From: Candidatus Nanopelagicales bacterium
GTDB lineage: Bacteria > Actinomycetota > Actinomycetes > S36-B12 > UBA10799
Direction: 5' to 3'
Length of the DNA: 64,000 bases
Assembly (NCBI GenBank): GCA_041393775.1
Contig: JAWKJM010000003.1
Coordinates: 187,185 to 251,184, forward strand
Part shown: one piece after another, positions 1-64,000 of the stretch
How positions within the stretch are numbered: the first letter of the stretch is position 1
Layout of the letters: each line of letters opens with the position of its first letter
Notes under the pieces: generated by a model
What the model was told of the DNA's origin: nothing
The model's input: only the letters and a program-made list of their open reading frames with translations
The model's database searches: none
Made by a program: the position numbers and the translations under genes

Positions 1-303
1 GAGATCACCGGCGTGCACAGCGGGGACACCTTCGTCGCGGTGTATGTGACGGAGTACTGGGAGGGCGGCACCCGCAGCAGCACCTACTACGTGACCCCGA
101 CCGGGAACGGCGGCACGTTCATCGAGGACGCCGACTTCTCGGACACCTACTACGACCACACGGAGCAGCCGTACACCGAGGAGCCCAACACGGAGCAGCC
201 GTACACGGAGGACTACCCCACCGACTACCCGACGCAGTACCCGGACAACGGTGAGACGCCCTACGACGGCTACGACGGTTACGACGACGGCTCGGTCGGC
301 TGA
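1..303 (+). CDS. 3' end of a CDS entering from the left edge; acidic Tyr/Pro/Thr/Glu-rich low-complexity tail (TEQPYTE repeats)
   Basis: Frame 1 is open from nt 1 to the TGA at 301-303; G/C-rich third positions. Confidence 0.5.
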   Translation, partial: EITGVHSGDTFVAVYVTEYWEGGTRSSTYYVTPTGNGGTFIEDADFSDTYYDHTEQPYTEEPNTEQPYTEDYPTDYPTQYPDNGETPYDGYDGYDDGSVG

Positions 304-336
304 GGAACGCCGCCCCTGCGGATTCGCGGCGACTGC

Positions 337-1095
337 TCAGGGCACCTGGCCGGGCCGGAACCGCGCCGGGGTCAGCGCCCCCGCGATCTCGTTGACGGCC
401 ACCGCCCGCACGAGGATCGACCGGAACGGATTGCGGCACTGCTCCCAGAGTCCGGCCGCCTGCGTCACCACCACGAGAGCGAGCACTGCACCAAGGACCC
501 ACTTCCCGGCCCGTCGGGCGACACCGCGGGATACGGGCTCGAACCAGCCCCGCTCGCCGCCCACCACGCCGAGAGCGAACCCGGCGATCCAGGCGGGCGC
601 CTGTCCCAGGGCGAGCCGGGCCACCTCGGTGCCGAGCGGGATCTGGGTGCGCACCGCGAAGGCCGTGGCGGCCAGCGCGAGCGCCGCTACGGCCAGGCTG
701 CGCCGGGATCGGGCTTCCGCGACGGGCAGGGCGCATTGCGCGCACTGCGCGTAGGCGTAGGAGAACACGAGCAGGACGGCCAGGAACCAGGCCGGACCCC
801 ACGTCGGCGGCATGGGCCACGTCCACCACACCTCGCCAACGGCGAAGTCCCACAGCCTGCCCTCCCAGTCGGCATTCCCGGGATCCACGTGCTCGATGAC
901 GGGGGCGAACACTGCCAGGTAGACAAGCAGCGGCACGCCCAGGCGGATCGTCCGATCGACAAGGAACCGCTTGGTCCCCTTCCGCGATCGCGACGCCGGC
1001 GTGAACATCCCGGCGACGGTGAAGAACAACGCCATTCCGAACAGCGCCCTCACACCGGAGACCAGGACGAGCAGGCTCCACAGGGGCTCGCGCAC
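337..1095 (-). CDS. Acyltransferase-3 family membrane protein, apparently N-terminally short
   Basis: Multi-TM ORF with FFTVAGMF-type second-helix motif. The first ~60 codons of the 337..1275 ORF look non-coding. GTG at 1095 is preceded by GAGGA. The usual first TM with conserved His is absent. Confidence 0.5.
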   Translation of the reverse strand: MREPLWSLLVLVSGVRALFGMALFFTVAGMFTPASRSRKGTKRFLVDRTIRLGVPLLVYLAVFAPVIEHVDPGNADWEGRLWDFAVGEVWWTWPMPPTWGPAWFLAVLLVFSYAYAQCAQCALPVAEARSRRSLAVAALALAATAFAVRTQIPLGTEVARLALGQAPAWIAGFALGVVGGERGWFEPVSRGVARRAGKWVLGAVLALVVVTQAAGLWEQCRNPFRSILVRAVAVNEIAGALTPARFRPGQVP

Positions 1096-1517
1096 AGGGT
1101 CCTCAGTGAAGACCCAGTTGCCCACTCCCGTCCCCCGGGGTGTGATGGCACGCCGATTCCGGGACCAGGATGCGGGGGCGGGATCCGCACATCCTTGTCT
1201 GCGCCTGGCCCTCTCGTTGCACGTCGTGGACCCCACGACCCACAGCGGGGTCGACCCGAGCCAGGCGATGCTCAACGCCCCGGGTGCGCAAGCACCCCGA
1301 CGTCGGGCGGATCATCCCGGCGAGATTGCCGGAGGTTCACGACGTCGCGGACGTGTATGACGCGGTGGTGGTCATGGATATGCCGGGAGTCGAGCTCCAG
1401 AGGCTCACTTGGCTCACCGGGTCGTCGCTGATCACCCCCGGAGCGAGTCGCCCATCGGCATCGGGACCGAGCACGACCACCTGCCCACGATCGGGGCCTT
1501 GAGCGCCATCGACTGGT

Positions 1518-1792
1518 CCGTCGGTGGTCGTGGCCGGCTGCGGCGTTCTGACGGGAAGAACATCGGGCGGAAATCGGTCGCGTCGGTGGTCCATGGCCGT
1601 GGCCGGCCGCCCTTTAGGCCGGGAAATGCCGGGCGGAAACCGCTCGGGTTAGAGAACGTGCACGAGGTTAGAGAAACCACACGTGCGTTCACTAACCTCG
1701 TGCACAATCTCTAACCTCGCGACCATTCTCTAACCTCGCGGCCAACTCCCACGACCGCCGAGCACACGGGCCGCCGTCGGACTACCAGTCCT
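1518..1792 (-). repeat. Mosaic palindromic intergenic repeat, copy 1 (inverted relative to the other copies)
   Basis: 28-nt arms at 1648-1675 and 1688-1715 (25/28 complementary), CACGTG-containing loop, extra CGAGGTTAGAGA iterons, and two ~60-nt CCGCCC...GGGCGG modules at 1518-1647. Confidence 0.85.
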
Positions 1793-2139
1793 TGGGCCAT
1801 CGGCAGTTAGCCCGGTTGAGGGCGACGATCTGGGCGGGATGTGCCAGACCCGCCATGTCGTGCTGCTGGGGACTACCCCGTCGGCCCAGGGCATGCACTG
1901 CCCAACAGACGGACCGGCACCTGGGAGAAGCGCCAAGCTGAGCCCCGGGATGCTGCATTCCGCAGGCGCAAGGCGGGCGGTTCGGGGCGTTGCACCGCTC
2001 TTGATTCCTTGGCGGCGTGGCACCCAACGACCTGACCCGGACACAGGATAGGGACGAATGGGTGGGCACGCCGTGGCACCAACACGCACCCGCCCGCATC
2101 GAGGTGTGGCCACAAGCGCTTCCTAACGCTCGTAGGCGC

Positions 2140-2562
2140 TCAGGCGGCCAGCGGACTGCCCGGGAGGTTGCGGGCGACAGTGAACACCACGAAGGCGACG
2201 CCCCAGATCAGGGCCCACCGCGACCCCGGCCGCTTGAAGACCGCGTACAGGAGGAACAGGACCCCAGGGATGAGCAGCAGGTTGTGCCCGACGGCCTCAG
2301 TGACGTTGCCTCGAGCCAGATCGTGCAGGCCACGCAGGGAGCCACATCCTGGGCAGTCCAGGCCGAGCAGTGCCTGCGTCGGGCACACCGCCCAGGACCC
2401 CGATCGATGCGGATCCCGGATGGACACGGCCACCGCGAGGGCGAGCACCAAGCCCAACGGCATCAGTCCCGGCCCGGCGCGGCCCAGGATGCCCGCCGGA
2501 TGCTTCCCTGCATCTGCGGCCGGTACCCCGGTCGCCCCGGATAGGGGGCTCGGTGACTGCAC
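2140..2562 (-). CDS. DUF2752-family membrane protein
   Basis: CPGCGSLRG motif plus TM helices; sits immediately downstream of a CD225 gene, a common pairing. Confidence 0.7.
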   Translation of the reverse strand: MQSPSPLSGATGVPAADAGKHPAGILGRAGPGLMPLGLVLALAVAVSIRDPHRSGSWAVCPTQALLGLDCPGCGSLRGLHDLARGNVTEAVGHNLLLIPGVLFLLYAVFKRPGSRWALIWGVAFVVFTVARNLPGSPLAA

Positions 2563-2566
2563 GTCC

Positions 2567-2890
2567 TCAGTAACCGTTGCTGCCGGCCAGCACGCCGAGG
2601 ATCACGACGAAGACGAGGTATGCCACGATCAGGACGCCACCCACGACTGCAGCCCAGATGCTCCACTTCTTGGCGCTGTCCGCCGCCTGCTGGGCTTGCG
2701 CGTACTGGCCCGCCGCGTACAGCGAATCGACCTTACTCGCGTACACGATCGCGGCGATGCCGAACGGAAGGCAACAGAACAGTGTGGTGAGGATCGCCCA
2801 CACCAGGTTGTTGTTCGGCTTCGGTGCCATGCCCATGGGTTGTCCACCCTGGGGACCCGGCGGAGGCGGCGGGGGCGCGTTGTAGGACAT
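2567..2890 (-). CDS. CD225/dispanin-family small membrane protein
   Basis: Pro-rich N-terminus, then WAILTTLFCCLPFGIAAIVYASKV motif; start placed at ATG 2890 (MSYNAPPPPP). Confidence 0.75.
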   Translation of the reverse strand: MSYNAPPPPPPGPQGGQPMGMAPKPNNNLVWAILTTLFCCLPFGIAAIVYASKVDSLYAAGQYAQAQQAADSAKKWSIWAAVVGGVLIVAYLVFVVILGVLAGSNGY

Positions 2891-3231
2891 GGATCTGACC
2901 TTCCCGACAAGGTGACTGATGGCCACGAGTGCTGCGGCACTTCGTGCGCCCGACCCTAGCAGCGCTGGGACCCCCTGATGCGCGCCGAAGCGGGGTGGTG
3001 TGTCGTGGCGAGCCAGAAACGGTGGTGGCGGTCCAGCAGCGCGCCCGTGGGTCCGCCTCCGCTATCTGACCCGGGCATCCCGCCATGCGGCCCCTAAGTA
3101 CCGCCGCCCGCACGCCGCAAACGGTGAGGCCGACCCGGGCCATCGGCCGCCCAAGGACCGTAGGCTCGATGGCAGCAGGGCGGAGGCCGGCGTCATGCGC
3201 CGCAACACGCATCGCCCGGCTGGAGGTGGAC

Positions 3232-4083
3232 ATGACAGGGGTAGCCGCCGCGCTCGTCGCCGCCATCCTCTTCTCGCTCGGCGGGGTCCTGCAGCACCGA
3301 AGCGTCGCCGCCCATGCCAGTGACGCCTTCGACGCCGGGGGCATGCTCCGGGGTGTCCGGCGGCCGATCTGGTGGCTCGGCCTCGGTGTGCAGGCGATGG
3401 CCGTGGCAGTCCAACTCTTCGCCCTTTCACAGGCGCCGCTGGCCACGGTCCAGACGGTGATGGCGACCATGGTCATCTGGGTCCTTGCGTGCGCAGTGAT
3501 GCTGGAACGGGTCCGACCCAGCAGGCCCGACTACTTCGGGTCCGCGCTCGTCGGAGCCGGCGTGGTCGCCTTCGTCCTGGTGACCCGCAGCGCCTCGCAG
3601 GGTTCCCGGGTGGATGCTAGGGCCTGGGTCTTCGCCACAGCGGGGTGCGTGGCGTGCGCGGGCATCGCGATCGCCGTCGCCCGGGCCCTCCCGCCGGGCC
3701 CCGCAGCCGCTGTGCTCGGTGGTGCCGCCGGAGTGGTCAATGTCCTGGGGGCGGGACTGGCCGGGGCCGCGATCCTGCTGGGCGAGCAGGCCGGCGCAGC
3801 CGTGGTCTTCGGTTCCTGGTTGCCCTACGGCGCGCTGGCGGTCTCGCTGGCCAGCATCGCGGTGACGGTCATGGCCTTCGCTGCCGGCCCGGTGACTGCT
3901 GCCATCCCGCCCATGATCGCGGCCAACCCCGTGGTCGGGTCGGCGTTAGGCGTCCGGCTGCTCGGACAGTCCTGGGCCGGCGGCCCCGCGATGACCGTGC
4001 CGGTCGCCCTCGCCCTCGCTGTCATGATCTGCGGCATCGTCGTGCTCGCTCGCTCCCCCATCGTGGCGGAGCAGATGGCATGA
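3232..4083 (+). CDS. Polytopic membrane protein, DMT/EamA-like
   Basis: About 9-10 predicted TM helices; ATG at 3232; its stop overlaps the next gene's start (ATGA). Confidence 0.55.
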   Translation: MTGVAAALVAAILFSLGGVLQHRSVAAHASDAFDAGGMLRGVRRPIWWLGLGVQAMAVAVQLFALSQAPLATVQTVMATMVIWVLACAVMLERVRPSRPDYFGSALVGAGVVAFVLVTRSASQGSRVDARAWVFATAGCVACAGIAIAVARALPPGPAAAVLGGAAGVVNVLGAGLAGAAILLGEQAGAAVVFGSWLPYGALAVSLASIAVTVMAFAAGPVTAAIPPMIAANPVVGSALGVRLLGQSWAGGPAMTVPVALALAVMICGIVVLARSPIVAEQMA

Positions 4084-6320
4084 GTGGATCCGGCGGCACC
4101 TTCGGATCGTGGTCTGCCGACCCGCCGGCCTTCCACCTCGAGCGGAGGCCACCCGGCCAGGACATGTGGCACCAGGTCGGCAACGACCGGCTCACGGCCA
4201 CCGCCCACGCAGACGGCCGGGTCGTGCTCTATTGCGCCGAAGCGGGGCTGGTCCGGATGGGCAGTGGCACAGGGACATGGGTGACACCCGACGGAAGGAG
4301 GATGGCCGCGGCCGGTCACGCGGTGACATGGGAGGTGGGGGGCGCCACCTGGACCTCCACCGGCGAGGGTTGGCGGGTGGTCCGGCGGGTGTGGGCGCCG
4401 TTCGGGCGTGAACGGGCCCTGCGCATCGACGTGGAGGTCGTCGCCTCAGACCCGCAGTTCGAAGGCGGCAGGTACATCGAGAACTGGACCTTCGACCCCG
4501 AACCCATCGTGCTGGGCGGGCTCATGGCTCCCTTCACCCCTCCACCTGCCGACTCCGCCGTGCTCCGCAAGACAACCTGGGTCATGGCGTTCGGTGTGGC
4601 AAGTGCCGCACGGCACACAACCTTCGCGCTGCGACGGCTGCTGGCCCGGTCTCTGCAACTGCACCCACAAGCGGTCGGCAACGACCTTGCCGCGGTCCTC
4701 GAGCCGGACATGCCGCGCTGGCTGCGCGAGCGCCGGCCGTCGTTCCGGGCAGCTGTCCCGGGGCCGGTGGTGGTGGCCCCACTGGCGGGCACGGAAGCCA
4801 CGAGCCGGGCGCGCAGTGGGTGCGCGGAGGTGGTCGCTGACCTACCGGACCAGGAGGTGGCCCGGGTTTCCTTCGTGGTCGGCCTGCCGCGGGCAGGCCA
4901 GTCGCGCGCGTTCCTGCAGGGGCAGCGGGCGGTAGAGCGCGCTGACACGGACCTTCGCTGGGCCGAGGTCTGGGACCTTCGCTGCGGTGACCCGGAAGTG
5001 GAACGGGAGACCCGGTGGCACGCCGGCATGCTGCGCAGCGCGCAGGCCGCCGACGCGTGCTTCGGGACGAGCTATGTCGCACAAGGCAGCGCCTATGGAT
5101 TCGTGCACGGACTGCAAGGGGCACCGCGCGATTACGCACACTTCCTGGTGCCGCTGTGCCTGATCGATCCCGAGGGCGCCCGCTCTATGTTGCTCACGAT
5201 GCTGCAGTTGCAGGACCCGGACGGGAGCCTGCGCTACGCCCACACCGGCTTCGGCAGGGCCACCTCGGCGGGCATCCACGCGGCGCCTACGGACCTGCCC
5301 ATAGCGTTGCTGTGGGCAGCCACCGAGTACGTGTGGAGCACTGGCGACACGTCGCTGCTCGATGAGCCACTGTCCTGGCGCCCAGGGCTGCCGCAGGCCC
5401 GACCAGCACCCACCGTCGCGCAGCGCCTGCTGGCTGCCTGGCGGTACCTGCGCGACGGGGTCGGGCTCGGAATGAACGGACTGCTCCGGGTCGGCAGCGG
5501 CGACTGGAACGACCCCCTGTCGGCGATGGCGCCGAGCAGACGCCGGTTCCATGCCCGGGGCGAATCCGTGTACAACTCGGCGTTCGCCGTGCACGTGCTG
5601 CCGCGAGCCGCGCGACTGCTGGAAGGCGCCGACCCGGACGCCGCAGCGGAGATGGTCCGGTGGGCAGGATCGTTGCGCGCAGGTGTGGAAGACGCGTGGG
5701 CCGGTCGTTGGTTCCTCCGGGCCCACGACGGATCCGGTGGCGTGATCGGAAACGACCGGCTCTTTCTGGACGTCAACGCGTGGTGCCTGATCGCCCAGAT
5801 CGGCACCGAGGACCAGCGTCATTACCTGTTCACAGCGATGAGCGAGCTGCTGGATGACCCGTGTCCGATCGGCGCGCTCAGCCTCGATCGACCACTGTCG
5901 GTCCGTGGTGGGATCCTGGCACCCGGCTGGGACACCAACGGCGGTGTCTGGTCAGTGCTCAACTCGCTGCTGGCCTGGGGTTACTCCTTGCACGACCCGC
6001 GTCGAGCGCACCAGTTGCTCCACAAGCAGTTGCTCGCCACCCACGCGCGCGTCTACCCCGATCTCTGGCCGGGCGTCTGGAGCGGCCCGGACTGCTACAA
6101 CGCCCCCTACGCCAGCGATCCTGGCGGCACCTTCGTACAACCGGCGACATCGATGGCGGAGTTCCCGGTCATGAATGCCCACGCGCACGCAGGTCCGCTG
6201 TTCGCGCTGCTGAAGGTGCTCGGCCTCGAGTCCGAGCCGCAGGGTCTCGCCGCGCGCCGGGAGAGCCCCATACGGCAGTGGTCGTTGTCCACGACCCTTG
6301 GCCGGTACCAGTCGTCGTGA
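4080..6320 (+). CDS. GH36-type (GH94/NdvB-like) glycosyl hydrolase/phosphorylase domain protein
   Basis: RVGSGDWNDPLS motif typical of cellobiose/chitobiose-phosphorylase-like catalytic domains; ATG 4080 is in frame with the long ORF 3645..6320. Confidence 0.6.
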   Translation: MSGSGGTFGSWSADPPAFHLERRPPGQDMWHQVGNDRLTATAHADGRVVLYCAEAGLVRMGSGTGTWVTPDGRRMAAAGHAVTWEVGGATWTSTGEGWRVVRRVWAPFGRERALRIDVEVVASDPQFEGGRYIENWTFDPEPIVLGGLMAPFTPPPADSAVLRKTTWVMAFGVASAARHTTFALRRLLARSLQLHPQAVGNDLAAVLEPDMPRWLRERRPSFRAAVPGPVVVAPLAGTEATSRARSGCAEVVADLPDQEVARVSFVVGLPRAGQSRAFLQGQRAVERADTDLRWAEVWDLRCGDPEVERETRWHAGMLRSAQAADACFGTSYVAQGSAYGFVHGLQGAPRDYAHFLVPLCLIDPEGARSMLLTMLQLQDPDGSLRYAHTGFGRATSAGIHAAPTDLPIALLWAATEYVWSTGDTSLLDEPLSWRPGLPQARPAPTVAQRLLAAWRYLRDGVGLGMNGLLRVGSGDWNDPLSAMAPSRRRFHARGESVYNSAFAVHVLPRAARLLEGADPDAAAEMVRWAGSLRAGVEDAWAGRWFLRAHDGSGGVIGNDRLFLDVNAWCLIAQIGTEDQRHYLFTAMSELLDDPCPIGALSLDRPLSVRGGILAPGWDTNGGVWSVLNSLLAWGYSLHDPRRAHQLLHKQLLATHARVYPDLWPGVWSGPDCYNAPYASDPGGTFVQPATSMAEFPVMNAHAHAGPLFALLKVLGLESEPQGLAARRESPIRQWSLSTTLGRYQSS

Positions 6321-6602
6321 ACCCGCCGCCCGGGGGACACGTCGGGCGCTTCTGAGCGCCACCGGCTGCATAGCTGGGGGGTGGACTCGGTGGCCGAGCG
6401 GGTGGCGACTGCTTGGAGACAGCCGGAAGTGCTGACTCGAAGGTTGCGGCTGCGGCGAAGAAGAGACTGCCGTAGAGGCGCAATACCCACTGACGGATCC
6501 GGACTCGGTTGGACCCACCGGGCACCGCGCTCGTCACACGTGCGGGCCAGCCGAAGAAACGGTTGGCCGAAGACGTCAGAAGTGGCAGTCATGTCTCTCG
6601 TC

Positions 6603-8090
6603 TCACAGGTCATTGCCGGCGTAGGACTGGTTGAAGCTCTTGTTGGCCAGCGGGAAGTCGGGGACGATCGTGTCGGCCAGCGCGACGGGGAGCGCCGGCC
6701 AGTTGAAGAAGGACGGGTCGACGACCTTCACGCGGCTGAGTCGGCCCTCAGCGTCGAGTTCAACCCTGTGACACAGCGTCCCGCGCCATGCCTCCACGAC
6801 ACCGACCCCTGCCGCTGCGAGTGTCCGTCCCTGGGCCTGGTCGCGAGCGTGGGTTGGCCCGCCGAGTCGGCCGGTCAGGGCGCTGACCAGACTCGCTGAC
6901 ATCGCGGCCTCGCGGGCGCGGACAACGAATCGGCCTCGGACGTCACCGGTGTGCTCGACGGCAGGCACGAAGGCCTCGTCCAGGTGGACGAAGGGATGGT
7001 CAGCCCGCGCGTCGACGGCAAGGCCGCTCGCGCGGCCCACATAGCCGAGCACGCCGAGGTGCTCGGCCTGCTGGGCGGCAAGCACCGCCGTGCCCGAGAA
7101 GCGGTCTGCCACCACGGGATGATCGAGAGTGATGCCCACGATCTCGGCCGTCTCCTGGGCCACGGCGCGAATCAGGGCGACATCGGGCAGCGACGCGAGC
7201 CTGGCCCCGCCGATCGTAATGCCTCCCCGGAGGAGTCGGTGGCCGGTGAGCGACTTGTTGTGGCGCAGGAGTTGCTCGCGTAGCCGCTGGGTGTGGGCGT
7301 GCGCGATGCCGAAGCCGACGTCGTTCGCGATCGCTCCCAGGTCGCTGACGTGGTTGTACAAACGCTCGAGCTCCAGCAACAGGGCGCGGGCAATGCGGGA
7401 CTGCTCGTCCACCTCGATTCCGGCGGCATCCTCGACTGCCAGTGCGTAGGCGAGTCCGTGGCCCACCGCGGTGTCACCGCTGATCCGTTCCGCCAGTTCC
7501 ATCCCCTCGACGGGGGTGCTGCCCTCGAACAGCTTCTCGACGCCACGGTGGACGAACCAGAGGCGCGCCTTCATCCGCAGGATGGTTTCGCCAACGACGG
7601 AGAACCGGAAATGCCCCGGCTCGATGAGCCCGGCGTGGACCGGGCCGACGGGGATCTCGTAGACACCGTCGCCTTGCACCTCGACGAAGGGGTAGGAAGC
7701 GATGTCGCGTTCGAACCGGGGAGTGGGGTCGGCCCCGCGGAGCATCGGGTACCAGCCGGTGGGCCAATGCCCGTGTCGCACCATCCGGTAGGGCAGCGGG
7801 TGCCCGTGCGGCCGGATGCCGTACAGGTCGCGGACCTCGCGTTCGAAGCGGCCCGCTGGGTAGGACAGCCCCGCCAGGGTCGGCACCCAGGGATCGTCGC
7901 GCGCGACGGCGACGACGAGCTCGCGACGCTGGTTGACCGGGCGGAGGAAGAGGTACACCACCCGGAGGTGGTCCTCGTCTTCGTGTGCGGCGACCAGGCC
8001 GAGCCTCCATCTCTGCGCGAACAGGCGGGCCACCTCCCCGACCAGGTCGTCTCGGCGGACTTCGACCCGTTCAGTGACCGCGCGGCTCAC
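6603..8090 (-). CDS. hycE: NuoC/NuoD-fusion, HycE-like large subunit of a group-4-hydrogenase-related complex; NiFe cysteines absent
   Basis: VGPVHAGLIEPGHFRF and WFVHRGVEKL motifs; GTG 8090 overlaps the upstream TGA (GTGA); only one Cys in the whole protein. Confidence 0.85.
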   Translation of the reverse strand: MSRAVTERVEVRRDDLVGEVARLFAQRWRLGLVAAHEDEDHLRVVYLFLRPVNQRRELVVAVARDDPWVPTLAGLSYPAGRFEREVRDLYGIRPHGHPLPYRMVRHGHWPTGWYPMLRGADPTPRFERDIASYPFVEVQGDGVYEIPVGPVHAGLIEPGHFRFSVVGETILRMKARLWFVHRGVEKLFEGSTPVEGMELAERISGDTAVGHGLAYALAVEDAAGIEVDEQSRIARALLLELERLYNHVSDLGAIANDVGFGIAHAHTQRLREQLLRHNKSLTGHRLLRGGITIGGARLASLPDVALIRAVAQETAEIVGITLDHPVVADRFSGTAVLAAQQAEHLGVLGYVGRASGLAVDARADHPFVHLDEAFVPAVEHTGDVRGRFVVRAREAAMSASLVSALTGRLGGPTHARDQAQGRTLAAAGVGVVEAWRGTLCHRVELDAEGRLSRVKVVDPSFFNWPALPVALADTIVPDFPLANKSFNQSYAGNDL

Positions 8091-9529
8091 GACAGCCCAC
8101 CCAGCGCCGCCGCGGCGGCCTCGACCACAGGTGCGAGCGGCCAGGCGGCAAAGCCGAACACCGCCGTGACGCTGAGGGCCAGCACGAGTGGCAGTCGCCG
8201 ACCCGCGGGGCCTCCGGCACTGCTCGGCCCGTCCGCTGGAGGGCCCATCGTCATGGCCAGGACGTGGCGGCCAAATCCGACGAAGACGACCAGCAGCAGC
8301 AACAGGGCAATGCCCATAGCCCAGCCCAAGCCCCGCGACCAGCCGGCGAACACGATGGCGACCTCGGTGAAGAACAGTACGAAGGGCGGGAGCCCCAGCA
8401 AGGCTGCAGACCCGGCCAGGAAGGGGCGCGCCACGTCCGGCCTGCGCGCGAGCAGGGCATGGACGTCTTCGATCTTGGTAGAGCCCGCGTCGTCGAGGAT
8501 GCGGCCCGCGACGACGAACATCACGGCCTTGGACAAACCGTGCCCCAGCACATGCAGCAAGACCGCCGCGGTCGCCAGTGGCCCACCCACGGCCGCGCCG
8601 AGGGCGAGGATGCCCATGTGCTCGATGCTCGAGTACGCCAGCAGGCGCTTGTAGTCGCGCTGGGCGAGCATGAGACCAGCCGCGATCGCCAGCGAGAGGA
8701 GGCCGCCGACGACTAGCAGGCCTCGCATGAAGGTCGGACCCAGGGTCGCCTCGCTGACCGCCTGCACCCTGAGGATGGCGGAGAACGCCACCGACAGCAG
8801 AACCCCTGACATCAGCGCCGACACCGGCGCCGGGGCTTGGCTGTGCGCGTCGGGCAACCACGAGTGGAGGGGGGCCAGGCCCGCCTTGGTGGCAAACCCG
8901 AGGGCAGCCAAGGCCACTGCGATGCGCGCCAGGCCGGGGTCGAGAGACGGACCCAACGCCACCAGCTCGGCCCACGACAAGGTCGGGCTGCCCGCGGAGC
9001 GAGCCGCGGCGTAAAGCAGCACGATCCCGAGGAGCGCGATGGCCACCCCGACGGACCCCAGCACGACGTACTTCCACGCTGCCTCCAGAGCGGCTCGGCC
9101 GCCGTGGTGGCCGACGAGGAAAGCCGTGGCGATCGTCGTCGCCTCGACAGCAACCCAGACCACACCCAGGTTGTCCGCCAGCACCGCAAGGCTCATCGCA
9201 CCCAGGAAGAGCGCCACGAGCGCGGCGTAGCGCCCGTCCGGCTTCACTGTCGACGTCGGTGTCGGAAGTCCGCCCCATAGGGCCGTGACTGCCACGGCAC
9301 CAATCACCGCCAGCATGAAGGCGGCGAACGCATCCGCGCGCAACAGCCCCCCTACGGCGCTGACAGTTCCAGAGCGCTGGACGGACGCGACCAGGCCGAC
9401 CCCGCACGTGAGCACGAGCACGGCGACCACCAGGTCGGCCAGTCGGGTCCACCGACGGCCCCGAGCCATCACCGCGGCGCCGGCGATCAGCACGGGCACG
9501 ACGACGGGCAGCCAGACCAGCGCGACCAT
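8087..9529 (-). CDS. hycQ: NuoN/NuoM-like antiporter subunit (HycQ/HyfF-like)
   Basis: Polytopic, with GLAPLHSWLPDAHSQAP proton-pump motif; ATG 9529 overlaps the upstream TGA. Confidence 0.85.
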   Translation of the reverse strand: MVALVWLPVVVPVLIAGAAVMARGRRWTRLADLVVAVLVLTCGVGLVASVQRSGTVSAVGGLLRADAFAAFMLAVIGAVAVTALWGGLPTPTSTVKPDGRYAALVALFLGAMSLAVLADNLGVVWVAVEATTIATAFLVGHHGGRAALEAAWKYVVLGSVGVAIALLGIVLLYAAARSAGSPTLSWAELVALGPSLDPGLARIAVALAALGFATKAGLAPLHSWLPDAHSQAPAPVSALMSGVLLSVAFSAILRVQAVSEATLGPTFMRGLLVVGGLLSLAIAAGLMLAQRDYKRLLAYSSIEHMGILALGAAVGGPLATAAVLLHVLGHGLSKAVMFVVAGRILDDAGSTKIEDVHALLARRPDVARPFLAGSAALLGLPPFVLFFTEVAIVFAGWSRGLGWAMGIALLLLLVVFVGFGRHVLAMTMGPPADGPSSAGGPAGRRLPLVLALSVTAVFGFAAWPLAPVVEAAAAALGGLS

Positions 9530-10188
9530 CAGTCCCTCAACTCCCTCAGGTCGTCCAGGTCGGTACCTCCGGTGGCGACCTGCATCCGGCTGGTGAGAAC
9601 ACGCAGGATGAGCACGACCAGCAACACGTCGAGGCTCACACCAAGCTCGACGACGAGCGGGACCCCTCCGGCGGTCAGGAACGCCACCGTGGCGATGCCG
9701 TTGTCGAGAACGACGAAGCCGATCAGCTGCGAGAGGGCACTGCGCCGGCTGAGCAGCACGAGGAAGCCGAGGAGTACCAGCGCGAGACCTACGGGGACTG
9801 CCCGTGCCTCCGGGCCGAGGTCGGCAGCGACGACCGGCTGGCTGACGGCGTAGGCGATCATGGTGAGGACAGCGGCCAGCAGCACTCCGGCGGTGGGGTT
9901 GAGCCGGGGACTGTCCTCGCGGGTGGCTCCGGTCAGACGGGCGACCCTGGACAGGACCCACGGCAGCGCACCTGCCTTGATGAGAAGGACCAGCCCGGAG
10001 ACGGCGACGACTTCGAGCTCACCATCCGCAACCCCGATCGTGGCAACCAGTCCGGCCAGCGCAGCCCCCTGCACGGCCAGCAGCCGGATCGAGGCATGGA
10101 GCGAGCGGCGCCAGACCTGCAACACGGCGGTGAGGAGGAGCAGCCCGGTGGTGGCAGCCACCAGTTGAGCGAACAACGCGTCGGACAT
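9529..10188 (-). CDS. hycP: HyfE/NuoK-like small membrane subunit (HycP-like)
   Basis: 220-aa hydrophobic protein between the HycD- and HycQ-like genes, the same position as Rv0085. Confidence 0.7.
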   Translation of the reverse strand: MSDALFAQLVAATTGLLLLTAVLQVWRRSLHASIRLLAVQGAALAGLVATIGVADGELEVVAVSGLVLLIKAGALPWVLSRVARLTGATREDSPRLNPTAGVLLAAVLTMIAYAVSQPVVAADLGPEARAVPVGLALVLLGFLVLLSRRSALSQLIGFVVLDNGIATVAFLTAGGVPLVVELGVSLDVLLVVLILRVLTSRMQVATGGTDLDDLRELRD

Positions 10189-10196
10189 GATCCCCC

Positions 10197-11147
10197 TCAC
10201 GCCACCAGGTACGACGCCGTCACGGCGAGGAACGCCAGAACGAACGAGCCGGCCAGGAGCTCGGGGACCCGGAACAGCCGCACCTTGGCCAGGAACACCT
10301 CCGCTGCGGCGACCAGCGCACCTGCGAGGAGAACCTTGGCGGTCACCGCCGCCGTGCCCACCAGGACGGCGAACGCCGTGGCCTCGGTGGCGACCCCCCA
10401 GGGGAGCAGCAGGTTCACGACCAGCCCCAGCAACGCGGTCAGCCGCAGCCAGGACCCGAGCTCGAGCCAGCCCAGGTCTCGTCCTGCGCTCTCCAGCACC
10501 ATGGCCTCGTGCACCATCGTCAGCTCGAGGTGAGTGGCGGGGTTGTCGACCGGCAATCGGCCTGTCTCGGCCAGCACGACCAGCACCAGCGCCACGATGG
10601 CCAGAAGGCTCACAGGAGAGACCACCGAGGCCGGGTCGTCGATCCTGGCGGCTACGATCGCCGACAGCGCAGAGGTCCCCACCGGGATGGACAGGGCATA
10701 GACGGCCACGAGCACGGTCGGCTCCACGAGTCCCGCGATCGTCATGTGCCGACTGGACCCCATGCCGCCGAAGGCCGTCCCTGACTCGAGCCCGAGCAGG
10801 GCCAGCGCAACCGTCCCGACCAGCAGCACGGACACGACCACGAACAGGTCGTCCGGCACGAGCCGCATCGTCGGTGTCCCGACGAGGGGGACGAGGGCGC
10901 AGACGAGAAGGCTGGACACCACGAGCACCAGCGGCGTCGCGGACAGAAGCGGACCTGAGCCGGCGGCTCGCATGGGCTCCTTGCGCAGCAGCTTGCGGAC
11001 GTCCCTCCACGGCTGCGCCACCCCGGCGCCGACGCGGCCCTCCATGCGCGCACGCACCTGTCGCATGACACCGACCAGGACAGGCGTGAGGAGCACCGCC
11101 ACCGCTACCTGGGCAGCCACGATAAAGCCAAGCTCGACGGTCACCAC
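10197..11147 (-). CDS. hycD: NuoH/HycD-like membrane subunit
   Basis: 316-aa polytopic protein; GTG start 11147 overlaps the upstream stop (GTGGTGA). Confidence 0.8.
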   Translation of the reverse strand: MVTVELGFIVAAQVAVAVLLTPVLVGVMRQVRARMEGRVGAGVAQPWRDVRKLLRKEPMRAAGSGPLLSATPLVLVVSSLLVCALVPLVGTPTMRLVPDDLFVVVSVLLVGTVALALLGLESGTAFGGMGSSRHMTIAGLVEPTVLVAVYALSIPVGTSALSAIVAARIDDPASVVSPVSLLAIVALVLVVLAETGRLPVDNPATHLELTMVHEAMVLESAGRDLGWLELGSWLRLTALLGLVVNLLLPWGVATEATAFAVLVGTAAVTAKVLLAGALVAAAEVFLAKVRLFRVPELLAGSFVLAFLAVTASYLVA

Positions 11148-13144
11148 GTCACCGCCAGCAGCACGACGACCAGTGCGCCGAAGGAGAAGGCGAGGTAGCG
11201 GTGGATGCTGCCGTTCTGGATGCGTCGCGCGATGGTGCCGAGACGCTCCAGCGTTGCCACCACGGGTGTGTAGGCCCGCTCCTCCACCACGTCTACGAGT
11301 TGTTGATGGAACTCCACGCGCTGTACCAGGTAGCGGGACTCCTCGGCATGGCCAACCGTCACGTCACGACTCGGCTGGAGCGCGTCGTCGAAGACCCGGA
11401 CGAGCGGCTCGGCGTAGGAGGTGGCTGTGTACTGCATGCGCGGGCTCAGCCGTACCCCGCCGCAACCCCAGGCCAGGTCGACGTCTCGGCGCGGCCTACG
11501 ACGGGCCAGCCGGGCCTGGACGACCCCGACCGGCACCGCCACGGCTGCCGCGAGCAGCAGCAGTGCGACAGGGTCGAGCAGCGCGTCCGCGGCCGGGAGA
11601 TCCAGCCCGAGCAGGCCCACGGTGCCGATGCCCTCAGCGCCGACGGCGGCACCGAGTGCCGAGGCCACTGGTCCCGGAGCGAGTCCGAGAGCGATCACGC
11701 CGGCCGCGCCTGCCGCCATCGCTGCGCGCATCGAGACCGACGCCTCATGGGCGTTAGCAGCGCCGTCAGAGCGTGGCCGGGCCAAGAACGCGATGCCGTA
11801 GGCCTTGACGAAGGTCAACAACGCCAGCCCGGCCGTCAGGGCGACCACCGCAACCGTCACCGGCAGGGCCACGGCGACGAGACGGTCTACTTGCCCATCC
11901 CCATGGATGAGCGACTGCAGCAGCGTCCACTCGGCGACGAACCCCGACGAGACTGGAAGTGCGGCCGCCCCCACTGCCGCGACTGCGAACACCGCCGACG
12001 TCGTCGGCATAGCACGACCCAGACCCCCCATCCGGTCCAGGTCACGTTCACCCGTGCCGTGCAGCACTGACCCGGCTCCCATGAAGAGCGAGGTCTTGAA
12101 GGCAGCGTGGCTCACCACGAGAAGGAGGGCAGCAACCCAGGCGATGTCGGCGACCTGGTCCTGCCCCGCGTCACGAAGCAGCATCGCGACGGCCACGGCC
12201 GTCACCATCAGCCCGACGTTCTCGGTGGTCGAGTATGCGAGGAGTCGCTTGAGGTCGCTGGTCACCGACGCCTGCAGGATGCCGAACAGGGCAGACGCCG
12301 CCCCGAGTACCAGCAGCAGCACCGCCCACCAGCGTGGCCCTGCGGGCAGCAGTCGCACGACCACCAGCAGCACGCCGTAGACACCCATCTTCACCATGGC
12401 GGCACTCATCGCCGCAGACACGTGGCTCGGCGCCTCCGGGTGGGCCCGCGGCAGCCACACGTGCATCGGCACCAGACCCGCCTTGGTGCCGAAACCCAGC
12501 ACCAGCAGCACGAAAGCCGTGCTCGTGGCCGCACTCGACGTCCCGGCAGGGTCGGCGAAGGACGTGCCACCCGCCGATGACGCCAGCACTGCGAACCCGG
12601 CGAGCAGAAGCACGAAGCTCAGGTGCGTCATGCCGGCGTACCACACTGCCGCCGACCGCACCTGAGGGCGAGCAGTGTGGTCTGCCAGCAGCAGCACGCT
12701 CGACCCGACAGCCATCACCTCCCACGCCAGCAGGAACGACACCGAGTCGGCGGCAGCCGGCACCATCTGCATGCCGAGCAGGAACACCACGAAGGCCGTC
12801 CAGCCCGTCCGGGACGCGGCTGGGCCGTGGGCATAGCCGATGCCGTAGATGGCGGCCAGCGCTCCGACGCCACCGGCCACGACCATGAAGACGCCGCCGA
12901 GCCGGTCCGGCGCGAGCACCAGCGGGTCGAGAGGCAGTTGCACCGGCAGGGATACGGGGATCTGCAACCGTCCTCGGTCACCCAGCAGCGCCATCAGCCC
13001 GGTCACGACGCCGGACAACCCCAGCGCAGCGGCCGCCGTGCCGGCGGCGACCGATCTCACCCGCGGGCGCGGGAGTACGGCGGCCAGCACGGCGACAACG
13101 GCGAGCACGGGCTGGGCGACCAGCCCGGCGGTGACCGGGCTCAC
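11141..13144 (-). CDS. NuoL/HyfB-like antiporter subunit
   Basis: Polytopic with GLVPMHVWLPRAHPEAPSHVSA motif; GTG 13144 overlaps the TGA of the small-subunit gene. Confidence 0.85.
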   Translation of the reverse strand: MSPVTAGLVAQPVLAVVAVLAAVLPRPRVRSVAAGTAAAALGLSGVVTGLMALLGDRGRLQIPVSLPVQLPLDPLVLAPDRLGGVFMVVAGGVGALAAIYGIGYAHGPAASRTGWTAFVVFLLGMQMVPAAADSVSFLLAWEVMAVGSSVLLLADHTARPQVRSAAVWYAGMTHLSFVLLLAGFAVLASSAGGTSFADPAGTSSAATSTAFVLLVLGFGTKAGLVPMHVWLPRAHPEAPSHVSAAMSAAMVKMGVYGVLLVVVRLLPAGPRWWAVLLLVLGAASALFGILQASVTSDLKRLLAYSTTENVGLMVTAVAVAMLLRDAGQDQVADIAWVAALLLVVSHAAFKTSLFMGAGSVLHGTGERDLDRMGGLGRAMPTTSAVFAVAAVGAAALPVSSGFVAEWTLLQSLIHGDGQVDRLVAVALPVTVAVVALTAGLALLTFVKAYGIAFLARPRSDGAANAHEASVSMRAAMAAGAAGVIALGLAPGPVASALGAAVGAEGIGTVGLLGLDLPAADALLDPVALLLLAAAVAVPVGVVQARLARRRPRRDVDLAWGCGGVRLSPRMQYTATSYAEPLVRVFDDALQPSRDVTVGHAEESRYLVQRVEFHQQLVDVVEERAYTPVVATLERLGTIARRIQNGSIHRYLAFSFGALVVVLLAVTW

Positions 13145-13632
13145 CGCCCGGTGACCTGACGCAGCGCGGCCACGATCTGGTCGGGCTCCGGCGGGCATCC
13201 CGGCACGGTCAGGTCTACGGGGACCACGTCGTCGACGGCGCCGGCCACACCGTAGCCCCCTGCGAAGGCTCCGCAGTCGCGGGCACAGTCCCCCACCGCC
13301 AGCACCACTCGAGGCCGTGGGGTCGCGTCCACCGTGCGTCGCAGCGGCTCGGCCATGTTTCTCGTCACGACCCCTGTGACAAGGACGACGTCGGCGTGCC
13401 GAGGCGAGGCAACCAGCCGAGCCCCGAAGCGCTCGACGTCGTAGACCGGCCCGAACGCCGCTCCCACCTCGATCTCGCAGCCGTTGCAGGAGCCGGCATC
13501 GACGTGACGCACCTGCACGCTGCCCCGCAACTCCCCCGGAGGCTCAAACCCCGCCTGCTTCGGCGTCGTCGGAGCCGCCTCGGCCACGCGACCGGTGCGC
13601 TGGATCAGCCGGGCCAGGCTCCAGCTGCTCAC
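13141..13632 (-). CDS. NuoB/HycG-like [4Fe-4S] small subunit
   Basis: GSCNGCE, GDCARDCG and PGCPP cysteine motifs; GTG 13632 overlaps the ArsR gene's stop. Confidence 0.85.
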   Translation of the reverse strand: MSSWSLARLIQRTGRVAEAAPTTPKQAGFEPPGELRGSVQVRHVDAGSCNGCEIEVGAAFGPVYDVERFGARLVASPRHADVVLVTGVVTRNMAEPLRRTVDATPRPRVVLAVGDCARDCGAFAGGYGVAGAVDDVVPVDLTVPGCPPEPDQIVAALRQVTGR

Positions 13633-13976
13633 GACGGCCGACCTCGGGTCGGCGCCAACTCATGCTTGAGGGCGTCCTGGTCGGCGATCATCTGGCTGAG
13701 CAGTCGACGTGCCGCCAGCAGCAGCTCGCGCGTCTCGGGGACCAGCAATGAGTACACGACCTCGCCCCCAACTCTTTGCTGGCGGACGAGACCAGCGCGC
13801 CGCAGAACCGCAAGCTGCTGGGACAGACTGCTCGGCTCCATCTTCAGCTCGACCAGCAACTCGTGGACGGCGTGATCCCGCTCGCTTAGCAGCTCGAGCA
13901 CCCTGATCCGCGCGGGGTGCCCGAGAGCGCGGAACAACTCGGCCTTGGTCTCGTACAGAGGGACTGGCACGCTCAC
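13629..13976 (-). CDS. ArsR/SmtB-family transcriptional regulator (Rv0081-like position)
   Basis: ELFRALGHPARIRVLELL winged-HTH motif; start placed at GTG 13976, 5 nt after GGAAGG (the ORF extends to 14006). Confidence 0.8.
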   Translation of the reverse strand: MSVPVPLYETKAELFRALGHPARIRVLELLSERDHAVHELLVELKMEPSSLSQQLAVLRRAGLVRQQRVGGEVVYSLLVPETRELLLAARRLLSQMIADQDALKHELAPTRGRPS

Positions 13977-13991
13977 GCTCGCCTTCCGACT

Positions 13992-14005
13992 TGAACAACT
14001 GTTCA
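13992..14005. promoter_or_regulatory. 6-2-6 perfect inverted repeat TGAACA-AC-TGTTCA; candidate ArsR-type operator
   Basis: Palindrome lies 16-29 nt upstream of the proposed ArsR start codon; its half-site resembles SmtB/ArsR-type operators. Confidence 0.35.
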
Positions 14006-14164
14006 CATGCTAACATAGTCAATCTACGCGACGTTCGGGGCTGATTCACGGCGACGAGCCCTCCGGCACCGAGTTCTCCCGTCGCGCCCACATCCCCAGG
14101 CGCGTGGTCCACAGATGAGCCCGGTGCACGGGCCGGCACGGCACACCGGCCCCACCCTGTCCCT

Positions 14165-14421
14165 GTGAGGGGAGCACCGACCGTGGAGACCAGCCCGCTG
14201 AGCGTCCCCGCGTCGACCGACGCCGGCGTGCACGACGCCCGCCTCCACGACGCGCGCCACACCGCCGCCACCATCATGCTCGCCATGGGCGTGCCAGCCC
14301 GGGCCGTCATCAGATCCTCGGGCACAGCCAGACCACCCTCACCCTCGGCACCTACAGCCACGTCGAACCCGGGCTCGCCAGCGAAGCCGCCCAGCGCATC
14401 GGCCGCGCTCTTTGGGGCTGA
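14165..14421 (+). pseudogene. Decayed C-terminal remnant of a tyrosine integrase
   Basis: RLHDARHTAATIMLAMGVPARAV continues in another frame as QILGHSQTTLTLGTYSHV...ALWG-stop. This implies a frameshift near 14305-14315; the N-terminal ~250 aa are missing. Confidence 0.7.
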
Positions 14422-14499
14422 TAGCACACAAAATGGCACGCAACCGCTGAGCCAAAAACTGCGACCTCGGCATTGCCGCAGGTCAGAGGCCTGAAATCG

Positions 14500-14542
14500 G
14501 AGCCGCCTCCGAGAATCGAACTCGGGACCTACGCATTACGAG
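14500..14542. repeat. att direct repeat (distal copy; duplicate of the tRNA-Thr 3' half)
   Basis: 43/43 identical to 23252..23294. Confidence 0.95.
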
Positions 14543-14728
14543 GCTTCCTAACGGCGTTCCGGTGGGTGTCTGGGCTCTACGTTCATGAGGAACCAACGGT
14601 GTTTCTGTTCCTCGGGTGCTCCCTAGTTGTCCAGGGTTAGTGACCTTTTTGTGACTCCCTACGACCCACGCGACCGCCCTCTCCCACTCCACCGACCTAG
14701 CAGCCGACGTTCTCGCTCAATGACGGAT

Positions 14729-15082
14729 CTAGCCCCGTGGGCTGTAGTTGCGGCGGAACCCGCCCCGGGACTGCGGTCGTTTCCCGGTCACCGGGTCAGG
14801 CATCCTCAGTACGCCGAGCAGGCGGACCAGAAGCGCCCGGAAGGTGCGGATCTGCGCTAGGCCCGGATGGGCACGCAGTCCATCCGGGCCCTGGACCATC
14901 AGGGCGTCGTCAACACTGGCATGCAGCTCGTCCAGGTGGTCCGCGACCCTGCACGCCTCCAGCAGCACGCGACGCATGGGGTTGTATTCGTCTTTGAGTG
15001 CCTCGTCGCGGCCGAGGCAGGCAGCCCACAACTCACGTCCCGAGGTGCCCAGGTCAGGCGGCGGGCTGACACGTCGGCCCAT
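14729..15082 (-). CDS. P27-family terminase small subunit-like protein
   Basis: Pattern ...GRELWAACL...LLEACRVADHLDELHASV...GLRAHPGLAQIRTFRALLVRLLGVLRMP matches my recollection of actinophage P27-type TerS; GAGGAGG RBS. Confidence 0.45.
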   Translation of the reverse strand: MGRRVSPPPDLGTSGRELWAACLGRDEALKDEYNPMRRVLLEACRVADHLDELHASVDDALMVQGPDGLRAHPGLAQIRTFRALLVRLLGVLRMPDPVTGKRPQSRGGFRRNYSPRG

Positions 15083-15347
15083 GAGCCGGTGACCTCCTCA
15101 AACCCGGGGTTCAGACAAATTCAGGTCTGCGAACTGCGAGCGACCTACCCCCGCGGAGTGGCGCCCCCACCCGGGGAGGGGGTGGGTCCGGTGGGGTGCC
15201 GGGGGGCCAGGCCGTTTCGGTCCGGCCCCCCGGGTGCCGTCGGCGGTACCCGGGCCCCGTGGTGGAAAGGACAAACACCGAGGCCCCCGGGTTCCCGACG
15301 GCGTGGGCCCGGCGCCGCGTGTTCCACTCACGCGACGCCGTGTGGTT

Positions 15348-15512
15348 TCAGAAGGTGTCCTCGTTCTCGCCGTCGGGTGCGCCCATGGGTACCCAGTGGC
15401 CCAGGGCGATCTGTTCTTCGAGCAGTCGTTGGGCTTCGGGTTTGCGGTCGACGCCGTCGACGTCGATGAGGTGGACGGCGCCGTTGCGGCCGCGGAACCA
15501 TTGCGGGGTCAT
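15348..15512 (-). CDS. Hypothetical small protein (54 aa), below the ORF-track cutoff
   Basis: ATG preceded by GAAGGAG; G/C-rich third positions; MTPQWFRGRNGAVHLIDVDGVDRKPEAQRLLEEQIALGHWVPMGAPDGENEDTF. Confidence 0.55.
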   Translation of the reverse strand: MTPQWFRGRNGAVHLIDVDGVDRKPEAQRLLEEQIALGHWVPMGAPDGENEDTF

Positions 15513-15542
15513 GTGTGCTCCTTCGGATTCTCGGTGGGGGGG

Positions 15543-16301
15543 TTAGCGTGCCCGCCGGGCGGCGTCGCCGGCGGCGTCGCCGGTCCGGTGGCGTTTGCGG
15601 GGCGGGCGTACGACGCCGCGATGCGTGCTGTCGGGCGCCGCGGGCTGGTCCGGCGCCGCGGGCGGTGGGGGCGCGTCGGGGCCGCGGCGGTGCAGGTAGG
15701 CCGTGACGCTGGCCATGGAGTCGAGCAGCGCGGCGCCACCGGCGAAGCCCTCGAACGGCATCGCGTCGCCGTCGGCCACGGCGAGCCCGCCGTAGTCGAC
15801 CGTCCGGGCCCCCGCGAGTTGCCGGGTGTGGAACGCCTGCATGCTGGCCGCACGCACCCAGCGGGCTTGTGCGGCGGTCAGCACGGCCAGCGCGTCGACG
15901 ACGTCCTGGCGGCGGGTCTGGCACTCCTGCGCCCAGCGGCGGGACTCGGCAGCGGCCGCCGTGCGCAGCTCGGCCTCCAGCCCGCCGGACAGCCATTCCA
16001 GGGCCAGGGCCCGGGCGTGGGCGGCCTCGTTCTGCCGGGCTACCTCCACGGCGTGTTCACGCTGGTCGATGTCGTCGTCGACGGACTGCGGGTCGTCGCC
16101 GTTGCGCACGGCGTCGGCGCGGGCGGCGTCGGCGCGCACCTTCGCCGCCTCGACGGCGCGGACCAGCGGGGCCACCGCGGCCTCGGCGTCGGCCAGGGCG
16201 GCCTGCATGGCGGTGAACTTCTCGACATGGGCGCGCAACGGTTCGGGGAACGCGTAGCCGGGCGGAAGCGTGATGTCGCGGGCGTTCTGGTGTCTCATCA
16301 C
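15543..16301 (-). CDS. Hypothetical protein, Ala-rich and predicted coiled-coil
   Basis: 252-aa ORF; its start overlaps the upstream stop (ATGA). Confidence 0.6.
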   Translation of the reverse strand: MMRHQNARDITLPPGYAFPEPLRAHVEKFTAMQAALADAEAAVAPLVRAVEAAKVRADAARADAVRNGDDPQSVDDDIDQREHAVEVARQNEAAHARALALEWLSGGLEAELRTAAAAESRRWAQECQTRRQDVVDALAVLTAAQARWVRAASMQAFHTRQLAGARTVDYGGLAVADGDAMPFEGFAGGAALLDSMASVTAYLHRRGPDAPPPPAAPDQPAAPDSTHRGVVRPPRKRHRTGDAAGDAARRAR

Positions 16302-16519
16302 CGGCCCGCCTTCCGTGCGGCGTCACGGATCTCGTCGGCGGTGGCGAACCGCTCCCCGGCCGCCTCGAACGGCAGTGGGGCGCGCCCGGACTTCAGTACC
16401 TGGAACTGGCCGAGCCGGTTGGCGTCGACGCGTTGCTGGTCGTCCATGGCGAGCATCTGCTCGCGGGTCAGTTGCGGCGGGATGGCCCCGTCGGGCCGGT
16501 AGTAGTTGTCTTCTTCCAT
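16298..16519 (-). CDS. Hypothetical protein
   Basis: 73-aa ORF with AAGGAGAAG RBS. Confidence 0.6.
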   Translation of the reverse strand: MEEDNYYRPDGAIPPQLTREQMLAMDDQQRVDANRLGQFQVLKSGRAPLPFEAAGERFATADEIRDAARKAGR

Positions 16520-16620
16520 CGGTTCTTCTCCTTGTCGAGGTTGCGTGTGATGGATCGGGCGAATGTCTCGTCATGGGGTGGCCGCGGCCTGTCGCGGCCG
16601 TAGGTGCGTCTGGGCATTGA

Positions 16621-16782
16621 TCACCCCCCTCCGGTGCCGTCGTAGGCGGGGTCGGTCAGTCCGGGGATCCGGTCGAGGGGATCACGGTGATCCGGGCAGT
16701 AGCCGCCGAGCGGCCAGGGACCGAGGAACGGGCACGCGGGCTCCGCACACCGGCGGATCGGCAGTGCGTCTCGAAGGGTCAT
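16621..16782 (-). CDS. Hypothetical Cys-rich small protein (53 aa), possible zinc ribbon
   Basis: ATGA overlap with the upstream gene; CAEPAC...CPDH spacing; below the ORF-track cutoff. Confidence 0.5.
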   Translation of the reverse strand: MTLRDALPIRRCAEPACPFLGPWPLGGYCPDHRDPLDRIPGLTDPAYDGTGGG

Positions 16783-17195
16783 AGTTCGTCGTCCTCCTCA
16801 GGTGACATGTACGGGGTGGGCCGGGGGACCGGGGTCCCTTGCCCGTTCTCGAGGCGGGGCCACGGAACGAGCGCGTAGATCCCCGCTTTCCCGGCGAGCG
16901 GCAAGCCGCGCTGGACGGCCTTGGTCGCGGCGAGCGGGGTCGCGAACGGTCCGAGGATCAGCGGCCGCCGGGAGTTCTCGAGGACCAGGACCACGACGTA
17001 CCGAGGACGATCGGAGTCGCGAGCCGACAGGATCCGTGCGGCGATCGCCTCGGCGGTCTTCGGATGGATCTCGGCCCCAACGAACTCGCGTACCGCTTCG
17101 TGCGCCGCGTCACAGTGGGCCTTGAGCACGCGGGTATCCAGCAACGGGCCCACCCGGTACGGCACTCCATTGGCGGGAGCAGTAGAAGTTGTCAC
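16779..17195 (-). CDS. Hypothetical protein
   Basis: 138-aa ORF, coupled at both ends to its neighbours. Confidence 0.6.
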   Translation of the reverse strand: MTTSTAPANGVPYRVGPLLDTRVLKAHCDAAHEAVREFVGAEIHPKTAEAIAARILSARDSDRPRYVVVLVLENSRRPLILGPFATPLAATKAVQRGLPLAGKAGIYALVPWPRLENGQGTPVPRPTPYMSPEEDDEL

Positions 17196-18502
17196 GACGA
17201 ACCTCCGGTCCCGAATGCCTCCCGGAGCGTGGTCTCAGGCGACGGTTCGGACGGTTGGGACGGTTCGGACGCTTCCTGAGAAGGGGTAGGGGGGACTGAG
17301 GGGAGGTAGCGGTCCCATGCATCGGCGAAGGCGAACCGGAGGTATCCGCGTGCCGTGTTCGCGGCGTTGTGGCTCGGTGTGACCCGGTACGGGTGCAGGA
17401 TCCGGGCCAGCCGGTGCGGCGTGAGCCCGCGCTCCCCGTAGGGGCCTCCCGGGGTCCAGGGTCCGTCCTCGATCGCGTGCAGCTGGAGGAGGAGGTCCCG
17501 GCTGGAGACCCACTCCTTGCCGTGCGGCCAGGTCTCCCGGATCTCGCGGAGAAGCCGGATCGGGATCGTTTCGACCTCGAGGGTCTCGGTGAGTACCGAG
17601 ACCGCCTCGCGGGCTTCCTCGGGCCAGTCGCCGCCGGCCGCGTCAGCGATCGCGAGCAACGGCTCCCACACGTCGAGCAGTCGGTCCGCGATCCCCGGCT
17701 CGTCGTCGGGAAACACGGGCTTCCAGGGCCGGGAGGCCCACTCTGCGACCCGGTCGCGCAGCGCGTGGCCCTCCGGTACCGAGGTCGCGACGCGCCAGCG
17801 ACGGACCGTTTCGGAGGGTTTGCGCTTGCGGATCCGGACCACCACCGAGCGATCGAGGATCGTCTCCGGGGGATCGCCGTTGCCCGCCAGCGCCACGGCC
17901 GCGAACGTCTCGAACGGCTCGACCTCGAAGGCCTTCCCGACGCACCGCAGGACCGGGTTCCCGCGACGGTATCCCGCGTTCACGATCCCCCGGACCGCAT
18001 CGCCGGAGTCCGCGCTCGAGCGGAAGATCACGTCGTACTCGTCCAGGAGCAACGTAGGCGCGCGCTTCTCGATCGCCCGGTACAACGTGGCCGCGCTCAC
18101 GTCGGCCGCACGGAGCGGATCCTTGACCGTGGTCTCGAGGATCTCCAGGAGGCGGGTCTTCCCCGATCCCTTCTCGGCGCTGGAGACCGCCAGCCGCGCG
18201 GTCGAGTCGAATCGGTCGATCGTGTGGCTATGCACGATCCACAGCGCGATCGCCTTCGCGGCGTACGGGCTCGGGAGTACCGCGTGGCCGTTTACGAAGT
18301 CCTCGAGGTCCGCGAGGATCCCGTGGAGTTCCCGGTCACTTGGGACATTGGTACTAGTAGCACCACTCTCACCTTCGTAAGAAGAAGAGGCGGGAGCGTC
18401 CGAATCCTGGTCCCCTACCCTCCCTGACACTTTCCCAGAAAGCGTCCCAAGCGTCCGAATCGTCCGGTCCGTCGAGCGTTTAGCCATTCCGGACCCCCGC
18501 AT
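17192..18502 (-). CDS. DUF3631-family protein (P-loop; usual partner of PrimPol in actinobacterial integrated elements)
   Basis: SSAEKGSGKTRLLEIL Walker-A-like motif and LLLDEYD; alternative start at ATG 18487. Confidence 0.75.
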   Translation of the reverse strand: MRGSGMAKRSTDRTIRTLGTLSGKVSGRVGDQDSDAPASSSYEGESGATSTNVPSDRELHGILADLEDFVNGHAVLPSPYAAKAIALWIVHSHTIDRFDSTARLAVSSAEKGSGKTRLLEILETTVKDPLRAADVSAATLYRAIEKRAPTLLLDEYDVIFRSSADSGDAVRGIVNAGYRRGNPVLRCVGKAFEVEPFETFAAVALAGNGDPPETILDRSVVVRIRKRKPSETVRRWRVATSVPEGHALRDRVAEWASRPWKPVFPDDEPGIADRLLDVWEPLLAIADAAGGDWPEEAREAVSVLTETLEVETIPIRLLREIRETWPHGKEWVSSRDLLLQLHAIEDGPWTPGGPYGERGLTPHRLARILHPYRVTPSHNAANTARGYLRFAFADAWDRYLPSVPPTPSQEASEPSQPSEPSPETTLREAFGTGGSS

Positions 18503-19367
18503 CGAGCCCGGACCGGACGGTCGCGTGGATCTCCTGCTCGGTGAGCGGTCCGCGGTCTCCTTCGTCCTCAGACAAAGAATGGTGTGCCGTGGCGATGAGC
18601 CAGGATTCCGCCTGGTCGTACTCGATCCGTCCGGCCGCGACGTGCTTCCCGAGCCGGTAGGCCGCGACGTTCAGGGCGTGGTTTCGCTCTCCCGGCTTCG
18701 CGAGCATGAGCCGGTGCCGCTCCCCGAGGAGCACGGCCTCCAGGTACGTCGAGGCGTTGCGGATCTCGACCTCGGGGAACGTGCGCCGATCGGCAGCCGG
18801 TTTCGGTCTCGCGATCAGATCGACGAGCCATTCGGGGGCCGGTGCGATCTGCGGCTCGAAGTCCTCCAGGTGCTCGAAGCCGTCCGGGCCGATCGCCACG
18901 GTCTCTTCGTACTGGGCTTCCGGAAGATACCGGGAGCCGTTGATCCGCGAGTACGGGGCCAGGACGTACCCGCCCGTGCCGCGTACATCGACTCCCGGCA
19001 GCATGCCGACGCGGTTCCCGAGGTCCTCGGAGGTCTGGAAGTACATGTGTGCACCTCCGCTCGGCGTGGCGACGGTGTAGGTCTCGGTCCAGCCCGGATC
19101 CGCACCCACCGAGTAGGCGTAGGCGTCGATCTCCGAGAAGCCGGATACCGCGTCATTGATATCCAGGTCGATCGCGACGAGCCCGGAGCCGGTCCGGATC
19201 CCGACATTGCAGGTCGGACCCTTCTCCCACCACGCGCTGATCCGATCGAGGTCTCCGGTCGCTGAGTCCACGCCGGAGCGAGTCGCCGGCCGTTTCCCGT
19301 TCGGTAGGACCGGGAGGATCGGCCAGCGACTCGCCAGCGTCAGAGCGACGCTCCGAAGCCGCATCAT
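18480..19367 (-). CDS. Bifunctional DNA primase/polymerase (Prim-Pol) domain protein
   Basis: WPILPVLPNGKRP...NVGIRTGSGLVAIDLD motifs. Confidence 0.8.
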   Translation of the reverse strand: MMRLRSVALTLASRWPILPVLPNGKRPATRSGVDSATGDLDRISAWWEKGPTCNVGIRTGSGLVAIDLDINDAVSGFSEIDAYAYSVGADPGWTETYTVATPSGGAHMYFQTSEDLGNRVGMLPGVDVRGTGGYVLAPYSRINGSRYLPEAQYEETVAIGPDGFEHLEDFEPQIAPAPEWLVDLIARPKPAADRRTFPEVEIRNASTYLEAVLLGERHRLMLAKPGERNHALNVAAYRLGKHVAAGRIEYDQAESWLIATAHHSLSEDEGDRGPLTEQEIHATVRSGLDAGVRNG

Positions 19368-19828
19368 CAGAAGTCGGGCCCCTCGGTGACGGCCGCTTCG
19401 GCTTCCTCGGTGAAGTCGTCGCCGGAGTCCTCGTTGTGCGGTTCCAGCGCGAACGCCTTGGACTCGTCACGGGCCCCTTCTTCGTGAACGGCCACGCGAT
19501 ACGAGACGTAGTTACGGCCGCTCTTCTCCGCGGTCTTCTTGCCGAGGTAGCGGATCGCGATCCGGTCGGCGGTCTGAACCTTGCGCTCGAGGAGTTCGTT
19601 CTTCAGGACGGAGTGCAGGACCGCGACGCGGGTAGGCCCGTTGTCGGTGTCCAGGATCAGGACCGGCAGGTATCGGCCGTCCTTGGTCTTCGGGTGCTCG
19701 ATTGCGGTGATCGTGCCGAGGATCGTGTCGCCCTCGGTCTCGGGCTTCCACTCGTTGCCGCGCTCGGGCTCCTTGTCGAGTTGTTCCAGGAGGTCGAGGT
19801 CGGGGTTAGTCTGGAGTTGCTCGGTCAT
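19367..19828 (-). CDS. Hypothetical protein
   Basis: 153-aa ORF with AAGGAAG RBS; its stop overlaps the PrimPol start (ATGA). Confidence 0.6.
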   Translation of the reverse strand: MTEQLQTNPDLDLLEQLDKEPERGNEWKPETEGDTILGTITAIEHPKTKDGRYLPVLILDTDNGPTRVAVLHSVLKNELLERKVQTADRIAIRYLGKKTAEKSGRNYVSYRVAVHEEGARDESKAFALEPHNEDSGDDFTEEAEAAVTEGPDF

Positions 19829-19997
19829 GGTGAAGCGTCTTCCTTTCGTCGTGATGGAGGTCCCTCGAGACGGTCAGGTCTCGGGGGATCTTCTTCTTCG
19901 TGGTCCGGGTGAAGATCCCGGATCGCTCCCCGCCGAGGTCGCGAACCTCGAGGCGGCCGGTGCCGCGCGGGGATGGCCGGTCAAGCCGCCGGGACAC
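19806..19997 (-). CDS. Possible small basic protein overlapping both neighbours
   Basis: GTG-initiated 63-codon ORF with ~80% GC3 across the otherwise unassigned 19829-19980 gap. Confidence 0.3.
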   Translation of the reverse strand: MSRRLDRPSPRGTGRLEVRDLGGERSGIFTRTTKKKIPRDLTVSRDLHHDERKTLHHDRATPD

Positions 19998-20241
19998 TCC
20001 CCGGATCCAGCCAGCCGGAGGCGGTGACCTCGAGCTGCTGATTCGGCTGGACCTCGAGGATCTCCTGGAACGGTCCGCTCCGATCCCCGCTCTTCGGACG
20101 GCCGATCAGCACGAACCTCCGGCCGAGGAGGATCCAGTACGTCTCGGCCCAGTAGCCCCGGACCTTCGGGGCCAGGCCCCAGACGTACTCCGATACCTCG
20201 GAGCCGTCCTTGCGGGTGAAGGTGACCTCGATGCGCTTCAT
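19981..20241 (-). CDS. Hypothetical protein
   Basis: 86-aa ORF starting MKRIEVTF; shares one base with the upstream TAA stop. Confidence 0.55.
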   Translation of the reverse strand: MKRIEVTFTRKDGSEVSEYVWGLAPKVRGYWAETYWILLGRRFVLIGRPKSGDRSGPFQEILEVQPNQQLEVTASGWLDPGSVPAA

Positions 20242-20537
20242 TACGGAGCGCCCCAGAACCAGTCGCCGAAGAGTTCCCACGCGAGGTCCATCGCCGCCTG
20301 GGTCCCCTTCATCACACGGGCCCGGCGGATCTGGGCCCACGCCTCCGCGAACCTTATGGCTTCGGCCCATATCACGGAATCGCCGGCGCTGAACGCGCGC
20401 AACTGGAAGCCTTCGCAGGCGTCCTGCCGGCGTTCGAGTTCGTCGGTGCTCCACGCCTTGATCGCGAGGTACTTCTCCTTCTGCATCGCCCAGTCGAGTT
20501 CGAGTCGCGGATCCGGGACGATTTCGAGGCGCTTCAT
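20241..20537 (-). CDS. Hypothetical protein
   Basis: 98-aa ORF starting MKRLEIV; ATGA overlap with the upstream gene. Confidence 0.55.
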   Translation of the reverse strand: MKRLEIVPDPRLELDWAMQKEKYLAIKAWSTDELERRQDACEGFQLRAFSAGDSVIWAEAIRFAEAWAQIRRARVMKGTQAAMDLAWELFGDWFWGAP

Positions 20538-20881
20538 CGGGACCCCTCCTTCACGTCGAGCCGGGCAACGCGCTTGAGATCGCGAAGAGCGTTGTCGGTG
20601 ACGCGATCGAAGTCCGCGAGACCGAGGAGCGACTGGACCACGGCCACCCGCAAGAAGTTCTTCGCGTCCGTAACCTTGCGGTCGGCCTCCGTCCCGATAC
20701 CGACCGCTCGGGCGGCCTCGGACTGCGAGTAGTCCCGGTAGTGAGACCAGATCCAAAGAGCCTGGTCCTGCACGTTGCTCTCGGTGTCGATCACGTCGAG
20801 AACCAGACGCGCGGTTCGGGCTTCTGCGGTGAGGAGCTTCCACTCCTTCGGAGTGGTTATGTCGTAGGTCTGTGAGACCAT
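20534..20881 (-). CDS. Hypothetical protein
   Basis: 115-aa ORF with GAAAGGAAC RBS. Confidence 0.6.
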   Translation of the reverse strand: MVSQTYDITTPKEWKLLTAEARTARLVLDVIDTESNVQDQALWIWSHYRDYSQSEAARAVGIGTEADRKVTDAKNFLRVAVVQSLLGLADFDRVTDNALRDLKRVARLDVKEGSR

Positions 20882-20950
20882 GAGGTGAGTTCCTTTCTCT
20901 TCTTGGGTTAGGGCAAGCGGCGATCGGTCGGTCCGGTCGCCGCTTTCGTT

Positions 20951-21139
20951 TCAGTCGCGGAGCGCGAGCCAGTCCTCGACTGCCGATGCGGGGATCACGA
21001 TCCGTCCCCGGATCCGCTTGGACCGAAGCCGTCCGGACTCGATCTCCTGGTAGAGAAGCTGCTTGCTCAAGGACGTTTCGGCGGCGAGTTCCGCCACCGA
21101 GTACGCGATTGGTACGGGCTTCGCGGTGACTTCCGGCAT
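20951..21139 (-). CDS. xis: Excisionase/AlpA-type helix-turn-helix DNA-binding protein
   Basis: YSVAELAAETSLSKQLLYQEIESGRLRSKRIRGRIVIPASAVEDWL, a MerR-like excisionase HTH; GAGGAGGA RBS; first gene of the minus-strand operon. Confidence 0.75.
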   Translation of the reverse strand: MPEVTAKPVPIAYSVAELAAETSLSKQLLYQEIESGRLRSKRIRGRIVIPASAVEDWLALRD

Positions 21140-21246
21140 GTGGGTTTTCCTCCTCTCTCGGGAAAGTTGTTCCTACAGGTCCCACAATGCGCTATGGTCT
21201 GAGATATGGATAGTCTCATTCATGGTCCTAATGCTGAGAGCACCCG

Positions 21247-22038
21247 ATGAGCGGCCGGTTCCGGACAGTCGTGTGGAAAGCGACACCGCACCCTGACCCC
21301 GCCGGGCCGGAGGACTATGTCCCGGCCGGTCCGGACCTTCTGGTTCCCCGTGACATGGCGGTTGAATTTACGGCGGCGCTGCATCAAGTAGGCCCGAGCG
21401 AGAGCGACGAAGATCGGCGCGGCGACGTTCAAGGGCTCGCCACGATCCGAAACGGAGTCGCCTCGGTCTATGAAATGAAGGTGAACACCATCATCAGGAG
21501 CGTTGATCCGGACCAGCCCGATCCCGAGCCGGTCCGAATCTCTGATGAGTTCCTCAAGCGACTCTCCATGACGGACCTCGGTCTCGGCATCGTTGCGAAG
21601 TGCTCGCTCACGCGTTGGCAAGAGGGCCACTACGCACTCGAACCCGCCCCTCGCGGCCTCCTGGATCAGACCATAATCGGAGAGACCCGGCTCTACATGC
21701 GACAAGTGCGCTCAGTCTTCGATGACGAGCCAAGACCTGTGCGGAATCCACCGAAACCTGTGTTCACAGACCCCGAGGGGGTCCCCTGGTATCGGGTCCA
21801 AGTCGTCCAGGACGTGAAGCGGCGACTCCCCTGGCGCCGCAACGCGCGAATCACCCCGGAGTACCTCCGGGACCTGTGGATTGTGTACCGGACGGCCCGT
21901 AAGGCCGGGGAGCCCACCACGGAGGCGGTCAGGGAGTGGGCCGAAGCCCGGACAGGACGGATTCCGTCCAATCCGACGATCTTTCGATGGATCAAAGAAG
22001 CCAAGGCGCTGTACGGGGAGGGTTCAAAGAATGCCTAG
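21247..22038 (+). CDS. Hypothetical protein upstream of and coupled to int; C-terminal HTH-like region (candidate regulator)
   Basis: Open 263 codons; its stop overlaps the int ATG by 8 nt; an A/T-rich divergent region lies just upstream (21140-21246). The N-terminal half is ambiguous against an antisense ORF. Confidence 0.5.
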   Translation: MSGRFRTVVWKATPHPDPAGPEDYVPAGPDLLVPRDMAVEFTAALHQVGPSESDEDRRGDVQGLATIRNGVASVYEMKVNTIIRSVDPDQPDPEPVRISDEFLKRLSMTDLGLGIVAKCSLTRWQEGHYALEPAPRGLLDQTIIGETRLYMRQVRSVFDDEPRPVRNPPKPVFTDPEGVPWYRVQVVQDVKRRLPWRRNARITPEYLRDLWIVYRTARKAGEPTTEAVREWAEARTGRIPSNPTIFRWIKEAKALYGEGSKNA

Positions 22039-23155
22039 GACGAGCGAGCCAATTAAGAGGATCGAGACACCGGCCGGGATCCGGTACGTCGCCATAGCCG
22101 ATGCCCCCCACGCGAAAGGCGAGAAGCGTCGGCAGATCCGTCGCCGGTTCTCGCGTCGTGGAGACGCGGTGATGTGGCTCGGACAGATGCGGGCCGGGAC
22201 CGCGGCGGAGTTGCAGGAGCCGGAGCCCGAGCCCGAGGTCCTGACGTTCGCCTCGATCGCCCGCCCGTGGCTTGAGGTCAAGCGGCGCACGGTTCGCGCG
22301 GTGACGTTCAACGGATACGAGAAGGCCGTGAAGATCTGGACCGAGGAACTCGGGGACAAGCCGCTCGACCAGATCTCGAAGACCGACATTGAGGCACTCG
22401 TGAACCGCTACCAGGACGAGAAGCGGTCCTACTCCCGCGTCTCGTATCTGATCGCGGTATGCCGGTCGATCCTCGGTGAGGCCGTCGAGGAGGAACTCGT
22501 CGGGCGCAACGTGGCGGCTCGCGTGAAGCCTCGAGGAGCCTCGGCCAAGGCGAGGCGAGCACTGACTGCCGAGGAGATCCGCAAGGTCCGGATACGGGCC
22601 TCTGAGGACCCGTGGGAGGCCTTGTGGGTCCTGTCGCTTCTCGGTCTGAGGCGCTCCGAGGTCCTCGGTCTGCGGTGGTCGGACATTGACTTCGAGGCCG
22701 GGACCCTGAGCGTCCGGCGAGCCCGAGTCCAGATCGGAGGCTCAAGGCAGATCAACGTGACCGATCCCAAGACCGCCAACGGCCGGAGGACGCTTCCGAT
22801 GCCGGCGGATCTGGTCGGAGCACTCAAGCGCCTCCGCGCTGCACAGATGCAGGAGTTCGGCCTCTCGGCGGTCCGGGACGGGTACCTCGGTCTGGACGCG
22901 GCCGGGGAGCCGATCCGCCCGGAGGTCTACTCCGACGAGTGGCGAGTCCTTCTCGGGAAGGCGGGGGTCCGAGCCGTCACGTTGCACGAGGCGCGGCACT
23001 CCTCGGTAACGGCCATGCGGGAGGCCGGGGTCCCGGATATGACCGTCGCACAGTGGCACGGACACGACGAGGCCGTGATGATGCGGACCTACTCGCATCC
23101 GTCCGAGGAGTCACTTCGGGAGGCCGGAGAAGCCTTCGCCACGGCCGTTTTCTGA
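22031..23155 (+). CDS. int: Tyrosine-type site-specific integrase
   Basis: LRRSEVLGLRW..., TLHEARHSSVT and TYSH catalytic-domain motifs; adjacent to the tRNA. Confidence 0.9.
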   Translation: MPRTSEPIKRIETPAGIRYVAIADAPHAKGEKRRQIRRRFSRRGDAVMWLGQMRAGTAAELQEPEPEPEVLTFASIARPWLEVKRRTVRAVTFNGYEKAVKIWTEELGDKPLDQISKTDIEALVNRYQDEKRSYSRVSYLIAVCRSILGEAVEEELVGRNVAARVKPRGASAKARRALTAEEIRKVRIRASEDPWEALWVLSLLGLRRSEVLGLRWSDIDFEAGTLSVRRARVQIGGSRQINVTDPKTANGRRTLPMPADLVGALKRLRAAQMQEFGLSAVRDGYLGLDAAGEPIRPEVYSDEWRVLLGKAGVRAVTLHEARHSSVTAMREAGVPDMTVAQWHGHDEAVMMRTYSHPSEESLREAGEAFATAVF

Positions 23156-23206
23156 GTTTTTGTGACTTCTTAGTGACTTTTCGGCGCTGAGCCGGAGCAA
23201 AGCAAG

Positions 23207-23247
23207 AGGCCTGGTCACCCGCTTTTGTGCTTGTGACCAGGCCTTTT
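23207..23247 (+). terminator. Rho-independent terminator downstream of int
   Basis: Perfect 12-bp stem AGGCCTGGTCAC/GTGACCAGGCCT, 14-nt loop, then a T-run. Confidence 0.7.
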
Positions 23248-23251
23248 GCCT

Positions 23252-23294
23252 GAGCCGCCTCCGAGAATCGAACTCGGGACCTACGCATTACGAG
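23252..23294. repeat. att direct repeat (tRNA-proximal copy)
   Basis: 43/43 identical to 14500..14542; covers the tRNA-Thr 3' end up to the anticodon loop. Confidence 0.95.
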
Positions 23295-23326
23295 TGCGTC
23301 GCTCTGGCCGACTGAGCTAAGGCGGC
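23253..23326 (-). tRNA. tRNA-Thr (anticodon CGT)
   Basis: Hand-folded 74-nt cloverleaf: acceptor GCCGCCT/AGGCGGC, anticodon stem ACGCA/TGCGT with loop CTCGTAA, T-arm CCGAG-TTCGATT-CTCGG. Confidence 0.9.
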
Positions 23327-23431
23327 GTGGCCGGCATCGCCGCCCAACCAGTCGATTCTAACCGCGCCCATCGCGGGCGATGCCCGGCCCCACCTGAGCA
23401 CTGGGACCGTACTTGGACCCCCAGCGATGCA

Positions 23432-23608
23432 TTAGACCGGGTCCTGCTGCTTCCTGTACGCGACCACCAGCGTCACCACGGCACCCAGAACGGGGATCAG
23501 GAATCCGAAGATCGGCCACCCGATCTTGCTCATGTCATTGCGCTCGGCGATGAAATAGCAGAAGAACGCACTCAGGACCGAGACAAGCAGTCCCCACAGG
23601 AAATCCAT
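23432..23608 (-). CDS. Possible small two-TM membrane protein (58 aa)
   Basis: MDFLWGLLVSVLSAFFCYFIAE...GWPIFGFLIPVLGAVVTLVVAY; below the ORF-track cutoff. Confidence 0.4.
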   Translation of the reverse strand: MDFLWGLLVSVLSAFFCYFIAERNDMSKIGWPIFGFLIPVLGAVVTLVVAYRKQQDPV

Positions 23609-23642
23609 GTGGTTCAGGCTATGCGCTCGCAGGCCTCACCGG

Positions 23643-25187
23643 CTACTTGCACTCCAGCCCGTCCTCCGGGACCTTTCCGTTGACCAAGAAGTCGTCCACG
23701 GCGTTGTCGATGCACTTGGATCCCGAGTAGTAGGCCGTGTGACCGTCCCCGCCCTTCCAACTGACCAGCACGCCGGATTCGAGTTGGTCAGCCAGACCCA
23801 CCGACCACTCGTACGGCGTCGCGGGGTCGTATTCGGTACCCACGACCACGATCGGGGGAGCCCCGGGTGCGGTGATCTCGCCCGGTTTGTCCACCGCTGG
23901 CGCAGGCCAGTAGTAGCAGGGCAGGTTCCCCCAGGCCAGGGCGGCTCCGAAGACGGGGGCCTCTTTGCTCCACTCGACGGCTTGCTGCTCGGTCTGCTCG
24001 GGGTCGAAACGGTCCGGTCGGTCGATGCAGTTGACCGCGTAGAGAGCCTCGTTGGCGTTGTTCGCATAGGTGCCGTTCGGCTTGCGTTCGGTCAGCCAGT
24101 CGGACAGCGACTGCAGGCCGAATCCGTCGCCCTTGAAGGCACTGTCGAGGGCGTAGAACAGCGACTGCCAGCCGTCCTCAGCCGAGTACAGACTGCCGAT
24201 CACCCCGGTCGTCGCCTGCCCCGCGGTCAGTGGTCTCCCCTTCTGGGCCGGCAGCGGGTCGGTCTCCACGCTGGCCAGCAGGTCCGCGACCTTCTGCACC
24301 CCTGCCTGCGGGTCATCGCCGGTCGGGCAGTCCGCCTGATCGGCGCACCATTGTGTGAACCGAAGCAGCGCCTTCTCGAACCCGATCGCCTGACCCTTGC
24401 TGAGTTCGGCGTTGGTCAAAGTCGGATCGACGGCACCGTCGAGCACGAACCGCCCGACCCTCGACGGGAACAGTCCGGCGTAGGTGGCGCCTATGAAGGT
24501 CCCATACGACTTGCCCAGGTAGTTCAGGCGCTCATCGCCGAGAAGGGACCGCAGGATATCCATGTCGCGTGCCACGAACGGGGTGCCGATATTGGGCGTG
24601 AGATCCGGGGAATTGCGCTCACAGCGCGGGCCGAACCGCTTGGAGACCCGCACGGTCGCTGCGACATCCTGGTCGGTCTCGGGGTTCGGGTCGACATTCA
24701 GGAAGCGGTCCAGTTGCTGGTCGGTCAGGCACTCGATCGGCGTGCTGTCTGCCACCCCGCGCGGGTCGAATCCGACGATGTCGTACGAATCGAGCAGTGG
24801 CTTGGTAACGACGACCCGCGCCGCGCGCGCGTATTCGACCCCGGATCCTCCGGGACCGCCGGGATTGAGCACCAATGAGCCGAGCCGTTTGCTGGGGTCA
24901 CCGGCAGGAAGGCGCAAGACCTCTATCTCGATGGTCTGACCACCCGGGTCGTCATAGGTCAGCGGGACCGTCATCTTCGCGCACTCGAACTTCCCGCCAC
25001 AACTGCTCCACGCCAGGTCCTGCCCGTAGTACTGGGCCAGGGCCGGATCCTCGGCGGTGGGCGAGGCGGAGGGGGTCGCAGACGCGGACACGGACGGGGA
25101 GGCAGACGGGTCGGGCCCACTGGTGAAGGTGCACCCGGCCAGTGCCATGAGGGCGGCGGTTGCCACGGCCAGGAGTCGGGGGCTCAT
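23643..25187 (-). CDS. Secreted alpha/beta hydrolase lipoprotein, tripeptidyl-aminopeptidase (TAP)-like
   Basis: Lipobox LMALAGC; GKSYGT nucleophile elbow; start at ATG 25187. Confidence 0.75.
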   Translation of the reverse strand: MSPRLLAVATAALMALAGCTFTSGPDPSASPSVSASATPSASPTAEDPALAQYYGQDLAWSSCGGKFECAKMTVPLTYDDPGGQTIEIEVLRLPAGDPSKRLGSLVLNPGGPGGSGVEYARAARVVVTKPLLDSYDIVGFDPRGVADSTPIECLTDQQLDRFLNVDPNPETDQDVAATVRVSKRFGPRCERNSPDLTPNIGTPFVARDMDILRSLLGDERLNYLGKSYGTFIGATYAGLFPSRVGRFVLDGAVDPTLTNAELSKGQAIGFEKALLRFTQWCADQADCPTGDDPQAGVQKVADLLASVETDPLPAQKGRPLTAGQATTGVIGSLYSAEDGWQSLFYALDSAFKGDGFGLQSLSDWLTERKPNGTYANNANEALYAVNCIDRPDRFDPEQTEQQAVEWSKEAPVFGAALAWGNLPCYYWPAPAVDKPGEITAPGAPPIVVVGTEYDPATPYEWSVGLADQLESGVLVSWKGGDGHTAYYSGSKCIDNAVDDFLVNGKVPEDGLECK

Positions 25188-25263
25188 CCCCAAACTGTAG
25201 TTGCTGCCCGCGCGGCCGTTTCGCCAGTACCCGAGATGCGGTGAATACAGGGACAATGGCCAC

Positions 25264-26157
25264 GTGGCCCGCATCCAACTCGTCGAGTCCCTGCCCCGGC
25301 CGATCGCCTACGTCCTGGGTGGCGGCGCCTCCTACGGTTCCGTCCAGGTCGGCCACCTTCGGGCGCTGGGCGAAACCGACATCACGCCGGACTTCGTAGT
25401 GGGCACGTCAGTGGGCTCGCTCAATGGCGCCATCGTGGCCGAGCACCCTGCCACCGCCTACGAGCACCTCTCAACTCTGTGGGCAGGTCTGAGCAGGCAG
25501 GCCGTTTTCGGCAACGTGCTCGGCACGGCTCTCAACCTGGCGAAGGGCAAGGCCTCGGCGGTACCCAACACCGGGCTGCGGGCAGTGATCGAGCGTGCCC
25601 TCACATCGCGCACGTTCGAGGAGTTGTCCATCCCGCACACTGCCGTGACCACTGATTTCGACACCGGCGAGCCCGTTCCGATCAACCGCGGCGACCTGGT
25701 CTCGGCCCTGCTCGCGAGTTCGGCCATCCCGCTGGTGTTCCCGCCCGTACACCGGGAGAACCGCAAACTCGTCGACGGCGGAATCGTCGCAAACGTCCCG
25801 ATCTCGATCGCCGCCGAACAAGGCGCGGCGACCATCGTGGTCCTTGACTGCGGTTTCACGGTGATGGCTCCCCAACAAGAGGAGACGGCGACCGGCCGGC
25901 TGCTCCGGACCGCCGCGATCATGGCTGCGCAACAAGTCCGCCGGGATCTGCGCACGGTGGACGACCGGGTGGTGTTGTACCTGCCCGGGCCGTGGCCCAT
26001 GCGCGGGCGGCCCGACGAGTTCCGCCGCAGTGCGCAGAACGCATCGACCACCTTCGGGTTGACCATGACCTGGCTGCACGGGCTCAGGGTGGTGGGACCC
26101 GGCCGCTACGGCTCCGCGCCCTCGGACTGGCTGATCAAACCGAAGTTGGCGGACTGA
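25264..26157 (+). CDS. Patatin-like phospholipase
   Basis: GGGASYG, GTSVGS and LVDGG motifs; start uncertain (GTG 25264 or TTG 25201). Confidence 0.8.
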   Translation: MARIQLVESLPRPIAYVLGGGASYGSVQVGHLRALGETDITPDFVVGTSVGSLNGAIVAEHPATAYEHLSTLWAGLSRQAVFGNVLGTALNLAKGKASAVPNTGLRAVIERALTSRTFEELSIPHTAVTTDFDTGEPVPINRGDLVSALLASSAIPLVFPPVHRENRKLVDGGIVANVPISIAAEQGAATIVVLDCGFTVMAPQQEETATGRLLRTAAIMAAQQVRRDLRTVDDRVVLYLPGPWPMRGRPDEFRRSAQNASTTFGLTMTWLHGLRVVGPGRYGSAPSDWLIKPKLAD

Positions 26158-26161
26158 CCGT

Positions 26162-26211
26162 CGCGTTCGGCCCGGCGGTTCGCGTTCGGCCCGGCGGTTC
26201 GCGTTCGGCCC
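26162..26211. repeat. 19-bp tandem repeat, about 2.6 copies (CGCGTTCGGCCCGGCGGTT)
   Basis: Read directly from the sequence; forms the left part of the intergenic repeat cluster. Confidence 0.85.
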
Positions 26212-26268
26212 AATGCCGCGCGAAAGGCCTAACCGGAACCCAGAACCCTAACGCGAACCGGGAACTCA

Positions 26269-26470
26269 AGTCCGAAAATGTCTGGTGTACTCGGCCTCGG
26301 CAGGAGTTGGCCGCGAGGTTAGAGATTGTGCACGAGGTTAGTGAATGCACGTGTGGCTTCTCTAACCTCGTGCACGTTCTCTAACCCGAGCCGATTCCGC
26401 CCGGCATTTCCCCGCCTGAACGCCGCGGCCCGCCACGGCGAACCGGGAACCCTAACGCGAACCGGGAACC
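26269..26470 (+). repeat. Mosaic palindromic intergenic repeat, copy 2
   Basis: AGTCCGAAAATG... tail, arms at 26318-26345 and 26358-26385, then CTAACCCGAGC/CTAACGCGAAC modules; fills the convergent gap up to the next stop codon. Confidence 0.85.
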
Positions 26471-28546
26471 CTAGGCCCCCGCCCGTTCAGCCCGCGCCGC
26501 CAGCGCCAGCTCCCGCACCCGCGCCAAGTCCTCGTCGGTATACACACCGTTGACACCGCTGATGGTCGCCAGCTTCATCCCGTGCTTCAGGCCGAGTTTG
26601 TAGATCTCCTTGACCTTCTCCCACTCGATGTTGCGCCCGATGGTGAAGGTCTCGTAGCGGCCCTCGAGGGCAAGCACGATGGTCTCAGCCAGGCAGGCGT
26701 AGGCGACACCGCGCGGCAGGCCGATGTCACCCATGTGCACGTCGCCGGGCAACTGGATCTCGCCGGACTCGACCACCAGGACGTCGGGACGTTTGGCCAC
26801 ATCCTCAGCCGACAGATCCAGCGGACGCGCGACGTCGGTGATCACACATCCGGGCTTCACCTGCATGATGTCGAGAACCCGCTTGCCAGCACCCGACGTG
26901 GCGGTGACGATGGCGTCCATCTCCGGCAGGGCCTCGTCGGGAGTGGCCGCGACGAACACCTTCGCCCGCGGGTTCTCCCGCTCAATGTCAGCCTTGAGGG
27001 CGAGCAGTTTCGCCGGTTCCGGTGAGACCAGCCACAACTCGTCAGTGGCCATGGCCAGCAACCGGGCGCACACCGATCCGATCGCCCCGGTGGCGCCCAC
27101 CACCATGCTCTTGCCCAACAGCCGGCCCTGCTCGTCGACCTCTGAGACCCCGAGCCGGCGGATGGCGTCGTGCAAGGCCCAGAGCGCACCCGACGCGCTG
27201 TAACTGTTGCCGGTCGTGATCGGCAACGGCGCGCGCTTCGCAACTGTCACGCCCGCGTCCCCGACCACCTTGGTGAACGCGCCGAGCCCCATGATCTGGG
27301 CGCCGAGCTTCTTGGCGATGTCGGCGGCGGCCAACAGCCGCGAATACGTGAACTCGGGGTCGTGGGCCATGAGTTGCTTCGGCGTTCCGCCGACCGTGAT
27401 CAACCAGCCCTCGGCCTCGTCGCCGGTCGGCGAAGTGACACCGGTGATGTGGCTGTACTTGAACGGCGGCGCATACGCGATGGCCTTCTCGACACCGTCC
27501 ATGACCACCTGCGGCGACACCTTCGCAATGGTGTTCAAGGGTTCTACGTTGCGCAGGTACTGCTGTGACAACGGGTGGATCACGAAGGCGAACCGACTCT
27601 TGCGCTTGTAGCCGCCGGGGTACATCGACCTCGGCTCCAGGCCCGCGGAGGTGATCATGTCCAGGAGGTCGTCGTCGGTCAGCGTCACCTCGTCCGCGCC
27701 GGTCACGGCCAGCATGAGGCCCTCCAGAACGGCGGCATTGACGGTGACCCCCTCGAAGGGCTGCGGGGTGTCATCGAGGACCAGATCGACCCCTCGGCGA
27801 TGCAGTTCTTCAAGCCGCTTCTCGGACACCGACGACGTGATAAGCGTCTTGCCCGCCAGTTCCTCGAGGTCGAACATCATCAACTCGTCGTAGGTGGCGA
27901 CCAGCACGTCGGCGTCCCGGACTGCCCTGCGAAGCATGGACTGGTTGAAACGGCGCCCGGGCGCGCTGACCGGGCCGGCGATGGGGCCTGGCACCCGGTC
28001 GAGGAACCACTTGCTCACCCCGGCGAACCGGTCGAGCGCGTTGAAGGAGTCGAGCATCGACGGCAGGCCCCACTGGAGGACAGCGTCGGCGAACTTGATG
28101 TTCTCGGTGAACTCCGCCAGCAGCCGGGCGGTGCGGCGGTGGTGCGAGCCGCCGAGCACAACGGTGCGCGCGTTGTTGAACAGGCCGGGCTTGTCGGCTG
28201 CCACCTTGCGGATCGTCCACTCCTGCAACACATCGCGCAGCCGGCCCCCGTTGGTGAAGGGTACCTCTCCGGTCGCAGCTTCCAGTCTGCGCAAAGCGCC
28301 CTTCTCGTCACCGGAGAGGATCCCTACTGTGCGCGCATCCAGGGCCCCGGTGATGGCGAAGACCGTCGTGCCCGGCAGCCACTGCTTAACCATCTCCTCC
28401 CCGCGGTCGACGTCCCCGTCCGCCCCGACTCTCACAATGCGGAAGTCGTGCTCCAGGAAGGTCACCGACGTGTCGTAGTTACGCTCCGACTCCGCCAGAC
28501 TCACGTCCACGACTACTGGCAGTTCCTTTGCCTTCTTACGCGCCAT
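26471..28546 (-). CDS. Two-domain oxidoreductase; the C-terminal ~340 aa are acyl-ACP reductase (AAR)-like
   Basis: GLGAFTKV, TTGNSYSA, VVGATGAIGSVCA and YACLAETIVLALEG...TIGRNIEWEKVKEI parallel cyanobacterial AAR motifs. Confidence 0.6.
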   Translation of the reverse strand: MARKKAKELPVVVDVSLAESERNYDTSVTFLEHDFRIVRVGADGDVDRGEEMVKQWLPGTTVFAITGALDARTVGILSGDEKGALRRLEAATGEVPFTNGGRLRDVLQEWTIRKVAADKPGLFNNARTVVLGGSHHRRTARLLAEFTENIKFADAVLQWGLPSMLDSFNALDRFAGVSKWFLDRVPGPIAGPVSAPGRRFNQSMLRRAVRDADVLVATYDELMMFDLEELAGKTLITSSVSEKRLEELHRRGVDLVLDDTPQPFEGVTVNAAVLEGLMLAVTGADEVTLTDDDLLDMITSAGLEPRSMYPGGYKRKSRFAFVIHPLSQQYLRNVEPLNTIAKVSPQVVMDGVEKAIAYAPPFKYSHITGVTSPTGDEAEGWLITVGGTPKQLMAHDPEFTYSRLLAAADIAKKLGAQIMGLGAFTKVVGDAGVTVAKRAPLPITTGNSYSASGALWALHDAIRRLGVSEVDEQGRLLGKSMVVGATGAIGSVCARLLAMATDELWLVSPEPAKLLALKADIERENPRAKVFVAATPDEALPEMDAIVTATSGAGKRVLDIMQVKPGCVITDVARPLDLSAEDVAKRPDVLVVESGEIQLPGDVHMGDIGLPRGVAYACLAETIVLALEGRYETFTIGRNIEWEKVKEIYKLGLKHGMKLATISGVNGVYTDEDLARVRELALAARAERAGA

Positions 28547-28561
28547 GTTCCCTCTTCCGAC

Positions 28562-29401
28562 CTAGTACAACGGATCTGCAAATGTGCCCGCGGCCCTGCG
28601 CAGGCCACCGGTGTAGGCCTGCACGTCGAGCACTGCCGGCTGCACCACGTCTACCACCGACCGGTTGAGGTCGGGGGCCGCGATGAGTTCGGCCGCGGCC
28701 GCCACCAGACCTTCATAGGCCTGCACGCCATCGCGCAGGCGCGCGGCCACTTCGACACTCGCGTGCTGGGCAGAGGTGGCGGCCTGGGTCCCCGGCATCT
28801 GCTGGGCCGTTCGGTACAACGTCCCGAGCCGTTCCACGAGGGACCGCAGCGCAGGGTCGACTTCGGTCAATGCCCGCCGCAACTGCTGCCCCGCTTCGGG
28901 ATGCATCTGGTCGACCAGCGGCAACAGGTCGTCCCACCGCTGGGCCGCACGCGACCAGCGGGCGACCTCGTCGGAACCCGGGGTTCCGGGTGGCAGGGGC
29001 TCGATCGGCAACGGCGGCAGTTCTGGCATGGCGGGAGGCTGGAGCGTCTGCCGCTTCTCCTTGGTCAGGAATGCGAACATCCCGGAGAAACCGGCCGCGG
29101 TGAACCAGAGCAGCGAGGGTTGCGGGGTCACGGCGCCGATGACACCCATCACCGAGGCGCCCGCAGCACCGGCGGTCCAGGCGATCTGACGGCTGCGCAT
29201 CCGCTGCAAGCGCCGCTCGTAACCTGCCACCCGGTTCTGGTGACCGGCCACAAGCGCCTGCCGCTGCGCCATGACGAGCTCCCGGTCCGTCGGCCGTTTC
29301 GGCCTTGTGGCGCGATAAGCCTGGTAGCGCTCAAGCCCAGCGGTGAAACCAGCTTCGACCACCTTCAGCCAATGGTCGTTCTGCTTGTTCCGCTTGGCCA
29401 T
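28562..29401 (-). CDS. Hypothetical membrane-anchored protein
   Basis: 279-aa ORF with two central TM helices, 16 nt upstream of the AAR-like gene. Confidence 0.6.
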   Translation of the reverse strand: MAKRNKQNDHWLKVVEAGFTAGLERYQAYRATRPKRPTDRELVMAQRQALVAGHQNRVAGYERRLQRMRSRQIAWTAGAAGASVMGVIGAVTPQPSLLWFTAAGFSGMFAFLTKEKRQTLQPPAMPELPPLPIEPLPPGTPGSDEVARWSRAAQRWDDLLPLVDQMHPEAGQQLRRALTEVDPALRSLVERLGTLYRTAQQMPGTQAATSAQHASVEVAARLRDGVQAYEGLVAAAAELIAAPDLNRSVVDVVQPAVLDVQAYTGGLRRAAGTFADPLY

Positions 29402-29452
29402 GCTCCTACGGTACGTGACACAGCGGTCGCAGGCGAAGTCGTTGCCTGAACC

Positions 29453-30430
29453 TCACCCAACCGCGGGCAGTTCGAACCATGCCAGGGTGGTGGTGTTCAG
29501 GCTGCCGAGGGCGACCTTGTCGCCTGCCACACGGACCCCAGTCACCATGAAGAAGTCGTCGTGCTCCCCGAAGAACTCGTGGACCATCGTGCCCTGCACG
29601 TCGTACGCCCGCAGCCACGTCATCGTGTCCGGTTTGGGGTGCAGCGCCTCGGGGAGCGCCCAGATCGCCTTGCGCAGCAGCGGGATCTTGGCAGGCAGGC
29701 CGTCCAATGCGGACTTGCGGGCACTGGCCATCGCCACCCAGAGCAGGCCGTCGTCGCCGTTGGAGATGTTGTCCGGGAACCCCGGCAGGTTGGTGATCCA
29801 TTGCTCTGTCCGGCCGGTGTCCAACCAGATCCGGGTGAGGCTGTAGTCGCCGGTCTGGGCGACGACGACGAACTCGTCGGTGAGCGCGACCCCGTTCGCG
29901 AACTGCAGCCCCTCCGCGAGCACATCAACGGTGCCGTCCGGGTTGCGGCGCAGGAGCCGACCGGTCCCGGAGTGCTCGAGCAGGTCCGCGGTCCAGTGCT
30001 CGAGTTCGAAGCGCTGGCTGGAGTCACTGAAGTAGATGGTGCCATCGGTCGCCACCGCCGCGTTGTTGCACAGCCGAAGACCGTGCTGCCCGACGGCCAC
30101 GAGCGTCTCCAGATCTCCAGTCGCGGGATCGAGCAGGAGTAACCCGCGCTCGGCGTCACAGATCAGGACCCGTCCGTCGGTGTACTGCTCGAGGCCGAGC
30201 GGCCGGCCCTTGGTGTCGGCGAGAACCTCGATCTGCCACCCGTCCAGGCTCACCTTCACGATCCGGCCGTCGTCGACACCGGTCAGGATTGCATCACCGA
30301 GGAACAGCGGGTCCTCGGGACCGTGACCGGGCACCGGCAGCACGTGCAGGGGCGGGAGGTTGGCCGGTGGCAAGGACTCCGCCGATGCGGGCGGCTCCCA
30401 TTTGACGGGATGGATCGACGGTTTGCTCAT
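29453..30430 (-). CDS. Strictosidine synthase-like / SMP-30 beta-propeller family protein
   Basis: DGTIYFSDSS and LQFANGVAL motifs; start at ATG 30430. Confidence 0.7.
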   Translation of the reverse strand: MSKPSIHPVKWEPPASAESLPPANLPPLHVLPVPGHGPEDPLFLGDAILTGVDDGRIVKVSLDGWQIEVLADTKGRPLGLEQYTDGRVLICDAERGLLLLDPATGDLETLVAVGQHGLRLCNNAAVATDGTIYFSDSSQRFELEHWTADLLEHSGTGRLLRRNPDGTVDVLAEGLQFANGVALTDEFVVVAQTGDYSLTRIWLDTGRTEQWITNLPGFPDNISNGDDGLLWVAMASARKSALDGLPAKIPLLRKAIWALPEALHPKPDTMTWLRAYDVQGTMVHEFFGEHDDFFMVTGVRVAGDKVALGSLNTTTLAWFELPAVG

Positions 30431-30509
30431 GGGCTCATTGTGCGGCGTCAGCCGCGGACGGTTGGCCACTTTCGGGCATCTCGCGGCGGGACTGATCCGC
30501 AGGTTTCGA

Positions 30510-31673
30510 CTAGGCCAAGCGCGGTGCCCGCAACTTGACCACCATGGCCTCCATCGCCAGTTGCGGGGCCACGTTCATCGCCAACGCCTGTCGGGCGTCG
30601 CGGATCGCCGTGATCCGCAGCAAGGTGTCCGAGGTCGCGCTCTCGTCGGCCATCCGCGCGAGGTCGGAACGCATCTCCTCGTTGACCAACTCCACCGGCG
30701 CTTCTTCTTGCAGCGCCAGGACGTCACGGAACCAGGCGAGCAGATCGACCAGGACCCGGTCGAGCTCGTCACGTACCGCGCGGGAGCGACGAGCCGCCTG
30801 CCGGTCCTCGAGGTCCTTGAGGGCGGCCTTGGTCACCCGTTTGATCCCCTTGCCCTCGGCTCCGGAGCCCAACGCGAGCATCATCTCCGCCCGCTCGCTC
30901 TCGTCGCGTTCGGACAACAGCGCCTCCGCATCGGCCTTGGCAGCCGCGACGATATTGCCGGCAGCGGACATACAGCTGGCCAGGTCGGACAGATCGCGCA
31001 CCATGACCAGCACGTCGTGGCGGCGGTTGCGCACCGACTCGATCGTGGCCAGCGCCCTGGCGCGGCCGATGTGACCCATGGACGCGCGCGCGGCGAAGGC
31101 CGCGGTTGCCGGATCCACCCCCTGCTGCTGCGTGAGGAACGCCGCCACCGCATCGGTGCCGGGAGTGCGCAGGCCGATCACCTGACAGCGGGAACGCACG
31201 GTGGGCAACAGATCCTCGACGCTCGGCGCACAGAGCAACCAGACGGTGCGGCTGGCGGGTTCCTCGATGCTCTTGAGCAGGACGTTGTTCGCGGATTCGG
31301 TCAGTCGGTCGGCATCCTCCATCACGATGACGTGCCAGCGGGCCCGGGTCGGCGCCATGTCGGCCCGGGCGACCAGCCGCCGGGCTTCCTCGGTCTTGTA
31401 TGACAGCCCTTCCGGGCGGACCACCTCCACGTCGGGGTGGCTACCGGACCTGACCGCCTGGCAGTCCTGGCAGACCCCGCAGCCTCCTTCGGGGCAGACC
31501 AGTGCGGCACCGAACGCGATGGCGGCATTGGATCGCCCTGAGCCCGGCGGGCCGATGAACAGCCAGGCGTGGGTCATGCTCGGCCCCACCGGTTCGTCGG
31601 CGGCGTCGACTGCCGCCTCCTGCAGCACCTCGACCACATGGTCCTGGCCGACCAGCGTGTCGAAGACCCTCAT
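30510..31673 (-). CDS. holB: DNA polymerase III subunit delta'
   Basis: HAWLFIGPPGSGRS Walker A, CGVCQDC zinc module, SRC motif (VRSRCQ); ATGA overlap with tmk. Confidence 0.85.
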   Translation of the reverse strand: MRVFDTLVGQDHVVEVLQEAAVDAADEPVGPSMTHAWLFIGPPGSGRSNAAIAFGAALVCPEGGCGVCQDCQAVRSGSHPDVEVVRPEGLSYKTEEARRLVARADMAPTRARWHVIVMEDADRLTESANNVLLKSIEEPASRTVWLLCAPSVEDLLPTVRSRCQVIGLRTPGTDAVAAFLTQQQGVDPATAAFAARASMGHIGRARALATIESVRNRRHDVLVMVRDLSDLASCMSAAGNIVAAAKADAEALLSERDESERAEMMLALGSGAEGKGIKRVTKAALKDLEDRQAARRSRAVRDELDRVLVDLLAWFRDVLALQEEAPVELVNEEMRSDLARMADESATSDTLLRITAIRDARQALAMNVAPQLAMEAMVVKLRAPRLA

Positions 31674-32275
31674 CGCCATTCTTCGGGCACCGCCGCCCAT
31701 ACCAGTTCGGAAACTTCCTCGACCGATCCCGAAGCGTCGATCACCGCGTACCGATGACTCGCTCTGCCCGCCAGATCCAGCAACCCCCTGCGCACCCGGG
31801 CCTGGAACAACTCGCCCTCGTTCTCCATGCGGTCCGCCTCGCCGTTGCGTTGTGTCGACGCCCCCACCGGGAGATCCAGCATGATCGTCAGGTCCGGCAC
31901 CAGACCATCGGTGGCCCACAGATTGACCTTCTCCACCTCGTCCACCCCGAGGCCGCGGGCAACCCCCTGGTAGGCCAGCGAAGAGTCCACGAACCGGTCG
32001 GAGATCACCACCGCGCCGCGTTCGAGCGCCGGGCGGATCGTACGTTCCACATGGTCGGCGCGCGCGGCGGCGAACAGCAGTGCCTCGCAACGACTGGCCA
32101 TGTCCACATCGTCGGCCAGCAACAGCACACGGATCGCCTCCGCCACCGGGGTGCCACCCGGCTCACGGGTCACCACGACTTCGTGCTTCTCAGTCATCCG
32201 CTGGGCCAGCACCTGCAACTGAGTCGTCTTGCCCGAGCGGTCCACGCCCTCGAACGCTACGAACAATCCCGTCAC
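31670..32275 (-). CDS. tmk: dTMP (thymidylate) kinase
   Basis: FVAFEGVDRSGKTTQ P-loop and DRFVDSSLAYQG motifs. Confidence 0.9.
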   Translation of the reverse strand: MTGLFVAFEGVDRSGKTTQLQVLAQRMTEKHEVVVTREPGGTPVAEAIRVLLLADDVDMASRCEALLFAAARADHVERTIRPALERGAVVISDRFVDSSLAYQGVARGLGVDEVEKVNLWATDGLVPDLTIMLDLPVGASTQRNGEADRMENEGELFQARVRRGLLDLAGRASHRYAVIDASGSVEEVSELVWAAVPEEWR

Positions 32276-32330
32276 GCGTTCAAGCCTCTCACGGCCGTTC
32301 AGGGGCGGCGGGTTGCCGTCGGCCCCCGGA

Positions 32331-32410
32331 CAGCGAGGTTAGAGGTTGTCCACGACGTTAGAGGAACCACGCGTGTCTTCTCTAACCTCGTGCACGTTCT
32401 CTAACCTCGT
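32331..32410 (+). repeat. Mosaic palindromic repeat, copy 3 (diverged subfamily)
   Basis: Arms at 32338-32365 and 32378-32405; right arm identical to the family consensus TTCTCTAACCTCGTGCACGTTCTCTAAC. Confidence 0.85.
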
Positions 32411-32485
32411 CGTCCGAGCGGTCACGCTGTCCACAGAATCGCATCGGACCGACCGGTCGACCCTCATCGCGGCAAGGCTGGGTGC

Positions 32486-33349
32486 ATGAACCGCATCAGC
32501 GAGTTGAGGGCCATGGGCCTCAATGCTGCTCAGATCCAGCGGATACGCCGTCAGGGCAACCAGGTCACTTGGGGGGTCTACGCCGAGCCCGGACTCGACC
32601 CGCAGGCCAGGTACCTGCTGAAGTGCCGGTCGGTCCTAGAACGGTTGCAGCCCTCCGCTGCTCTGGCCGGTCCGTCGGCGGCGGCGGTGTGGGAACTGCC
32701 GATCGTCGGAGAACCACCCGACGAGGTCTACGTACGCAACATTCCGCGAGGCGCCTACGCCCAGGACGTCCGGGTGCTATCCGATGCTCCCTCGCAAAGG
32801 GTCGGCGACCTCAATGTGACCACTCCCGTGTGGACGGCCATCGACTGCGCACGGATGCTGAACTCCCGCGACGGGCTCATCGTCGCCGACGCCGCACTTG
32901 CCGGGAGCCTGTTCACGACGGACGCCCTGGTCGCGGCAGCAGACGGCATCAGGGGTCACCCCGGCGCCTCTCGGGCTCGATGGATCGCTGCCCATGTCGA
33001 CCCGCTGTCCGAATCCCCCGGCGAGACATGGGCCCGCAGTCTTGTGAGCCAACTCGGGTACGACGTGAGCAGTCAGGCGTACGTGACCGATGGGCGCAGG
33101 GAAGCATGGCTGGACCTGCTCCTCGATGACGGACGCACCGCGATCGAGTTCGACGGCTTGGTCAAGTACAAGAAGCGCGGCCTGGCGAAGGTGATCCAGG
33201 AACACTTGAGGGACGGGGATCTGCAGGCGATCGGTTACACCCTGCTTCATGTCATCTGGAAGCAACTGTCCGACCCGGCCCAATTGGACCGCCGTCTGCG
33301 ATACGCCGGAGCGAGGCCGGCCCGCCCGCCGCGCCTGCTCACTTGGTGA
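32486..33349 (+). CDS. AbiEi-like N-terminal / DUF559-type endonuclease-like C-terminal protein
   Basis: N-terminal RISELRAMGLNAAQIQRIRRQG... and C-terminal TAIEFDGLVKYKK motifs. Confidence 0.6.
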   Translation: MNRISELRAMGLNAAQIQRIRRQGNQVTWGVYAEPGLDPQARYLLKCRSVLERLQPSAALAGPSAAAVWELPIVGEPPDEVYVRNIPRGAYAQDVRVLSDAPSQRVGDLNVTTPVWTAIDCARMLNSRDGLIVADAALAGSLFTTDALVAAADGIRGHPGASRARWIAAHVDPLSESPGETWARSLVSQLGYDVSSQAYVTDGRREAWLDLLLDDGRTAIEFDGLVKYKKRGLAKVIQEHLRDGDLQAIGYTLLHVIWKQLSDPAQLDRRLRYAGARPARPPRLLTW

Positions 33350-33362
33350 GGTGGAGCCAGTT

Positions 33363-33441
33363 CACGAGGTTAGAGGTTGGCCACGGTGTTAGAGGAACCA
33401 CGCGTGCCTTCTCTAACCTCGTGCACGTTCTCTAACCTCGC
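33363..33441 (+). repeat. Mosaic palindromic repeat, copy 4 (same subfamily as copy 3)
   Basis: Arms at 33369-33396 and 33409-33436. Confidence 0.85.
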
Positions 33442-33451
33442 GGGGGCGGCG

Positions 33452-36076
33452 CTACTTGCGCGAGGCGGCCTTCTTGCGCGGTGCCGCCTTCTTCTTCGGC
33501 GCGGGACCCTTGGCACGGCGTTCGCTGATCAGATCACTGGCCCGCTCCAGCGTGATCGTCAACGGGTCGTCGGCGACGCGCAGCGAGGCGTTGATCTCAC
33601 CGTCGGTGACGTACGGACCGAAGCGGCCATCCTTGAGCTCGATCTTCTTACCGCTGATCGGGTCGGTGCCGATCTCCTTGCCCGGTTGCGGCTCCTGGCG
33701 CCCCCGGCCGCGCTTGGGCTGGGCGAACAGCGCGAGCGCCTCATCGACGGTGCACGTGAAGATGCTGGCCTCGTCGGGCAGTGACCGGGAGTCCTTGCCG
33801 TGGGTCAGGTAGGGGCCGTACCGCCCGTTCTGCGCCATGATCGGCTCCCCGTCCTCCGGGTGCTTGCCGACCTCGCGCGGCAACGACAGCAGTCGCAACG
33901 CGTCCTCGAGGGAAACGGTCGCGATCTCCATGTCCTTGAACAGGCTGGCGGTGCGCGGTTTGACGGTCTTGCGCGGCTTCTTGGCGCCCTCCGGCAACTC
34001 CGGGAGAACCTCGGTGACGTACGGCCCGAACCGGCCCGTCTTGGTGACGATCTCGTGGCCGGTATCGGGGTCGATCCCGAGTACCCGCTCCTCCTTGGGC
34101 GCGTTCAGCAACTCCAACGCGACCTCGGCGGTCAGTTCGTCGGGAGGTAGGTCGGCCGGCACATTGGCCCGCCGCTCGCCCTGTTCGAGGTACGGGCCGA
34201 ACTTGCCGACCCGCAGCACCATCTCCTCGCCGATCGGGAACGACGAGTTCTCGCGCGGGTCGATCTCGGGCAGGCGTTCGATCATCGGGTGAAGACCGCG
34301 GAAGGCCACGCCCTGGGCGTCGTCACCGCCGTAGTAGAACCGGCCCAGCACCACCGACCGCGACGCGTCACCGCGCGCCACCACGTCCAGGATCTCCTCG
34401 AGACGCGCGGTGAAGTCGTAGTCCACGAGCCCTGCGAAATGGTCTTCCAGCAGGCGCACGACGGCGAACGCGAGCCATGCGGGGACCAGCGCCGACCCCC
34501 GCTTGAACACGTACCCCCGGTCAAGCAGGGTGCCGATGATCGCCGACCACGTGGACGGACGGCCGATCCCGCGATCCTCCAGCGCCTTCAGCAGCGACGC
34601 CTCCGTGTATCGGGCGGGCGGTTTGGTGGTGTGGTCCTCCGCGTTGAGCGCGCGGATGGTCACCGTGTCGCCCGTGGCCAAGTGCGGCAGCCGGCGTTGC
34701 TGGCCGAAGTCGTCGTCGTCGCGGCTCTCCTCATAGGCGGCGAGGAAACCCTGGAAGGTGATGACGGTACCGCTCGCGGAGAAGATCGTGTCGACGCCGT
34801 CGGAGGCGGTCGCGGCGAGTTTCAGCGTGGTGGTCGCGATCTTCGCGTCGGCCATCTGGGAGGCCACGGTGCGCTTCCACACCAGGTCGTACAAGGCCAT
34901 CTCGTCCGGGTTCAGCTCACCGGCCACCTGCCCCGGGGTGCGGAAGGACTCGCCGGCCGGGCGGATCGCCTCGTGCGCCTCCTGCGCGTTCTTGACCTTG
35001 CGCTCGTACAGCCGCGGCTGGGCGGCAACATGGTCGTCGCCGTACAGCGCACGAGCCTGATTGCGGGCGGCGTTGACCGCGGTTTCCGACAGGGTGGTGG
35101 AGTCGGTACGCATATATGTGATGTATCCGCGCTCGTACAGACCCTGCGCCACCCGCATCGTCCGCTGTCCGCCCCAGCGCAGCTTGCGCGACGCCTCCTG
35201 CTGCAGGGTCGACGTCATGAACGGCGGTGACGGCCTGCGTGTGCCGGGCTTCTCCTCCACCGAATCGACGGTCATAGCGGCGTCGGCCAGCCCCACCACG
35301 ATCGCTTCTGCCGCAGCCAGATCGAGGTGCCGGACGTCGGTCTTCTTCAATTGCCCGCGGTCGTCGAACGAGTCCCCGCGGGCGATCCGCACCCCGTCGA
35401 CATGGGTCAGGGTCGCGGTGAAATTGCCCGGGTCCAGCAGCGCCTCGATATCCGCATAGCCCGCCCGCACGAACGCCATCCGCTCCCGCTCCCGGTCGAC
35501 CACCAGGCGCAGGGCCACGGACTGCACGCGTCCGGCCGACAACCGCGGCATGACCTTCTTCCAGAGCACCGGCGACACCTCGTAGCCGTACAAGCGGTCC
35601 AGGATGCGGCGGGTCTCTTGGGCGTCGACGAGGTCCTGGTCAAGGTCGCGGGTCTCGCCCAGTGCCCGCTGGATCGCCTCTTTGGTGATCTCGTGAAACA
35701 CCATCCGCTTGACGGGAACCTTCGGCTTGAGTACTTCCAGAAGATGCCAGGCGATGGCTTCCCCCTCCCGGTCCTCATCGGTGGCCAGCAGCAGTTCGTC
35801 GGCGGTCGCGAGTTTGTCCTTCAACTCCTTGACCCGCGCCCGCTTGTCCGCGTTGACCACATAGATAGGAGCGAAGTTGTTCTCGACGTCCACTCCGAGC
35901 CGTGACCAGGACTCGGACTTGTACTTCGCGGGGATGTCGGCGGCCCGGTCCGGCAGGTCCCGGATGTGCCCAACACTGGCCGTCACCTCGAAACCGTCGC
36001 CGAGGTAGCCCTGGATCGTCTTGGCCTTGGCGGGCGACTCGACGATGACAAGGCGGCGGGGGGTGGTTCTGGGCAT
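33452..36076 (-). CDS. topA: DNA topoisomerase I
   Basis: LVIVESPAKAKTI Toprim start, canonical topA domains, Lys-rich C-terminal tail; ATG 36076 after GGAAGGA. Confidence 0.95.
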   Translation of the reverse strand: MPRTTPRRLVIVESPAKAKTIQGYLGDGFEVTASVGHIRDLPDRAADIPAKYKSESWSRLGVDVENNFAPIYVVNADKRARVKELKDKLATADELLLATDEDREGEAIAWHLLEVLKPKVPVKRMVFHEITKEAIQRALGETRDLDQDLVDAQETRRILDRLYGYEVSPVLWKKVMPRLSAGRVQSVALRLVVDRERERMAFVRAGYADIEALLDPGNFTATLTHVDGVRIARGDSFDDRGQLKKTDVRHLDLAAAEAIVVGLADAAMTVDSVEEKPGTRRPSPPFMTSTLQQEASRKLRWGGQRTMRVAQGLYERGYITYMRTDSTTLSETAVNAARNQARALYGDDHVAAQPRLYERKVKNAQEAHEAIRPAGESFRTPGQVAGELNPDEMALYDLVWKRTVASQMADAKIATTTLKLAATASDGVDTIFSASGTVITFQGFLAAYEESRDDDDFGQQRRLPHLATGDTVTIRALNAEDHTTKPPARYTEASLLKALEDRGIGRPSTWSAIIGTLLDRGYVFKRGSALVPAWLAFAVVRLLEDHFAGLVDYDFTARLEEILDVVARGDASRSVVLGRFYYGGDDAQGVAFRGLHPMIERLPEIDPRENSSFPIGEEMVLRVGKFGPYLEQGERRANVPADLPPDELTAEVALELLNAPKEERVLGIDPDTGHEIVTKTGRFGPYVTEVLPELPEGAKKPRKTVKPRTASLFKDMEIATVSLEDALRLLSLPREVGKHPEDGEPIMAQNGRYGPYLTHGKDSRSLPDEASIFTCTVDEALALFAQPKRGRGRQEPQPGKEIGTDPISGKKIELKDGRFGPYVTDGEINASLRVADDPLTITLERASDLISERRAKGPAPKKKAAPRKKAASRK

Positions 36077-36266
36077 TTCGTCCTTCCGGAGGGGTTTCGT
36101 CCCCATGATGCGGGTACGAATGGGCACCATATGACGGTGGGGGTCGTTTGCGCTAGTCCTGTTGACGCGCAAGGTGCGCCGCGACGCCCGCTGTCGCGAA
36201 GTCACCGAAACCCGGCGGCGTCTCCGGGTAAGTCCGCAACAACCGGCGCCGTACTCCTGCCGGCGT

Positions 36267-37730
36267 TCACCGATTCGGCGTGAACACCTCGCTGAACACT
36301 GCCTTCAGCAACACCTCCACCAGCGGCGCCGGGGAGGCCTCCATGAGCGCGTTCATCCCGGCCATCTCGTCGGGCAGCGTCACCGGCCCACCCTGGCCCT
36401 TGAACCCGGCGATCTGCATCAGCCCGTCCAGCGTGTCGGCGTCGAGCGCGTCGACATCGATGGTGGCGGCGGCCGCGGCCAGGTTCGGGTCCGGGTCGGC
36501 CCGGCCCTTCCCGGTGGCTGCCTCCGTGGCTGCGCGCAGGACTTCCAGTAGTTCGTCGGCCCGGTCGGCGATCCCGGCCGCGACGGTGAGGTGGATGTTG
36601 GTCGGGGCGCCCTGCCGCGCGGGCTGCACCTGCAAGGACCAGCCCAGCCTGTGCGCCTCGTCGGACACGATCCGGACATCGGGGCCCTCGGGTGCGCCCG
36701 TGTCGGCCACGGCGACCAGGGCCGCCTCGGGTTGCGCCACCAGTCGCAGGCCGGGGATCTGCCCCACCCCTTCGGCGATGCGCAAGGCGCCGGCCCGCGA
36801 GCGCAACGACAAGTCGCGCAGACCGTCCTTGCCAAGCAGGTGCAGGACCGCCCACGCCGCCGCCGCCGGAGCCACTGAGCGACTCGACAACAGCGTGTTG
36901 TTGATCAAGGGGTAGCCGGGCCACGCCGCGTCCGCGAAGTAGTGGAGCGCCCGCAGATCGGAGTTGGCACTGAGCAGGATCGAAACACCTTTGGGTGCGT
37001 AGCCGTACTTGTGCAGATCCATCGATGCCGAAGTGATCCCGGGGATGCTCATGTCGACCGGGGCCCGGTCCTCGTTCTCGAGGATGAACGGCAACGCCCA
37101 CCCGCCGATGCACAGATCCAGATGGCACAGAATGTCGCGTTCGGCAGCGGCCGCAGCCACCTCGTAGGCCGGATCGATGACACCGTGGGCATAGTTGGGT
37201 GCCGACACGACCGCCAGCGCCGTCCGGTCCGACATCGCATCGATCATCGCCCGGGCGTCGGCTTTGAACCCTGCGTCAATGGGGATGTCGACCACGTCCA
37301 CGTCGAAGAGCCAGGCACCCTTGCGGAACGCGGAATGTGCCGTCACCGGCAGCAGCATCTGGGGCCGGCCCTCGCCGCCGCGTTTGCGGAATCGTTCACG
37401 CGCGCCCAGCACCGCCAGCATGCACGACTCGGTCCCGCCACTGGTCACGGTCCCGACCGCGTCCGGGCCGCCGCCGTGCAGGTTCAGGGCCGCGCCTACG
37501 AGGTCGTTCTCGATCGCGGAGATACTCGGGAAGGCGGTCGGGTCCAGCCCGTTGCGGCCCCAGGCCGTCGCCGACGCGGCGGTGGCCACTTCCCGTAGCT
37601 GCGGGTTGCCGGACTCAAAGTGGTAGCTCGTCGCCTTGGTGAAATCGAGGTCCAACGCGCGCAGCTCGCCCAACGCCTCCAGAATCTCGTCAGCCGGCAG
37701 GCCGTGTTCAGGTAGCGGTGGCAGTGTCAT
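36267..37730 (-). CDS. PLP-dependent group II decarboxylase / sphingosine-1-phosphate-lyase-like enzyme
   Basis: SASMDLHKYGYAPKG PLP-lysine motif. Confidence 0.75.
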   Translation of the reverse strand: MTLPPLPEHGLPADEILEALGELRALDLDFTKATSYHFESGNPQLREVATAASATAWGRNGLDPTAFPSISAIENDLVGAALNLHGGGPDAVGTVTSGGTESCMLAVLGARERFRKRGGEGRPQMLLPVTAHSAFRKGAWLFDVDVVDIPIDAGFKADARAMIDAMSDRTALAVVSAPNYAHGVIDPAYEVAAAAAERDILCHLDLCIGGWALPFILENEDRAPVDMSIPGITSASMDLHKYGYAPKGVSILLSANSDLRALHYFADAAWPGYPLINNTLLSSRSVAPAAAAWAVLHLLGKDGLRDLSLRSRAGALRIAEGVGQIPGLRLVAQPEAALVAVADTGAPEGPDVRIVSDEAHRLGWSLQVQPARQGAPTNIHLTVAAGIADRADELLEVLRAATEAATGKGRADPDPNLAAAAATIDVDALDADTLDGLMQIAGFKGQGGPVTLPDEMAGMNALMEASPAPLVEVLLKAVFSEVFTPNR

Positions 37731-39090
37731 GGGAACCTCGCAATTCGTTGAGTCGGGCTTCGGTCAGGTCGTATCGCAGAAGGGTCGGCAGGCTCAGCAG
37801 CAGCATGGCCGCCGGGAACAGCGAGAAGGACAGCACGACGCCGGTCAGCGCGCTGTTCGGTTGCAGGACTGTCTCGTCGCCTTCGCTGGAGACGAACCCC
37901 GTCACGGCCAGGATGAGACCCACGACCGCCGGACCCAGCGCCAGCGACACGGTTTCGGCTGCCGCCCAGACCCCCGTGAAGACGCCCGCGCGCTGCTGCC
38001 CGTGGACGGCGGCATCGGCGGCGACGGTGTCGGGCAGCATCGCCAGCGGGAACATCTGCATCCCGGCGTATGCGACCCCGACCATGCCCACGAGCACGTA
38101 GATCGCGGCCGACGGCAGGCTGCGGCTGAACAGCAGTCCCACCGCTGCCACCCCGAAGATCCCCGACGCCATGAGGAAGCCGCGGTGTTTCCCGACGCTC
38201 TTCGACACCAGCGACCACAACGGCATCACGACAACGGCTGGTGCCACCAGGCAGACGAACAACAGTGTCTGCTGCAACTCCCCGCCGTCGAGGATGTAGG
38301 TCGCCAGGTAGGGAACGGCCGCGAGCATCGCCCCGACGCCCAACGCCTGGAAGACGAAGGTCACCATCAGCAGCAGGAACCAGCGGTTCTCCCTGACCGC
38401 GGCGAACCTTTCCTGCAGCGACGGTTCGCTCTCGGCCTGCGTGAACGATCGGGTCCTGCGGACCATCAGCCAGCAGATCACGGTGGAGACCACCAGCAAC
38501 AGGCCGACCACCACACCCATACCCGCGTAGCCGGTGCGCCCGGATCCGAACAAGTTCACCAGCACCGGCGCGCCGGCCCCGAAGAGCAAGATCGACAACG
38601 TCAAGAAGACGATCCGGATGCTCATGATCCGGGTGCGTTCCCGGTAGTCGTCGGTGAACTCCGCCGGCATCGCGAGGTAGGTGACCTGGAACGTCGCGAA
38701 CCCGGTGACGGCGAAGAGGAAGAACACCCCTACCCACAGTGCCGCAACATTGCCCTGCAATCCGCCGGGAGCCGCAAAGGTCAGCGCGAACATCGGCCCA
38801 ATGATGAGCCCGCCGATCAGCAGCCACTTCACCCGGGATCCGGTGCGCAGCATGGTCTTGTCCGAGACGCTGCCCATGACTGGGGCGATGATCACATCCC
38901 AGGCCTTGGGCAGGAACACCACCAGGCTGGCGATCGCTGCCGCCACACCGAGCACGTCGGTCAGGTAGAAGAGCAGCACCAGCCCGGGGACCGTCGCGAA
39001 TCCGCCGGTGCCGAACGACCCGGCCGCGTACCCGTAGCGCTGCTTGCCGGTCAACCGCATCGCCATGCGCCCCAGTATTGTCCGCATCAC
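37708..39090 (-). CDS. MFS transporter, glycoside-pentoside-hexuronide (GPH) type
   Basis: 12-TM profile; FLPKAWDVIIAPVMGSVSDKT motif; start uncertain. Confidence 0.7.
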   Translation of the reverse strand: MMRTILGRMAMRLTGKQRYGYAAGSFGTGGFATVPGLVLLFYLTDVLGVAAAIASLVVFLPKAWDVIIAPVMGSVSDKTMLRTGSRVKWLLIGGLIIGPMFALTFAAPGGLQGNVAALWVGVFFLFAVTGFATFQVTYLAMPAEFTDDYRERTRIMSIRIVFLTLSILLFGAGAPVLVNLFGSGRTGYAGMGVVVGLLLVVSTVICWLMVRRTRSFTQAESEPSLQERFAAVRENRWFLLLMVTFVFQALGVGAMLAAVPYLATYILDGGELQQTLLFVCLVAPAVVVMPLWSLVSKSVGKHRGFLMASGIFGVAAVGLLFSRSLPSAAIYVLVGMVGVAYAGMQMFPLAMLPDTVAADAAVHGQQRAGVFTGVWAAAETVSLALGPAVVGLILAVTGFVSSEGDETVLQPNSALTGVVLSFSLFPAAMLLLSLPTLLRYDLTEARLNELRGSHDTATAT

Positions 39091-39205
39091 CGCCGGGATG
39101 CTCGGTGTTCAGCGAGGCCGCCGGTCCGTCTGTCGGACGCCGCGTGCTGAGACGTTGACCGGACACGCCGGCGTGACTTCGCAGGAGCGGGCGTGCTGGT
39201 GGGCG

Positions 39206-40048
39206 TCAGACCCGGGCGCGGATCCCCTCCACCAGGCGTTTGAGAGCGGCTGGGCTCTGCCGGAGGAACAGGGACGGCTCGACCAGTTCCAGTTCGGCCA
39301 GCAGCGGGCGGTCGTCGTCGTCGCGGATCAGGTCGATCCGGGCATAGAGCAACTCGTGGCCGATGTCGGCCACGACCGCCTCGGCAAGGTCCCTTTCGAC
39401 AGCGGCGATCGGCATCGCGTCGGAGACGCTCTCCTCGTCGTCACCGAGGCGTGGACTCTTGCGGATCGCGTGGGTCAGTTCGCCATCGATCCAGATCAGC
39501 GACCGCTCACCGTAGCCTTCCACCGAACCGAGGTATGGCTGGACCATCACCTCCCGATCCCTGTTGAGCCGTGCCCAGAAATCGAGCGCCGACGGGGACT
39601 GCGGGTCGGTGATCCGGTCGGTAAGGAAGGAGCCGGCACCCACCACCGGCTTCGCGACGACATCGGTCCAGCCGCGATCCGCCATGAGGTCGGCGAGGTC
39701 CAGTTCCTCCCCGACCCCGAGCCACGCGGTCGGCACCACCGGCACGCCCTGCTTGGCCAGGGTCCGCAGATAGCCCTTGTGGGTGTTCCATTGCACGACT
39801 TCGACCGGATTGAGCAGCGTGGTCTCGGTGCCCGCATGCACGGCCCAGGCCAGGAACTCGTCGAGGTGGTCGATGTAGTTCCACGCCGAGCGCAGGACCG
39901 CCAGCCGGAACTGCGACCAATCGATTTCCGGGTCGTCCCAGGCCGCCAGAGTCGGGTTCAGCCCTGCACCCAGCAGTGCACCGAGCAGCAGGTCCTCGTC
40001 CACGTCCTCTTCGGGCAACTCACGGCAGGTCACGATGGCTACATCCAC
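39206..40048 (-). CDS. ATP-grasp domain protein (RimK/glutathione-synthetase-like)
   Basis: VAIVTC...NPVEVVQWNTHKGYL...VVAKPVVGAGS pattern; GTG start at 40048. Confidence 0.55.
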   Translation of the reverse strand: MDVAIVTCRELPEEDVDEDLLLGALLGAGLNPTLAAWDDPEIDWSQFRLAVLRSAWNYIDHLDEFLAWAVHAGTETTLLNPVEVVQWNTHKGYLRTLAKQGVPVVPTAWLGVGEELDLADLMADRGWTDVVAKPVVGAGSFLTDRITDPQSPSALDFWARLNRDREVMVQPYLGSVEGYGERSLIWIDGELTHAIRKSPRLGDDEESVSDAMPIAAVERDLAEAVVADIGHELLYARIDLIRDDDDRPLLAELELVEPSLFLRQSPAALKRLVEGIRARV

Positions 40049-40219
40049 CGGCCCACTGTCGCGCACCGCCTGCGGCCGTGGCAATCGGGTCGAAGCGCGG
40101 GGACTTTGGACCCACAAGGTCAACTAGTGACCAGATATGACCAAAGTCCGCCGGTAGCGGGCACCGAACACGCCGCAGCCCCCGCCCGGACGGACCGGCA
40201 CGGAGGCTGCGGGGCTCGA

Positions 40220-42565
40220 TCAGGAGGCGCTTGCCGCGACCTCTTCGGCGCTCACCGCGATCGGGCGGCGCTTGGTGATCACAACCGCACCTACGACCAC
40301 GGCCAAGGCACCCAGCGAGATTGCCCACCGCAGCGCGTTGCCGTCGAGGAACATCGACACCACAGCGGGGGCGATCAGCAGCGAGACCAGGTTCATGACC
40401 TTGATCAGCGGGTTGATCGCCGGGCCGGCGGTGTCCTTGAAGGGGTCACCGACGGTGTCGCCGATGACGGTGGCCTCGTGGGCCTCCGACCCCTTGCCGC
40501 CGTGGTTGCCGTCCTCCACGAACTTCTTGGCGTTGTCCCAGGCACCACCGGAGTTGGCCAGGAAGACCGCCATCAGAGCGCCCGTCGCGATGGTGCCGGC
40601 CAGGAACGAACCGAGCGCCCCGATGCCGAGGCCGAAGCCCACTGCGATCGGGGTGAGGATCGCCAGCAAGCCAGGCGTGCTGAGTTCGCGCAGCGAGTCA
40701 CGCGTGCAGATGTCGACCACCTTGCCGTACTCCGGCTTCTCGGTGCCCTCCATGATCCCCGGGTGCTGCTTGAACTGCCTGCGCACCTCGAAGATGATCG
40801 CGCCAGCAGCCCGGGTGACGGCGTTGATCGCCAGACCCGAGAACAGGAACACCACCGACGCTCCGATCAGCAGTCCGACCAGGTTGCGCGGGTTGGAGAC
40901 GTCGAGGATGCCCAGGTACTGCGGGGCGTCCTGGACGCCGAGGCCCTGCAGTGCGTCGCCGGCCGATGCCGTCGCCTGCTGGACGGCGTCGCGGAAGGAG
41001 CCGAACAGCGCGGTGGCGGCCAGAACCGCGGTCGCGATCGCGATGCCCTTTGTGATGGCCTTGGTGGTGTTGCCGACGGCGTCCAGGCTGGTGAGCACCT
41101 GCGCGCCCTCCCCCTCGACGTCACCGGACATCTCGGCGATCCCCTGCGCGTTGTCCGAGACCGGGCCGAACGTGTCCATCGCGACGATGACCCCGACGGT
41201 GGTCAGCAGACCGGTACCGGCCAGTGCCACCGCGAACAGGCTCAAGGTGATCGAACCGGATCCCAGCAGGAAGGCACCGTAAACAGCAGCACCGATCAAC
41301 AGCGCCGAGTAGACCGCGGACTCCAGGCCCAGCGAGATACCCGACAGGATCACCGTGGCCGGACCCGTCAACGACGTCCGCGAGACGTCATCGACCGGCT
41401 TGCGGTTGGTCTCGGTGAAATAGCCGGTCAACTGCTGGATGGCTGCCGCCAGGATGATTCCGATGAGCACCGCTGCGATCACCAGGAAGCGCGGGTTCAG
41501 CACATCGAGGGTTGTCACACTCAGCGCCAAGCGGTCGCGAACCAGCTCGAAGTCGTCGAGCTTGACCAGACGGTCCGGCAGCCAGATGAACGCCGCGATG
41601 GCCACCAGGACGGCGGAGATGATCGCGGAGATGAAGAAGCCGCGGTTGATGGCACTCATGCCGGAGCGGTCGTTCGCGCGCGGGGACACCGCGAAGATGC
41701 CGATCATGGCGGTCAGCACACCGATGGCGGGAATCACCAGCGGGATCACCAGGCCGAGGCTGCCCAAAGCGGCCTGGCCCAGGATCAGGGCTGCGACCAG
41801 GGTCACCGCGTAGGACTCGAAGAGGTCCGCGGCCATACCGGCGCAGTCACCGACGTTGTCACCGACGTTGTCGGCAATCGTGGCGGCGTTGCGGGGGTCG
41901 TCCTCGGGGATGCCCTGCTCCACCTTGCCGACAAGGTCGGCGCCGACATCAGCAGCCTTGGTGAAGATGCCGCCGCCGACACGCATGAACATGGCCAGCA
42001 GGGCCGCGCCGAAGCCGAAGCCCTCCAGCACCTTCGGGGCTTCGCCCTTGTACACCAGAACCACGATCGCGGCGCCCAGCAGGCCAAGCCCGACGGTGAA
42101 CATGCCCGCGACACCACCTGTGCGGAAGGCGATCCGCATGGCCTTGGTCTCACCGGGCTTGCCCTCACGGGCCGCCGAAGCCACCCGGACGTTCGCGCGC
42201 ACCGCCAGCCACATGCCCACATACCCGGTCACCGCGGAGAACACTGCCCCGACCAGGAAGAAGATCGAACGACCGATCCGCTCACCGTTGGTGTTCGCGG
42301 GAAGCAAGAACAGTACGAAGAAGACGATGACTGCGAAGATGCTCAGCGTCTTGAACTGCCGACTCAAGTAAGCCGCAGCGCCCTCCTGGACGGCTGCGGC
42401 GATGCTCTTCATGCTCTCGGTGCCTTCGTCGGCAGCGAGTACCTCGCGAACGAGTAGTCCCGCCACGGCCAGAGCCAGCAGCGCAACGAGCGCTACGACG
42501 ATGACCGTGGTGTAACTACCGCCCGTCAAGGTCACTTCGCTTACTGCGAGAGTGCCTGCGGACAT
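40220..42565 (-). CDS. hppA: Membrane-bound proton/sodium-translocating pyrophosphatase
   Basis: GDNVGDCAGMAADLFESY and GDTVGDPFKDTAGPAINPLIKV motifs. Confidence 0.95.
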   Translation of the reverse strand: MSAGTLAVSEVTLTGGSYTTVIVVALVALLALAVAGLLVREVLAADEGTESMKSIAAAVQEGAAAYLSRQFKTLSIFAVIVFFVLFLLPANTNGERIGRSIFFLVGAVFSAVTGYVGMWLAVRANVRVASAAREGKPGETKAMRIAFRTGGVAGMFTVGLGLLGAAIVVLVYKGEAPKVLEGFGFGAALLAMFMRVGGGIFTKAADVGADLVGKVEQGIPEDDPRNAATIADNVGDNVGDCAGMAADLFESYAVTLVAALILGQAALGSLGLVIPLVIPAIGVLTAMIGIFAVSPRANDRSGMSAINRGFFISAIISAVLVAIAAFIWLPDRLVKLDDFELVRDRLALSVTTLDVLNPRFLVIAAVLIGIILAAAIQQLTGYFTETNRKPVDDVSRTSLTGPATVILSGISLGLESAVYSALLIGAAVYGAFLLGSGSITLSLFAVALAGTGLLTTVGVIVAMDTFGPVSDNAQGIAEMSGDVEGEGAQVLTSLDAVGNTTKAITKGIAIATAVLAATALFGSFRDAVQQATASAGDALQGLGVQDAPQYLGILDVSNPRNLVGLLIGASVVFLFSGLAINAVTRAAGAIIFEVRRQFKQHPGIMEGTEKPEYGKVVDICTRDSLRELSTPGLLAILTPIAVGFGLGIGALGSFLAGTIATGALMAVFLANSGGAWDNAKKFVEDGNHGGKGSEAHEATVIGDTVGDPFKDTAGPAINPLIKVMNLVSLLIAPAVVSMFLDGNALRWAISLGALAVVVGAVVITKRRPIAVSAEEVAASAS

Positions 42566-42816
42566 GTGTAATACTCCTCGGATTTGATCGGATGCCGGGA
42601 CGGGTCCCCCTGGACCGGCTGTTCCTCAGTGGTGTCGGCCCCTCCCAGGACCGACCGATGTCAGCGAGTTTACCTATGGGGTGCTTACGTTCTGCTTACG
42701 GTCCACGAAGTGTGGTATCGCGCCACTGCCTGCGACGTGACCAGCCGCCGGTTCAGTCAGGCGAACACGGCTTCAGGCCGTAGAACACACGTGCGTCCGG
42801 CAGCCTCGCGAAACCC

Positions 42817-43185
42817 TCAAATTCTCCAGCTCATGCGCAACACCGAGCCGCCCTCAGCGGAATCGTGAAGCTCGGCGCCCGGCACCAGGCCGGTGATAAC
42901 GGCTTCCGCGAGCCCGAAGTCCCCGTCGTCGCGGCCAGCGACTCGATCCACCACGTCCACGGACAGACTGTGGACGTCGTCGACGATCCGGACGGTCACC
43001 GGCTCCGTCTTGCCGGCCCGTTGGTGCCGCACGACGGCACGACCGACCGCCTCCCCCACCGCGAGCCTGACTTCGTCCACCTCCTGCTCGCTCACCCCGA
43101 GCCGGCGGGCAGCGGCACACGCGACCAGCCGGGCCAGCCGCACCTGTTCGGTCTCCGGCGGGATGGTCAACGAGCAGGAGGCCAT
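42817..43185 (-). CDS. RsbW-like anti-sigma factor / HATPase-fold protein with degenerate ATP-binding motifs
   Basis: Short HATPase_c-like fold; N-box reads EAVGRAVVRH (Asn replaced by Arg); 1-nt overlap with the STAS gene. Confidence 0.55.
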   Translation of the reverse strand: MASCSLTIPPETEQVRLARLVACAAARRLGVSEQEVDEVRLAVGEAVGRAVVRHQRAGKTEPVTVRIVDDVHSLSVDVVDRVAGRDDGDFGLAEAVITGLVPGAELHDSAEGGSVLRMSWRI

Positions 43186-43517
43186 CAGAGCACTGCTTCC
43201 TCGACCGTCCCGAACATGCCGACCTGCTGATCCACGCCGGTGAGCGTGAACACCTTGGTGATCCGATCACTCGAGCTGACAACTCGCAGTGCGCCGCCCT
43301 GTTGCCGAAGTGCCGCGACCGTGGCCACGATCACGGAAAGCCCCGTCGAATCCATGAAGTCGACCCGTCCGAGATCGACCACCACCAGCGCAGCGTGGGC
43401 GTCGATCGCCTGATCGAGTTCGGTCTGCAGCATCGGTGCAGTGTGCAGGTCGAGCTCACCCACGGCCTCCACGACCGTCGCTGGGCCTTCCTGTCGCGTG
43501 CCAACGTGCAAGTGCAT
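43185..43517 (-). CDS. STAS-domain anti-sigma-factor antagonist
   Basis: VVDLGRVDFMDSTGLSVIV motif; ATG 43517 after GGAGG. Confidence 0.85.
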   Translation of the reverse strand: MHLHVGTRQEGPATVVEAVGELDLHTAPMLQTELDQAIDAHAALVVVDLGRVDFMDSTGLSVIVATVAALRQQGGALRVVSSSDRITKVFTLTGVDQQVGMFGTVEEAVL

Positions 43518-43680
43518 CTCGCCTCCAGTGTCGCTTCGGCCACTCTGCCAGACAATCCTCTGACTGACCTGCCGAGTGCGAGACTCCGCTTCTGCGCTCG
43601 CCACCGGCCAGAAGGGAGGTGGATCACCTCGCCTCACACGGCACTAGCCGGGAGAAACGCGTGGCCTCCGACAACGGCTC

Positions 43681-43760
43681 GTGTACTCAGTAGGAGCAGG
43701 AGTTGGCCACGAGGTTAGGAACACACGCGTGGTTTCTCTAACCTCGTGCACGTTCTCTAG
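43681..43760 (+). repeat. Mosaic repeat, copy 5a (truncated; ends TTCTCTAG)
   Basis: GTGTACTC...GGCCACGAGGTTAGG-loop-TTCTCTAACCTCGTGCACGTTCTCTAG, abutting copy 5b. Confidence 0.8.
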
Positions 43761-43940
43761 TCCGAAAATGGCTGGTGTACTCGGTCGCCGCAGAAGTGGG
43801 CCGCGAGGTTAGAGAATGGTCGCGAGGTTAGAGATCGTGCACGAGGTTAGTGAACGCACGTGTGGCTTCTCTAACCTCGTGCACGTTCTCTAACCCGAGC
43901 GGTTTCCGCCCGGCATTTCCCCGCCTGAACGCCGCGGCCG
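43759..43940 (+). repeat. Mosaic palindromic repeat, copy 5b (full length)
   Basis: AGTCCGAAAATGG tail, three CGAGGTTAGAGA iterons, arms at 43827-43854 and 43867-43894, then a CTAACCCGAGCGGTTTCCGCCC module. Confidence 0.9.
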
Positions 43941-44100
43941 CCACGCGGTGCTGCGACTTCAGCAGCGGGTAGACCACGTCGTCGGCCACCCACGCCATCC
44001 CCCACCTTGTCCCGGTCATTCGGCACCGGAGCCGACCCCGCGTGCACCCGGGAAGACGCTGCGACCCGCTCCACCAGCCTGAACCCAAGCAAACGTCGGA

Positions 44101-44454
44101 CTACTCCGGCGGTCCGGCTCTCGCGAAGGCCGTGACCGATCTGGTGTGGCGCGCGGCGAGCACCACCTCGACCTCGACGCTCACCTCGAAATCCTGGCCG
44201 ACAGCTTCACAGCTGCGCAGTACCGCCGCGTTCATGGAGGCGGCCCGGCGCGCCGATTCGCAGTCGCCGGACGCAGCGGCGCTCAGAGCAGCCAGGTCCG
44301 CGGCCGTCGAGGCCTGTCCGCGGGCAGCGGCGAACCGTGTGACGCCCAACACCGCGGAAGCCACGATCACGACCAGACCTAGCATCACGGTCAGTACCAG
44401 CGCCGCCGTACCCCGGTCGCACCTGGCCGGGCGAGGACCTCCCGGCTCACCCAT
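44101..44454 (-). CDS. Rv3654c-type TadE-like protein (helicase/secretion neighbourhood)
   Basis: DRGTAALVLTVMLGLVV...AADLAALSAA...C...C pattern. Confidence 0.7.
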   Translation of the reverse strand: MGEPGGPRPARCDRGTAALVLTVMLGLVVIVASAVLGVTRFAAARGQASTAADLAALSAAASGDCESARRAASMNAAVLRSCEAVGQDFEVSVEVEVVLAARHTRSVTAFARAGPPE

Positions 44455-44833
44455 GCTCGACCGGCGTTCTGGCGCTGGCCCGCATGGTGAACCACGGCAG
44501 CGCCGCGACCCCTCCGACGCGTTGGCGCACCGTGATAGCCACGTCGTCCTCGCCGCGATCGAACGAGACGTCGGCGCCGGGCACGACCTCCCGCACCCGT
44601 TGTCCGGCGGTGACCTCGGACTCGCCACGTGCGACCAGTCGTGCCCCCGTCCTGGCGGCCTCCTGCAGCCGGACCTGGGTGGCACCGAGTGCAACGAGCG
44701 CGACCAGGCCCAGTACGAGCGGGATGAGGGCCAGCAAGGTGACGGCGAACTCCGCAGTGACCATCCCATGGGATGCGCGAATGCGGTGGCGCAGCCGAAC
44801 TGCACCACCGCCGCGCACGAGCGAACTCCTCAC
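44447..44833 (-). CDS. TadE-family pilus assembly protein
   Basis: GMVTAEFAVTLLALIPLVLG N-terminal motif; GTGA overlap with the pilin gene. Confidence 0.7.
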   Translation of the reverse strand: MRSSLVRGGGAVRLRHRIRASHGMVTAEFAVTLLALIPLVLGLVALVALGATQVRLQEAARTGARLVARGESEVTAGQRVREVVPGADVSFDRGEDDVAITVRQRVGGVAALPWFTMRASARTPVEHG

Positions 44834-45006
44834 AGAACGAACGAGAACGCCTTCTGGATCACCTGCCAGAGGACTTCCTGGACGTCCGGCGAACTCAGCA
44901 ACTTCACCAGGATCCCGCCGAACCCGGCCGCCGCCACGGTGCCCACGGCGTATTCGGCGGTGGACATGCCATCCTCAGCTGCCAAGCGCTGAACCACAGC
45001 CTCCAT
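44830..45006 (-). CDS. DUF4244 / Flp-like pilin (58 aa)
   Basis: EDGMSTAEYAVGTVAAAGFGGIL motif; AAGGAGG RBS; below the ORF-track cutoff. Confidence 0.75.
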   Translation of the reverse strand: MEAVVQRLAAEDGMSTAEYAVGTVAAAGFGGILVKLLSSPDVQEVLWQVIQKAFSFVL

Positions 45007-45132
45007 TGATTACCTCCTTGTCGGGTTGCCCCGGCCCGAACGGACCGGCTCATTCACAGTGCCCCGATGCAGGCCCTTGTGGCGGCCGGCGAACGGATCT
45101 GGGGATACCCCCAGCGACCGTCCACAGGCTGG

Positions 45133-45825
45133 TCAGAACAGGTTCTGGACCATCGAGCCGACGATCGGGACCACTGCCAGGAGCACGAATGCGGGCAGGA
45201 AGCACAGGCCCAGCGGCGCGACCGCCTTGACTCCTACGGCCCGCGCACGCCGCTCCAACTCGGCGGCCCGCTCCTGGCGCATCTGGTCGGCACACGACAC
45301 CAACGACCGGGTCAACGCCCCGCCCGAGTCGACCGAGCGGAGCAGCACTCTGCCAACAGGCGCCAAAACCGGATCCCCGATGAGTTCGGCGAAGGTGTCG
45401 CCGTACGTCGAGCCCATCGCCTGGCGTGCGGCGCAACGCCGGAACACCCCTGCGATCGGGTCCCCGAAGGCATCGGCCACGACGGCGATCCCCGACCACA
45501 AGGGTGCGCCGGCGGCAAGACATGATGCCAGGCAGTCCACGGCATCGGGGGCTTGCCGGGCGAGGTCTTCGGCGACTTCGGGATCGACGGTCGACAGCCT
45601 CCGCAGACCGACTCGCGCACCGAGGGCGACCACAACTCCCACGCCGAGCCCCACAAGCCCCCCGATCAGCAAGGCGGCCCCGATGCCGCCCAGCACGGCG
45701 GCCAGGTCGGGGGCCGCCACTGCAGAGCCCCGACCCCTTCTGGCCGATGCCAGCCGCCCGCGCGACCGGCCCGGCACGAGCAGCCAGGCGCCCGCGCACA
45801 CGAGCACCACGGACAATCCGTTCAC
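45133..45825 (-). CDS. Type II secretion system F-domain protein (TadC-like)
   Basis: T2SSF-type C-terminal TM hairpin; GTG 45825 overlaps the upstream TGA. Confidence 0.7.
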   Translation of the reverse strand: MNGLSVVLVCAGAWLLVPGRSRGRLASARRGRGSAVAAPDLAAVLGGIGAALLIGGLVGLGVGVVVALGARVGLRRLSTVDPEVAEDLARQAPDAVDCLASCLAAGAPLWSGIAVVADAFGDPIAGVFRRCAARQAMGSTYGDTFAELIGDPVLAPVGRVLLRSVDSGGALTRSLVSCADQMRQERAAELERRARAVGVKAVAPLGLCFLPAFVLLAVVPIVGSMVQNLF

Positions 45826-46586
45826 AGTCGTGACTCGATGGAACGGACCAAACCGCGCATCCAGAACACGCCCACGCCTTCGAGCAGCAATGCGCCGGCG
45901 AGGCATCCCCACCCCCACGGGGTCGTGATGAGGAATCCGATCGGATCGGCACCCATCAGCAGTCCCATCCCGACTCCGATCAGTGGTAGCAAAGCCAACA
46001 CCCGCACGGTGCTGCGCGGACCGGCCAGTTGGGCCGCCACCTCGCGACGAACCCTCGACGCCTGTTCCGCGCCGGCCACCAGACGATCGAGCGCGGCGGC
46101 CAGCGCCGCACCAGAACCTTCGCTGACCTGCCAGAGTGCAGCCAGTGACAGCAACAGCGGTTGTTCACGTCCGTCCTGCCGTAATGCGACGGTCACGTCC
46201 CCACCCATCCGGCACACTGCCAGGGAGTTCGCGCAGACCGCAGGGTCTGCGGCCGTCTCCACGGCGCGTTCGAATGCAGCCCGCAGCGCGGCGCCTGCCT
46301 CGAGTTCGTCGCGCATCCCGGACAGCACCTCGATCACAGCCCGTGGCCGCGGCCTGCGTCGAAACGACCAGTTCCGCGACGCCCCGAGCGCCGGTATCCG
46401 AAAGGGCATCAACCGCGACCGCGAGTTGGGAGGCGTCAGCAGGACGGCTCCCACGACGACCAGCAGCCAGTCCGTCAAGGTGTCCGTCCACAGGCACGCG
46501 ACGGGTCCCCGGGTCCCGCCCGGATCCCACCGATCGGCTCGTTCATGCTGCCAACTTCCCGCGGGCCGGTCCAGCCACGACTTCAC
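45822..46586 (-). CDS. Type II secretion system F-domain protein (TadB-like)
   Basis: Position and TM pattern; true start uncertain (the ORF start overlaps tadA by 44 nt). Confidence 0.6.
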   Translation of the reverse strand: MKSWLDRPAGSWQHERADRWDPGGTRGPVACLWTDTLTDWLLVVVGAVLLTPPNSRSRLMPFRIPALGASRNWSFRRRPRPRAVIEVLSGMRDELEAGAALRAAFERAVETAADPAVCANSLAVCRMGGDVTVALRQDGREQPLLLSLAALWQVSEGSGAALAAALDRLVAGAEQASRVRREVAAQLAGPRSTVRVLALLPLIGVGMGLLMGADPIGFLITTPWGWGCLAGALLLEGVGVFWMRGLVRSIESRL

Positions 46587-47682
46587 CGTCGCGGAACTCT
46601 ACGGCCGAGACCGTTCGCACAACCGCGTGCGGATCGGGTTCCAGGACCGCGATCCCGGCGATCCGCCGCATGCCGGTCCGATCGCGCGCCACGTGCACCA
46701 CCGCATGCAGACCCGCAGCGACCTGGGCGTGCAGACCCTCCCTGTTCAGTCCGGCGGGCAGTGCCAGGGACTCCAGGCGGGCCGGGACGTCGGCGGCACT
46801 GTTCGCGTGGACCGTGCCACAGCCTCCCTCGTGACCCGTGTTCAGGGCGGCCAGCAGATCCACCACCTCGCCCCCGCGCACTTCTCCGACCACCACCCTG
46901 TCGGGGCGCATTCGCAAAGCCTGCCGGACAAGATCACGCATGCTCACAGCGCCGGACCCCTCGGTGTTCGCCGGGCGCGATTCGAGTCGCACCACATGCG
47001 GGTGCTCGGGTTCCAATTCCGCGGAATCCTCCACGATCACGATGCGCTCACGGGGATCGACAGCCGACAGCAGCGCGTTGAGCAGAGTCGTCTTGCCCGA
47101 TCCGGTCCCACCCGACACCAGGAAGGCCGCCCGCCCGGCGACGAGGTCGGCCAGCATCGCCACACCGGCCTCGGGGACCATGCGGACACCGGCCAGATCG
47201 GCCAGGGTGAACACACGCCGGCGCGGCACCCGCAGCGACAGGCAGGTGCCGTATGGACTGATCGGGGGCAGCACGGCGTGCAGCCGGATCCCGTTGGGTA
47301 GCCGGGCGTCGACGTACGGCGAGCTGTCGTCGAGCCTCCGGCCCGCGCTGCTCGCAAGACGCTGCGCCAACCGCCGCACCGAGGCCTCGTCGGGGAACCG
47401 CACGCTGCTGCGTTTCAGGCCCTCGCCGGCATCGACCCATACCTGTGACGGGCTGTTCACCAGGACGTCGGTGACCGAGGGGAGCCGCACCAGTGCCTCC
47501 AAGGCCCCCAGACCGGCGATCTCGGTGCGCAAGGCTTGCACGACCTCGACGATCGCCGCCTCCGGCAAGACGAGCCCTTCGGCCCGCAAAGCCTCCGTCA
47601 CCCAGACCGGGGTCGCCGACCAGCCCTGCGCGGCCAGCCGCCGCCGGACGCGTTCCACGAGCGCCTCGCTGGGCTGGTTCAC
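46543..47682 (-). CDS. tadA: TadA/CpaF-family secretion ATPase
   Basis: VSGGTGSGKTTLLNALL Walker A, IVIVEDSAEL, GHEGGCGTVHANS. Confidence 0.9.
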   Translation of the reverse strand: MNQPSEALVERVRRRLAAQGWSATPVWVTEALRAEGLVLPEAAIVEVVQALRTEIAGLGALEALVRLPSVTDVLVNSPSQVWVDAGEGLKRSSVRFPDEASVRRLAQRLASSAGRRLDDSSPYVDARLPNGIRLHAVLPPISPYGTCLSLRVPRRRVFTLADLAGVRMVPEAGVAMLADLVAGRAAFLVSGGTGSGKTTLLNALLSAVDPRERIVIVEDSAELEPEHPHVVRLESRPANTEGSGAVSMRDLVRQALRMRPDRVVVGEVRGGEVVDLLAALNTGHEGGCGTVHANSAADVPARLESLALPAGLNREGLHAQVAAGLHAVVHVARDRTGMRRIAGIAVLEPDPHAVVRTVSAVEFRDGEVVAGPARGKLAA

Positions 47683-48812
47683 CCCAGCACCTCGCGCAGG
47701 ATGCCCGCACTGGCCCTTGCCAGCGGGGTCCGTGACCGGTACCCGGGTGGCTCACCGCGCTCCAGCCGCTGATCCAGACCGCGGTCGGCGGCAACCGCGG
47801 CCAGCACCGGCAGGCCCACGGCCTCACCGACATCGGCGCTGGCCAGTCCCCCCGGATTCGGGCCACGCACCACTATCTCGCACATCGACAGTTCGAAGCG
47901 AGTGGACATCCGCCGTGCTGCCCGCACAGAGCGAACGTCGGCCGGCACCACCATCAGAACGCGGTCGCACCTGGCCAGAGCCTCCTGCTGGGAGGCGCCT
48001 GCCCCCCGGCCGAGATCCACAACGGTCAGCGGAACGCACAGGCGCGCGGCGTCGATCACGGCGCTTGCCACCCCGGCTGGCAGGTCCTCGTGGCCGTCAT
48101 CGGACCATCCCAACAACCCGATTCCTTCCACGTGCCCGATCGTGGCCTCCAGGGAGCGGGCCGGAATCCGCCCGAGCCCGGCGCGAACCTGATCCCAGGT
48201 CAGTCCCGAGGCCCGGTCCGCCCCCAGGATCACGGCCAGCCCGCATCCCAACGGGTCGAGATCGAACAGGTAGGGGGTCCGCCGAGCCCGGACCGCTGCC
48301 ATCGCCAGCGACGATGCGAACACCGAGGCACCGGCCCCGCCGCGGCAGCCGAGCACCCCCACGACCGCACCGAGTGCCTCGGACTGGCCTGCGCGGGCGA
48401 CCAGATCGGACAGCCAGCCCTGATCACCGGGCGGGTCCACGACGGCTTCTGCTCCGAGTTCGAACGCCAGACGCCAGTCCTGCGCATCGATGCGGCCGAA
48501 GACCACGACCCCTGGGCGACGCGGCAGTCTGACGCCGACGACGGCGGACAGGAGGTCGGCGCCCACCACGACGACCGCCGCGCGAGACCACAGCAGAGCG
48601 GCACTGGACACCTCCGGCTGGACGTCCACGCCGATCTCCGAGGCCGACGCCACCGCCAGCAGCAGATCGGTGCTGTCCGGGTCGTCGCAGATCAGCAGGA
48701 CGTCGGCGGCGGACCCGCGCTCGCGAGGACGAACCACTGGCTCTGGGGACTGGTCCTGCCCGTCGGCACGGATCGCGCGCAATGCCACACACACATCGTG
48801 GGTGGTCATCAT
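47679..48812 (-). CDS. Ssd/CpaE-like septum-site-determining protein (helicase/secretion neighbourhood)
   Basis: Deviant ParA/MinD-like GCRGGAGASVFASSLA motif; start at ATGATG 48812. Confidence 0.7.
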   Translation of the reverse strand: MMTTHDVCVALRAIRADGQDQSPEPVVRPRERGSAADVLLICDDPDSTDLLLAVASASEIGVDVQPEVSSAALLWSRAAVVVVGADLLSAVVGVRLPRRPGVVVFGRIDAQDWRLAFELGAEAVVDPPGDQGWLSDLVARAGQSEALGAVVGVLGCRGGAGASVFASSLAMAAVRARRTPYLFDLDPLGCGLAVILGADRASGLTWDQVRAGLGRIPARSLEATIGHVEGIGLLGWSDDGHEDLPAGVASAVIDAARLCVPLTVVDLGRGAGASQQEALARCDRVLMVVPADVRSVRAARRMSTRFELSMCEIVVRGPNPGGLASADVGEAVGLPVLAAVAADRGLDQRLERGEPPGYRSRTPLARASAGILREVLG

Positions 48813-49089
48813 CGCTGGTGGCGGCGGCGGACAACATCTGTGGACGAGCGGGCGCGACCGCCGGACACGGAGAAGGCCCCCGCAGGGGGGGATGCGGGGG
48901 CCTTCGGGCCGATGATTGGGGGGAAAGATCGGCCGCTCGCCCGTTTCGGGCATCTCCACTATCTCGCCATCCCAAATCCGGCGCAAGAGTTTAAGGCAAG
49001 GATTGACTAAGTATTGACAAATCATCTGGTTGACCGATGTCCATGCGCCGAAAGATCTAGGGACTCATGGCCTGTGCGACCATGTCAGG

Positions 49090-49875
49090 GTGTCCACTGA
49101 TGCCGCGGCCTTCTTCGATCTGGACAAGACGATCCTGGCCAAATCGAGTTCGCTGGCATTCGCGAAACCGCTCTACGACTCAGGCCTCATCGGCCGGCAG
49201 GACGTCCTCAAGAGCGCCTACGCACAACTGGTCTACCTGACGTCGGGGGCTGATCACGACCAGATGGAGAGAATGCGGGTCTACCTGTCGAAACTCTCGC
49301 AGGGCTGGGACGTCGACCAGGTGAAGGCCATCGTCGCCGAGACCCTCGACGAGATCGTGGATCCGATCGTCTACCACGAAGCGGTGAAACTGATCTCGGA
49401 GCACCAGGCCGCCGGGCGCGACGTCATCATCATCTCCTCGTCCGGCACCGAGATCGTGGAACCCATCGGGGCCAGACTCGGGGTGGACAAGGCAATCGGC
49501 ACCCAGATGGCGATCGAGGACGGCAAGTACACCGGTGAGGTCCTGTTCTACGCATATGGCCCCGGGAAGGCCGACGCGATGCGGGCACTCGCCGAGGAAC
49601 AGGGCTACAACCTCGCCGAGTCCTATGCGTACAGCGATTCCTACACCGACCTGCCCATGCTGGAAGTGGTGGGGAACCCGTACGCGGTCAACCCGGACGA
49701 GCAGTTGCGACGGGTTGCCCGCGAGCGGGTATGGCCGATCCTCGAGTTCGCCAAGCCCGAAGCGATGCAAGGCGCCAGGAGCCGCGAACGCAGGGCCGCT
49801 GCGGCCTCGGCGGCGGGCGCAGGCGCAGTCGCCCTCGGTCTGGCCTGGTACACCCGGTACCGCCGTAGCCGCTGA
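49090..49875 (+). CDS. HAD-IB family hydrolase (SerB-like)
   Basis: FFDLDKTIL motif I; GTG 49090 (alternative TTG 49030). Confidence 0.8.
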   Translation: MSTDAAAFFDLDKTILAKSSSLAFAKPLYDSGLIGRQDVLKSAYAQLVYLTSGADHDQMERMRVYLSKLSQGWDVDQVKAIVAETLDEIVDPIVYHEAVKLISEHQAAGRDVIIISSSGTEIVEPIGARLGVDKAIGTQMAIEDGKYTGEVLFYAYGPGKADAMRALAEEQGYNLAESYAYSDSYTDLPMLEVVGNPYAVNPDEQLRRVARERVWPILEFAKPEAMQGARSRERRAAAASAAGAGAVALGLAWYTRYRRSR

Positions 49876-50054
49876 TCGGGACGTGGGTGGGCACGCGACC
49901 GATTGGCGTCGCCGCCTGCCGTTGTTAGAAGGTGCAGGTCCAGTGGCCGGTTTGTGACGACGGTGCGGGGTCCACCCGGGTCGGCCCGTGCACCTTCGTA
50001 ACAAGCCCGCCCGCATGGCAGCAACTTCGTAACCAGGGTCGCGAGTCGGTGACC

Positions 50055-51302
50055 TCAACCCTGCGGTGACTCGAGCCGCAGCCGCAGCGGCATCCCGCTT
50101 TCGCCGGTGGCAGACGTGCGCGTGGCCAGGACCTGGTGCAACTGGATCTGGTTGCGCGCGAAGCCCCACTTCGACGCGGCGAGGTACAGCCGCCACACCC
50201 GCGCCTTGCGCAAGCCCACTTCCTGCACCGCCTCGTCCCAATGCGCCTGCAGGTTGTCCAGCCAGAAGCCGAGTGTCATCGCGTAATGCACCCGGAGGTT
50301 CTCCTCGTGCTGGACCTCCAGCTGCTGGCGCTCGATCGCGTCGACCAGCGTCCCCACGTGCACCAACTCCCCGTCGGGAAACACATAGCGGTTGATGAAC
50401 CCGTTGCGCGTGTACGTGCGGGCGGTGGGATCCGTGCGGGTGATGCAGTGATTGAGCAGCCGGCCGCCATCCACCAGCCGGGAGCGCAGGAAGTCGAAGT
50501 AACTCGGGTAGTTGGACTTGCCGATGTGCTCGGTCAGTCCGATCGACGCCACACGGTCGAAGCCGGTCTCGGGAACCGCGCGGTAGTCGCTGTGGCGGAT
50601 GTCGACCACGTGTCCCAGCCCGGCCTCCGCCGCGGCTCGCTGGCCCCAGCGCGCCTGCTGTTCGGACAGGGTCACGGCGATCACCTCGACGCCGTAGTTG
50701 CTTGCCGCATGGAGCGCGAAACCACCCCACCCACAGCCGACATCGAGCACGCGCATCCCGGGTTCCAGGCCCAGTTTGCGGCAGACCAGGTCGAACTTCT
50801 CGATCTGCGCCTGCTCCAAGGACGCGTCCGCGCGGGGGAACACCGCACACGTGTACGCCATGGTCGGGCCCAGCACCCACTCGTAGAACCGGTTCGAGAC
50901 GTCGTAGTGGTGGGAGATCACTTGCGCGTCCCGGCGGCGGCTGTGCCGGCTCCCGCCGATGCGCGCCTCCTCGGGCGGGGGCGGCGGCTTCCGGAGGAAG
51001 AAGGGCGCGAAATGCCGCGCCAGGCGCATGCGTTCGGGCCACGAGACCTCGCGCAGTGCCGCGTTGGCCAACCGGTCGAAAGCCGTGTACAGGTCGCCAG
51101 TCACTTCCAGATCGCCGGTGATGTAGGCCCGCGCCAGCCCCAACTGACCAGGGGCGCCGAGCAGCGCGGCGATCGCCCGCGGCGACCGGACCTCGAGCCG
51201 GATGTCCGAGCCCACGTGACCGCCCTTGCTGCCGTCGTAGGCCACGAACTCCACGTCGATGTCGCCACCGGCGAGCTGGTCAAAAGCCTCAGCTATCTTC
51301 AT
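50055..51302 (-). CDS. Cyclopropane-fatty-acyl-phospholipid-synthase-family SAM methyltransferase (BfaB/TmsB-like)
   Basis: VLDVGCGWGGFALHAA SAM motif; ATGA overlap with the upstream FAD gene. Confidence 0.85.
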   Translation of the reverse strand: MKIAEAFDQLAGGDIDVEFVAYDGSKGGHVGSDIRLEVRSPRAIAALLGAPGQLGLARAYITGDLEVTGDLYTAFDRLANAALREVSWPERMRLARHFAPFFLRKPPPPPEEARIGGSRHSRRRDAQVISHHYDVSNRFYEWVLGPTMAYTCAVFPRADASLEQAQIEKFDLVCRKLGLEPGMRVLDVGCGWGGFALHAASNYGVEVIAVTLSEQQARWGQRAAAEAGLGHVVDIRHSDYRAVPETGFDRVASIGLTEHIGKSNYPSYFDFLRSRLVDGGRLLNHCITRTDPTARTYTRNGFINRYVFPDGELVHVGTLVDAIERQQLEVQHEENLRVHYAMTLGFWLDNLQAHWDEAVQEVGLRKARVWRLYLAASKWGFARNQIQLHQVLATRTSATGESGMPLRLRLESPQG

Positions 51303-52681
51303 GTCGCCTCCTGACATGTCTTGTCGTACAACTGCGGGAATCGCCCGGACGGGTCGTACCTCTGTTTCAACTCGGCATACGCAGCACCGCCATAGATCGC
51401 GTAGAACTCGTCCCGGTCGTAGTAGGAGGTCGAGTACAGCGACTTGCGGCCACCAAGATCGGCGACCACTCGCTCGATGCGCCGATTGACCCGGCCGGCG
51501 TCCGGATCGTCACCGCGGCCCAGCGCGACCCGGGACCAGAACCCGACGTTCACGTAGGTGACCTGAGGATCGAACTCGTACAACGTCCACCGCCGGTCCG
51601 GGTCGCGCTGACGCAGTGGGCACAACCAGGCGGGCGCGATTCCCACCTCCCGCTCGAAGAAGTCCAGGAAGTCGGGCAGCGTCTGAACCGGAACCTCCAC
51701 GTCCTGCACGACGATCTCCTTCGGCGCACGCCGCCGAAGTGCGTCGAGGCGCCGCGAGAACTGCCACCGGCGGTCCGCGGCGATGATCTTCCAATACACG
51801 TCACTGCGCTTGTACCGGTCCGGCCACAACCGGCGGACGAACGGCTTCTGCACCCCGAACGCCGACGAGCACCAGAACCAGTCGGTGTCCCAGCGCCACA
51901 AGTAGTCCTCGGTGGTCAGCGCGTCAGTCGTGCGCTCAGGGATCGACTGGTAGTAGATCTTCTGGCCTGTGTAGTCAGAGGGCTGCGCCTGATCCGAGTA
52001 GACCCCGAGCGTCAGGTACATCTCGCGCGGGGAGAACCAGGTCGCATCCATGTAGTCCACCGGGACACCCCGGAACGCACGTCCGGCGGTGACCGTCGCG
52101 AATGCCGCAGCGAGGTCGGTCGAATTGTCGAGGCGGACGTGCCGCAAGCCCACGAAGTCGCGGACCGGTTCCAGTTCGATGTTCAGGCGCAGCGCATAGC
52201 CCAGGCTCCCGTAGGAATTGGGGAAGCCGAAGAACAGGCCCCGGTGCTCCCCGTCGGGGGTGGCCGTGACCACCTCGCCGGTACCGGTGAGCACCTCAAG
52301 GCTCAGCACGGACTCGTGCGGGCACCCATTGCGGAAGCTGGCCGCCTCGATGCCGAGCCCCGTGACCGCGCCGCCCAACGTGATCGTCCGCAGTTGCGGC
52401 ACGCACATCGGGACCAGTCCGTGCGGCAATGTCGCGGCCACAAGATCCTCGTAGGTGGTCAGCCCACCGACCACTGCGGTGCGACCGGCGACGTCGAGAT
52501 CGAGCACACCCGTGAAGTCCGACAGATCGAGTTCGCCCGGTGTCCGGGGCCGCTCCCGGAACAGATTCGATGTCGGCTTGCGCAGACGCACCTGGCCGGG
52601 AGCGTGCAGCAACTGCTCGGCAGCTGCCGCAGCGGCGACGTCGTAGTCCAGATCCGAACTCACACACGCGAATCTAGCCAC
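51299..52681 (-). CDS. FAD-binding (PCMH-type) oxidoreductase (BfaA/TmsA-like)
   Basis: FAD-binding domain motifs (RTITLGGAVTGLGIE); coupled to the Cfa-like gene. Confidence 0.8.
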   Translation of the reverse strand: MARFACVSSDLDYDVAAAAAAEQLLHAPGQVRLRKPTSNLFRERPRTPGELDLSDFTGVLDLDVAGRTAVVGGLTTYEDLVAATLPHGLVPMCVPQLRTITLGGAVTGLGIEAASFRNGCPHESVLSLEVLTGTGEVVTATPDGEHRGLFFGFPNSYGSLGYALRLNIELEPVRDFVGLRHVRLDNSTDLAAAFATVTAGRAFRGVPVDYMDATWFSPREMYLTLGVYSDQAQPSDYTGQKIYYQSIPERTTDALTTEDYLWRWDTDWFWCSSAFGVQKPFVRRLWPDRYKRSDVYWKIIAADRRWQFSRRLDALRRRAPKEIVVQDVEVPVQTLPDFLDFFEREVGIAPAWLCPLRQRDPDRRWTLYEFDPQVTYVNVGFWSRVALGRGDDPDAGRVNRRIERVVADLGGRKSLYSTSYYDRDEFYAIYGGAAYAELKQRYDPSGRFPQLYDKTCQEAT

Positions 52682-52702
52682 GATCGCGGCGAGGTTCCAG
52701 GG

Positions 52703-52807
52703 GCGAAGCCGAAGAAAGCCGGGTCCGAGTGATCAAGCGTGCTCAATGGCCGGTCAAGCCGGCCCATCCCCGACGGGGGTGCAGCGCCGCGTGGGTCCTC
52801 GGACCCG
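52703..52807. repeat. 105-bp direct duplication, left copy (segment X)
   Basis: About 96% identical to 53114..53219; contains a 10-bp closing inverted repeat CGGGTCCGAG...CTCGGACCCG and the hairpin GGCCGG-TCAAG-CCGGCC. Confidence 0.9.
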
Positions 52808-52810
52808 ACA

Positions 52811-52850
52811 GGGGTTGGCCGCGAGGTTAGAGAATGCGCACGTTCTCTAG
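52811..52850 (+). repeat. Mosaic repeat, copy 6a (internally deleted; ends TTCTCTAG)
   Basis: GGTTGGCCGCGAGGTTAGAGAATGCGCACGTTCTCTAG, abutting copy 6b. Confidence 0.75.
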
Positions 52851-53112
52851 TCCGAAAATGGCTCGTGTACTCGGTCGCCGCAGAAGTGGGCCGCGAGGTT
52901 AGAGAATGGTCGCGAGGTTAGAGATTGTGCACCGGGTTAGTGAATGCACACGTGGCTTCTCTAACCTCGTGCACGTTCTCTAACGCGAGCGATCTCCGCC
53001 CGCCGTCTTCTCGCCTGAACGGGCGGCCAGGCCGCGGCCATGGACCACTAACGCGAGCGCTTTCCGCCCGGCCTTTCCCGCCCGAATGGGCGGCCGGACC
53101 ACGGCCGCTGAT
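52849..53112 (+). repeat. Mosaic palindromic repeat, copy 6b, plus two CTAACGCGAGC...CCGCCC...GGGCGG modules
   Basis: Arms at 52917-52944 and 52957-52984; modules at about 52981-53047 and 53048-53112. Confidence 0.9.
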
Positions 53113-53113
53113 G

Positions 53114-53219
53114 GCCAAGCCGAAGAAAACCGGGTCCGAGTGATCAAGCGTGCTCAATGGCCGGTCAAGCCGGCCCATCCCCGACGTGGGGTGCAGCGCC
53201 GCGTGGGTACTCGGACCCG
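53114..53219. repeat. 105-bp direct duplication, right copy (segment X)
   Basis: Aligned by eye to 52703..52807: three substitutions and one indel. Confidence 0.9.
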
Positions 53220-53306
53220 GTTGCCGATGACCGTGGGGCCATCTGTCTCATTTCTATCCCAGACTTCGCCGTCGTGGGGCCGTTTCTTGAGAACACGCCG
53301 CTGGTC

Positions 53307-54641
53307 TCACCTGTTCGGCGGCGTGTCTGTGGACAACCCTTCGGCGAAGCCGGGCAGATATCGGATCAGTTCCGATCTCACCGCGACGGTGGCGTTGAGC
53401 CCACTGAGCACCCCGACCAGTCCCAGCCAGACCCGATGGGTGAACAGTTGCTCAGCGGGCATGTTCATCCGCAGCGCGACAGCGAAGTCCGGATTGCGCG
53501 GGTCGTTGATCCGGCCGAACTCACCACGCAGCCACTCCCGCGAATACGTGAACGTCTCGTGACGAGCGGGCTCGGTGAACGGTGACAGGTAGTCGGTCAG
53601 CTTGTCGACCTCCAGATGCTTGCCCGGACGGATGAAGCCGTCGGCGCGCAGCCTGCTTTCCACCGCTTGCTCGTCGCCGACGAGCATCCCGGCGATGAGC
53701 CGGCCGAACGTCTCCGGAAGCCCGCCGGGCGTCTGCAGCACGGATCCGAAATCGAGCACCCCCAGCCGCCCCGATGTCAGGCGGAAGTTGCCCGGGTGCG
53801 GATCGGTGTGCAGCAGGCCCACCTTGCCCGGACTGACCAGGAAGAACCGCTGGTACAGCTGACCGGCCAAGTCCCGATCGGCCCGCGAGCCGTCCCGCGC
53901 CAGATGTGCGAAGTCGGTCCCTGGCAGCCAGTCGGACACCATCACGCGGCGCGTGGCAGTGATCACCGTGGGCACGACGACTTCGGGATCGGCGGCATAG
54001 GCGTCCGCGAATCGGTTCTGGCGTCGGCCCTCGAGCCGGTAGTCGAGCTCCTCGCGCAGCCGGGTGCGCAGTTCGGCGACCAACGGCGGCGTCGCCATTC
54101 CCCGCGCCACGAGCGAAGTCGCCCGCAGCGCCCACGACAGCGCCCGCACGTCGGAGGCCATCGCATCGGCGATGCCCGGGTACTGGATCTTGACGGCCAC
54201 CTCGCGGCCGTCGCGGAGCGCCGCCCGGTGGACCTGGCCGATGGACGCCGCCGCCACGGCTTGCTCGTCGAACCGCGCGAACTGCTCGCGCCAGTCCACT
54301 CCGAGGTCGGCGCGCAGCACGGGTTCGACCTCTGGCAGGGGCAGCCCGGGATTGTCCTGCTGCATCGCCGTCAAGGCGGCCCGCCAACTCCCGTCCGGGT
54401 CCTGCGGGAACAGTGTCTCCACCGTCGACAGCAACTGCCCGGCCTTCAGGACACCGCCCTTGAGCTCGCCCAGGACCCGGCGGGTGTCCGCCGCAGTCGC
54501 TGCCCGCGCCCGATCCGCGGCCGCCTGCCGGTCACCTCCCCGCAGCACTTGCCAGCGGATTCCGGCGGAACGGCCAAGCGCCCGCAGTGGCAACATCGCC
54601 ATGCTCGTCGACCGGCGCAGGCCCGAAGTGGACAGGGGCAC
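53307..54641 (-). CDS. ABC1/UbiB-family atypical kinase
   Basis: AAASIGQVHRA...EVAVKIQYPG motifs; start uncertain. Confidence 0.8.
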   Translation of the reverse strand: MPLSTSGLRRSTSMAMLPLRALGRSAGIRWQVLRGGDRQAAADRARAATAADTRRVLGELKGGVLKAGQLLSTVETLFPQDPDGSWRAALTAMQQDNPGLPLPEVEPVLRADLGVDWREQFARFDEQAVAAASIGQVHRAALRDGREVAVKIQYPGIADAMASDVRALSWALRATSLVARGMATPPLVAELRTRLREELDYRLEGRRQNRFADAYAADPEVVVPTVITATRRVMVSDWLPGTDFAHLARDGSRADRDLAGQLYQRFFLVSPGKVGLLHTDPHPGNFRLTSGRLGVLDFGSVLQTPGGLPETFGRLIAGMLVGDEQAVESRLRADGFIRPGKHLEVDKLTDYLSPFTEPARHETFTYSREWLRGEFGRINDPRNPDFAVALRMNMPAEQLFTHRVWLGLVGVLSGLNATVAVRSELIRYLPGFAEGLSTDTPPNR

Positions 54642-54662
54642 AGGGCAAGTATCGCCTGCGCC

Positions 54663-55442
54663 TCAGCCGACCAGTGCCGCCACGTTCTCGGTGCCTGCGG
54701 CCATGGCCGCGCAGTAGAACCGCACCCATTGCTCGACGCCGTCCGCGCCACCGCTCGCGTAGTCGCGCAGCGCACGCGCGTAGGCGGGGCGGCCCTGGGC
54801 ATGCAGCCCCGCTTCAGGCACCGACCAGTTGTCCGGGTCCACCCCCCGCCCGCCGAGCAGCAGCCGGTCCACGGCCCGTGCGATCAGACCGCTGCCGTAG
54901 GTGAAGGCCTGCAGCGTCATGAGCTCGGCATGCACCACGGCAGCGACCACGAGTGCCGGCGCCTGCGTGGGGCGCGTGAGCCCGGTCGCCAGTCCCGCCA
55001 GCCTGGCTGGCACCTCCTCGGCGGGAGGCTCCACCCCGAGTCGTAGGGGGTCTTCGGCAACCCCGGTGCGCGGTCTGCCGACATCGTCCGGGGTGACCGG
55101 CACCGCCACCAGGGTGTGGAGTCTGGCCAGTGCTTGCGCCGGGGCTGTCTGCCACACGGGTTGCACGGCTGGGAGTTGGGCGTACATGGCGACCACGCCC
55201 CCAGCCGCACGGCCCATCGCGGTGTCGTCCGCGGCCTGACCAGCCTCCCACACCCGCCACTCGATCTCGATGCCGTCGATACCCGCCGAGCTCGCGGCGC
55301 CGGCCAGCGCGGACCGGCGCGAGACCTCCTCGGCGTTTGCCCGCAGTTGACGGTCCCAGAGCATCGCATCGAATGCCGCCCGTGCGGCAGTGGCGCTCTC
55401 GGCGACCCCCGGCAATGCCGCCACCCGGGCGAAGGCGTCCAC
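54663..55442 (-). CDS. Hypothetical protein, possibly a degenerate Fic fold
   Basis: 259-aa ORF; the HAELMTLQAFTYGSGLIARA segment loosely resembles the Fic HPFxDGNGRxxR region but lacks the catalytic His. Confidence 0.55.
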   Translation of the reverse strand: MDAFARVAALPGVAESATAARAAFDAMLWDRQLRANAEEVSRRSALAGAASSAGIDGIEIEWRVWEAGQAADDTAMGRAAGGVVAMYAQLPAVQPVWQTAPAQALARLHTLVAVPVTPDDVGRPRTGVAEDPLRLGVEPPAEEVPARLAGLATGLTRPTQAPALVVAAVVHAELMTLQAFTYGSGLIARAVDRLLLGGRGVDPDNWSVPEAGLHAQGRPAYARALRDYASGGADGVEQWVRFYCAAMAAGTENVAALVG

Positions 55443-55735
55443 GTCTCGACGCTACCCGCACCGCTACCCGGCCTGCTCGCCGCGTGGTTGTCGTCGCCCG
55501 AACGATGCGTTCGGGAACATCCGGGCGCTACGCGGTTGTCCGACCTGCTCCGGTGTCGCGAAGTCACCCGGACACGCCGGCGTGACGCGCCGACTCCACC
55601 AGCACGGCATGGTTGGACCAGGATCTGCCGCGTGTCGCAGTCCCGGTCACCGATTCGCTGTACCGCCGGACCGGATCCGGTTGCACCTGCCCGCCAACAC
55701 CTGATCGGATAGGGAGAACACCACAAGGAGGCCGC

Positions 55736-57679
55736 ATGTCCGACGAGGCGCTCGAGAACCTGCTCCACGAGGGGCGTAACTTCCCACCGAACCCGCAGTT
55801 CGCCGCCCAGGCGAACGGGAAAGCCGACCTCTATGAGCAGGCAGCGGCCGACCGGCTCAGCTTCTGGGACACCCAGGCGCGGCGACTGCAGTGGCAGACG
55901 CCATGGGAACAGACCCTTGATTGGTCGGACGCACCGTTCGCCAAATGGTTCGTGGGCGGCCGGCTCAATGTGGCCGTGAACTGCGTGGACCGCCATGTCG
56001 AAGCAGGCTTCGGGGACAAGGTCGCCATCCACTTCGAGGGCGAACCCGGGGACACCCGTAGCGTGACCTACGCCGACCTGCGGGACCAGGTCAACAAGGC
56101 CGCCAATACCCTCACGGGCCTGGGGGTGCGGGCCGGTGACCGGGTGGCGATCTACCTGCCGATGATCCCGGAGGCCGCGATCGCGATGCTGGCATGCGCC
56201 CGGATCGGTGCGGTGCACTCCGTGGTGTTCGGTGGGTTCAGCGCCGAAGCCCTGCGAACGCGCATCGACGACGCCGAGGCGAAAGTCGTCATCACCGCGG
56301 ACGGCGGTTACCGGCGCGGGTCGCCTTCGGCACTCAAGCCGGCGGTGGACGAGGCCGTCGAGCACTGCCCCTCGGTGACTGCCGTGCTCGTCGTTCGGCG
56401 CACCGGACAGGACGTGGGGTGGACCGACAAGGACCTCTGGTGGCACGAGGTGGTCGACGCCGCCAATCCCGAGCACACAGCAGAGGCCTTCGACGCCGAA
56501 CATCCGCTGTTCATCCTCTACACCTCCGGCACGACCGGCAAGCCCAAAGGGATCCTGCACACCACCGGCGGCTACCTCACCCAGGCCGCATACACGCATT
56601 ACAACGTCTTCGACCTCAAGGACGACGACGTCTACTGGTGCACCGCGGACGTCGGCTGGGTGACCGGCCACAGTTACATCGTCTACGGCCCGCTGGCCAA
56701 CGGTGCGACCCAAGTCATGTACGAGGGCACCCCGGACACCCCGGACAGGGGTCGTTGGTGGGACATCATCCAGAAGTACCGCGTCACCCTGCTGTACACC
56801 GCACCCACTGCGATCCGCACGTTCATGAAGTGGGGCAACGACATCCCGGCGCAATACGACCTGTCCTCGCTGCGCCTGCTCGGCAGTGTCGGTGAGCCAA
56901 TCAACCCGGAGGCCTGGATCTGGTACCGCGACCACATCGGCGGCGGGGACGTGCCGATCGTGGACACCTGGTGGCAGACCGAGACCGGTGCCATGATGAT
57001 CAGCCCACTGCCGGGCGTCACCGCCTGCAAGCCCGGATCGGCCATGGGACCGCTGCCCGGGATCAGCGCCGAAGTCGTCGACGACCACGGCGAGCCGGTG
57101 GGTGCTGGCGGCGGTGGTTACCTGGTGCTCAGCGAGCCGTGGCCGTCGATGCTGCGCGGGATCTGGGGTGACGATCAGCGCTACCGGGACACCTACTGGC
57201 TGCGGTGGCCCCAGTACTACTTCGCCGGCGACGGGGCGAAGTACGACGAGGACGGCGCGATCTGGCTGCTGGGCCGGGTCGATGACGTGATGAACGTGTC
57301 GGGTCACCGGATCTCGACCACGGAGGTGGAATCGGCCCTGGTTTCCCACCCCCTCGTGGCCGAGGCGGCCGTCGTCGGCGCCACCGACGAGACCACCGGC
57401 CAGGGGATCGTCGCCTTCGTCATCCTCCGCACGGACATGGCCGCCGGTGAGGACGCCGTGGCCGAACTGCGCGCACACGTCGCTGCGGAGATCGGCCCGA
57501 TCGCGAAACCGCGCCAGATCATGCTGGTCAACGAACTGCCGAAGACCCGCTCGGGCAAGATCATGCGCCGACTGCTGCGGGATGTGGCCGAACACCGCGA
57601 CCTCGGCGATGTCACGACGCTGGCCGACCCGTCGGTCATGAACCTGATCAGTGAGGGCCTGGACAAAGGTGGCGACTAG
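55736..57679 (+). CDS. acs: Acetyl-CoA synthetase
   Basis: [14 protein letters not shown]-binding motif and full-length Acs pattern; AAGGAGG RBS. Confidence 0.95.
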
Positions 57680-57698
57680 CGACCACCCCCGTGCCGGC

Positions 57699-58970
57699 AT
57701 GTTCGAGCGGTTGCCGCTGACCGAACGGGTCTGGGTCCTACGACAGCTCAAGGACGAGACCGTCGGCGGCGCCCTTCTCATCCTGGCGGCAACAGTCGCT
57801 CTGGTCTGGGCCAACTCGCCATGGGGCGACGTGTACCAGGAGATCAACGACTTCAAGATCGGGCCCGAGGCGCTCAACCTGCACCTGTCGCTGAACACCT
57901 GGGCCGCGGACGGCCTGCTCGCGATCTTCTTCTTCGTCGCCGGTCTGGAGTTGAAGCACGAGTTGGTGAAGGGGTCGTTGAGCCGTGTCTCGCAGGCCGC
58001 TGTCCCGGTGGCCGCCGCGTTGGGCGGGATGATCGTGCCGGCCGGCATCTACGCCGTCGTCAACCTGACCGCCCAGGGGGGACAACCCAAGGGCTGGGGC
58101 ATCCCGATGGCCACCGACATCGCCTTCGCGCTGGCGGTGCTCGCCGTGGCCGGGCGGCAGTTGCCGGTGGCGCTGCGGGCATTCCTGCTGACGCTGGCGG
58201 TGGTCGACGACCTCGGTGCGATCACGGTGATCGCGGTCTTCTACTCCGAGAAGTTCCATGCCCTCGCATTCGTGGGATCGCTGCTGTGCATGCTCGGCTA
58301 TTGGCTGGCGCAGCGTGCCCGGGTCCGCAGCCCGTGGCTGTACATACCCCTGGCACTGGCCACCTGGGTCCTCATGCACGAGGCCGGGGTGCACGCCACA
58401 GTCGCCGGTGTGGCACTGGCGATGCTCACCCGGATCAAGGAGGATCCCGGTGAGGCGGAGGCCCCCGCCGAACGCATGCAGCACCTGTTGCATCCCCTTT
58501 CAGCCGGTTTCTGCGTCCCGGTCTTCGCCTTCTTCGCCGCTGGGATCGACCTGCGCGGTCAGAGCATCGCCAGCGCTGTCGAGAACCCGGTGGCGATCGG
58601 CGTCATCCTGGGACTGGTCGTCGGCAAACCGATCGGGGTACTGCTCGGCGCGAGCGTGACCGCGAGGTTCACCCGTGCATCGCTGGCCAAAGGACTGTCC
58701 TGGCTGGATGTCGCGGCAGTCGGGTTGCTGGCCGGGATCGGCTTCACCGTGTCGCTGCTGATCGCCGAGCTCGCCTTCGAATACGGGTCGGAGGACCAGG
58801 AGTACGCCAAGGTCGCCGTGCTTGCTGCGAGTCTGCTGGCAGCATCGCTGGCCATCGTGGCCCTGCGCATCCGGGCCCGCTCGTACCGCCTGATGTACGA
58901 GGAGGAAGAGGTCGACGGGGACCAGGATGGCATTCCGGATGTCTACAACAGCGAGCGCGGACTACCCTGA
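57699..58970 (+). CDS. nhaA: Na+/H+ antiporter NhaA
   Basis: PMATDIAFALAVLAV and FLLTLAVVDDLGAI motifs. Confidence 0.9.
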   Translation: MFERLPLTERVWVLRQLKDETVGGALLILAATVALVWANSPWGDVYQEINDFKIGPEALNLHLSLNTWAADGLLAIFFFVAGLELKHELVKGSLSRVSQAAVPVAAALGGMIVPAGIYAVVNLTAQGGQPKGWGIPMATDIAFALAVLAVAGRQLPVALRAFLLTLAVVDDLGAITVIAVFYSEKFHALAFVGSLLCMLGYWLAQRARVRSPWLYIPLALATWVLMHEAGVHATVAGVALAMLTRIKEDPGEAEAPAERMQHLLHPLSAGFCVPVFAFFAAGIDLRGQSIASAVENPVAIGVILGLVVGKPIGVLLGASVTARFTRASLAKGLSWLDVAAVGLLAGIGFTVSLLIAELAFEYGSEDQEYAKVAVLAASLLAASLAIVALRIRARSYRLMYEEEEVDGDQDGIPDVYNSERGLP

Positions 58971-58974
58971 TCCC

Positions 58975-59364
58975 ATGGCGATTGACACCAAGCAGACCGA
59001 GCCCGGCATCATCGAACTGGTGCGCTCCGCGGCCGCCGACACCACTGAGTTGGTCAAGCAGCAGATCGAATTGACCAAGGCGGAGGTCAAGGAGAACGTC
59101 CAGAAGGCGGGATCGTCCTTCGGCATGATCGCGGTCGGCGCCTCGATCGTCCTCGTGGGGTTGCTCTTCCTGCTCGTGACCATCGCCTACGTACTGGTCG
59201 AACTGGGACTGCCCGTGTGGGCCGGGTTCGGCATCGTCACGCTCTTCCTGCTCATCGTGGGCGCGATCATCACCGTGGTCGGCATCCGCCGCGCGAAGAC
59301 CGTGCAGGGCCCGGAGCGCTCGATGGCGGCCCTGGACGCGACCAAGTCCACGCTGCGCGGCTAA
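58975..59364 (+). CDS. Holin-X/DUF1469-like membrane protein
   Basis: N-terminal amphipathic helix (ELVKQQIELTKAEVKE) followed by two TM helices. Confidence 0.6.
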   Translation: MAIDTKQTEPGIIELVRSAAADTTELVKQQIELTKAEVKENVQKAGSSFGMIAVGASIVLVGLLFLLVTIAYVLVELGLPVWAGFGIVTLFLLIVGAIITVVGIRRAKTVQGPERSMAALDATKSTLRG

Positions 59365-59369
59365 CCCTC

Positions 59370-60287
59370 GTGCCTCTTGCGGTCACGCCGTACGAGGCGA
59401 TCCATACCTCCGGGCCGTGGACCCATCGCCTGGTTTCGGCCAATGGCGCCCAGTTCCATCTCGTCGAGGCCGGTGCCGGACCATTGGTCGTCCTGCTGCA
59501 CGGGTTCCCGCAGTTCTGGTGGGCGTGGCGCCACTACTTGCCCGCTCTCGCGGACGGGGGCTACCGGGTCGCGGCCATGGACCTGCGTGGGTACGCAGGT
59601 TCGGACCACTCACCGCGCGGCTACGACCCGACGACGCTGTCCAACGACGTCTTGGGCGTGATCGCCTGCCTGGGCGAACAGCGCGCGACCGTCGTCGGGC
59701 ACGGCTGGGGCGCTCACATCGGGTGGACGGCAGCCCGGCGCTCCCGGATGGTCAGGGCGCTGGCGGCCATGTCGGCCCCGCATCCGGTGCGGCTGCGCGA
59801 GGCCGCCCGGATGCAGCCGCAGGTCAAGGCCTGGCGCTACGCCCTGCGGTATCAGTGGCCCTGGTTGCCCGAACGCGATTTCGCCGCTGAAGACGCAGTG
59901 CGGGTGGCCGAGGTCCTGAGCGGCTGGTCGAAGCAGCAGGACTGGCTGACGCCGGGAGTCGCCGATCGGTTCCGGGCAGCGTTCCTCGAGTCGAACACCG
60001 CGCACTGCGCGATGGAGTACCACCGCTGGGCGTGGCGCAGCCTCGTGCGCGCCGATGGCCGCCGGTTCAACACTTTGATGGCGGCCGAGCCCATCCGGCA
60101 GCCTGTCCTGCACATCCAGGGCCGGCAGGACCCGACGGTGCTGCCGGAGACCACGACCGGCAGCGATGCGTACGTTGAGGGTCCGTATCAGCTGGAGGCG
60201 ATCGACGACTGCGGCCACTTCCCCCATGAGGAACGCGCCGAGGTGGTTCTGCCACTGCTGCTTCAGTGGCTCGCAACGCACGACTAG
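59370..60287 (+). CDS. Epoxide-hydrolase-like alpha/beta hydrolase (EphE position); nucleophile position is Gly
   Basis: HGFPQFWWAWRH oxyanion motif and CGHFPHEE catalytic His region; the elbow reads VVGHGWGA rather than GHDWG. Confidence 0.75.
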   Translation: MPLAVTPYEAIHTSGPWTHRLVSANGAQFHLVEAGAGPLVVLLHGFPQFWWAWRHYLPALADGGYRVAAMDLRGYAGSDHSPRGYDPTTLSNDVLGVIACLGEQRATVVGHGWGAHIGWTAARRSRMVRALAAMSAPHPVRLREAARMQPQVKAWRYALRYQWPWLPERDFAAEDAVRVAEVLSGWSKQQDWLTPGVADRFRAAFLESNTAHCAMEYHRWAWRSLVRADGRRFNTLMAAEPIRQPVLHIQGRQDPTVLPETTTGSDAYVEGPYQLEAIDDCGHFPHEERAEVVLPLLLQWLATHD

Positions 60288-60312
60288 GAGCGCGAACTGC
60301 TCTGGCGCCGCC

Positions 60313-60453
60313 CCCTCCATCCTCTGGCCGTCGGGCAGGTGTCTGGCCAGCAGATGGAGGTCCAAAGCAGACATATGCCCCAAAACACCTCGATCGCCCT
60401 CCATCTCCTGGCCGATCGAGGGAAACCGGCCACCGGGCGGCCAGCAGATGGAG
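60313..60453. repeat. Two tandem copies of a hairpin-forming inverted repeat in a convergent intergenic region
   Basis: CCTCCATCCTCTGGCC (60313-60328) pairs with GGCCAGCAGATGGAGG (60344-60359); CCTCCATCTCCTGGCC (60397-60412) pairs with GGCCAGCAGATGGAGG (60438-60453). Confidence 0.8.
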
Positions 60454-60523
60454 GCGCTGCGGACACCATGTTCCACGGGGAAGCCGGTGCATCATTCGTG
60501 GCCGCGACGTCCGGGCACCCCGC

Positions 60524-61711
60524 CTATCGCGAGCAGGTACCCGTCGATACCGGAACCACCTCGTCGGAGGCCGTCCGCAGGGCCTGTCCGACGGCCTTGA
60601 GGGTCAGGGCGAAGCCGGTGCGCTTGTACTGCTGAGAACTCGCGAAGACGATGCCGGCGTAGCGGCCGCCTCGGGTGAGCAGTGGCCCGCCCGAGTTTCC
60701 CGGGATCACCCGTCCGCGAACGACGAAGATCTCCCGCGGTTTGGTGGGACTGCCGTAGATGTTGTCGGAGAAGACCGGGCTCTCAGACGTGCGGGTGACC
60801 ACACGGGCGCTGCGCAGGTCCAGCGGGCCGCCACCCGGATAGCCGGCGATGACCGCGGCATCGGCGTCATCGACGGACCGCGCGGCCAGCAGTGGGGTCA
60901 CGCCCAGACCGGGGACGAACAACACGGCCACGTCGAGGTCGGCGTTGAAGTACACGACATCGGCGCCCCACGAGCGGCCGTCGGATGCCGTCACCCTGAC
61001 CTGGCTCATCCCCGCGACGACGTGCGCGTTCGTGGCGATCCGGTCGGTTGCGTACACGAAGCCGGACCCGGTGGACCCCTGGCCGCACGCCGGGGTCGGG
61101 CCCGAGACGCGCAGCACGGACTGGCTGGCGACCACGGCCTCCTGCGAGACGCTCTTGGGCGGCTTGGGGACCCTGTTGCCGGGCAGGCCCTCGAGCCCGA
61201 AGAAGACCTCCGGCAGGTGGACCTGGTCCAGGAGTCTGCGCACGGAGTAGGCCAAGTCGGTGGCCTGAGCCGGCACCAGCCGCTCGACCTGCGCGAGAAC
61301 CGTCGAGGACCGCACCGCTGACGACAGGGCCGGGGACGGCATCGAAGCCAGAGTCGCGGCGAGCAGCCACATCACGACGAGACCGGCGACGAGGCTGACC
61401 AGGGCACCGGCAGCGGCATCCACCACCCGGACCGGACCCACACTCAGGACTCTCCACAGCGGTCTGCCCAATGCGAGGACCAGGGCGTTGCCGATTCCGA
61501 CCCCGGCGAGGACCACGCCGACGCTCACCGCCGCAGCAGCGGGTCCCAGGGCACCGAGATGACTCAGGATCCAGGGCAGACTCGCCGCGGCCACCAGTCC
61601 GCCGCCCACCGTGCCGACCACGGACAGCACGCTGCGGACCAGGCCCTGATGCCACCCGATGAGCGACACCAGCGCGAGCACGCCGAGGACGACCAGATCC
61701 ACTACCCCCAT
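60524..61711 (-). CDS. marP: MarP-family membrane serine protease (CvpA N-terminus plus trypsin-like domain)
   Basis: Four N-terminal TM helices; C-terminal GNSGGPLL serine-protease motif. Confidence 0.85.
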   Translation of the reverse strand: MGVVDLVVLGVLALVSLIGWHQGLVRSVLSVVGTVGGGLVAAASLPWILSHLGALGPAAAAVSVGVVLAGVGIGNALVLALGRPLWRVLSVGPVRVVDAAAGALVSLVAGLVVMWLLAATLASMPSPALSSAVRSSTVLAQVERLVPAQATDLAYSVRRLLDQVHLPEVFFGLEGLPGNRVPKPPKSVSQEAVVASQSVLRVSGPTPACGQGSTGSGFVYATDRIATNAHVVAGMSQVRVTASDGRSWGADVVYFNADLDVAVLFVPGLGVTPLLAARSVDDADAAVIAGYPGGGPLDLRSARVVTRTSESPVFSDNIYGSPTKPREIFVVRGRVIPGNSGGPLLTRGGRYAGIVFASSQQYKRTGFALTLKAVGQALRTASDEVVPVSTGTCSR

Positions 61712-61736
61712 GGGGGGATCCGATCGTGAGCGCGCT

Positions 61737-62369
61737 TCAGCCTGTCCATCCGATCTCCACGATACGACTGCTGTCCCAGGCGCGCTCCCAGCCGGCCAGG
61801 CTCAGGATGCGGTCCAGCAACAACCCGGTGAACCCCCAGACCAGCATGTCCTGCACCGTGAAGCCGGGCCCGACGTAGCCACTGGGATGGCGCACACTGA
61901 CCCGGTGCTGCGGGTCCGTGAGGTCGTGGATGGGCACCCGGTGCACGGAGGCCACCTCGGCGGGGTCCATGGCGCTGATCGGTGAGACCGTTTCCCACCA
62001 GGCCAGTACCGGCGTCACGACGAACCCGCTGGGCGGCAACCACAACGCCGGCAGCTCGTGGATGACGCGCACCCCGGCTGGATCGAGTCCGGTCTCTTCG
62101 TGGGCCTCCCGCAGGGCAGCTGCCACCGGACCGCTGTCCCCGGGGTCCTGCGCCCCGCCGGGGAAGGCCGGCTGGCCGGCGTGCGAGCGCATGTCCGCGG
62201 CCCGCTGGATGAGCAGGACGTCCGGTCCCTGATCGCCCTCGCCGAACAGGATCAGCACCGCCGACTGCCTCCCGCCGTCGTCGGGGGGCGTGAACCGGGC
62301 CAGCGCCTCCACGTCGAGATCGACGGTCGCCGTCACCAGTGGCTGCAACCACGCGGGTACCCCGGTCAT
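61737..62369 (-). CDS. NUDIX hydrolase (CoA pyrophosphatase-like)
   Basis: GQPAFPGGAQDPGDSGPVAAALREAHEETGL Nudix box; ATGA overlap with nth. Confidence 0.85.
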   Translation of the reverse strand: MTGVPAWLQPLVTATVDLDVEALARFTPPDDGGRQSAVLILFGEGDQGPDVLLIQRAADMRSHAGQPAFPGGAQDPGDSGPVAAALREAHEETGLDPAGVRVIHELPALWLPPSGFVVTPVLAWWETVSPISAMDPAEVASVHRVPIHDLTDPQHRVSVRHPSGYVGPGFTVQDMLVWGFTGLLLDRILSLAGWERAWDSSRIVEIGWTG

Positions 62370-63058
62370 GGTCGTTTGATCATCTTCTCGGCCCGCTGAA
62401 CGTCCTGCTCCCCGATGTCGTGGGAGGGGCACAACCTCGCCACCGGACAGGCCGCACACGCGGGCCTGCGAGCGAAGCAGCAGCGGCGGCCGTGGAAGAT
62501 CAGCCGGTGGGACACCATCGTGCGGTCCTTGCGCTTGAACAGTGCGTCGAGGTCGTACTCGATTCGCACGGGGTCCGTGTTGACGGTCCAGCCCAGCCTC
62601 TGCGACAACCTCGTCACATGGGTGTCAACCGTGAATCCGGGCTGATCGAAGGCGTTGCCGCGGACGACGTGGGCCGTCTTGCGCCCCACACCCGGCAGTT
62701 TCGTCAGGGCCGACATGGGCCGCGGGATCTCACCGGAGTACTTCTCGCACACCATCGCTGCCATCGCCTGCAGCGATGTGGCCTTATTCCGGAAGAACCC
62801 GGTCGACCGGATCATGTCCTCGAGCTCCATGCGGTCGGCCGCCGCCATCGCCGCGGGATCCGGGTAGCGGGCGAACAGCGCCGGCGTCACCTGATTGACC
62901 CGCTCGTCGGTGCATTGGGCGCTCAGAATCGTGGCCACCAACAGTTCGTACGGGTTGCGGAACTGCAGTTCGCAGTGCGCGTTGGGATAGACCTCCTGCA
63001 GGATGCGATCCACGGCCCGGGCGCGACGCACTAGTGCCACCGGCGGGCGTTGGTCCAT
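62366..63058 (-). CDS. nth: Endonuclease III
   Basis: HhH-GPD (LPGVGRKTA) and C-terminal CX6CX2CX5C [4Fe-4S] motif; start at ATG 63058. Confidence 0.9.
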   Translation of the reverse strand: MDQRPPVALVRRARAVDRILQEVYPNAHCELQFRNPYELLVATILSAQCTDERVNQVTPALFARYPDPAAMAAADRMELEDMIRSTGFFRNKATSLQAMAAMVCEKYSGEIPRPMSALTKLPGVGRKTAHVVRGNAFDQPGFTVDTHVTRLSQRLGWTVNTDPVRIEYDLDALFKRKDRTMVSHRLIFHGRRCCFARRPACAACPVARLCPSHDIGEQDVQRAEKMIKRP

Positions 63059-63205
63059 CGGACCAGAGTACGCGCCCACGTCACCTGCGCTCCCCGTCAC
63101 CGGTACCGCCCGCTGCCGTCCACCACCCGGATGGGCGTCACCCAGCCTGGGCAACCACACCTTCGAGCGGTAAACAGGCCGGAACTTCGCACCGATAGAG
63201 GATCC

Positions 63206-63685
63206 ATGACCACCTCCCGGGCTGCGGCTGCGGTACTCCTGCACGACCTGTCCCTGGATGACCTGAGGATCCTGCGCCAACGACTGACCGACGAGGAGGG
63301 CCGGGTTTCGTACTGGCGGCGCCTGTTCCAGGCGCGGTTGGACATGCTCGCCGACACCGGACCGGTGGACACCCACGACGTTCGCGCGGTCCTGCAGGAC
63401 GCCTCGCAGGCCCCGCGCCGCTGGCAGGCACTCGGGCTGCATCCCGCGGAGATCGACACCGCGATGCCTGAGGCGCAGTCCCTGTGGGCGCAGGTGATCG
63501 ACACCCAGGACGAGGATCAGCGGCAGGCGTACGTGGCGGTGCTGCGCTCAATGGAGATCTCCCTGTCCAAGAACCGGCGGGCCCTGCATCGGCAGATCGA
63601 CGCCGTGACCGAGGAACTCGTCGCCCGATACCGGACAAATCCGGCGCTGGCACTGACTGCCCTGCCCAAGCGCCGTCACGCTTAG
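63206..63685 (+). CDS. RsiG-like protein (putative c-di-GMP-binding anti-sigma factor family)
   Basis: EGRVSYWRRLFQARLD matches E-x3-S-x2-R-x3-Q-x3-D exactly; the second helix EISLSKNRRALHRQID matches apart from Q to H. Confidence 0.6.
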   Translation: MTTSRAAAAVLLHDLSLDDLRILRQRLTDEEGRVSYWRRLFQARLDMLADTGPVDTHDVRAVLQDASQAPRRWQALGLHPAEIDTAMPEAQSLWAQVIDTQDEDQRQAYVAVLRSMEISLSKNRRALHRQIDAVTEELVARYRTNPALALTALPKRRHA

Positions 63686-63730
63686 GTAAAGACAGGCACA
63701 AAGGGTGTGTCCTAGGCCACACTGAGACAC

Positions 63731-64000
63731 GTGGATGACGTCATACGCCAAGCGCCTCTGTTCGCCGCTCTCGATGACGAGGCGGCGGCGGCACTAGTGG
63801 CCTCGACCGTCGAGGTCAGGCTCGCCAAAGGCCAGGACCTGTTCCTCGAGGGCGAGCCGGGCGACCGCATGTTCGTGATCACCGAAGGCAAGGTGAAACT
63901 CGGGCACGCCGCGGCCGATGGCAGGGAGAGCCTGCTGGCCATTCTCGGGCCCGGCGAACTGCTCGGCGAGCTCTCGCTGTTCGATCCTGGACCGCGTACC
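63731..64000 (+). CDS. crp: Crp/Fnr-family cAMP receptor protein (5' part; runs off the right edge)
   Basis: GTG start; FLEGEPGDRMFVITEGKVKL and GELSLFDPGPRT cNMP-binding motifs. Confidence 0.9.
   Translation, partial: MDDVIRQAPLFAALDDEAAAALVASTVEVRLAKGQDLFLEGEPGDRMFVITEGKVKLGHAAADGRESLLAILGPGELLGELSLFDPGPRT

Follow-up and report, generated by a model that had tools for sequence, protein, structure and literature searches.

Results

A palindrome family at six intergenic loci

The window, by which is meant the whole 64-kb stretch of DNA analysed, carries a family of ~76-nt palindromes at six intergenic loci, each arm containing two GGTTAGAGA iterons at a spacing of 19 nt. At four of the six loci, modules termed T and H are added to the palindrome core. 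The other two copies, 3 and 4, bracket a gene for a predicted nuclease, a feature that was not recorded in the first-pass annotation of this DNA. The features are:

1535-1792, minus strand: locus 1, inverted mosaic, with two H modules (1535-1652), core (1644-1719), extra iteron (1720-1738) and T module (1739-1792)
26236-26477, plus strand: locus 2, mosaic, with T (26270-26313), core (26314-26389) and H (26381-26439); repeat families D1, D5, D7 and D15
32334-32409, plus strand: palindrome copy 3, flanking the nuclease gene upstream, 76 nt ahead of the ATG
32430-32437, plus strand: TCCACAGA box, lying after palindrome copy 3 and before the nuclease start codon
32486-33349, plus strand: gene for the candidate cognate protein (287 aa), with an N-terminal AbiEi-like winged helix and a C-terminal Vsr/DUF559 (MTES_1575-type) PD-(D/E)XK nuclease domain
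33365-33440, plus strand: palindrome copy 4, flanking the nuclease gene downstream, 15 nt past the stop codon
43667-43759, plus strand: locus 5a, T-like tail and half palindrome; families D3 and D5, HMM score 49 bits
43760-43945, plus strand: locus 5b, with T (43760-43803), extra iteron (43804-43822), core (43823-43898) and H (43890-43945)
52702-52810, minus strand: copy A of a conserved, structured, Ms1-sRNA-like motif of ~108 nt; families D8 and D12
52811-52849, plus strand: locus 6a, remnant with an internal deletion that brings the outer-left iteron up against the right end
52850-53112, plus strand: locus 6b, with T (52850-52893), extra iteron (52894-52912), core (52913-52988) and two H modules (52980-53047 and 53048-53112); families D2 and D7
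53113-53220, minus strand: copy A' of the Ms1-sRNA-like motif, 96% identical to copy A over 78 nt

Inspection of the window sequence found all six loci where the first-pass annotation had placed them, and the eight copies it had counted are the six full cores, one half copy (43706-43759) and the remnant at locus 6a. Two of its spans were right in position and wrong in extent: locus 2 covers 26236-26477 once its flanking direct repeats are counted, and the gap that holds locus 5, at 583 nt (43518-44100), is larger than the span given for that locus.

The dispersed palindromic repeats are confirmed as a real family. With up to one mismatch allowed, the 13-mer TTCTCTAACCTCG occurs 20 times in the window against an expectation of 0.03, and GGTTAGAGA 31 times against 4.6; in neither case was the observed number reached in any of 100 shuffles. 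Repeat finding recovers the 76-nt unit as family D1, and an nhmmer HMM search of the window found no full copies beyond those already known. As had been described, the cores are richer in A/T than the window (GC 0.51-0.57 against 0.681) and the copies are strictly intergenic, lying between ORFs whose GC3 is of coding type; the gaps are convergent, divergent or tandem, two of the six loci having convergent genes on either side. Further copies exist outside the window, since L006 has one palindrome next to a different gene and since short-read contigs of the window's species end, in several runs, within the H module seen at locus 5b.

The palindrome centre in the window copies is CACGTG or CACGCGTG, as expected from the earlier description, and the arms begin CGAGGTTAGAG. 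The six cores have 25, 25, 22, 20, 26 and 23 Watson-Crick pairs in their 28-nt arms, so that the figure of 25-27 of 28 given previously holds only for copies 1, 2 and 5b. The T/T mismatch reported as common to copies 1, 2, 5b and 6b lies at alignment column 36, and a second, at column 20, is common to all six window copies. Folding of the cores as single-stranded DNA gives -18 to -31 kcal/mol (z-scores -4.5 to -10). Arm mismatches comprise 23 G:T, 24 A:C and 83 others, and this lack of strand bias fits recognition at the DNA level rather than of a transcribed hairpin.

The remaining parts of the repeat are also much as first described, with one extra direct iteron at each of loci 1, 5 and 6, a 5' tail that is the T module (family D5), and hairpin modules starting CTAAC(C/G)CGAGC that are the GC-hairpin, or H, modules (family D7). 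The gene-flanking copies 3 and 4 lack T and H, as do the copies in relatives, so the link of these modules to the nuclease protein is indirect.

The mosaic loci differ in their architecture. Locus 1 is defined by the inverted pairs I1-I3, I17 and I20 from repeat finding, together with the HMM search. Locus 2 is flanked by 38-nt direct repeats (26236-26273 and 26440-26477); its orthologous site in L009, downstream of patatin, has a plain palindrome without T or H. Locus 5a has lost the outer-left iteron and 2 nt of the inner-left iteron, and locus 6a ends in a junction of TTCTCTA with GTCCGAAAATGG that is also found at locus 5. The Ms1-sRNA-like motif, single copy in relatives, is duplicated either side of locus 6, and copy A' retains the native 5' flank. 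Copy A' scores 33.3 bits (E 8.7e-7) against Rfam Ms1, for which the gathering score is 162, and copy A scores 16.8 bits, below threshold.

The gene between copies 3 and 4

The palindromes on either side of the gene at 32486-33349 are 95% identical to each other, in direct register (family D1), and differ from the other window copies. In Foldseek searches with an AlphaFold model of the 287-aa protein (pLDDT 92), the N-terminal part matched Rv2827c (1zel), and the C-terminal part matched the catalytic domain of I-Bth0305I (3r3p, TM 0.72) and NGO0050 (3hrl). Weak profile matches to 3r3p and 3hrl were also seen in PDB sequences, and PADLOC gave weak AbiEi matches for the gene. The Pfam domains in homologues are PF18741, PF04480 and PF13338, with PF18741 or PF04480 matched in 22 and 10 of 40 family members. 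S177-P-G-E180, Q197, D210, E221-F-D-G224 and R242 are invariant across the family, and K227 is nearly so (90% or more of sequences). The protein thus has the D...E-x-D-G...K/H core of the Vsr/DUF559 PD-(D/E)XK nucleases on a Vsr-like fold, and the joining of a nuclease core conserved family-wide to an AbiEi-like domain of predicted DNA-binding function fits a role at the repeats. This AbiEi-like/DUF559 family comprises thousands of clusters at 50% identity, most of them annotated no further than hypothetical or 'DUF559 domain-containing'.

For the repeats, a binding protein or transposase of their own had been postulated, with RAYT/IS200-IS605 TnpA or another transposase suggested as the type to look for. 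The gene described here lies within the span covered by that proposal and is a strong candidate, of another type. No RAYT or IS200-IS605 TnpA was found among the ~40 window ORFs scanned against Pfam.

The neighbours of the gene, tmk and topA, are also its neighbours at orthologous loci. The position of the TCCACAGA box reads TCCACAG in six of seven fetched MAG/Logan homologues, spanning both palindrome types, followed by A in five and by C in L009; L012 has TCCCCAGA there. The box is present also in Nonomuraea (L034).

Homologous genes with their own repeats

Thirteen homologues, from MAGs, Tsukamurella, Arthrobacter and Nonomuraea, were sampled out of several thousand family members; the ORFs of all of them match the family HMM. 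Eleven are bracketed on both sides by gene-specific repeats, ten by their own palindromes and one, Tsukamurella L033, by a 72-nt inverted pair instead. At the tmk/topA site, the bracketed orthologues are those of L009, L010 and L012, copy 3 having a counterpart upstream of tmk in these three and in L006-L008, and copy 4 a counterpart between the gene and topA in the same three. Palindromes also lie on both sides of a 57%-identical homologue in a different genomic context (L028, iteron GGTGAG(A/C)G) and, with a different sequence, on both sides of a paralogue from the window's own species (L014). Tsukamurella L030 and L032 and Arthrobacter L035, L036 and L037 likewise have repeats on both sides. 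Of the remaining two, L029 has the upstream palindrome and lacks the downstream one, and around the Nonomuraea gene (L034) no clear palindromes were found. The arrangement of gene plus repeats therefore recurs across Actinomycetota, in 12 of the 13 homologues sampled.

Solo intergenic copies of a gene's own repeat type occur at up to about 19 loci where more sequence is at hand. There are four such loci in the window, two each in L009 and L028, and one in L029; the Tsukamurella repeat types are found in 20, 11 and 5 places and the Arthrobacter types in 10 and 38. Matches to a repeat type are confined to the organism that carries the matching gene.

Related species keep palindromes at orthologous sites, where every iteron reads GGTTGGAG in place of GGTTAGAG. 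The change affects both iterons in both arms, with A/T in the window and L010 and G/C in L009 and L012, and in L028 a second iteron position has changed in the same four-way manner. Across 16 sequences, changes on both sides affect 36 cells, where shuffling gives 20.9 and none of 500 shuffles reached the observed number; the fraction of cells that pair is 81%, and it falls to 36-42% if the partner is slid.

Occupancy of sites also varies between species. The locus 5 site is an empty gap of 49-64 nt in L017 and L018, against 583 nt in the window; the locus 6 insertion is absent from the orthologous ABC1/FAD-binding gap in L017, L018, L026 and L027; and L009 carries a palindrome at a site where the window has none. 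Three palindrome sites are conserved across species in which the flanked protein is only 66-79% identical, a conservation that also fits a stable host function.

Discussion

The gene at 32486-33349 probably encodes the nuclease for which the repeats are the cognate DNA sites. The association of gene and repeats, the match of each gene to its own repeat, the solo copies, the concerted change of the iterons and the presence or absence of copies between species are direct observations, from which we infer binding, cleavage, mobility, a mechanism of copying and any benefit to the host. Palindrome, TCCACAGA box, gene and second palindrome may form one unit, with the same palindrome scattered as solo or mosaic intergenic elements. 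The winged-helix domain, probably in oligomeric form, would bind the iterons, four or five in number and spaced at 19 nt, either at the symmetric site or where a cruciform or hairpin is extruded, and the nuclease domain would then nick or cleave at or near the palindrome. Repair that copies another palindrome could homogenise the copies of a genome by gene conversion, taking the adjacent T and H modules along, and a copy may occasionally be seeded at a new site, preferentially in hairpin-forming DNA.

Several features count against this reading. In place of short target-site duplications, loci 2 and 6 have flanking duplications of 38 and ~108 nt, for which no standard mechanism accounts. The palindrome ahead of the gene could serve as an operator for autoregulation, and the one behind it as a terminator. 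The incomplete brackets of L029 and Nonomuraea, the three sites conserved between species and the lack of T and H modules in gene-flanking copies and in relatives weigh against it as well.

The palindromes might instead be non-mobile operator or nucleoid-type sites of a winged-helix regulator, either the same AbiEi-like protein or another, and be kept for host functions, namely regulation, domain boundaries or supercoiling. AbiEi antitoxins bind (paired) inverted repeats in their own promoters and so regulate themselves; three sites at orthologous positions across species, and a symmetric four-site iteron layout that changes in concert, would fit co-evolution with a DNA-binding protein. However, copies lie at convergent gene ends as well as in promoter regions, close relatives differ in which copies they have, and the half copies, remnants and tandem mosaics resemble decay or rearrangement more than tuned operators. 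With the nuclease core residues conserved family-wide and each paralogue in one genome having its own private repeat population, we regard host regulatory sites as an unlikely explanation. It is less likely again that the solo palindromes are footprints like solo LTRs, the mobile unit being the whole cassette of palindrome, gene and palindrome, from which recombination between the directly repeated flanks would delete the gene and leave one palindrome. The flanks are indeed near-identical direct copies ~1 kb apart in every case examined, and movement of the gene is evident from homologues whose genomic contexts are unrelated. But a genome shows only one gene of each type, whereas its solo loci number up to about 19, the window solos have T and H modules and extra iterons that are missing from the gene-flanking copies, and gene fragments were not found beside solo copies.

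Dispersed intergenic palindromes with a BIME-like mosaic structure would also be expected of a classical REP/MITE family for which some other part of the genome encodes the mobilising RAYT or IS transposase; the DUF559 gene would then have become bracketed secondarily. The palindromes have neither a GTAG/CGTC tag nor a signature of terminal inverted repeats plus duplication, no Y1 or DDE transposase was found among the window ORFs scanned, and chance insertion cannot explain gene-specific repeats bracketing 12 of 13 homologues; such a family is very improbable. Least credible is action at the level of RNA, whether in bidirectional termination, in stabilising mRNA as hairpins or as genes for small RNAs. 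Hairpin stability is very high and two of six loci lie between convergent genes, but no copy has a U-tract or terminator-like site, G:U strand bias is absent (23 vs 24), no Rfam family matches, and a hairpin needs neither the direct iterons within its arms nor the extra iterons outside its stem.

Comparison with known systems

The family had been called REP/MITE-like and had not been recognised as a described one. The latter holds: searches of genome, metagenome and viral contig collections gave no true match to the core pattern, nor to a parent IS with the same ends, which is also lacking in the window. Only a tRNA and 6C RNA in the window reach the gathering threshold in Rfam 15, and on the repeats at loci 5 and 6 permissive Rfam scanning yielded nothing above chance level. 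No paper describing this nuclease-palindrome arrangement was found. The REP/MITE likeness holds in that the palindromes are short, dispersed and intergenic, and fails for the MITE hallmark of a short target-site duplication. Copies 3 and 4 have no short target-site duplication, and the repeats flanking loci 2 and 6 are 38 and ~108 nt long. MITEs and E. coli BIMEs are likewise small, non-coding, multi-copy intergenic elements that combine modules as mosaics; the PU motifs of BIMEs, with their IHF or gyrase sites, are unrelated in sequence.

An integron attC site should read 5'-RYYYAAC...GTTRRRY-3' and belong to a cassette array with an IntI integrase nearby. Here the sequence runs with the opposite polarity (5'-GTTAGAG...CTCTAAC-3'), and core genes lie between the dispersed copies. 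The sole integrase of the window (21881-23155) lies in a tRNA-flanked island free of palindrome copies. The protein shares its N-terminal fold with the AbiEi antitoxin Rv2827c (PDB 1zel), but its C-terminal domain is a predicted nuclease, and a type IV AbiE toxin-antitoxin system is not indicated, the AbiEii nucleotidyltransferase partner being missing from a gene whose neighbours are tmk and topA. The catalytic-domain fold is that of I-Bth0305I, a homing endonuclease of the Vsr/DUF559 group and a selfish-element nuclease that promotes copying through repair (PMC3424549; 3r3p, 3hrl). The window gene differs in standing alone between genes rather than within an intron or intein, in its other DNA-binding domain, and in its putative targets, multi-copy palindromes instead of a single homing site.

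We suggest, with slightly less than even confidence, that AbiEi-like/DUF559 nuclease genes make up a class, not recognised before, of palindrome systems that propagate themselves in Actinomycetota, each with a PD-(D/E)XK nuclease that maintains and spreads a private population of palindromes of 60-76 nt. If so, a function could be assigned to a very large orphan protein family. Nunvar is said to have described REP elements with RAYT genes in 2010. REP elements are stem-loops of 20-40 nt, one end of which bears a conserved tetranucleotide, GTAG or CGTC, as a tag (PMC3733652), and the REPIN-RAYT relationship is treated by Bertels & Rainey 2011 (PMC3116915) and Di Nocera 2013 (PMC3733652). The arm starts here, CGAGGTTAGAG, carry no GTAG, and the flanked gene encodes an AbiEi-like and DUF559 nuclease, with no Y1_Tnp among the ~40 window ORFs. 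The likeness lies in the many dispersed intergenic palindromes (six loci in 64 kb and at least one more beyond the window), an enzyme gene that is inherited vertically and has these palindromes on its own flanks (a 'REPtron'), a private repeat population for each paralogue, copies that last at orthologous sites, and mosaic, BIME-like clusters. The differences are a winged-helix and PD-(D/E)XK (Vsr/DUF559) nuclease unrelated to the HUH/Y1 transposase, a ~76-nt unit with two 19-nt-spaced direct iterons per arm instead of a doublet of 20-40-nt hairpins, and hosts that are Actinomycetota. The window arrangement thus resembles, by analogy, a REPtron with its dispersed REPIN population built around a non-RAYT enzyme, and would, if the suggested class is real, be a convergent counterpart of REPIN-RAYT in which a PD-(D/E)XK nuclease replaces the HUH transposase.

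A family of intergenic palindromes

Six loci in the window carry the core as it was first described: CGAGGTTAGAGA, 7 nt, CGAGGTTAG(A/T)GAA, a CACGTG or CACGCGTG centre and then TTCTCTAACCTCGTGCACGTTCTCTAACC, forming a palindrome of ~76 nt with two 19-nt-spaced iterons in each arm. The 13-mer TTCTCTAACCTCG occurs 20 times in the window with at most one mismatch, against an expectation of 0.03, and the 9-mer iteron 31 times against 4.6. A repeat search of the window recovers the 76-nt family together with a 5' tail module (T, family D5) and the CTAAC(C/G)CGAGC modules that form a GC-rich hairpin (H, family D7); a 184-nt composite is common to loci 2, 5 and 6 and is inverted at locus 1. By an HMM built from 16 copies, the window holds six full cores, one half copy and remnants, and no copies beyond these. 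The cores have a GC content of 0.51-0.57, compared with 0.681 for the window. Their folding energies as single-stranded DNA lie between -18 and -31 kcal/mol, and the z-scores reach -10. The first-pass annotation was correct in reporting a shared T/T mismatch, but its figure of 25-27 complementary bases out of 28 holds for copies 1, 2 and 5b only, the Watson-Crick counts being 25, 25, 22, 20, 26 and 23.

The intergenic placement claimed earlier is borne out, since the ORFs on either side of every copy have coding-type GC3 and are supported by Pfam.

Neighbours of the repeat copies in the window
Locus 1: acyltransferase gene and DUF2752 protein gene
Locus 2: patatin gene and gene for a 691-aa protein, convergent
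Copy 3: tmk and the 287-aa nuclease gene, divergent
Copy 4: the 287-aa nuclease gene and topA, convergent
Locus 5: TadE-like gene and STAS gene
Locus 6: FAD-binding gene and ABC1 kinase gene

The warning that the repeats mislead gene calling also stands: spurious ORFs at 1409-1714(+), 43828-44088(-) and 52918-53178(-) cross them and have the peptide ...GRKPLGLENVHEVRE(A/T)T(R/C)AFTN(L/P)VH... in common, a peptide with no match in a database of 5.8 billion proteins. Within topA, three ~70-nt direct repeats (33603-34080) correspond to Toprim_C_rpt domains and are unrelated to the palindrome family.

A nuclease gene bracketed by two copies

The ORF at 32486-33349(+) is preceded by copy 3, at a distance of 76 nt, and followed by copy 4, after 15 nt; the two are 95% identical to one another in direct register and differ from the other copies. 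The ORF itself has no Pfam match and its product no NCBIfam name. Its homologues, however, carry AbiEi and MTES_1575/DUF559 domains, the latter of the Vsr-type restriction-endonuclease fold, and in the family alignment S-P-G-E, Q197, D210, E-F-D-G and R242 are invariant and K227 nearly so. A confident AlphaFold model (pLDDT 92) matches the AbiEi protein Rv2827c in its N-terminal part, and the catalytic domain of the homing endonuclease I-Bth0305I and the DUF559 protein NGO0050 in its C-terminal part, with weak sequence-profile support. The domains of the homologues, the invariant residues and the fold matches thus identify the ORF despite the lack of a Pfam match. The family is large: 3,790 clusters at E<=1e-30, rising to 17,453 at E<=1e-10. 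No match was found on plasmids (tblastn, using protein P0060 and, at E<=1e-8, the window protein), and viral contigs contain no relative of the family.

Upstream of the nuclease gene, a TCCACAG(A) box (32430-32437) separates the palindrome from the start codon. The same box is found upstream in contigs L010, L009, L028, L029, L014 and Nonomuraea L034, while L012 has TCCCCAGA; it occurs with both palindrome types and is at times preceded by an upstream CTGTGGAT. It may serve the gene-palindrome unit as a promoter or operator element.

Association of gene and palindrome in homologues

The association extends well beyond the window. Three related genomes carry the gene at the same tmk/topA site, with protein identities of 79, 77 and 66%, and in each it stands between palindromes that have the same architecture as in the window. 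In another genomic context, L028 has a homologue of 57% identity whose bracketing palindromes have the iteron GGTGAG(A/C)G and share the ACACGCGTG centre. The window's own species also has a paralogue of 46% identity (L014); the palindrome on either side of it is of another type, in which the iterons are of the GTTGGTTGAC kind, the spacer is GTGCAG and the centre CGCGCG. This last type recurs in L029, where one copy precedes the gene and a solo copy lies at a distance of 5 kb. Among cultured organisms, distant members of the family occur in Tsukamurella tyrosinosolvens (three paralogues) and Arthrobacter (three), every one flanked by its own 57-75-nt repeats ~1.0 kb apart; in L033 the flanks are not two palindromes but an inverted pair of 72 nt. 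All but one of the 13 homologues are repeat-flanked on at least one side, the remaining one, from Nonomuraea, lacking clear palindromes, and these ORFs all match the family HMM, with E values of 2e-19 to 2.5e-31.

The repeats are both dispersed and specific to their hosts. Five repeat types were found by blastn at 20, 11, 5, 10 and 38 places, with extra copies only in the own organism of each. Most of these extra copies lie under no annotated feature, and the one inspected lies between convergent ilvE-like and MpaB genes. Solo copies are present for all nine repeat types, the window's included, that have checkable neighbouring or same-genome sequence; L028 and L009 have two each. Directly upstream of a solo palindrome in L009 (16700-16800) are three tandem ~41-nt units (GGGCCCAGGTCAGCCGCCAGCGAGGTTGGGTCTGCGGCTAG), each containing a degenerate iteron.

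Concerted change of the copies

Among 16 copies of the window's palindrome type, the window and L010 have A/T at the second variable iteron position and L009 and L012 have G/C, consistently in both iterons of both arms, and L028 alters a further position in the same way. The arms are complementary in 81% of cells, compared with 36-42% when the partner column is slid, and 36 cells are changed on both sides against 20.9 in shuffles (0/500 as high). Direct and inverted repeats change together, a four-way change, and the mismatches (23 G:T, 24 A:C and 83 other) show no G:U strand bias. This combination indicates a constraint on a recognised DNA sequence and not on a transcribed hairpin. The copies flanking a gene within one genome resemble each other more than they resemble orthologous copies, and the likeness of a pair runs a few nucleotides past the palindrome, a pattern of sequence similarity that points to gene conversion or duplication.

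Gain, loss and flanking duplications

The copies also turn over. The gap orthologous to locus 5 is empty in L017 and L018 (49-64 nt, against 583 nt in the window), and that of locus 6 is empty in relatives. Conversely, the MFS and epimerase genes are separated by a copy in L009 and by a gap of just 115 nt in the window. Downstream of the patatin gene, a plain palindrome in L009 is set against a mosaic with T and H modules in the window, so that the mosaic variant replaced or extended an older copy. In L009 the MFS transporter gene is split (15246-16362, equivalent to 19609-20725 in L017), and the 221-aa ORF called there runs antisense to the gene, which points to a frameshift or to misassembly of this long contig.

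Locus 6 is flanked by a duplicated, conserved structured motif of ~108 nt that is single-copy in four relatives, and locus 2 by 38-nt direct repeats.

Positions of the ~108-nt structured motif
52702-52810, minus strand: window, gap between the ABC1 and FAD-binding genes
53113-53220, minus strand: window, same gap
~5102-5215: relative L017
~5140-5250: relative L018
~5009-5120: relative L026
~5032-5145: relative L027

Long flanking duplications of this kind fit no standard mechanism; a staggered cut at the base of a hairpin or cruciform might produce them. The motif has a closing stem CCGGGTCCGAGT...ACTCGGACCCGG followed by TTTCTT, and resembles the mycobacterial small RNA Ms1 of Rfam below threshold (33.3 bits, E 8.7e-7, gathering score 162). 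Its synteny resembles that of the Rv3659c-Rv3661/MTS2823 region of M. tuberculosis. The repeats have inserted beside, and duplicated, an Ms1-like small-RNA motif.

Copies beyond the window

The repeats are not confined to this region, as Logan short-read contigs of the same species show. In several runs these contigs stop inside an H module, as expected if that module is multi-copy in the genome; the 3' ends of L019-L023 (window ~43930, the locus 5 boundary) lie inside it or, in one case, ~75 nt short of it. The palindrome upstream of tmk is followed in L006 (2850-2970; window counterpart 32405-32485) by a TetR/FAD-oxidase region in place of the nuclease gene, and the junction runs through an outer iteron, GGTTAGCGA, which the window lacks. 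This alternative flank reflects either a genuine rearrangement at the repeat or an artefact of assembly across it. The contig ends and the L006 join together place copies outside the window. The repeats break short-read assemblies and mark rearrangement points, besides creating spurious ORFs.

Exact-pattern scans of the genome contig collection, which covered core patterns other than the GGTTGGAGA variant, gave no match, nor did the core pattern match viral contigs. A metagenome scan gave five matches, all by chance and inside unrelated DNA, four in contigs of low GC (~38%) and one in a contig of 67% GC.

Two other features of the window were noted. The segment 14487-23326, where GC drops to 0.63-0.66, is likely to be an integrated element: a 56-nt direct repeat (14487-14542 and 23239-23294, 89% identical), overlapping a tRNA at 23253-23326(-), encloses genes for a tyrosine integrase (21881-23155), a Prim-Pol (18480-19367) and a DUF3631 protein (17192-18502). 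A link between the palindromes and this tRNA-flanked island (14.5-23.3 kb) was ruled out, as it holds no copies. At Rfam gathering thresholds only tRNA and 6C RNA pass in the whole window, and the 6C match (48868-48939(-), 48.3 against a gathering score of 47) falls within ORF 47679-49025, a Rv3660c_N homologue whose N-terminus is probably over-called.

Interpretation

The best-supported reading is a REPtron-like system, in which a single-copy nuclease gene is bracketed by putative cognate palindromes and accompanied by solo and mosaic copies. The association of gene and repeat, its specificity, and the dispersal, concerted change and turnover of the copies are observed directly. Beyond these observations, the winged-helix domain would bind the iterons and the DUF559 domain would cleave, and repair copying from another palindrome could then spread or homogenise the copies.

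Other readings are less consistent with the evidence. Palindromes that were simply binding sites without mobility would account for the recognised iterons, but less readily for orthologous gaps that are filled in one genome and empty in another; solo copies regarded as footprints resembling solo LTRs likewise fit less well. The dispersal itself might be due to an unseen RAYT or IS, whose ends would carry GGTTAGAGA, though this too is less consistent with the gene that the palindromes bracket. Roles at the RNA level, for which the folding of the cores might be invoked, are also less consistent. Intrinsic terminators and promoters were ruled out by the absence of matching sites at any copy, a strand-specific RNA hairpin by the balance of G:T and A:C mismatches, and a known RNA family by the absence of Rfam matches to the repeats; permissive Rfam scans over loci 5 and 6 gave chance-level matches only.

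A full-text search of an incomplete literature collection found no paper tying the DUF559/MTES_1575/AbiEi_4 protein family to dispersed palindromes. If correct, the REPtron-like reading would provide a testable function for a very large orphan protein family. Tsukamurella tyrosinosolvens NCTC13231 and Arthrobacter sp. StoSoilB13, both in culture, share the arrangement and make experiments feasible.

Comparison with known systems

The repeats are not MITEs: they have no short target-site duplication, and no parent IS turned up in the window or in the genome, metagenome and viral contigs scanned. They do not match an attC array, and likeness to attC, parS and IdeR boxes fails on polarity, spacing and sequence, the iteron varying between species. 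An AbiE toxin-antitoxin pair was ruled out because the window gene is without an AbiEii partner. The closest parallel is the REP/REPIN-RAYT system (PMC3116915, PMC3337134, PMC3733652), which works alike, although the window system is not a member of it, as it lacks a GTAG or CGTC tag and the gene between its repeats does not encode a Y1 transposase. If the REPtron-like reading is true, a lifestyle of a single-copy enzyme with a private palindrome population, hitherto tied to RAYT transposases, would have arisen independently with a different enzyme in high-GC Gram-positives.

Follow-up and report, generated by a model that had tools for sequence, protein, structure and literature searches.

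An ArsR-led operon for an Ehr-type complex lacking the NiFe cysteines in a Candidatus Nanopelagicales bacterium

Introduction

What does a hydrogenase-like operon do when its large subunit has lost the cysteines of the NiFe site? The question is raised by a minus-strand run of seven tightly packed genes (6603–13976) in a 64-kb stretch of DNA from a Candidatus Nanopelagicales bacterium, hereafter called the window. A sequence-only reading had placed these genes in the Ehr (energy-converting, or Ech-, hydrogenase-related) class, defined in the literature as group-4 relatives without NiFe ligands, and had matched them to Mycobacterium tuberculosis Rv0081–Rv0087, a locus classed in print as an EHR complex and described as "not a functional hydrogenase" (PMC6728331). 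Here, we describe what alignments, domain searches and comparisons among relatives reveal about the seven genes.

Results

Gene order and junctions

The order proposed earlier (ArsR, NuoB-, NuoL-, NuoH-, HyfE-, NuoN- and NuoCD-like) agrees with domain searches, in which Pfam and NCBIfam were concordant for every gene of the operon, and an independent gene caller gave identical lengths in four other contigs with the same protein. The genes are linked by GTGA overlaps at the ArsR/small-subunit, small-subunit/NuoL-like and NuoN-like/NuoCD-like junctions, by a GTGGTGA overlap between the NuoL-like and NuoH-like genes, and, between the NuoH-like and HyfE-like genes, by a single 8-nt gap with a GAGGGGG Shine-Dalgarno sequence, where an alternative GTG at 10200 would give another GTGA overlap. 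These junctions are as first described, except that the reported ATGA overlap does not occur: the HyfE-like/NuoN-like junction reads TGATG, a 1-nt overlap at 9529.

The large subunit has lost the NiFe site

We aligned the large subunit EhrL (495 aa; 6603–8090, minus strand; Pfam Complex1_30kDa, Complex1_49kDa and NiFeSe_Hases), a fused NuoC plus NuoD/HycE-like protein, residue by residue to HycE, MbhL and Nqo4. The protein, in which both AERISGDTAVGH and an NQSYAGNDL-stop ending are present, contains a single cysteine, C440, which is not conserved. In the HMMER profile alignment to HycE (7z0s_E, E = 6e-55), RVCGIC of HycE corresponds to RISGDT and DPCYSC to NQSYAG, such that the two motifs sit exactly at both CxxC positions, Ser, Thr, Ser and Gly stand where HycE has its four NiFe cysteines, and no conserved cysteine ligands are found elsewhere in the protein, confirming the ligand loss that had been read from the sequence. 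Since all four cysteines are replaced, EhrL would hold no NiFe(CO)(CN)2 centre, and H2 would be neither made nor oxidized. The C-terminus of EhrL coincides with the mature, protease-cleaved end of HycE and the endopeptidase-cleavable C-terminal extension is missing; the IEPGHFRF loop and the HRGxEK motif are retained. The AlphaFold model (pLDDT 80.5; pTM 0.85) has HycE as its best fold match (TM 0.83; 30% identity), and its pLDDT falls below 50 at residues 127–181 and 489–495, exactly the former active site, where the model is unreliable. The quinone ligands of complex I are also gone, with Gly at the Tyr87 position and Ile at the His38 position.

The Cys-free motifs are common to all 120 of the closest database proteins and to the genomic relatives with a readable C-terminus (77 of 80), indicating that cysteine loss is a family trait and not a strain-specific mutation. 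The replacement residues form an invariant set of their own (R-[IV]-S-G-D-[TS] and N-K-S-F-N-x-S-Y-[AS]-G-x-D-[LRV]-end), and genomic loci that bear it occur in Actinomycetota, Acidimicrobiia, Rokubacteria, Chloroflexia, Nitrospirota, Acidobacteriota, Proteobacteria, CPR and archaea, with relatives found in at least 598 species. Rv0087-type orthologues fit this pattern, as the Cys-less motifs of the large subunit recur in Mycobacterium loci with regulators 75–82% identical to Rv0081. Such conservation across phyla shows that purifying selection acts on a new site.

Small and membrane subunits retain their functional residues

The small subunit EhrS (NuoB/HycG-like, 163 aa; 13141–13632, minus strand; Pfam Oxidored_q6, 8e-30) has HycG (7z0s_G, 9e-34) and MbhJ as its best solved-structure matches, and its cysteine pattern is the hydrogenase-type CxxC...C...CPP. 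Residues C49, C52, C116 and C146 match the cluster ligands of these two proteins and recur in no fewer than 63 of 69 relatives; C120 varies. The complete cysteine set claimed for this protein is thus accounted for, and the alignment shows retention of four predicted ligands of one [4Fe-4S] cluster.

Conserved buried channel residues, charged or histidine, were likewise found in the membrane subunits. In the HyfB/NuoL-like antiporter-like subunit (667 aa; 11141–13144, minus strand; Pfam Proton_antipo_M, 4e-49), all 55 relatives compared have E142, K221, H228, K350 and E405, and in the NuoH/HycD-like subunit (316 aa; 10197–11147, minus strand; Pfam NADHdh, 1e-30), E142, E194, D201, E208, E214, E219 and K271 are kept in at least 62 of 63. 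The second antiporter-like subunit, which is HyfF/NuoN-like (480 aa; 8087–9529, minus strand; Pfam Proton_antipo_M, 3e-50), has MbsH (6u8y_H) and MbhH (6cfw_H) as its best solved-structure matches, and retains E129, K215, H222, K334 and E389 in at least 66 of 68 relatives. A Pfam search returned no match for the small HyfE-like membrane subunit (219 aa; 9529–10188, minus strand; NCBIfam PRK11492, 7e-23), which almost every relative encodes at this place in the operon. Every NCBIfam Hyf match in the operon falls under its equivalog cut-off, including PRK11492 "hydrogenase 4 membrane subunit" for the HyfE-like protein (81.6 bits; cut-off 136) and hydrogenase 4 subunit B for the HyfB/NuoL-like protein (522 bits; cut-off 667).

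A metal-site-free regulator and its candidate operator

The first gene encodes an ArsR/SmtB winged-helix regulator of the Rv0081 type (115 aa; 13629–13976, minus strand; Pfam HTH_5, 1.8e-11; NCBIfam HTH_metalloreg, 2e-21), the top solved-structure match of which is Rv0081 (6jmi, E = 3e-27); a related locus has an ATG at the corresponding position, in support of the start codon. The regulator has no cysteine, and the alpha5 metal-site positions are occupied by V79, E81, L92 and Q95, which offer no ligands (6jmi alignment and site list). The arsR start codon is preceded, at a distance of 16 nt, by a perfect 6-2-6 palindrome, TGAACAGTTGTTCA (13992–14005, minus strand). No other perfect match occurs in the window, where 0.06 matches would be expected with up to one mismatch, and the palindrome is kept in an 83%-identical relative in which the rest of the upstream DNA is unalignable. 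The arrangement TGA, 8 nt, TCA reproduces the outer triplets and spacing of the experimentally bound Rv0081 site TGATAAATTCTTCA, suggesting that ArsR may bind this candidate operator. A simple sigma-70 scan found no promoter. In 25 of 50 small-subunit-first loci, an ArsR gene directly precedes the operon, and several of these show a 4-nt overlap. An ArsR in the same orientation, often overlapping, is the normal state of the clade, and the coupling of the regulator to the operon, which had been called unusual, is not.

Genomic surroundings

A Pfam search of 53 of the 54 other called genes of the window yielded no hyp, molybdopterin/formate dehydrogenase, NuoI/HycF or HycI families, and no window ORF of at least 50 aa contains a CxxCxxCxxxCP motif. 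The absence of a ferredoxin subunit, formate dehydrogenase, hyp genes and an endopeptidase, as noted before, thus holds for these 64 kb of the genome; hyp genes or an input module may lie elsewhere. No conserved partner gene was found beside the operon in relatives; in some distant members, a 2x[4Fe-4S] ferredoxin-like module adjoins the small subunit. At most 550 bp upstream of the operon, a tRNA-Thr att repeat and an integrase pseudogene mark an integration hot spot.

Likeness to known systems

The published gene order of M. tuberculosis Rv0081–Rv0087 is the same (regulator, small subunit, HyfB-like, hycD, hycP, hycQ, hycE). In the sequence comparison, this locus was represented by M. persicum, further Mycobacterium loci and the crystal sequence of Rv0081: Rv0081 and the window ArsR are both Cys-free and without metal sites, and mycobacterial large subunits are approximately 57–58% identical to EhrL (tblastn). 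The proposed match to this locus is borne out by the structure match of the regulator, the gene order and the Cys-less mycobacterial loci. Homologues of Rv0079, Rv0080 and Rv0088 were not seen beside the window operon. The Ehr complexes of Geobacter sulfurreducens (GSU0739-0745; likeness by description), Nitrospira and Margulisbacteria share a CxxC-less large subunit, a small Fe-S subunit and NuoL-/HyfE-like subunits. The small-subunit-first, ArsR-linked sub-architecture of the window is found in Actinomycetota, Acidimicrobiia and Rokubacteria, whereas in proteobacterial, Nitrospira and acidobacterial relatives the small subunit comes last and ArsR is almost never present.

With E. coli Hyc (7z0s) and Hyf, the window operon shares a fused NuoC-NuoD large subunit, the HycE fold, HycG-type cluster ligands, and HycD-like, HyfB/F-like and HyfE-like membrane subunits; unlike them, it lacks the NiFe cysteines and a C-terminal propeptide, and the window has no HycF/HycB ferredoxins, FdhF, HycI or hyp genes. 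Complex I (NDH-1) has NuoB, C, D, H and L/M/N-like subunits of common ancestry and the same conserved channel residues, but the window operon lacks NuoEFG, NuoI, NuoA and NuoJ, its small subunit has the hydrogenase-type CxxC, and its large subunit has Gly/Ile in place of the Tyr/His quinone ligands. Pyrococcus furiosus MBH and MBS (Mbx) (6cfw, 6u8y) have homologous large, small and antiporter-like subunits but many more subunits in all, including a NuoI-like ferredoxin subunit. EhrL is less similar to these than to HycE. MBH retains all NiFe cysteines and MBS only some, and MBS provides a precedent for a hydrogenase-derived complex with a changed substrate.

Discussion

The reading of this locus as Ehr-type and non-H2-evolving survived alignment to HycE and the comparative tests, and we regard the Ehr identity and the lack of H2 chemistry as almost certain. 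The best explanation overall, which we hold to be probable, is an autoregulated operon encoding a six-subunit Ehr complex for redox-coupled ion translocation. The complex would resemble a reduced version of the Hyf/Hyc formate hydrogenlyase or of complex I, and a redox event where the small, large and NuoH-like subunits meet would drive H+ or Na+ across the membrane, or the reverse; taken by itself, ion translocation of this kind is a role that we lean towards. With neither a HycF/NuoI subunit nor an input module encoded here, the [4Fe-4S] cluster might take its electrons straight from a soluble low-potential carrier, e.g., ferredoxin, and the acceptor might be held in a remodelled polar pocket. 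Menaquinone would be the most economical guess for the acceptor, though the Tyr/His quinone ligands of complex I are absent, and any specific donor/acceptor pair is doubtful. If it acts like its homologue Rv0081, the ArsR, which has neither cysteines nor a metal site, would keep its own operon repressed through TGAACAGTTGTTCA until released by a non-metal signal.

An improbable alternative is a redox-gated cation/proton antiporter, in which a non-catalytic NuoB/NuoCD-like module would sense redox through the [4Fe-4S] cluster and thereby switch transport by a Mrp-like membrane arm. The antiporter-like subunits are indeed nearest to the Mrp-related MbsH, MbhH and MrpD, with channel residues intact, neither NiFe cysteines nor quinone Tyr/His ligands are recognizable, and an input module, a ferredoxin subunit and a conserved redox partner are all absent in cis. 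Against this, conservation of the IEPGHFRF loop and of the residues at the former active site is as strong as in true enzymes, a degree that a passive sensor scaffold would not appear to require, and the ferredoxin-like module of some distant members indicates that electrons really pass through complexes of this family.

That the operon encodes a genuine H2-evolving group-4 [NiFe] hydrogenase or formate hydrogenlyase, with unconventional metal ligands or maturation genes elsewhere, is scarcely credible. The ligands are replaced in every relative examined, the sole cysteine of EhrL is not conserved, and neither a C-terminal extension nor any hyp, hycI, fdhF or HycF/HycB gene is present in the window; M. 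tuberculosis, with the orthologous locus, is reported to have no hyp genes. These outweigh, in our judgment, the Hyf-like membrane subunits, the position of E. coli formate hydrogenlyase as the closest solved relative of every catalytic subunit, the abundance of Ehr subunits in formate-grown Geobacter, in which they rise on this substrate, and the names given to the M. tuberculosis locus, which is still a putative [NiFe] hydrogenase or formate hydrogenlyase in some literature and whose genes are still annotated hycD/P/Q/E. Equally remote is a decaying or non-functional hydrogenase operon retained since a horizontal transfer. The operon does adjoin the integration hot spot, and repeated transfer of the hyc locus among Actinobacteria has been reported, but its seven reading frames are intact and translationally coupled, its relatives span hundreds of species with functional residues invariant in all subunits, and the replacement residues themselves show no drift.

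The Ehr reading is already in print, including for Rv0081–Rv0087, and this locus adds another member of a widespread class.

Results

The open reading frames of the seven minus-strand genes (6603-13976) exactly match the boundaries given by the sequence-only reading, and a codon-usage gene call on the window agrees with them. In order of transcription, the genes encode: an ArsR/SmtB regulator (13629-13976; 115 aa), a NuoB-like small subunit (13141-13632; 163 aa; Pfam Oxidored_q6), a NuoL/HyfB-like antiporter-like subunit nearest to HyfB (11141-13144; 667 aa; Pfam Proton_antipo_M), a NuoH/HycD-like subunit (10197-11147; 316 aa; Pfam NADHdh), a HyfE-like subunit recognized by NCBIfam only and below its cut-off (9529-10188; 219 aa), a NuoN/HyfF-like antiporter-like subunit nearest to HyfF (8087-9529; 480 aa; Pfam Proton_antipo_M), and a large subunit of the fused NuoC + NuoD/NiFe-hydrogenase type (6603-8090; 495 aa; Pfam and NCBIfam). 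An independent gene caller returned the same seven product sizes on other contigs with an identical large subunit. The membrane module includes the NuoH-like subunit and the two antiporter-like subunits (one NADHdh and two Proton_antipo_M matches). The junctions along the operon, 5' to 3', are GTGA, GTGA, GTGGTGA, an 8-nt gap with GAGGGGG before it, TGATG, and GTGA; this is the chain of overlaps described earlier, except that the HyfE-like/NuoN-like junction is a 1-base TGATG overlap and not ATGA. A simple promoter scan found no sigma-70-like promoter, and a simple terminator scan found no terminator 3' of the large-subunit gene.

Alignment of the large subunit to HycE (7z0s_E; HMMER, E=6e-55) placed RISGDT opposite RVCGIC and NQSYAG opposite DPCYSC. 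Both NiFe ligand motifs, L1 (RxCGxCxxxH) and L2 (DPCxxCxx[HR]), are absent, the four ligand positions being Ser204, Thr207, Ser489, and Gly492; the sole cysteine, C440, is not conserved, and no conserved cysteine lies elsewhere in the protein. This upholds the claim that the large subunit has lost all of its NiFe cysteine ligands, and the complex is predicted to be incapable of binding a NiFe centre. The C-terminus (…SYAGNDL-stop) lies 3 residues past the last ligand position and corresponds in the alignment to the mature C-terminus of HycE. In HycE, the cut made by HycI falls 3 residues behind the final ligand cysteine, and on that basis an endopeptidase would have nothing to remove here. The quinone head-group ligands of NuoD are also absent, with Gly at Tyr87 and Ile at His38 (T. 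thermophilus numbering; alignment to Nqo4, 2fug_4). The IEPGHFRF loop, the HRGVEK motif, and the rest of the hydrogenase scaffold are kept, and the top fold match of an AlphaFold model (pLDDT 80.5; pTM 0.85) is HycE (TM 0.83, 30% identity), with E. coli NuoCD behind it. Among the top PDB matches we found nothing identifiable as an energy-converting hydrogenase-related (Ehr) complex, and no match closer than HycE. Since the model is of low confidence exactly in the pocket (residues 127-181 and 489-495), we drew no conclusion on a cavity.

The replacement residues recur throughout the relatives. In a simple motif search of the 120 best database matches to the large subunit (64-100% identity), [IV]SGD[TS] was present in 110 proteins and the C-terminal NKSFN[QL]SYAG[NH]DL in 119. 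A scan of one genome per species revealed relatives in at least 598 species, and the best 80 of these loci were analysed in detail. Cysteine occupies none of the four ligand positions in any large subunit of these 80 loci. The first motif reads [RKS]-[IV]-[SA]-G-D-[TSN] in their alignment, and all 77 readable C-termini end in a Cys-free N-K-S-x-x-x-[SN]-Y-[ASTP]-G-x-D-[LRV], the other three being truncated at the edge of a contig or disrupted (L020, L043, L047, and L054 each have one incomplete end). The best 80 loci cover Actinomycetota (including Streptomyces, Nonomuraea, Mycobacterium, and Mycolicibacter), Acidimicrobiia, Rokubacteria, Chloroflexia, Nitrospirota, Acidobacteriota, Proteobacteria, CPR bacteria, and two archaeal metagenome-assembled genomes (MAGs). 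Loss of the cysteines is a trait of the family and not of a mutant strain, so that, with no conserved ligand cysteines elsewhere in the protein, both grounds on which the sequence-only reading was to be refuted fail. The replacement residues are themselves conserved, which is the mark of a new site under selection and not of decay.

In the small subunit, the [4Fe-4S] ligands of HycG and MbhJ have aligned counterparts in C49, C52, C116, and C146, in agreement with the full Cys set proposed for it. At least 63 of 69 relatives keep these four residues; C120 is variable. Both antiporter-like subunits retain a Glu, Lys, His, second Lys, and second Glu (HyfF-like: E129, K215, H222, K334, E389; HyfB-like: E142, K221, H228, K350, E405), which we take to be the canonical TM5, TM7, TM8, and TM12 channel residues of NuoL/M/N-type subunits; these are invariant or nearly so among relatives, and the NuoH-like subunit has a string of conserved acidic residues. 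This conservation indicates that the ion-translocating apparatus is under constraint like that of working pumps.

Pfam scans covered 53 of the 54 other genes called in the window and detected no hyp genes (hypA-F), no molybdopterin/formate dehydrogenase (FdhF), no ferredoxin of the NuoI/HycF type, and no HycI endopeptidase, as had been claimed; HycB and the families of the NuoEFG module were likewise absent from the operon and the scanned genes, and no ORF of at least 50 aa in the window contains a CxxCxxCxxxCP motif. A ferredoxin-like module does occur in some distant relatives in which the small subunit is encoded last. Between the large and small subunits, three acidobacterial loci have a 2x[4Fe-4S] domain with two CxxCxxCxxxCP motifs (L057, 10789-12039, where the domain shares one ORF with the small subunit; L059, 11441-12316; L064, 1983-2855), and two archaeal loci have one such motif (L068, 2448-2795; L081, 11202-11549). 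Part of the Cys-less family thus keeps a HycF/NuoI-like module, and loss of the ferredoxin subunit is a trait of the branch to which the window belongs, not of all relatives. All-against-all clustering of the flanking ORFs of the 80 loci revealed the ArsR gene as the sole recurrent neighbour, besides its antisense and alternative-frame ORFs, with no formate dehydrogenase, NuoEF, or ferredoxin among the conserved neighbours. In one 70%-identical relative (L086), the gene next to arsR on its upstream side, in the same orientation, encodes a 736-aa molybdopterin oxidoreductase, FdhF-type in size (1600-3810; Molybdop_Fe4S4, Molybdopterin, and Molydop_binding domains); tblastn found a homologue beside no other locus nor in the window, and we take this as chance adjacency and not as a link to formate.

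Two gene orders are found in the family. The small subunit comes first, as in the window, in Actinomycetota, Acidimicrobiia, Rokubacteria, Chloroflexia, and some CPR bacteria (followed by the HyfB-, NuoH-, HyfE-, and HyfF-like and large subunits), and it comes last, after the other five in the same order, in Proteobacteria, Nitrospirota, Acidobacteriota, and archaea. Linkage to an ArsR gene is seen in 37 of 50 small-subunit-first loci, compared to 1 of 20 with the small subunit last. Of the small-subunit-first loci, 25 have the gene immediately upstream on the same strand, and several loci (L005, L006, L007, L086) share the 4-nt stop/start overlap seen in the window. The translational coupling of the regulator, which the sequence-only reading had called unusual, is therefore normal for this clade. 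The solved structure nearest to the window ArsR is Rv0081 of M. tuberculosis (6jmi, E=3e-27), the next match being at 3e-10, with CzrA and SmtB far behind. The protein has no cysteine and lacks the alpha3/alpha5 metal ligands; at the alpha5 site it has V79/E81/L92/Q95, compared to A79/D81/V92/R95 listed for this site in the Rv0081 paper. Three of four DNA-reading residues of Rv0081 are kept (S49, S52, Q53), and S48 is replaced by Pro. Two Mycobacterium-related loci have ArsR paralogues on both sides of the operon (L030, 4090-4395 and 11565-11870; L043, 4051-4335 and 11581-11886), the upstream one ~82% and the downstream one ~58% identical to Rv0081; the best ArsR match of L018, L019, L034, and L035 is found just 3' of the large-subunit gene.

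At a distance of 16 bases upstream of the arsR start codon, the candidate operator is a perfect palindrome, TGAACAGTTGTTCA (13992-14005). Its 6-2-6 structure was confirmed by a pattern search, the arms being below the 8-nt minimum of our inverted-repeat tool. It is the sole perfect copy in the window, where 0.06 matches are expected at up to 1 mismatch; it is kept in an 83%-identical relative (L085) whose upstream DNA is otherwise unalignable, and, with TGA and TCA set 8 nt apart at its outer ends, it agrees in these triplets and their spacing with the experimentally bound Rv0081 site TGATAAATTCTTCA. Because the palindrome is unique, conserved, and like the bound Rv0081 site, we reasonably infer that ArsR would repress its own operon from this site. 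For the release signal of Rv0081, the Rv0081 paper offers phosphorylation and anion/formate binding as proposals only. A one-mismatch copy, TGAACAGTTGCTCA (53441-53454), lies within an ABC1 atypical-kinase-like gene (53307-54548, minus strand) and could be a second target of the regulator or chance.

The operon order matches that of M. tuberculosis Rv0081-Rv0087, as had been noted: the published gene list has two oxidoreductases (Rv0082 and Rv0083), hycD (Rv0084), hycP (Rv0085), hycQ (Rv0086), and hycE (Rv0087), in this order, behind the regulator. The 80 loci are without M. tuberculosis DNA, so that further comparison runs via mycobacterial proxy loci and the Rv0081 crystal sequence. Regulators 75-82% identical to this sequence lie directly upstream in four loci: L030 (Mycobacterium sp. 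Lab-001), L016 (M. persicum), and two MAGs (L028 and L043). The large subunits of L016, L028, and L030 have the same Cys-less motifs at both sites, and L043 has the first, its C-terminus being disrupted. The upstream sequences of L028 and L043 nearly match the M. tuberculosis operator.

The DNA immediately upstream of the operon is a hot spot of integration. There, an 8.75-kb element is flanked by a direct repeat, two exact 43-nt copies of the 3' end of tRNA-Thr (tRNA at 23252-23326, minus strand) at 14500-14542 and 23252-23294. The element encodes a tyrosine integrase (22169-23155, plus strand), a Prim-Pol protein (18480-19271, minus strand), and a DUF3631 protein (17192-18430, minus strand); several small ORFs without a family match are also in the element, and G+C content, ~69% for the window, drops to 0.63-0.66 across 18-24 kb. 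Between the att repeat and arsR, the C-terminal part of a second tyrosine integrase survives as a frameshifted remnant (14228-14421, plus strand). Its pieces, HDARHTAATIMLAMGVPARAV and QILGHSQTTLTLGTYSHV, when stitched, match Pfam Phage_integrase at 4.7e-10, and the remnant hints that this tRNA had been a site of integration before. We also considered whether the operon lies inside an older tRNA-Thr island; the window has no third att copy, so the operon cannot be called island cargo. In L085, the downstream context (8124-13351) is wholly different and abounds in toxin-antitoxin and phage-type genes (Gp49/HI1420, RHH/PemK, HTH_17/PIN), which fits an operon residing in variable, mobile regions and the reported horizontal transfer of the hyc locus several times among Actinobacteria. 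Two more ion-motive components are encoded elsewhere in the window, unlinked to the operon: an H+-translocating pyrophosphatase (40220-42535; 771 aa) and an NhaA-type Na+/H+ antiporter (57699-58970; 423 aa). The window also has Tad/Flp pilus genes (~44.1-47.7 kb) and a STAS and anti-sigma-kinase pair (42.8-43.5 kb).

Discussion

Ehr complexes are defined in the literature as group-4 hydrogenase relatives without NiFe-coordinating residues; the name traces to the Ech-hydrogenase-related cluster of Geobacter, and cells grown on formate contain its subunits in abundance. Like them, the operon encodes a group-4 large subunit/NuoD homologue without both CxxC motifs, a small subunit with one [4Fe-4S] Cys set, and NuoH-like and Mrp/NuoL-type subunits. 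It differs from group 4 [NiFe] hydrogenases and formate hydrogenlyase in lacking the CxxC ligands and, among the scanned genes of the window, their partner and maturation genes, and from respiratory complex I in lacking NuoEFG, NuoI, and the Tyr87/His38 pair. All matches to Hyf are below the NCBIfam equivalog cut-offs, making the operon products relatives of Hyf and not orthologues. The Cys-less motifs, the HycE fold, and the conserved replacement residues support the assignment to the Ehr class. A place within the Ehr clade, outside hydrogenase groups 4a-4i, is probable and finds indirect support in the Cys-less motifs carried by all of the 80 closest loci and 120 closest proteins in which these could be read. 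The locus adds no new principle, as this reading of such loci is already published: a 2019 paper described the hyc genes of Rv0081-Rv0087 as homologous to EHR complexes.

Judged from its sequence, the complex has lost the NiFe site and retains one [4Fe-4S] cluster site with a complete ion-translocation module. We consider it fairly probable that it couples a redox event to H+ or Na+ movement, or the reverse, and the redox event would take place at the junction of the small, large, and NuoH-like subunits. Since neither a ferredoxin subunit nor an input module is encoded, the cluster might be reduced directly by a soluble carrier of low potential, and the remodelled polar pocket might hold the acceptor, with menaquinone as perhaps the simplest candidate; any specific donor/acceptor pair is doubtful. 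The main rival, a redox-gated Mrp-like antiporter in which the peripheral arm would be a sensor only, seems to us quite unlikely. A true hydrogenase, with all four ligand positions non-Cys, and a dead relic, with its replacement residues under apparent selection, are both exceedingly improbable.

Ehr complexes are widespread, as the number of species genomes with relatives indicates, and stand at the evolutionary junction of hydrogenases and complex I; in M. tuberculosis, the operon is headed by the hypoxia-induced regulator Rv0081. The literature searched yielded no substrate, cofactor analysis, or structure for any Ehr complex. Three handles are now available: the family signature at the former active site, for mutagenesis; the evidence for loss, in the actinobacterial clade, of the ferredoxin subunit that some distant members keep; and the clade-specific tie to an Rv0081-type regulator with a recognizable candidate operator. 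Automatic labels such as 'Ni,Fe-hydrogenase III' or 'NADH-quinone oxidoreductase subunit C' call for caution, as they mislead the inference of H2 metabolism from metagenomes. It is conceivable, if unlikely, that the invariant polar pocket in place of the NiFe site, made up of S-G-D-[TS], the C-terminal S-Y-[AS]-G-x-D, and the retained Glu/His of IEPGHFRF, forms a new Cys-free catalytic or cation-binding site, and that the small-subunit-first, ArsR-linked clade is a minimal six-subunit pump linking ferredoxin, or another low-potential carrier, to menaquinone. Such a pump would be the route for exchanging low-potential reductant with membrane potential in many Actinobacteria, including hypoxic M. 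tuberculosis.

What the first reader, a model, noticed from the sequence alone, without database searches (positions are those of the whole stretch)
32331..33441. AbiEi/DUF559-type gene bracketed by two same-subfamily repeat copies, wedged between tmk and topA
- **Bracketing copies:** copies 3 and 4 are direct repeats 1,031 bp apart. They resemble each other more than any other copy: both have GGTTAGAGGTTG..CCACG..GTTAGAGGAACCACGCGTG, with about 5 mismatches over ~76 nt.
- **Cargo:** they flank exactly one plus-strand gene, with an AbiEi-like N-terminus and a DUF559/Vsr-like endonuclease C-terminus, in an otherwise minus-strand housekeeping run.
- **Synteny:** in Streptomyces, as I recall, topA, tmk and holB are contiguous, so this looks like a repeat-bounded single-gene cassette insertion.
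- **Interpretation:** it may show how this repeat family (or recombination between its copies) moves cargo genes.
Basis: partly seen in the sequence, partly recalled or inferred. Interest (0 to 1): 0.55.

Follow-up and report, generated by a model that had tools for sequence, protein, structure and literature searches.

The report
Palindrome-flanked nuclease gene unit
A small DNA-binding nuclease gene wedged between tmk and topA is bracketed by two copies of a 76-base palindrome, and the same package (palindrome, DnaA box, gene, palindrome) recurs across Actinobacteria with unrelated palindrome sequences, so it looks like an undescribed self-contained genetic unit and not a random cassette.

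Summary
Two 76-nt imperfect palindromes (32334-32409 and 33365-33440) match at 72/76 positions. They bracket one plus-strand gene (32486-33349, 287 aa) between tmk and topA. The protein has an AbiEi-like DNA-binding part and a Vsr/DUF559-like nuclease part.

The window is not Streptomyces. It matches a Candidatus Nanopelagicales MAG.

Close relatives show all three states at this site: repeat-gene-repeat, a solo repeat, and a 59-67 bp empty spacer.

The gene is not arbitrary cargo:
- In 59 of 73 homologue loci (23 of 27 independent genomic contexts; Arthrobacter, Rothia, Isoptericola, Cellulosimicrobium, Actinomyces, MAGs) the gene is flanked by a pair of ~75-nt repeats. Shifted controls gave 3 of 407.
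- Repeat sequences differ between genera, but the two copies in one genome evolve in concert.
- Where sub-units are visible, they have a 19-20-nt period.
- The downstream copy abuts the stop codon.
- A DnaA-box-like 9-mer (consensus TTGTCCACA/TTATCCACA) lies upstream of most copies.

In the window's lineage the palindrome has also spread to other intergenic sites, which resembles REP/RAYT. I found no paper describing this. The mechanism (protein binds and cuts its own flanks) is inferred, not shown.

The parts
32334..32409 (.). Upstream (U) 76-nt imperfect palindrome: two forward 19-nt units (GGTTAGAG core), centre CACGCGTG, two inverted units. It lies 58 nt from the tmk start, in the divergent tmk/gene spacer.
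   Evidence: folds as a long hairpin, z -4.5
32427..32435 (+). DnaA-box-like 9-mer cTGTCCACA (8/9 match to the actinobacterial consensus TTGTCCACA). It lies 17 nt after the U palindrome; its TCCACAG core begins 57 nt before the ATG.
   Evidence: consensus from PMC4285127 Table 1
32486..33349 (+). Gene for a 287-aa protein: an AbiEi-like winged-helix DNA-binding N-terminal part plus a Vsr/DUF559/MTES_1575-type PD-(D/E)xK nuclease C-terminal part. Invariant in the family: S177-P-G-E180, D210, E221-F-D223-G.
33346..33364 (.). Degenerate third repeat unit (GGTGAGGTGGAGCCAGTTCAC region) that overlaps the stop codon TGA at 33347-33349.
   Evidence: read from the sequence; in L004 and L001 the stop codon likewise lies inside the repeated sequence
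33365..33440 (.). Downstream (D) 76-nt palindrome, 72/76 identical to U. It ends 11 nt before the topA stop codon, in the convergent spacer.
31670..32275 (-). tmk (dTMP kinase), left flank of the insertion. Together with the holB ORF (30510-32090) it forms the minus-strand run.
33452..36205 (-). topA (DNA topoisomerase I), right flank of the insertion. In relatives with an empty site, topA and tmk are 59-67 bp apart on one strand.
1644..1738 (.). Dispersed copy of the same repeat family (main subfamily, three inverted units).
26314..26389 (.). Dispersed copy (main subfamily).
43712..43898 (.). Two dispersed copies: a partial one at 43712-43760 and a full one at 43804-43898.
52822..52984 (.). 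Two dispersed copies: a short remnant at 52822-52850 and a full one at 52894-52984.

Best explanation
Region 32334-33440 is one copy of a widespread, mostly vertically inherited actinobacterial unit.

**Layout.** [~75-nt repeat, usually a palindrome built of 19-20-bp units] - [DnaA box] - [gene for an AbiEi-like DNA-binding plus Vsr-like nuclease protein] - [second copy of the repeat abutting the stop codon].

**Proposed working.**
- The protein's AbiEi-like domain binds the arrays of ~19-bp units on both sides of its own gene. Its structural relative Rv2827c binds four 23-bp repeats in the same way.
- The nuclease domain acts at or near these arrays.
- The two flanks are kept alike because both must be recognised by the same fast-evolving protein.
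- Host DnaA probably controls expression through the conserved box.
- The whole unit can be gained or lost as a block. In the window's lineage the palindrome has additionally multiplied to other intergenic sites, as REP sequences do around a RAYT gene.

**Shown:** the anatomy, the family-wide association, concerted evolution of the flanks, lineage-specific cores, the 19-20-nt period, the DnaA-box motif, and presence/absence at tmk-topA.

**Inferred:** binding, cleavage, DnaA control, and any causal role of the protein in spreading the palindromes.
For: 1. **Flanking pair.** It is present in 59/73 homologue loci against 3/407 shifted controls. It is present in 14/16 syntenic groups and 9/11 singleton contexts.
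2. **Geometry.** Median repeat length is 75 nt. D starts a median of 2 nt after the stop codon. U ends a median of 157 nt before the start codon.
3. **Sequence turnover with concerted evolution.** Repeat sequences are unrelated between genera, but U and D within a genome stay alike. Example: similarity 0.90 and 0.86 within two genomes, but 0.43 between those genomes at 72% protein identity.
4. **Genome-specific cores in the near family.** GGTTAGAG (window), GGTTGGAG (L001/L002) and GGTGAG(A/C)G (L004, at a different locus) share the centre CACGCGTG. Dispersed copies in each genome carry that genome's core.
5. **A paralogue has its own palindromes.** P0044 (46% identical) comes from the same set of samples and has its own, different palindrome pair.
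6. **Sub-unit period.** It is 19-20 nt in 36 of the 40 elements that show a clear sub-repeat; shuffled control 1/118.
7. **Protein.** It has an AbiEi-like fold (1ZEL) plus a Vsr-like nuclease fold (3R3P, 3HRL) with invariant acidic residues. AbiEi/Rv2827c bind arrays of 23-bp inverted repeats (PMC7319586).
8. **DnaA-box-like 9-mer on the coding strand upstream.** TT[AG]TCCACA in 29/81 loci against 0/504 controls; T-N-TCCACA in 55/81 against 2/504. The consensus was checked in PMC4285127.
9. **Block indel among close relatives**.
10. **U cannot be a terminator here.** It sits between divergent genes and, judging by the position of the DnaA-box-like motif, upstream of the gene's probable promoter region, so its role is likely at the DNA level.
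Against: - No biochemical evidence exists that the protein binds or cuts the repeats.
- In most genera no extra copy of the repeat lies within 20 kb, so genome-wide spreading is not a general property of the family.
- In the window the dispersed copies are 93-98% alike but only 84-88% like the two gene-flanking copies. This gene may therefore not be their current source.
- Orientation of the pair is mixed: 20 clearly direct, 15 clearly inverted, 24 ambiguous. Some pairs are not self-palindromic.
- Some homologues lack a detectable upstream copy (L006, L007, L093) or both copies (L018 group, L060 group).
- No target-site duplication was seen at the L002/L085 junction.
- The family was not found on plasmids or in viral contigs, with only one weak partial match among phage records. 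Loci are syntenic within genera, so recent mobility is not demonstrated.
- The conserved upstream motif could be the protein's own operator and not a DnaA site.
Confidence: 0.5

Rival explanations
1. Host-domesticated, tightly insulated nuclease gene. The palindromes are only cis-regulatory: an upstream operator or insulator and a downstream bidirectional terminator or mRNA stabiliser for a potentially toxic, DnaA-regulated nuclease. The genome-wide copies in the window's lineage are an unrelated MITE/REP-like spread of a sequence that happened to be there.
For: - D abuts the stop codon (median 2 nt) and lies between convergent genes in the window.
- The hairpins are very stable.
- Loci are syntenic within genera, and the family was not found on plasmids or in viral contigs, with only one weak partial match among phage records.
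- AbiEi-type proteins autoregulate through inverted repeats.
- Most genomes show no dispersed copies nearby.
Against: - U lies upstream of the gene's probable promoter region and, in the window, between divergent genes, where no terminator is needed.
- A terminator and an operator have no reason to share one sequence and evolve in concert.
- No T-tract terminator signature was found.
- The unit is a clean block indel between near-identical relatives.
- Dispersed copies keep the genome-specific core of the flanking copies in three genomes.
Confidence: 0.25
2. The repeat family is the mobile agent, by transposition or by recombination between copies, and the AbiEi/DUF559 gene is passive cargo captured between two copies.
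For: - The repeats are dispersed in this genome.
- Solo-repeat and empty states exist at the same site in relatives.
- Contig L094 switches locus inside the repeat.
Against: - The 'cargo' is the same protein family in 59/73 loci, with unrelated repeats, mostly without other copies within 20 kb.
- The stop codon is embedded in the repeat.
- None of the other repeat copies in the window brackets a homologue of this gene, and the window holds no second homologue. Whether those copies bracket other genes was not checked.
- The L094 join may be a short-read assembly chimera.
Confidence: 0.05
3. Remnant or cryptic replicon-like or integrative module. The 19-20-bp direct units act as iterons, the DnaA box and the winged-helix protein act as an initiator-like pair, and the ~1.1-kb unit can exist as a circle that integrates by recombination with a genomic palindrome copy. 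This gives direct repeats on integration and leaves a solo repeat on excision.
For: - The units have an iteron-like 19-20-nt period.
- A DnaA box lies next to the inner end of U in about half of the loci.
- Direct-repeat flanks and solo-repeat sites exist.
- The duplication in L001 includes the stop codon.
Against: - There are no homologues on 72,556 plasmids, none in viral contigs and one weak partial match among phage records.
- The C-terminal Vsr-like nuclease is not a known initiator domain.
- Empty sites with no repeat at all exist.
- Many pairs are inverted.
Confidence: 0.07
4. Chance. A common intergenic REP-like element happens to occupy both spacers around an unrelated gene.
For: The repeat occurs at about six intergenic loci in 64 kb.
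Against: - The two flanking copies form their own subfamily.
- The same arrangement occurs at another locus in L004 and in 23 of 27 independent contexts, against 0.7% of controls.
Confidence: 0.02

Closest known systems
REP/REPIN sequences with their RAYT gene (REPtron)
   Same: - A chromosomal gene, single copy in this window and syntenic within genera, is flanked by copies of a short palindromic repeat.
- The repeat type is lineage-specific and tracks the gene.
- In the window's clade the repeat is dispersed at many intergenic sites.

REPIN-RAYT systems are described as vertically inherited, single-copy-transposase systems (abstracts listed).
   Different: - The protein is not an HUH/Y1 (IS200/IS605-like) transposase. 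It is an AbiEi-like DNA binder fused to a Vsr-like PD-(D/E)xK nuclease.
- The repeats are ~75 nt and built of 19-20-nt units.
- In most genera no copy beyond the two flanking ones lies within 20 kb.
- Divergent paralogues with different palindromes coexist in what appears to be one genome.
- A DnaA box is part of the unit.
AbiEi antitoxins of type IV AbiE toxin-antitoxin systems (S. agalactiae AbiEi, M. tuberculosis Rv2827c)
   Same: - Best structural match of the model is 1ZEL, Rv2827c, and the N-terminus gives a weak AbiEi profile hit.
- AbiEi and Rv2827c bind arrays of two or four 23-bp inverted repeats. This is comparable to four ~19-bp units per palindrome here.
   Different: - No AbiEii (DUF1814 nucleotidyltransferase) partner gene. 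The neighbours are tmk and topA, and other housekeeping genes elsewhere.
- The C-terminal domain is a nuclease fold, not the antitoxicity domain.
- The repeats lie on both sides of the gene, not only in the promoter.
Vsr-fold nucleases: DUF559 (PF04480), REase_MTES_1575 (PF18741), homing endonuclease I-Bth0305I, R2 retrotransposon endonuclease
   Same: - The C-terminal ~100 residues match 3R3P and 3HRL (TM 0.67-0.70). R2 endonuclease domains also appear in the list.
- 23/33 family members hit PF18741 and 3 hit PF04480.
- The acidic motif D...ExD is invariant.
   Different: - It is neither a stand-alone Vsr repair enzyme nor an intron- or intein-borne homing enzyme.
- It is fused to an AbiEi-like domain and tied to flanking repeats and a DnaA box.
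Insertion sequences / MITEs with terminal inverted repeats
   Same: - A ~1.1-1.3-kb unit holds one ORF between two cognate terminal repeats that evolve in concert.
- Some pairs are true inverted, non-palindromic repeats (L015, L016, L046, L076).
- The unit is a block indel between close relatives.
- Solo copies are dispersed in some lineages.
   Different: - No known transposase fold.
- No target-site duplication was seen.
- No multiple identical copies.
- Loci are syntenic within genera.
- Not found on plasmids or in viral contigs, with only one weak partial match among phage records.
Iteron-type replication origins (iterons + DnaA box + winged-helix initiator)
   Same: Directly repeated 19-20-bp units, an adjacent DnaA box and a gene for a winged-helix protein. 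The comparison itself rests on my own knowledge of iteron plasmids.
   Different: Chromosomal, syntenic and never found on plasmids. The protein carries a nuclease domain, and the units are arranged as a palindrome.

Membership tests
REPtron (RAYT + REP/REPIN) | The gene encodes an HUH/Y1 tyrosine transposase related to IS200/IS605 TnpA | tested here: not met
   No Pfam or NCBIfam hit of that kind was found. The fold matches AbiEi and Vsr-like nucleases.
REPtron (RAYT + REP/REPIN) | The gene is flanked by copies of the palindromic repeat | tested here: met
   Window copies match at 72/76. 59/73 homologue loci have the pair against 3/407 controls.
REPtron (RAYT + REP/REPIN) | The same repeat is dispersed in many extragenic copies in the genome | tested here: inconclusive
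   Met in the window (about six loci in 64 kb) and in L001, L004 and L084. Most other loci show no extra copy within 20 kb. Whole genomes could not be scanned.
REPtron (RAYT + REP/REPIN) | Single-copy, vertically inherited gene | tested here: inconclusive
   Loci are syntenic within genera, and the window holds no second copy. However, divergent paralogues exist (P0044; two loci each in two genomes). The unit is also present or absent among close relatives.
AbiE type IV toxin-antitoxin system | AbiEi-type antitoxin fold (N-terminal winged helix plus second domain) | tested here: met
   Foldseek top hit is 1ZEL (Rv2827c), E 7.3e-4 over 223 columns. PADLOC AbiEi E 9e-4. Homologues carry PF13338/PF09407.
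AbiE type IV toxin-antitoxin system | Bicistronic operon with an AbiEii (DUF1814) nucleotidyltransferase toxin | tested here: not met
   Neighbours are tmk and topA in the window. No DUF1814 gene is listed in the called genes of L001, L002, L004 or L093.
Vsr / DUF559 / REase_MTES_1575 nucleases | Profile match to PF04480 or PF18741 | tested here: inconclusive
   The window protein scores only E 0.18 to PF18741. 23 of 33 close homologues match PF18741 (best 2.4e-7) and 3 match PF04480.
Vsr / DUF559 / REase_MTES_1575 nucleases | Vsr-type restriction-endonuclease-like fold with conserved acidic active-site residues | tested here: met
   3R3P TM 0.70 and 3HRL TM 0.67. E180, D210, E221 and D223 are invariant in 33 sequences. 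Catalysis itself is not testable here.
Insertion sequence / transposon | Terminal repeats plus a recognised transposase, target-site duplication, and several near-identical copies | tested here: not met
   Terminal repeats are present. However, there is no transposase family hit, no duplication at the L002/L085 junction and no second copy in the window. There are no plasmid or viral-contig hits and one weak partial match among phage records.
Integron gene cassette | ORF with an attC palindrome within an array next to intI/attI | tested here: not met
   No integrase is among the scanned neighbouring ORFs of the window (26471-37730) or the called genes of L001 and L002. The site lies between tmk and topA.
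Homing endonuclease gene (Vsr-like EDxHD class) | Sits inside its own disrupted target (intron, intein or free-standing), and the empty allele carries the cleavage site | not testable with these tools
   Fold resemblance to I-Bth0305I only. Empty alleles exist, but cleavage cannot be tested. Each flank is a complete palindrome, not a half-site.
DnaA-regulated gene / DnaA box | 9-mer matching TT(A/G)TCCACA that is bound by DnaA | tested here: inconclusive
   The motif is present and strongly enriched: 29/81 against 0/504 strict, 55/81 against 2/504 relaxed. The window copy matches 8/9. The consensus was confirmed in PMC4285127. Binding was not tested.

The most novel reading that the evidence does not exclude
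A new class of repeat-gene partnership. A winged-helix plus Vsr-like PD-(D/E)xK nuclease is the enzyme that maintains, and in some lineages multiplies, its own cognate ~75-nt palindromes. It is not an HUH transposase. This would be a second, independently evolved REP/RAYT-like system, widespread in Actinomycetota, and coupled to the replication initiator through a built-in DnaA box.
Probability: 0.25. Interest if true: 0.85.

Novelty: new variant of a known kind. Interest (0 to 1): 0.72.

Why it matters
**An uncharacterised family gets a testable anatomy.** The protein family is large: 6,573 clusters at 50% identity with E <= 1e-10. It is annotated only as hypothetical, 'AbiEi-domain' or 'DUF559/very-short-patch-repair endonuclease'. 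This work gives it a concrete layout: two cognate repeats, a 19-20-bp unit period, a DnaA box, and a stop codon embedded in the repeat.

**If the protein acts on its flanks, three things follow.**
- It would be a non-HUH counterpart of RAYT/REP systems.
- It would explain the origin of at least one REP-like intergenic repeat family in uncultured freshwater and soil actinobacteria.
- It would supply a set of naturally diversified protein-DNA recognition pairs.

**The DnaA box suggests a link between such units and the replication cycle.**

**Practical consequences.**
- The repeats break short-read assemblies at this locus.
- The insertion splits what is a contiguous same-strand topA-tmk-holB run in relatives.

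Tried and rejected
- **Rfam.** No family matches the repeats or the region at gathering threshold or at E <= 1 on 32200-33520.
- **Promoter and terminator scan of the region.** Nothing found.
- **Defence and family libraries.** PADLOC gave only weak AbiEi N-terminal hits. NCBIfam gave nothing for the protein. PDB by sequence gave only 3HRL at E 0.8.
- **Mobile-element carriage.** No homologue on plasmids, one weak partial hit in phages, none in IMG/VR viral contigs.
- **Gene remnants at solo-repeat sites** (L087/L088, L091). None found.
- **Target-site duplication at the L002/L085 junction.** None seen.
- **Recent transposition.** I looked for non-syntenic pairs with high protein identity. Only Arthrobacter/Pseudarthrobacter pairs at 69-80% turned up, which is not convincing.
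- **Metagenome pattern scan for the window-type repeat.** It returned two contigs with solo copies and no adjacent gene.
- **Literature.** Searches for DUF559/AbiEi/MTES_1575/REP in Actinobacteria found no description of this association.
- **Rejected readings.** Streptomyces origin; chance co-occurrence; AbiE toxin-antitoxin; integron cassette; ordinary IS.
Full report
**1. The observation**

- The repeat finder returns two direct 76-nt copies at 32334-32409 and 33365-33440, spaced 1031 nt apart and 95% identical. That is 72/76.
- Each copy is itself an imperfect palindrome. It has two 19-nt units with a GGTTAGAG core, the centre CACGCGTG, then two inverted units. As single strands both fold far better than shuffles.
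- The core octamer occurs 22 times in the window against 0.37 expected. These hits mark further copies at about 1644-1738, 26314-26389, 43712-43898 and 52822-52984.
- The two copies around the gene form a subfamily of their own. They match at 72/76 to each other but only 61-64 of 72-73 to the rest. The other full-length copies are 93-98% alike.

Between the two copies lies one ORF, 32486-33349 (+), 287 aa. The flanking genes are all on the minus strand: the holB ORF (30510-32090), tmk (31670-32275) and topA (33452-36205).

**2. The protein**

On its own it has no significant Pfam or NCBIfam hit. The weak hits are REase_MTES_1575 (E 0.18) and PADLOC AbiEi (E 9e-4). The family context settles the question.
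- Homologues carry PF13338/PF09407 (AbiEi) and PF04480/PF18741 (DUF559, MTES_1575 Vsr-type REase).
- 23 of 33 close relatives hit PF18741.
- The alignment has invariant S177-P-G-E180, D210 and E221-F-D223-G.
- An AlphaFold model (pLDDT 90.2) matches Rv2827c, the M. tuberculosis AbiEi antitoxin (1ZEL, E 7.3e-4).
- In its C-terminal part the model matches the Vsr-like homing endonuclease I-Bth0305I (3R3P, TM 0.70), the DUF559 protein 3HRL (TM 0.67) and R2 endonuclease domains.

**3. The source organism**

The source is not Streptomyces. G+C is 68%. The tmk protein is 100% identical to one that NCBI names as from a Candidatus Nanopelagicales MAG, on a 1.245-Mb contig.

**4. The tmk-topA site in relatives**

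Two relatives carry orthologues of the gene at exactly this site.
- L001/L005 carries an orthologue 77% identical, and L002 one 66% identical. Both are flanked by a repeat pair of the same build but with a GGTTGGAG core.
- The neighbouring housekeeping proteins are far more conserved (tmk ~86-87%, TopA ~89-92%).

Other relatives with the same synteny lack the gene.
- L085/L086 have a 59-bp topA-tmk spacer, and L089/L090 a 67-bp spacer, with no repeat.
- L087/L088 have a solo GGTTGGAG-type repeat.
- L091 has a solo array with another core.
- No gene remnant is left at the solo sites.

L085 is very close to L002: TopA is 98.4% identical and tmk DNA 92.6%. The difference between them is one 1218-bp block, L002:9731-10948, without an obvious target duplication.

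The unit is therefore a block indel among close relatives.

**5. The gene and its repeats are one unit**

A 57%-identical homologue at a different locus (L004, next to ispG and an acetyltransferase) is again bracketed by two palindromes of the same build. Its core is GGTGAG(A/C)G and its centre is the same CACGCGTG. Here the stop codon lies inside the first unit.

I then fetched 80 loci encoding relatives from one genome per species. For each locus I aligned the 450 nt upstream with the 400 nt downstream.
- 59 of 73 testable loci have a repeat pair (local score >= 30).
- The same geometry shifted by 2.5-6 kb gives 3 of 407.
- Counting independent genomic contexts, the pair is present in 14 of 16 syntenic groups and 9 of 11 singletons.
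- The taxa include Arthrobacter, Pseudarthrobacter, Rothia, Isoptericola, Oerskovia, Cellulosimicrobium, Cellulomonas, Actinomyces/Schaalia and many MAGs.

Properties of the repeats:
- Median length is 75 nt.
- The downstream copy begins a median of 2 nt after the stop codon and often overlaps it.
- The upstream copy ends a median of 157 nt before the start codon.
- The sequences are unrelated between genera, but most are long hairpins.
- Where internal direct sub-units are visible, their period is 19-20 nt in 36 of 40 elements (shuffled control 1/118).
- Orientation of the pair is mixed: 20 clearly direct, 15 clearly inverted, 24 undecidable because the element is a near-perfect palindrome. 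A few pairs are plain inverted terminal repeats, or, in Actinomyces, long direct repeats.
- The two copies in one genome evolve in concert. For example L038 (0.90) and L079 (0.86) are alike within each genome but only 0.43 alike between the genomes, at 72% protein identity.
- P0044, a paralogue 46% identical from the same set of samples as the window's genome, has its own quite different palindrome pair.

**6. Dispersal and mobility**

- Extra copies of the flanking repeat within the 20-kb loci occur only in some lineages: the window clade, L004, L008, L012, L013, L084 and a few others. Most genomes show only the two private copies nearby.
- In the window, L001 and L004, the dispersed copies carry the genome's own core.
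- The loci are syntenic within genera.
- No homologue occurs on 72,556 plasmids. There is one weak hit among phages and none in viral contigs.
- The family is large: 6,573 clusters at 50% identity with E <= 1e-10.

The picture is of a mostly vertically inherited chromosomal unit that is occasionally gained or lost as a block. In a few lineages its palindrome has multiplied.

**7. A second conserved feature: a DnaA box**

Upstream of the gene, always on the coding strand, is a 9-mer that matches the DnaA box.
- Strict TT[AG]TCCACA occurs in 29 of 81 loci against 0 of 504 control windows.
- T-N-TCCACA occurs in 55/81 against 2/504, and TTNTNCACA in 44/81 against 0/504.
- High-G+C loci use TTGTCCACA, Rothia uses TTATCCACA and Arthrobacter uses TTTTCCACA. 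The published high-affinity boxes are TTGTCCACA for M. tuberculosis and S. coelicolor, and TTATCCACA for E. coli and B. subtilis (PMC4285127).
- In the near family the conserved TCCACA(G/A) core of the box begins 57-58 nt before the start codon. In the window the 9-mer is cTGTCCACA at 32427-32435.
- Several loci have an inverted partner CTGTGGA 13-18 nt upstream.
- In 46 of 59 repeat-flanked loci the box lies between the upstream repeat and the start codon. In half of these it is within about 20 nt of the repeat's inner end.

This motif is conserved among homologues only 27-30% identical, while the palindromes are not. A host-factor site is therefore the economical reading. Binding by DnaA has not been tested.

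**8. How it most likely works**

The closest structural relative, Rv2827c, binds four 23-bp inverted repeats in its own promoter, and S. agalactiae AbiEi binds two (PMC7319586). By homology I infer the following.
- The AbiEi-like part of this protein binds the four ~19-bp units of each palindrome.
- The conserved Vsr-like nuclease acts there.
- The need for one fast-evolving protein to recognise both flanks keeps the flanks alike.

The upstream copy lies upstream of the gene's probable promoter region and, in the window, between divergent genes. It therefore cannot be explained as a terminator, and a DNA-level role is likely.

The resemblance in logic to RAYT genes with their REP/REPIN sequences is close (abstracts): flanking repeats, lineage-specific repeat types, vertical inheritance, and dispersal in some lineages. 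But the enzyme is of a different kind, so this is not a member of that family.

All steps beyond the anatomy and the comparative statistics are inference.

**9. Points against, and open points**

- The window's dispersed copies are a different subfamily from the gene-flanking pair, so this gene may not be their source.
- Some homologues have only a downstream copy (L006, L007), only an upstream copy (L093), or none.
- No target duplication or second identical copy was seen.
- The empty site in L085, and the corresponding left flank in L002, both contain GGTTGTTGACGA. This is 11/12 identical to the spacer of the L002 repeat unit. It may be a target mimic, a scar or chance.
- A short-read contig (L094) is 99.9% identical to window 31375-32408 and then switches, inside the repeat, to another locus. 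This is either an assembly chimera or real recombination between copies.

**10. Verdict**

It is wrong in casting the gene as cargo of the repeats.
- What is there is one copy of a widespread unit that, as far as I could find, has not been described: repeat, DnaA box, AbiEi-like/Vsr-like nuclease gene, repeat.

Noticed in passing
window 32427-32435; upstream of the gene in L001, L004-L084, L092, L093: A DnaA-box-like 9-mer (consensus TT(G/A)TCCACA) lies on the coding strand upstream of this gene family: 29/81 loci strict against 0/504 controls. In the near family its TCCACA(G/A) core begins 57-58 nt before the start codon, and it often sits next to the inner end of the upstream palindrome.
   Followed up: yes
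window 1600-1650, 26270-26313 and 26390-26440, 43760-43803 and 43899-43950, 52850-52893 and 52985-53020: The dispersed copies of the main subfamily share extra conserved flanks (GTCCGAAAATGGCTGGTGTACTCGG... on one side, ...CCGCCCGGCATTTCCCCGCCTGAAC on the other). They seem to be parts of a larger composite repeat, and the two gene-flanking copies lack these flanks.
   Followed up: no
L094:2780-3010 (Logan contig SRR28338160_172710) against window 31375-32408: The contig is 99.9% identical to the window up to the inside of the upstream repeat. It then continues into a FAD-oxidase/TetR locus instead of the nuclease gene. Contigs L095 and L096 end inside the repeat. This is either an assembly chimera at a repeat or recombination between copies.
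   Followed up: partly
L085:4951-4962 (reverse strand), L002:9717-9728 and 9779-9790: The empty tmk-topA site and the left flank of the occupied site carry GGTTGTTGACGA. This is 11/12 identical to the inter-core spacer GGTTGTCGACGA of the repeat unit. The pattern is rare elsewhere in these loci.
   Followed up: partly
L092:375-449 and 1401-1475; L093:~9875-9955: Paralogue P0044 (46% identical, from the same sample set as the window's genome) has its own palindrome pair with core GTGCAGTTGGTTGACG. Its orthologue P0042 keeps the upstream copy but only a ~20-nt remnant of the downstream one.
   Followed up: partly
L087/L088 topA-tmk spacer (L088:4617-5000): Besides the solo GGTTGGAG-type repeat, the spacer holds three copies of another short palindrome (CGCCCACTTGTGGGC).
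   Followed up: no
L036, L043, L051, L052 (Actinomyces/Schaalia): Here the gene is flanked by long direct, non-palindromic repeats of about 95-240 nt instead of ~75-nt palindromes. One control window in L051 and one in L052 also scored high, so these repeats recur nearby.
   Followed up: partly
L001:10978-13595: topA is called as two ORFs (257 and 568 aa) in this long-read MAG. This is probably a frameshift error or a pseudogene.
   Followed up: no
window 48868-48939 (-) and 23252-23326 (-): Rfam finds a 6C RNA just above its gathering score, and a tRNA-Thr (CGT) gene.
   Followed up: no
window 32276-33451 against L085:4942-5000: In relatives with an empty site, topA, tmk and holB lie on one strand with a 59-67-bp gap. 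In the window the 1.18-kb unit, with an opposite-strand gene and two strong hairpins, separates topA from tmk-holB. tmk-holB must therefore have its own promoter, or one supplied by the unit.
   Followed up: no
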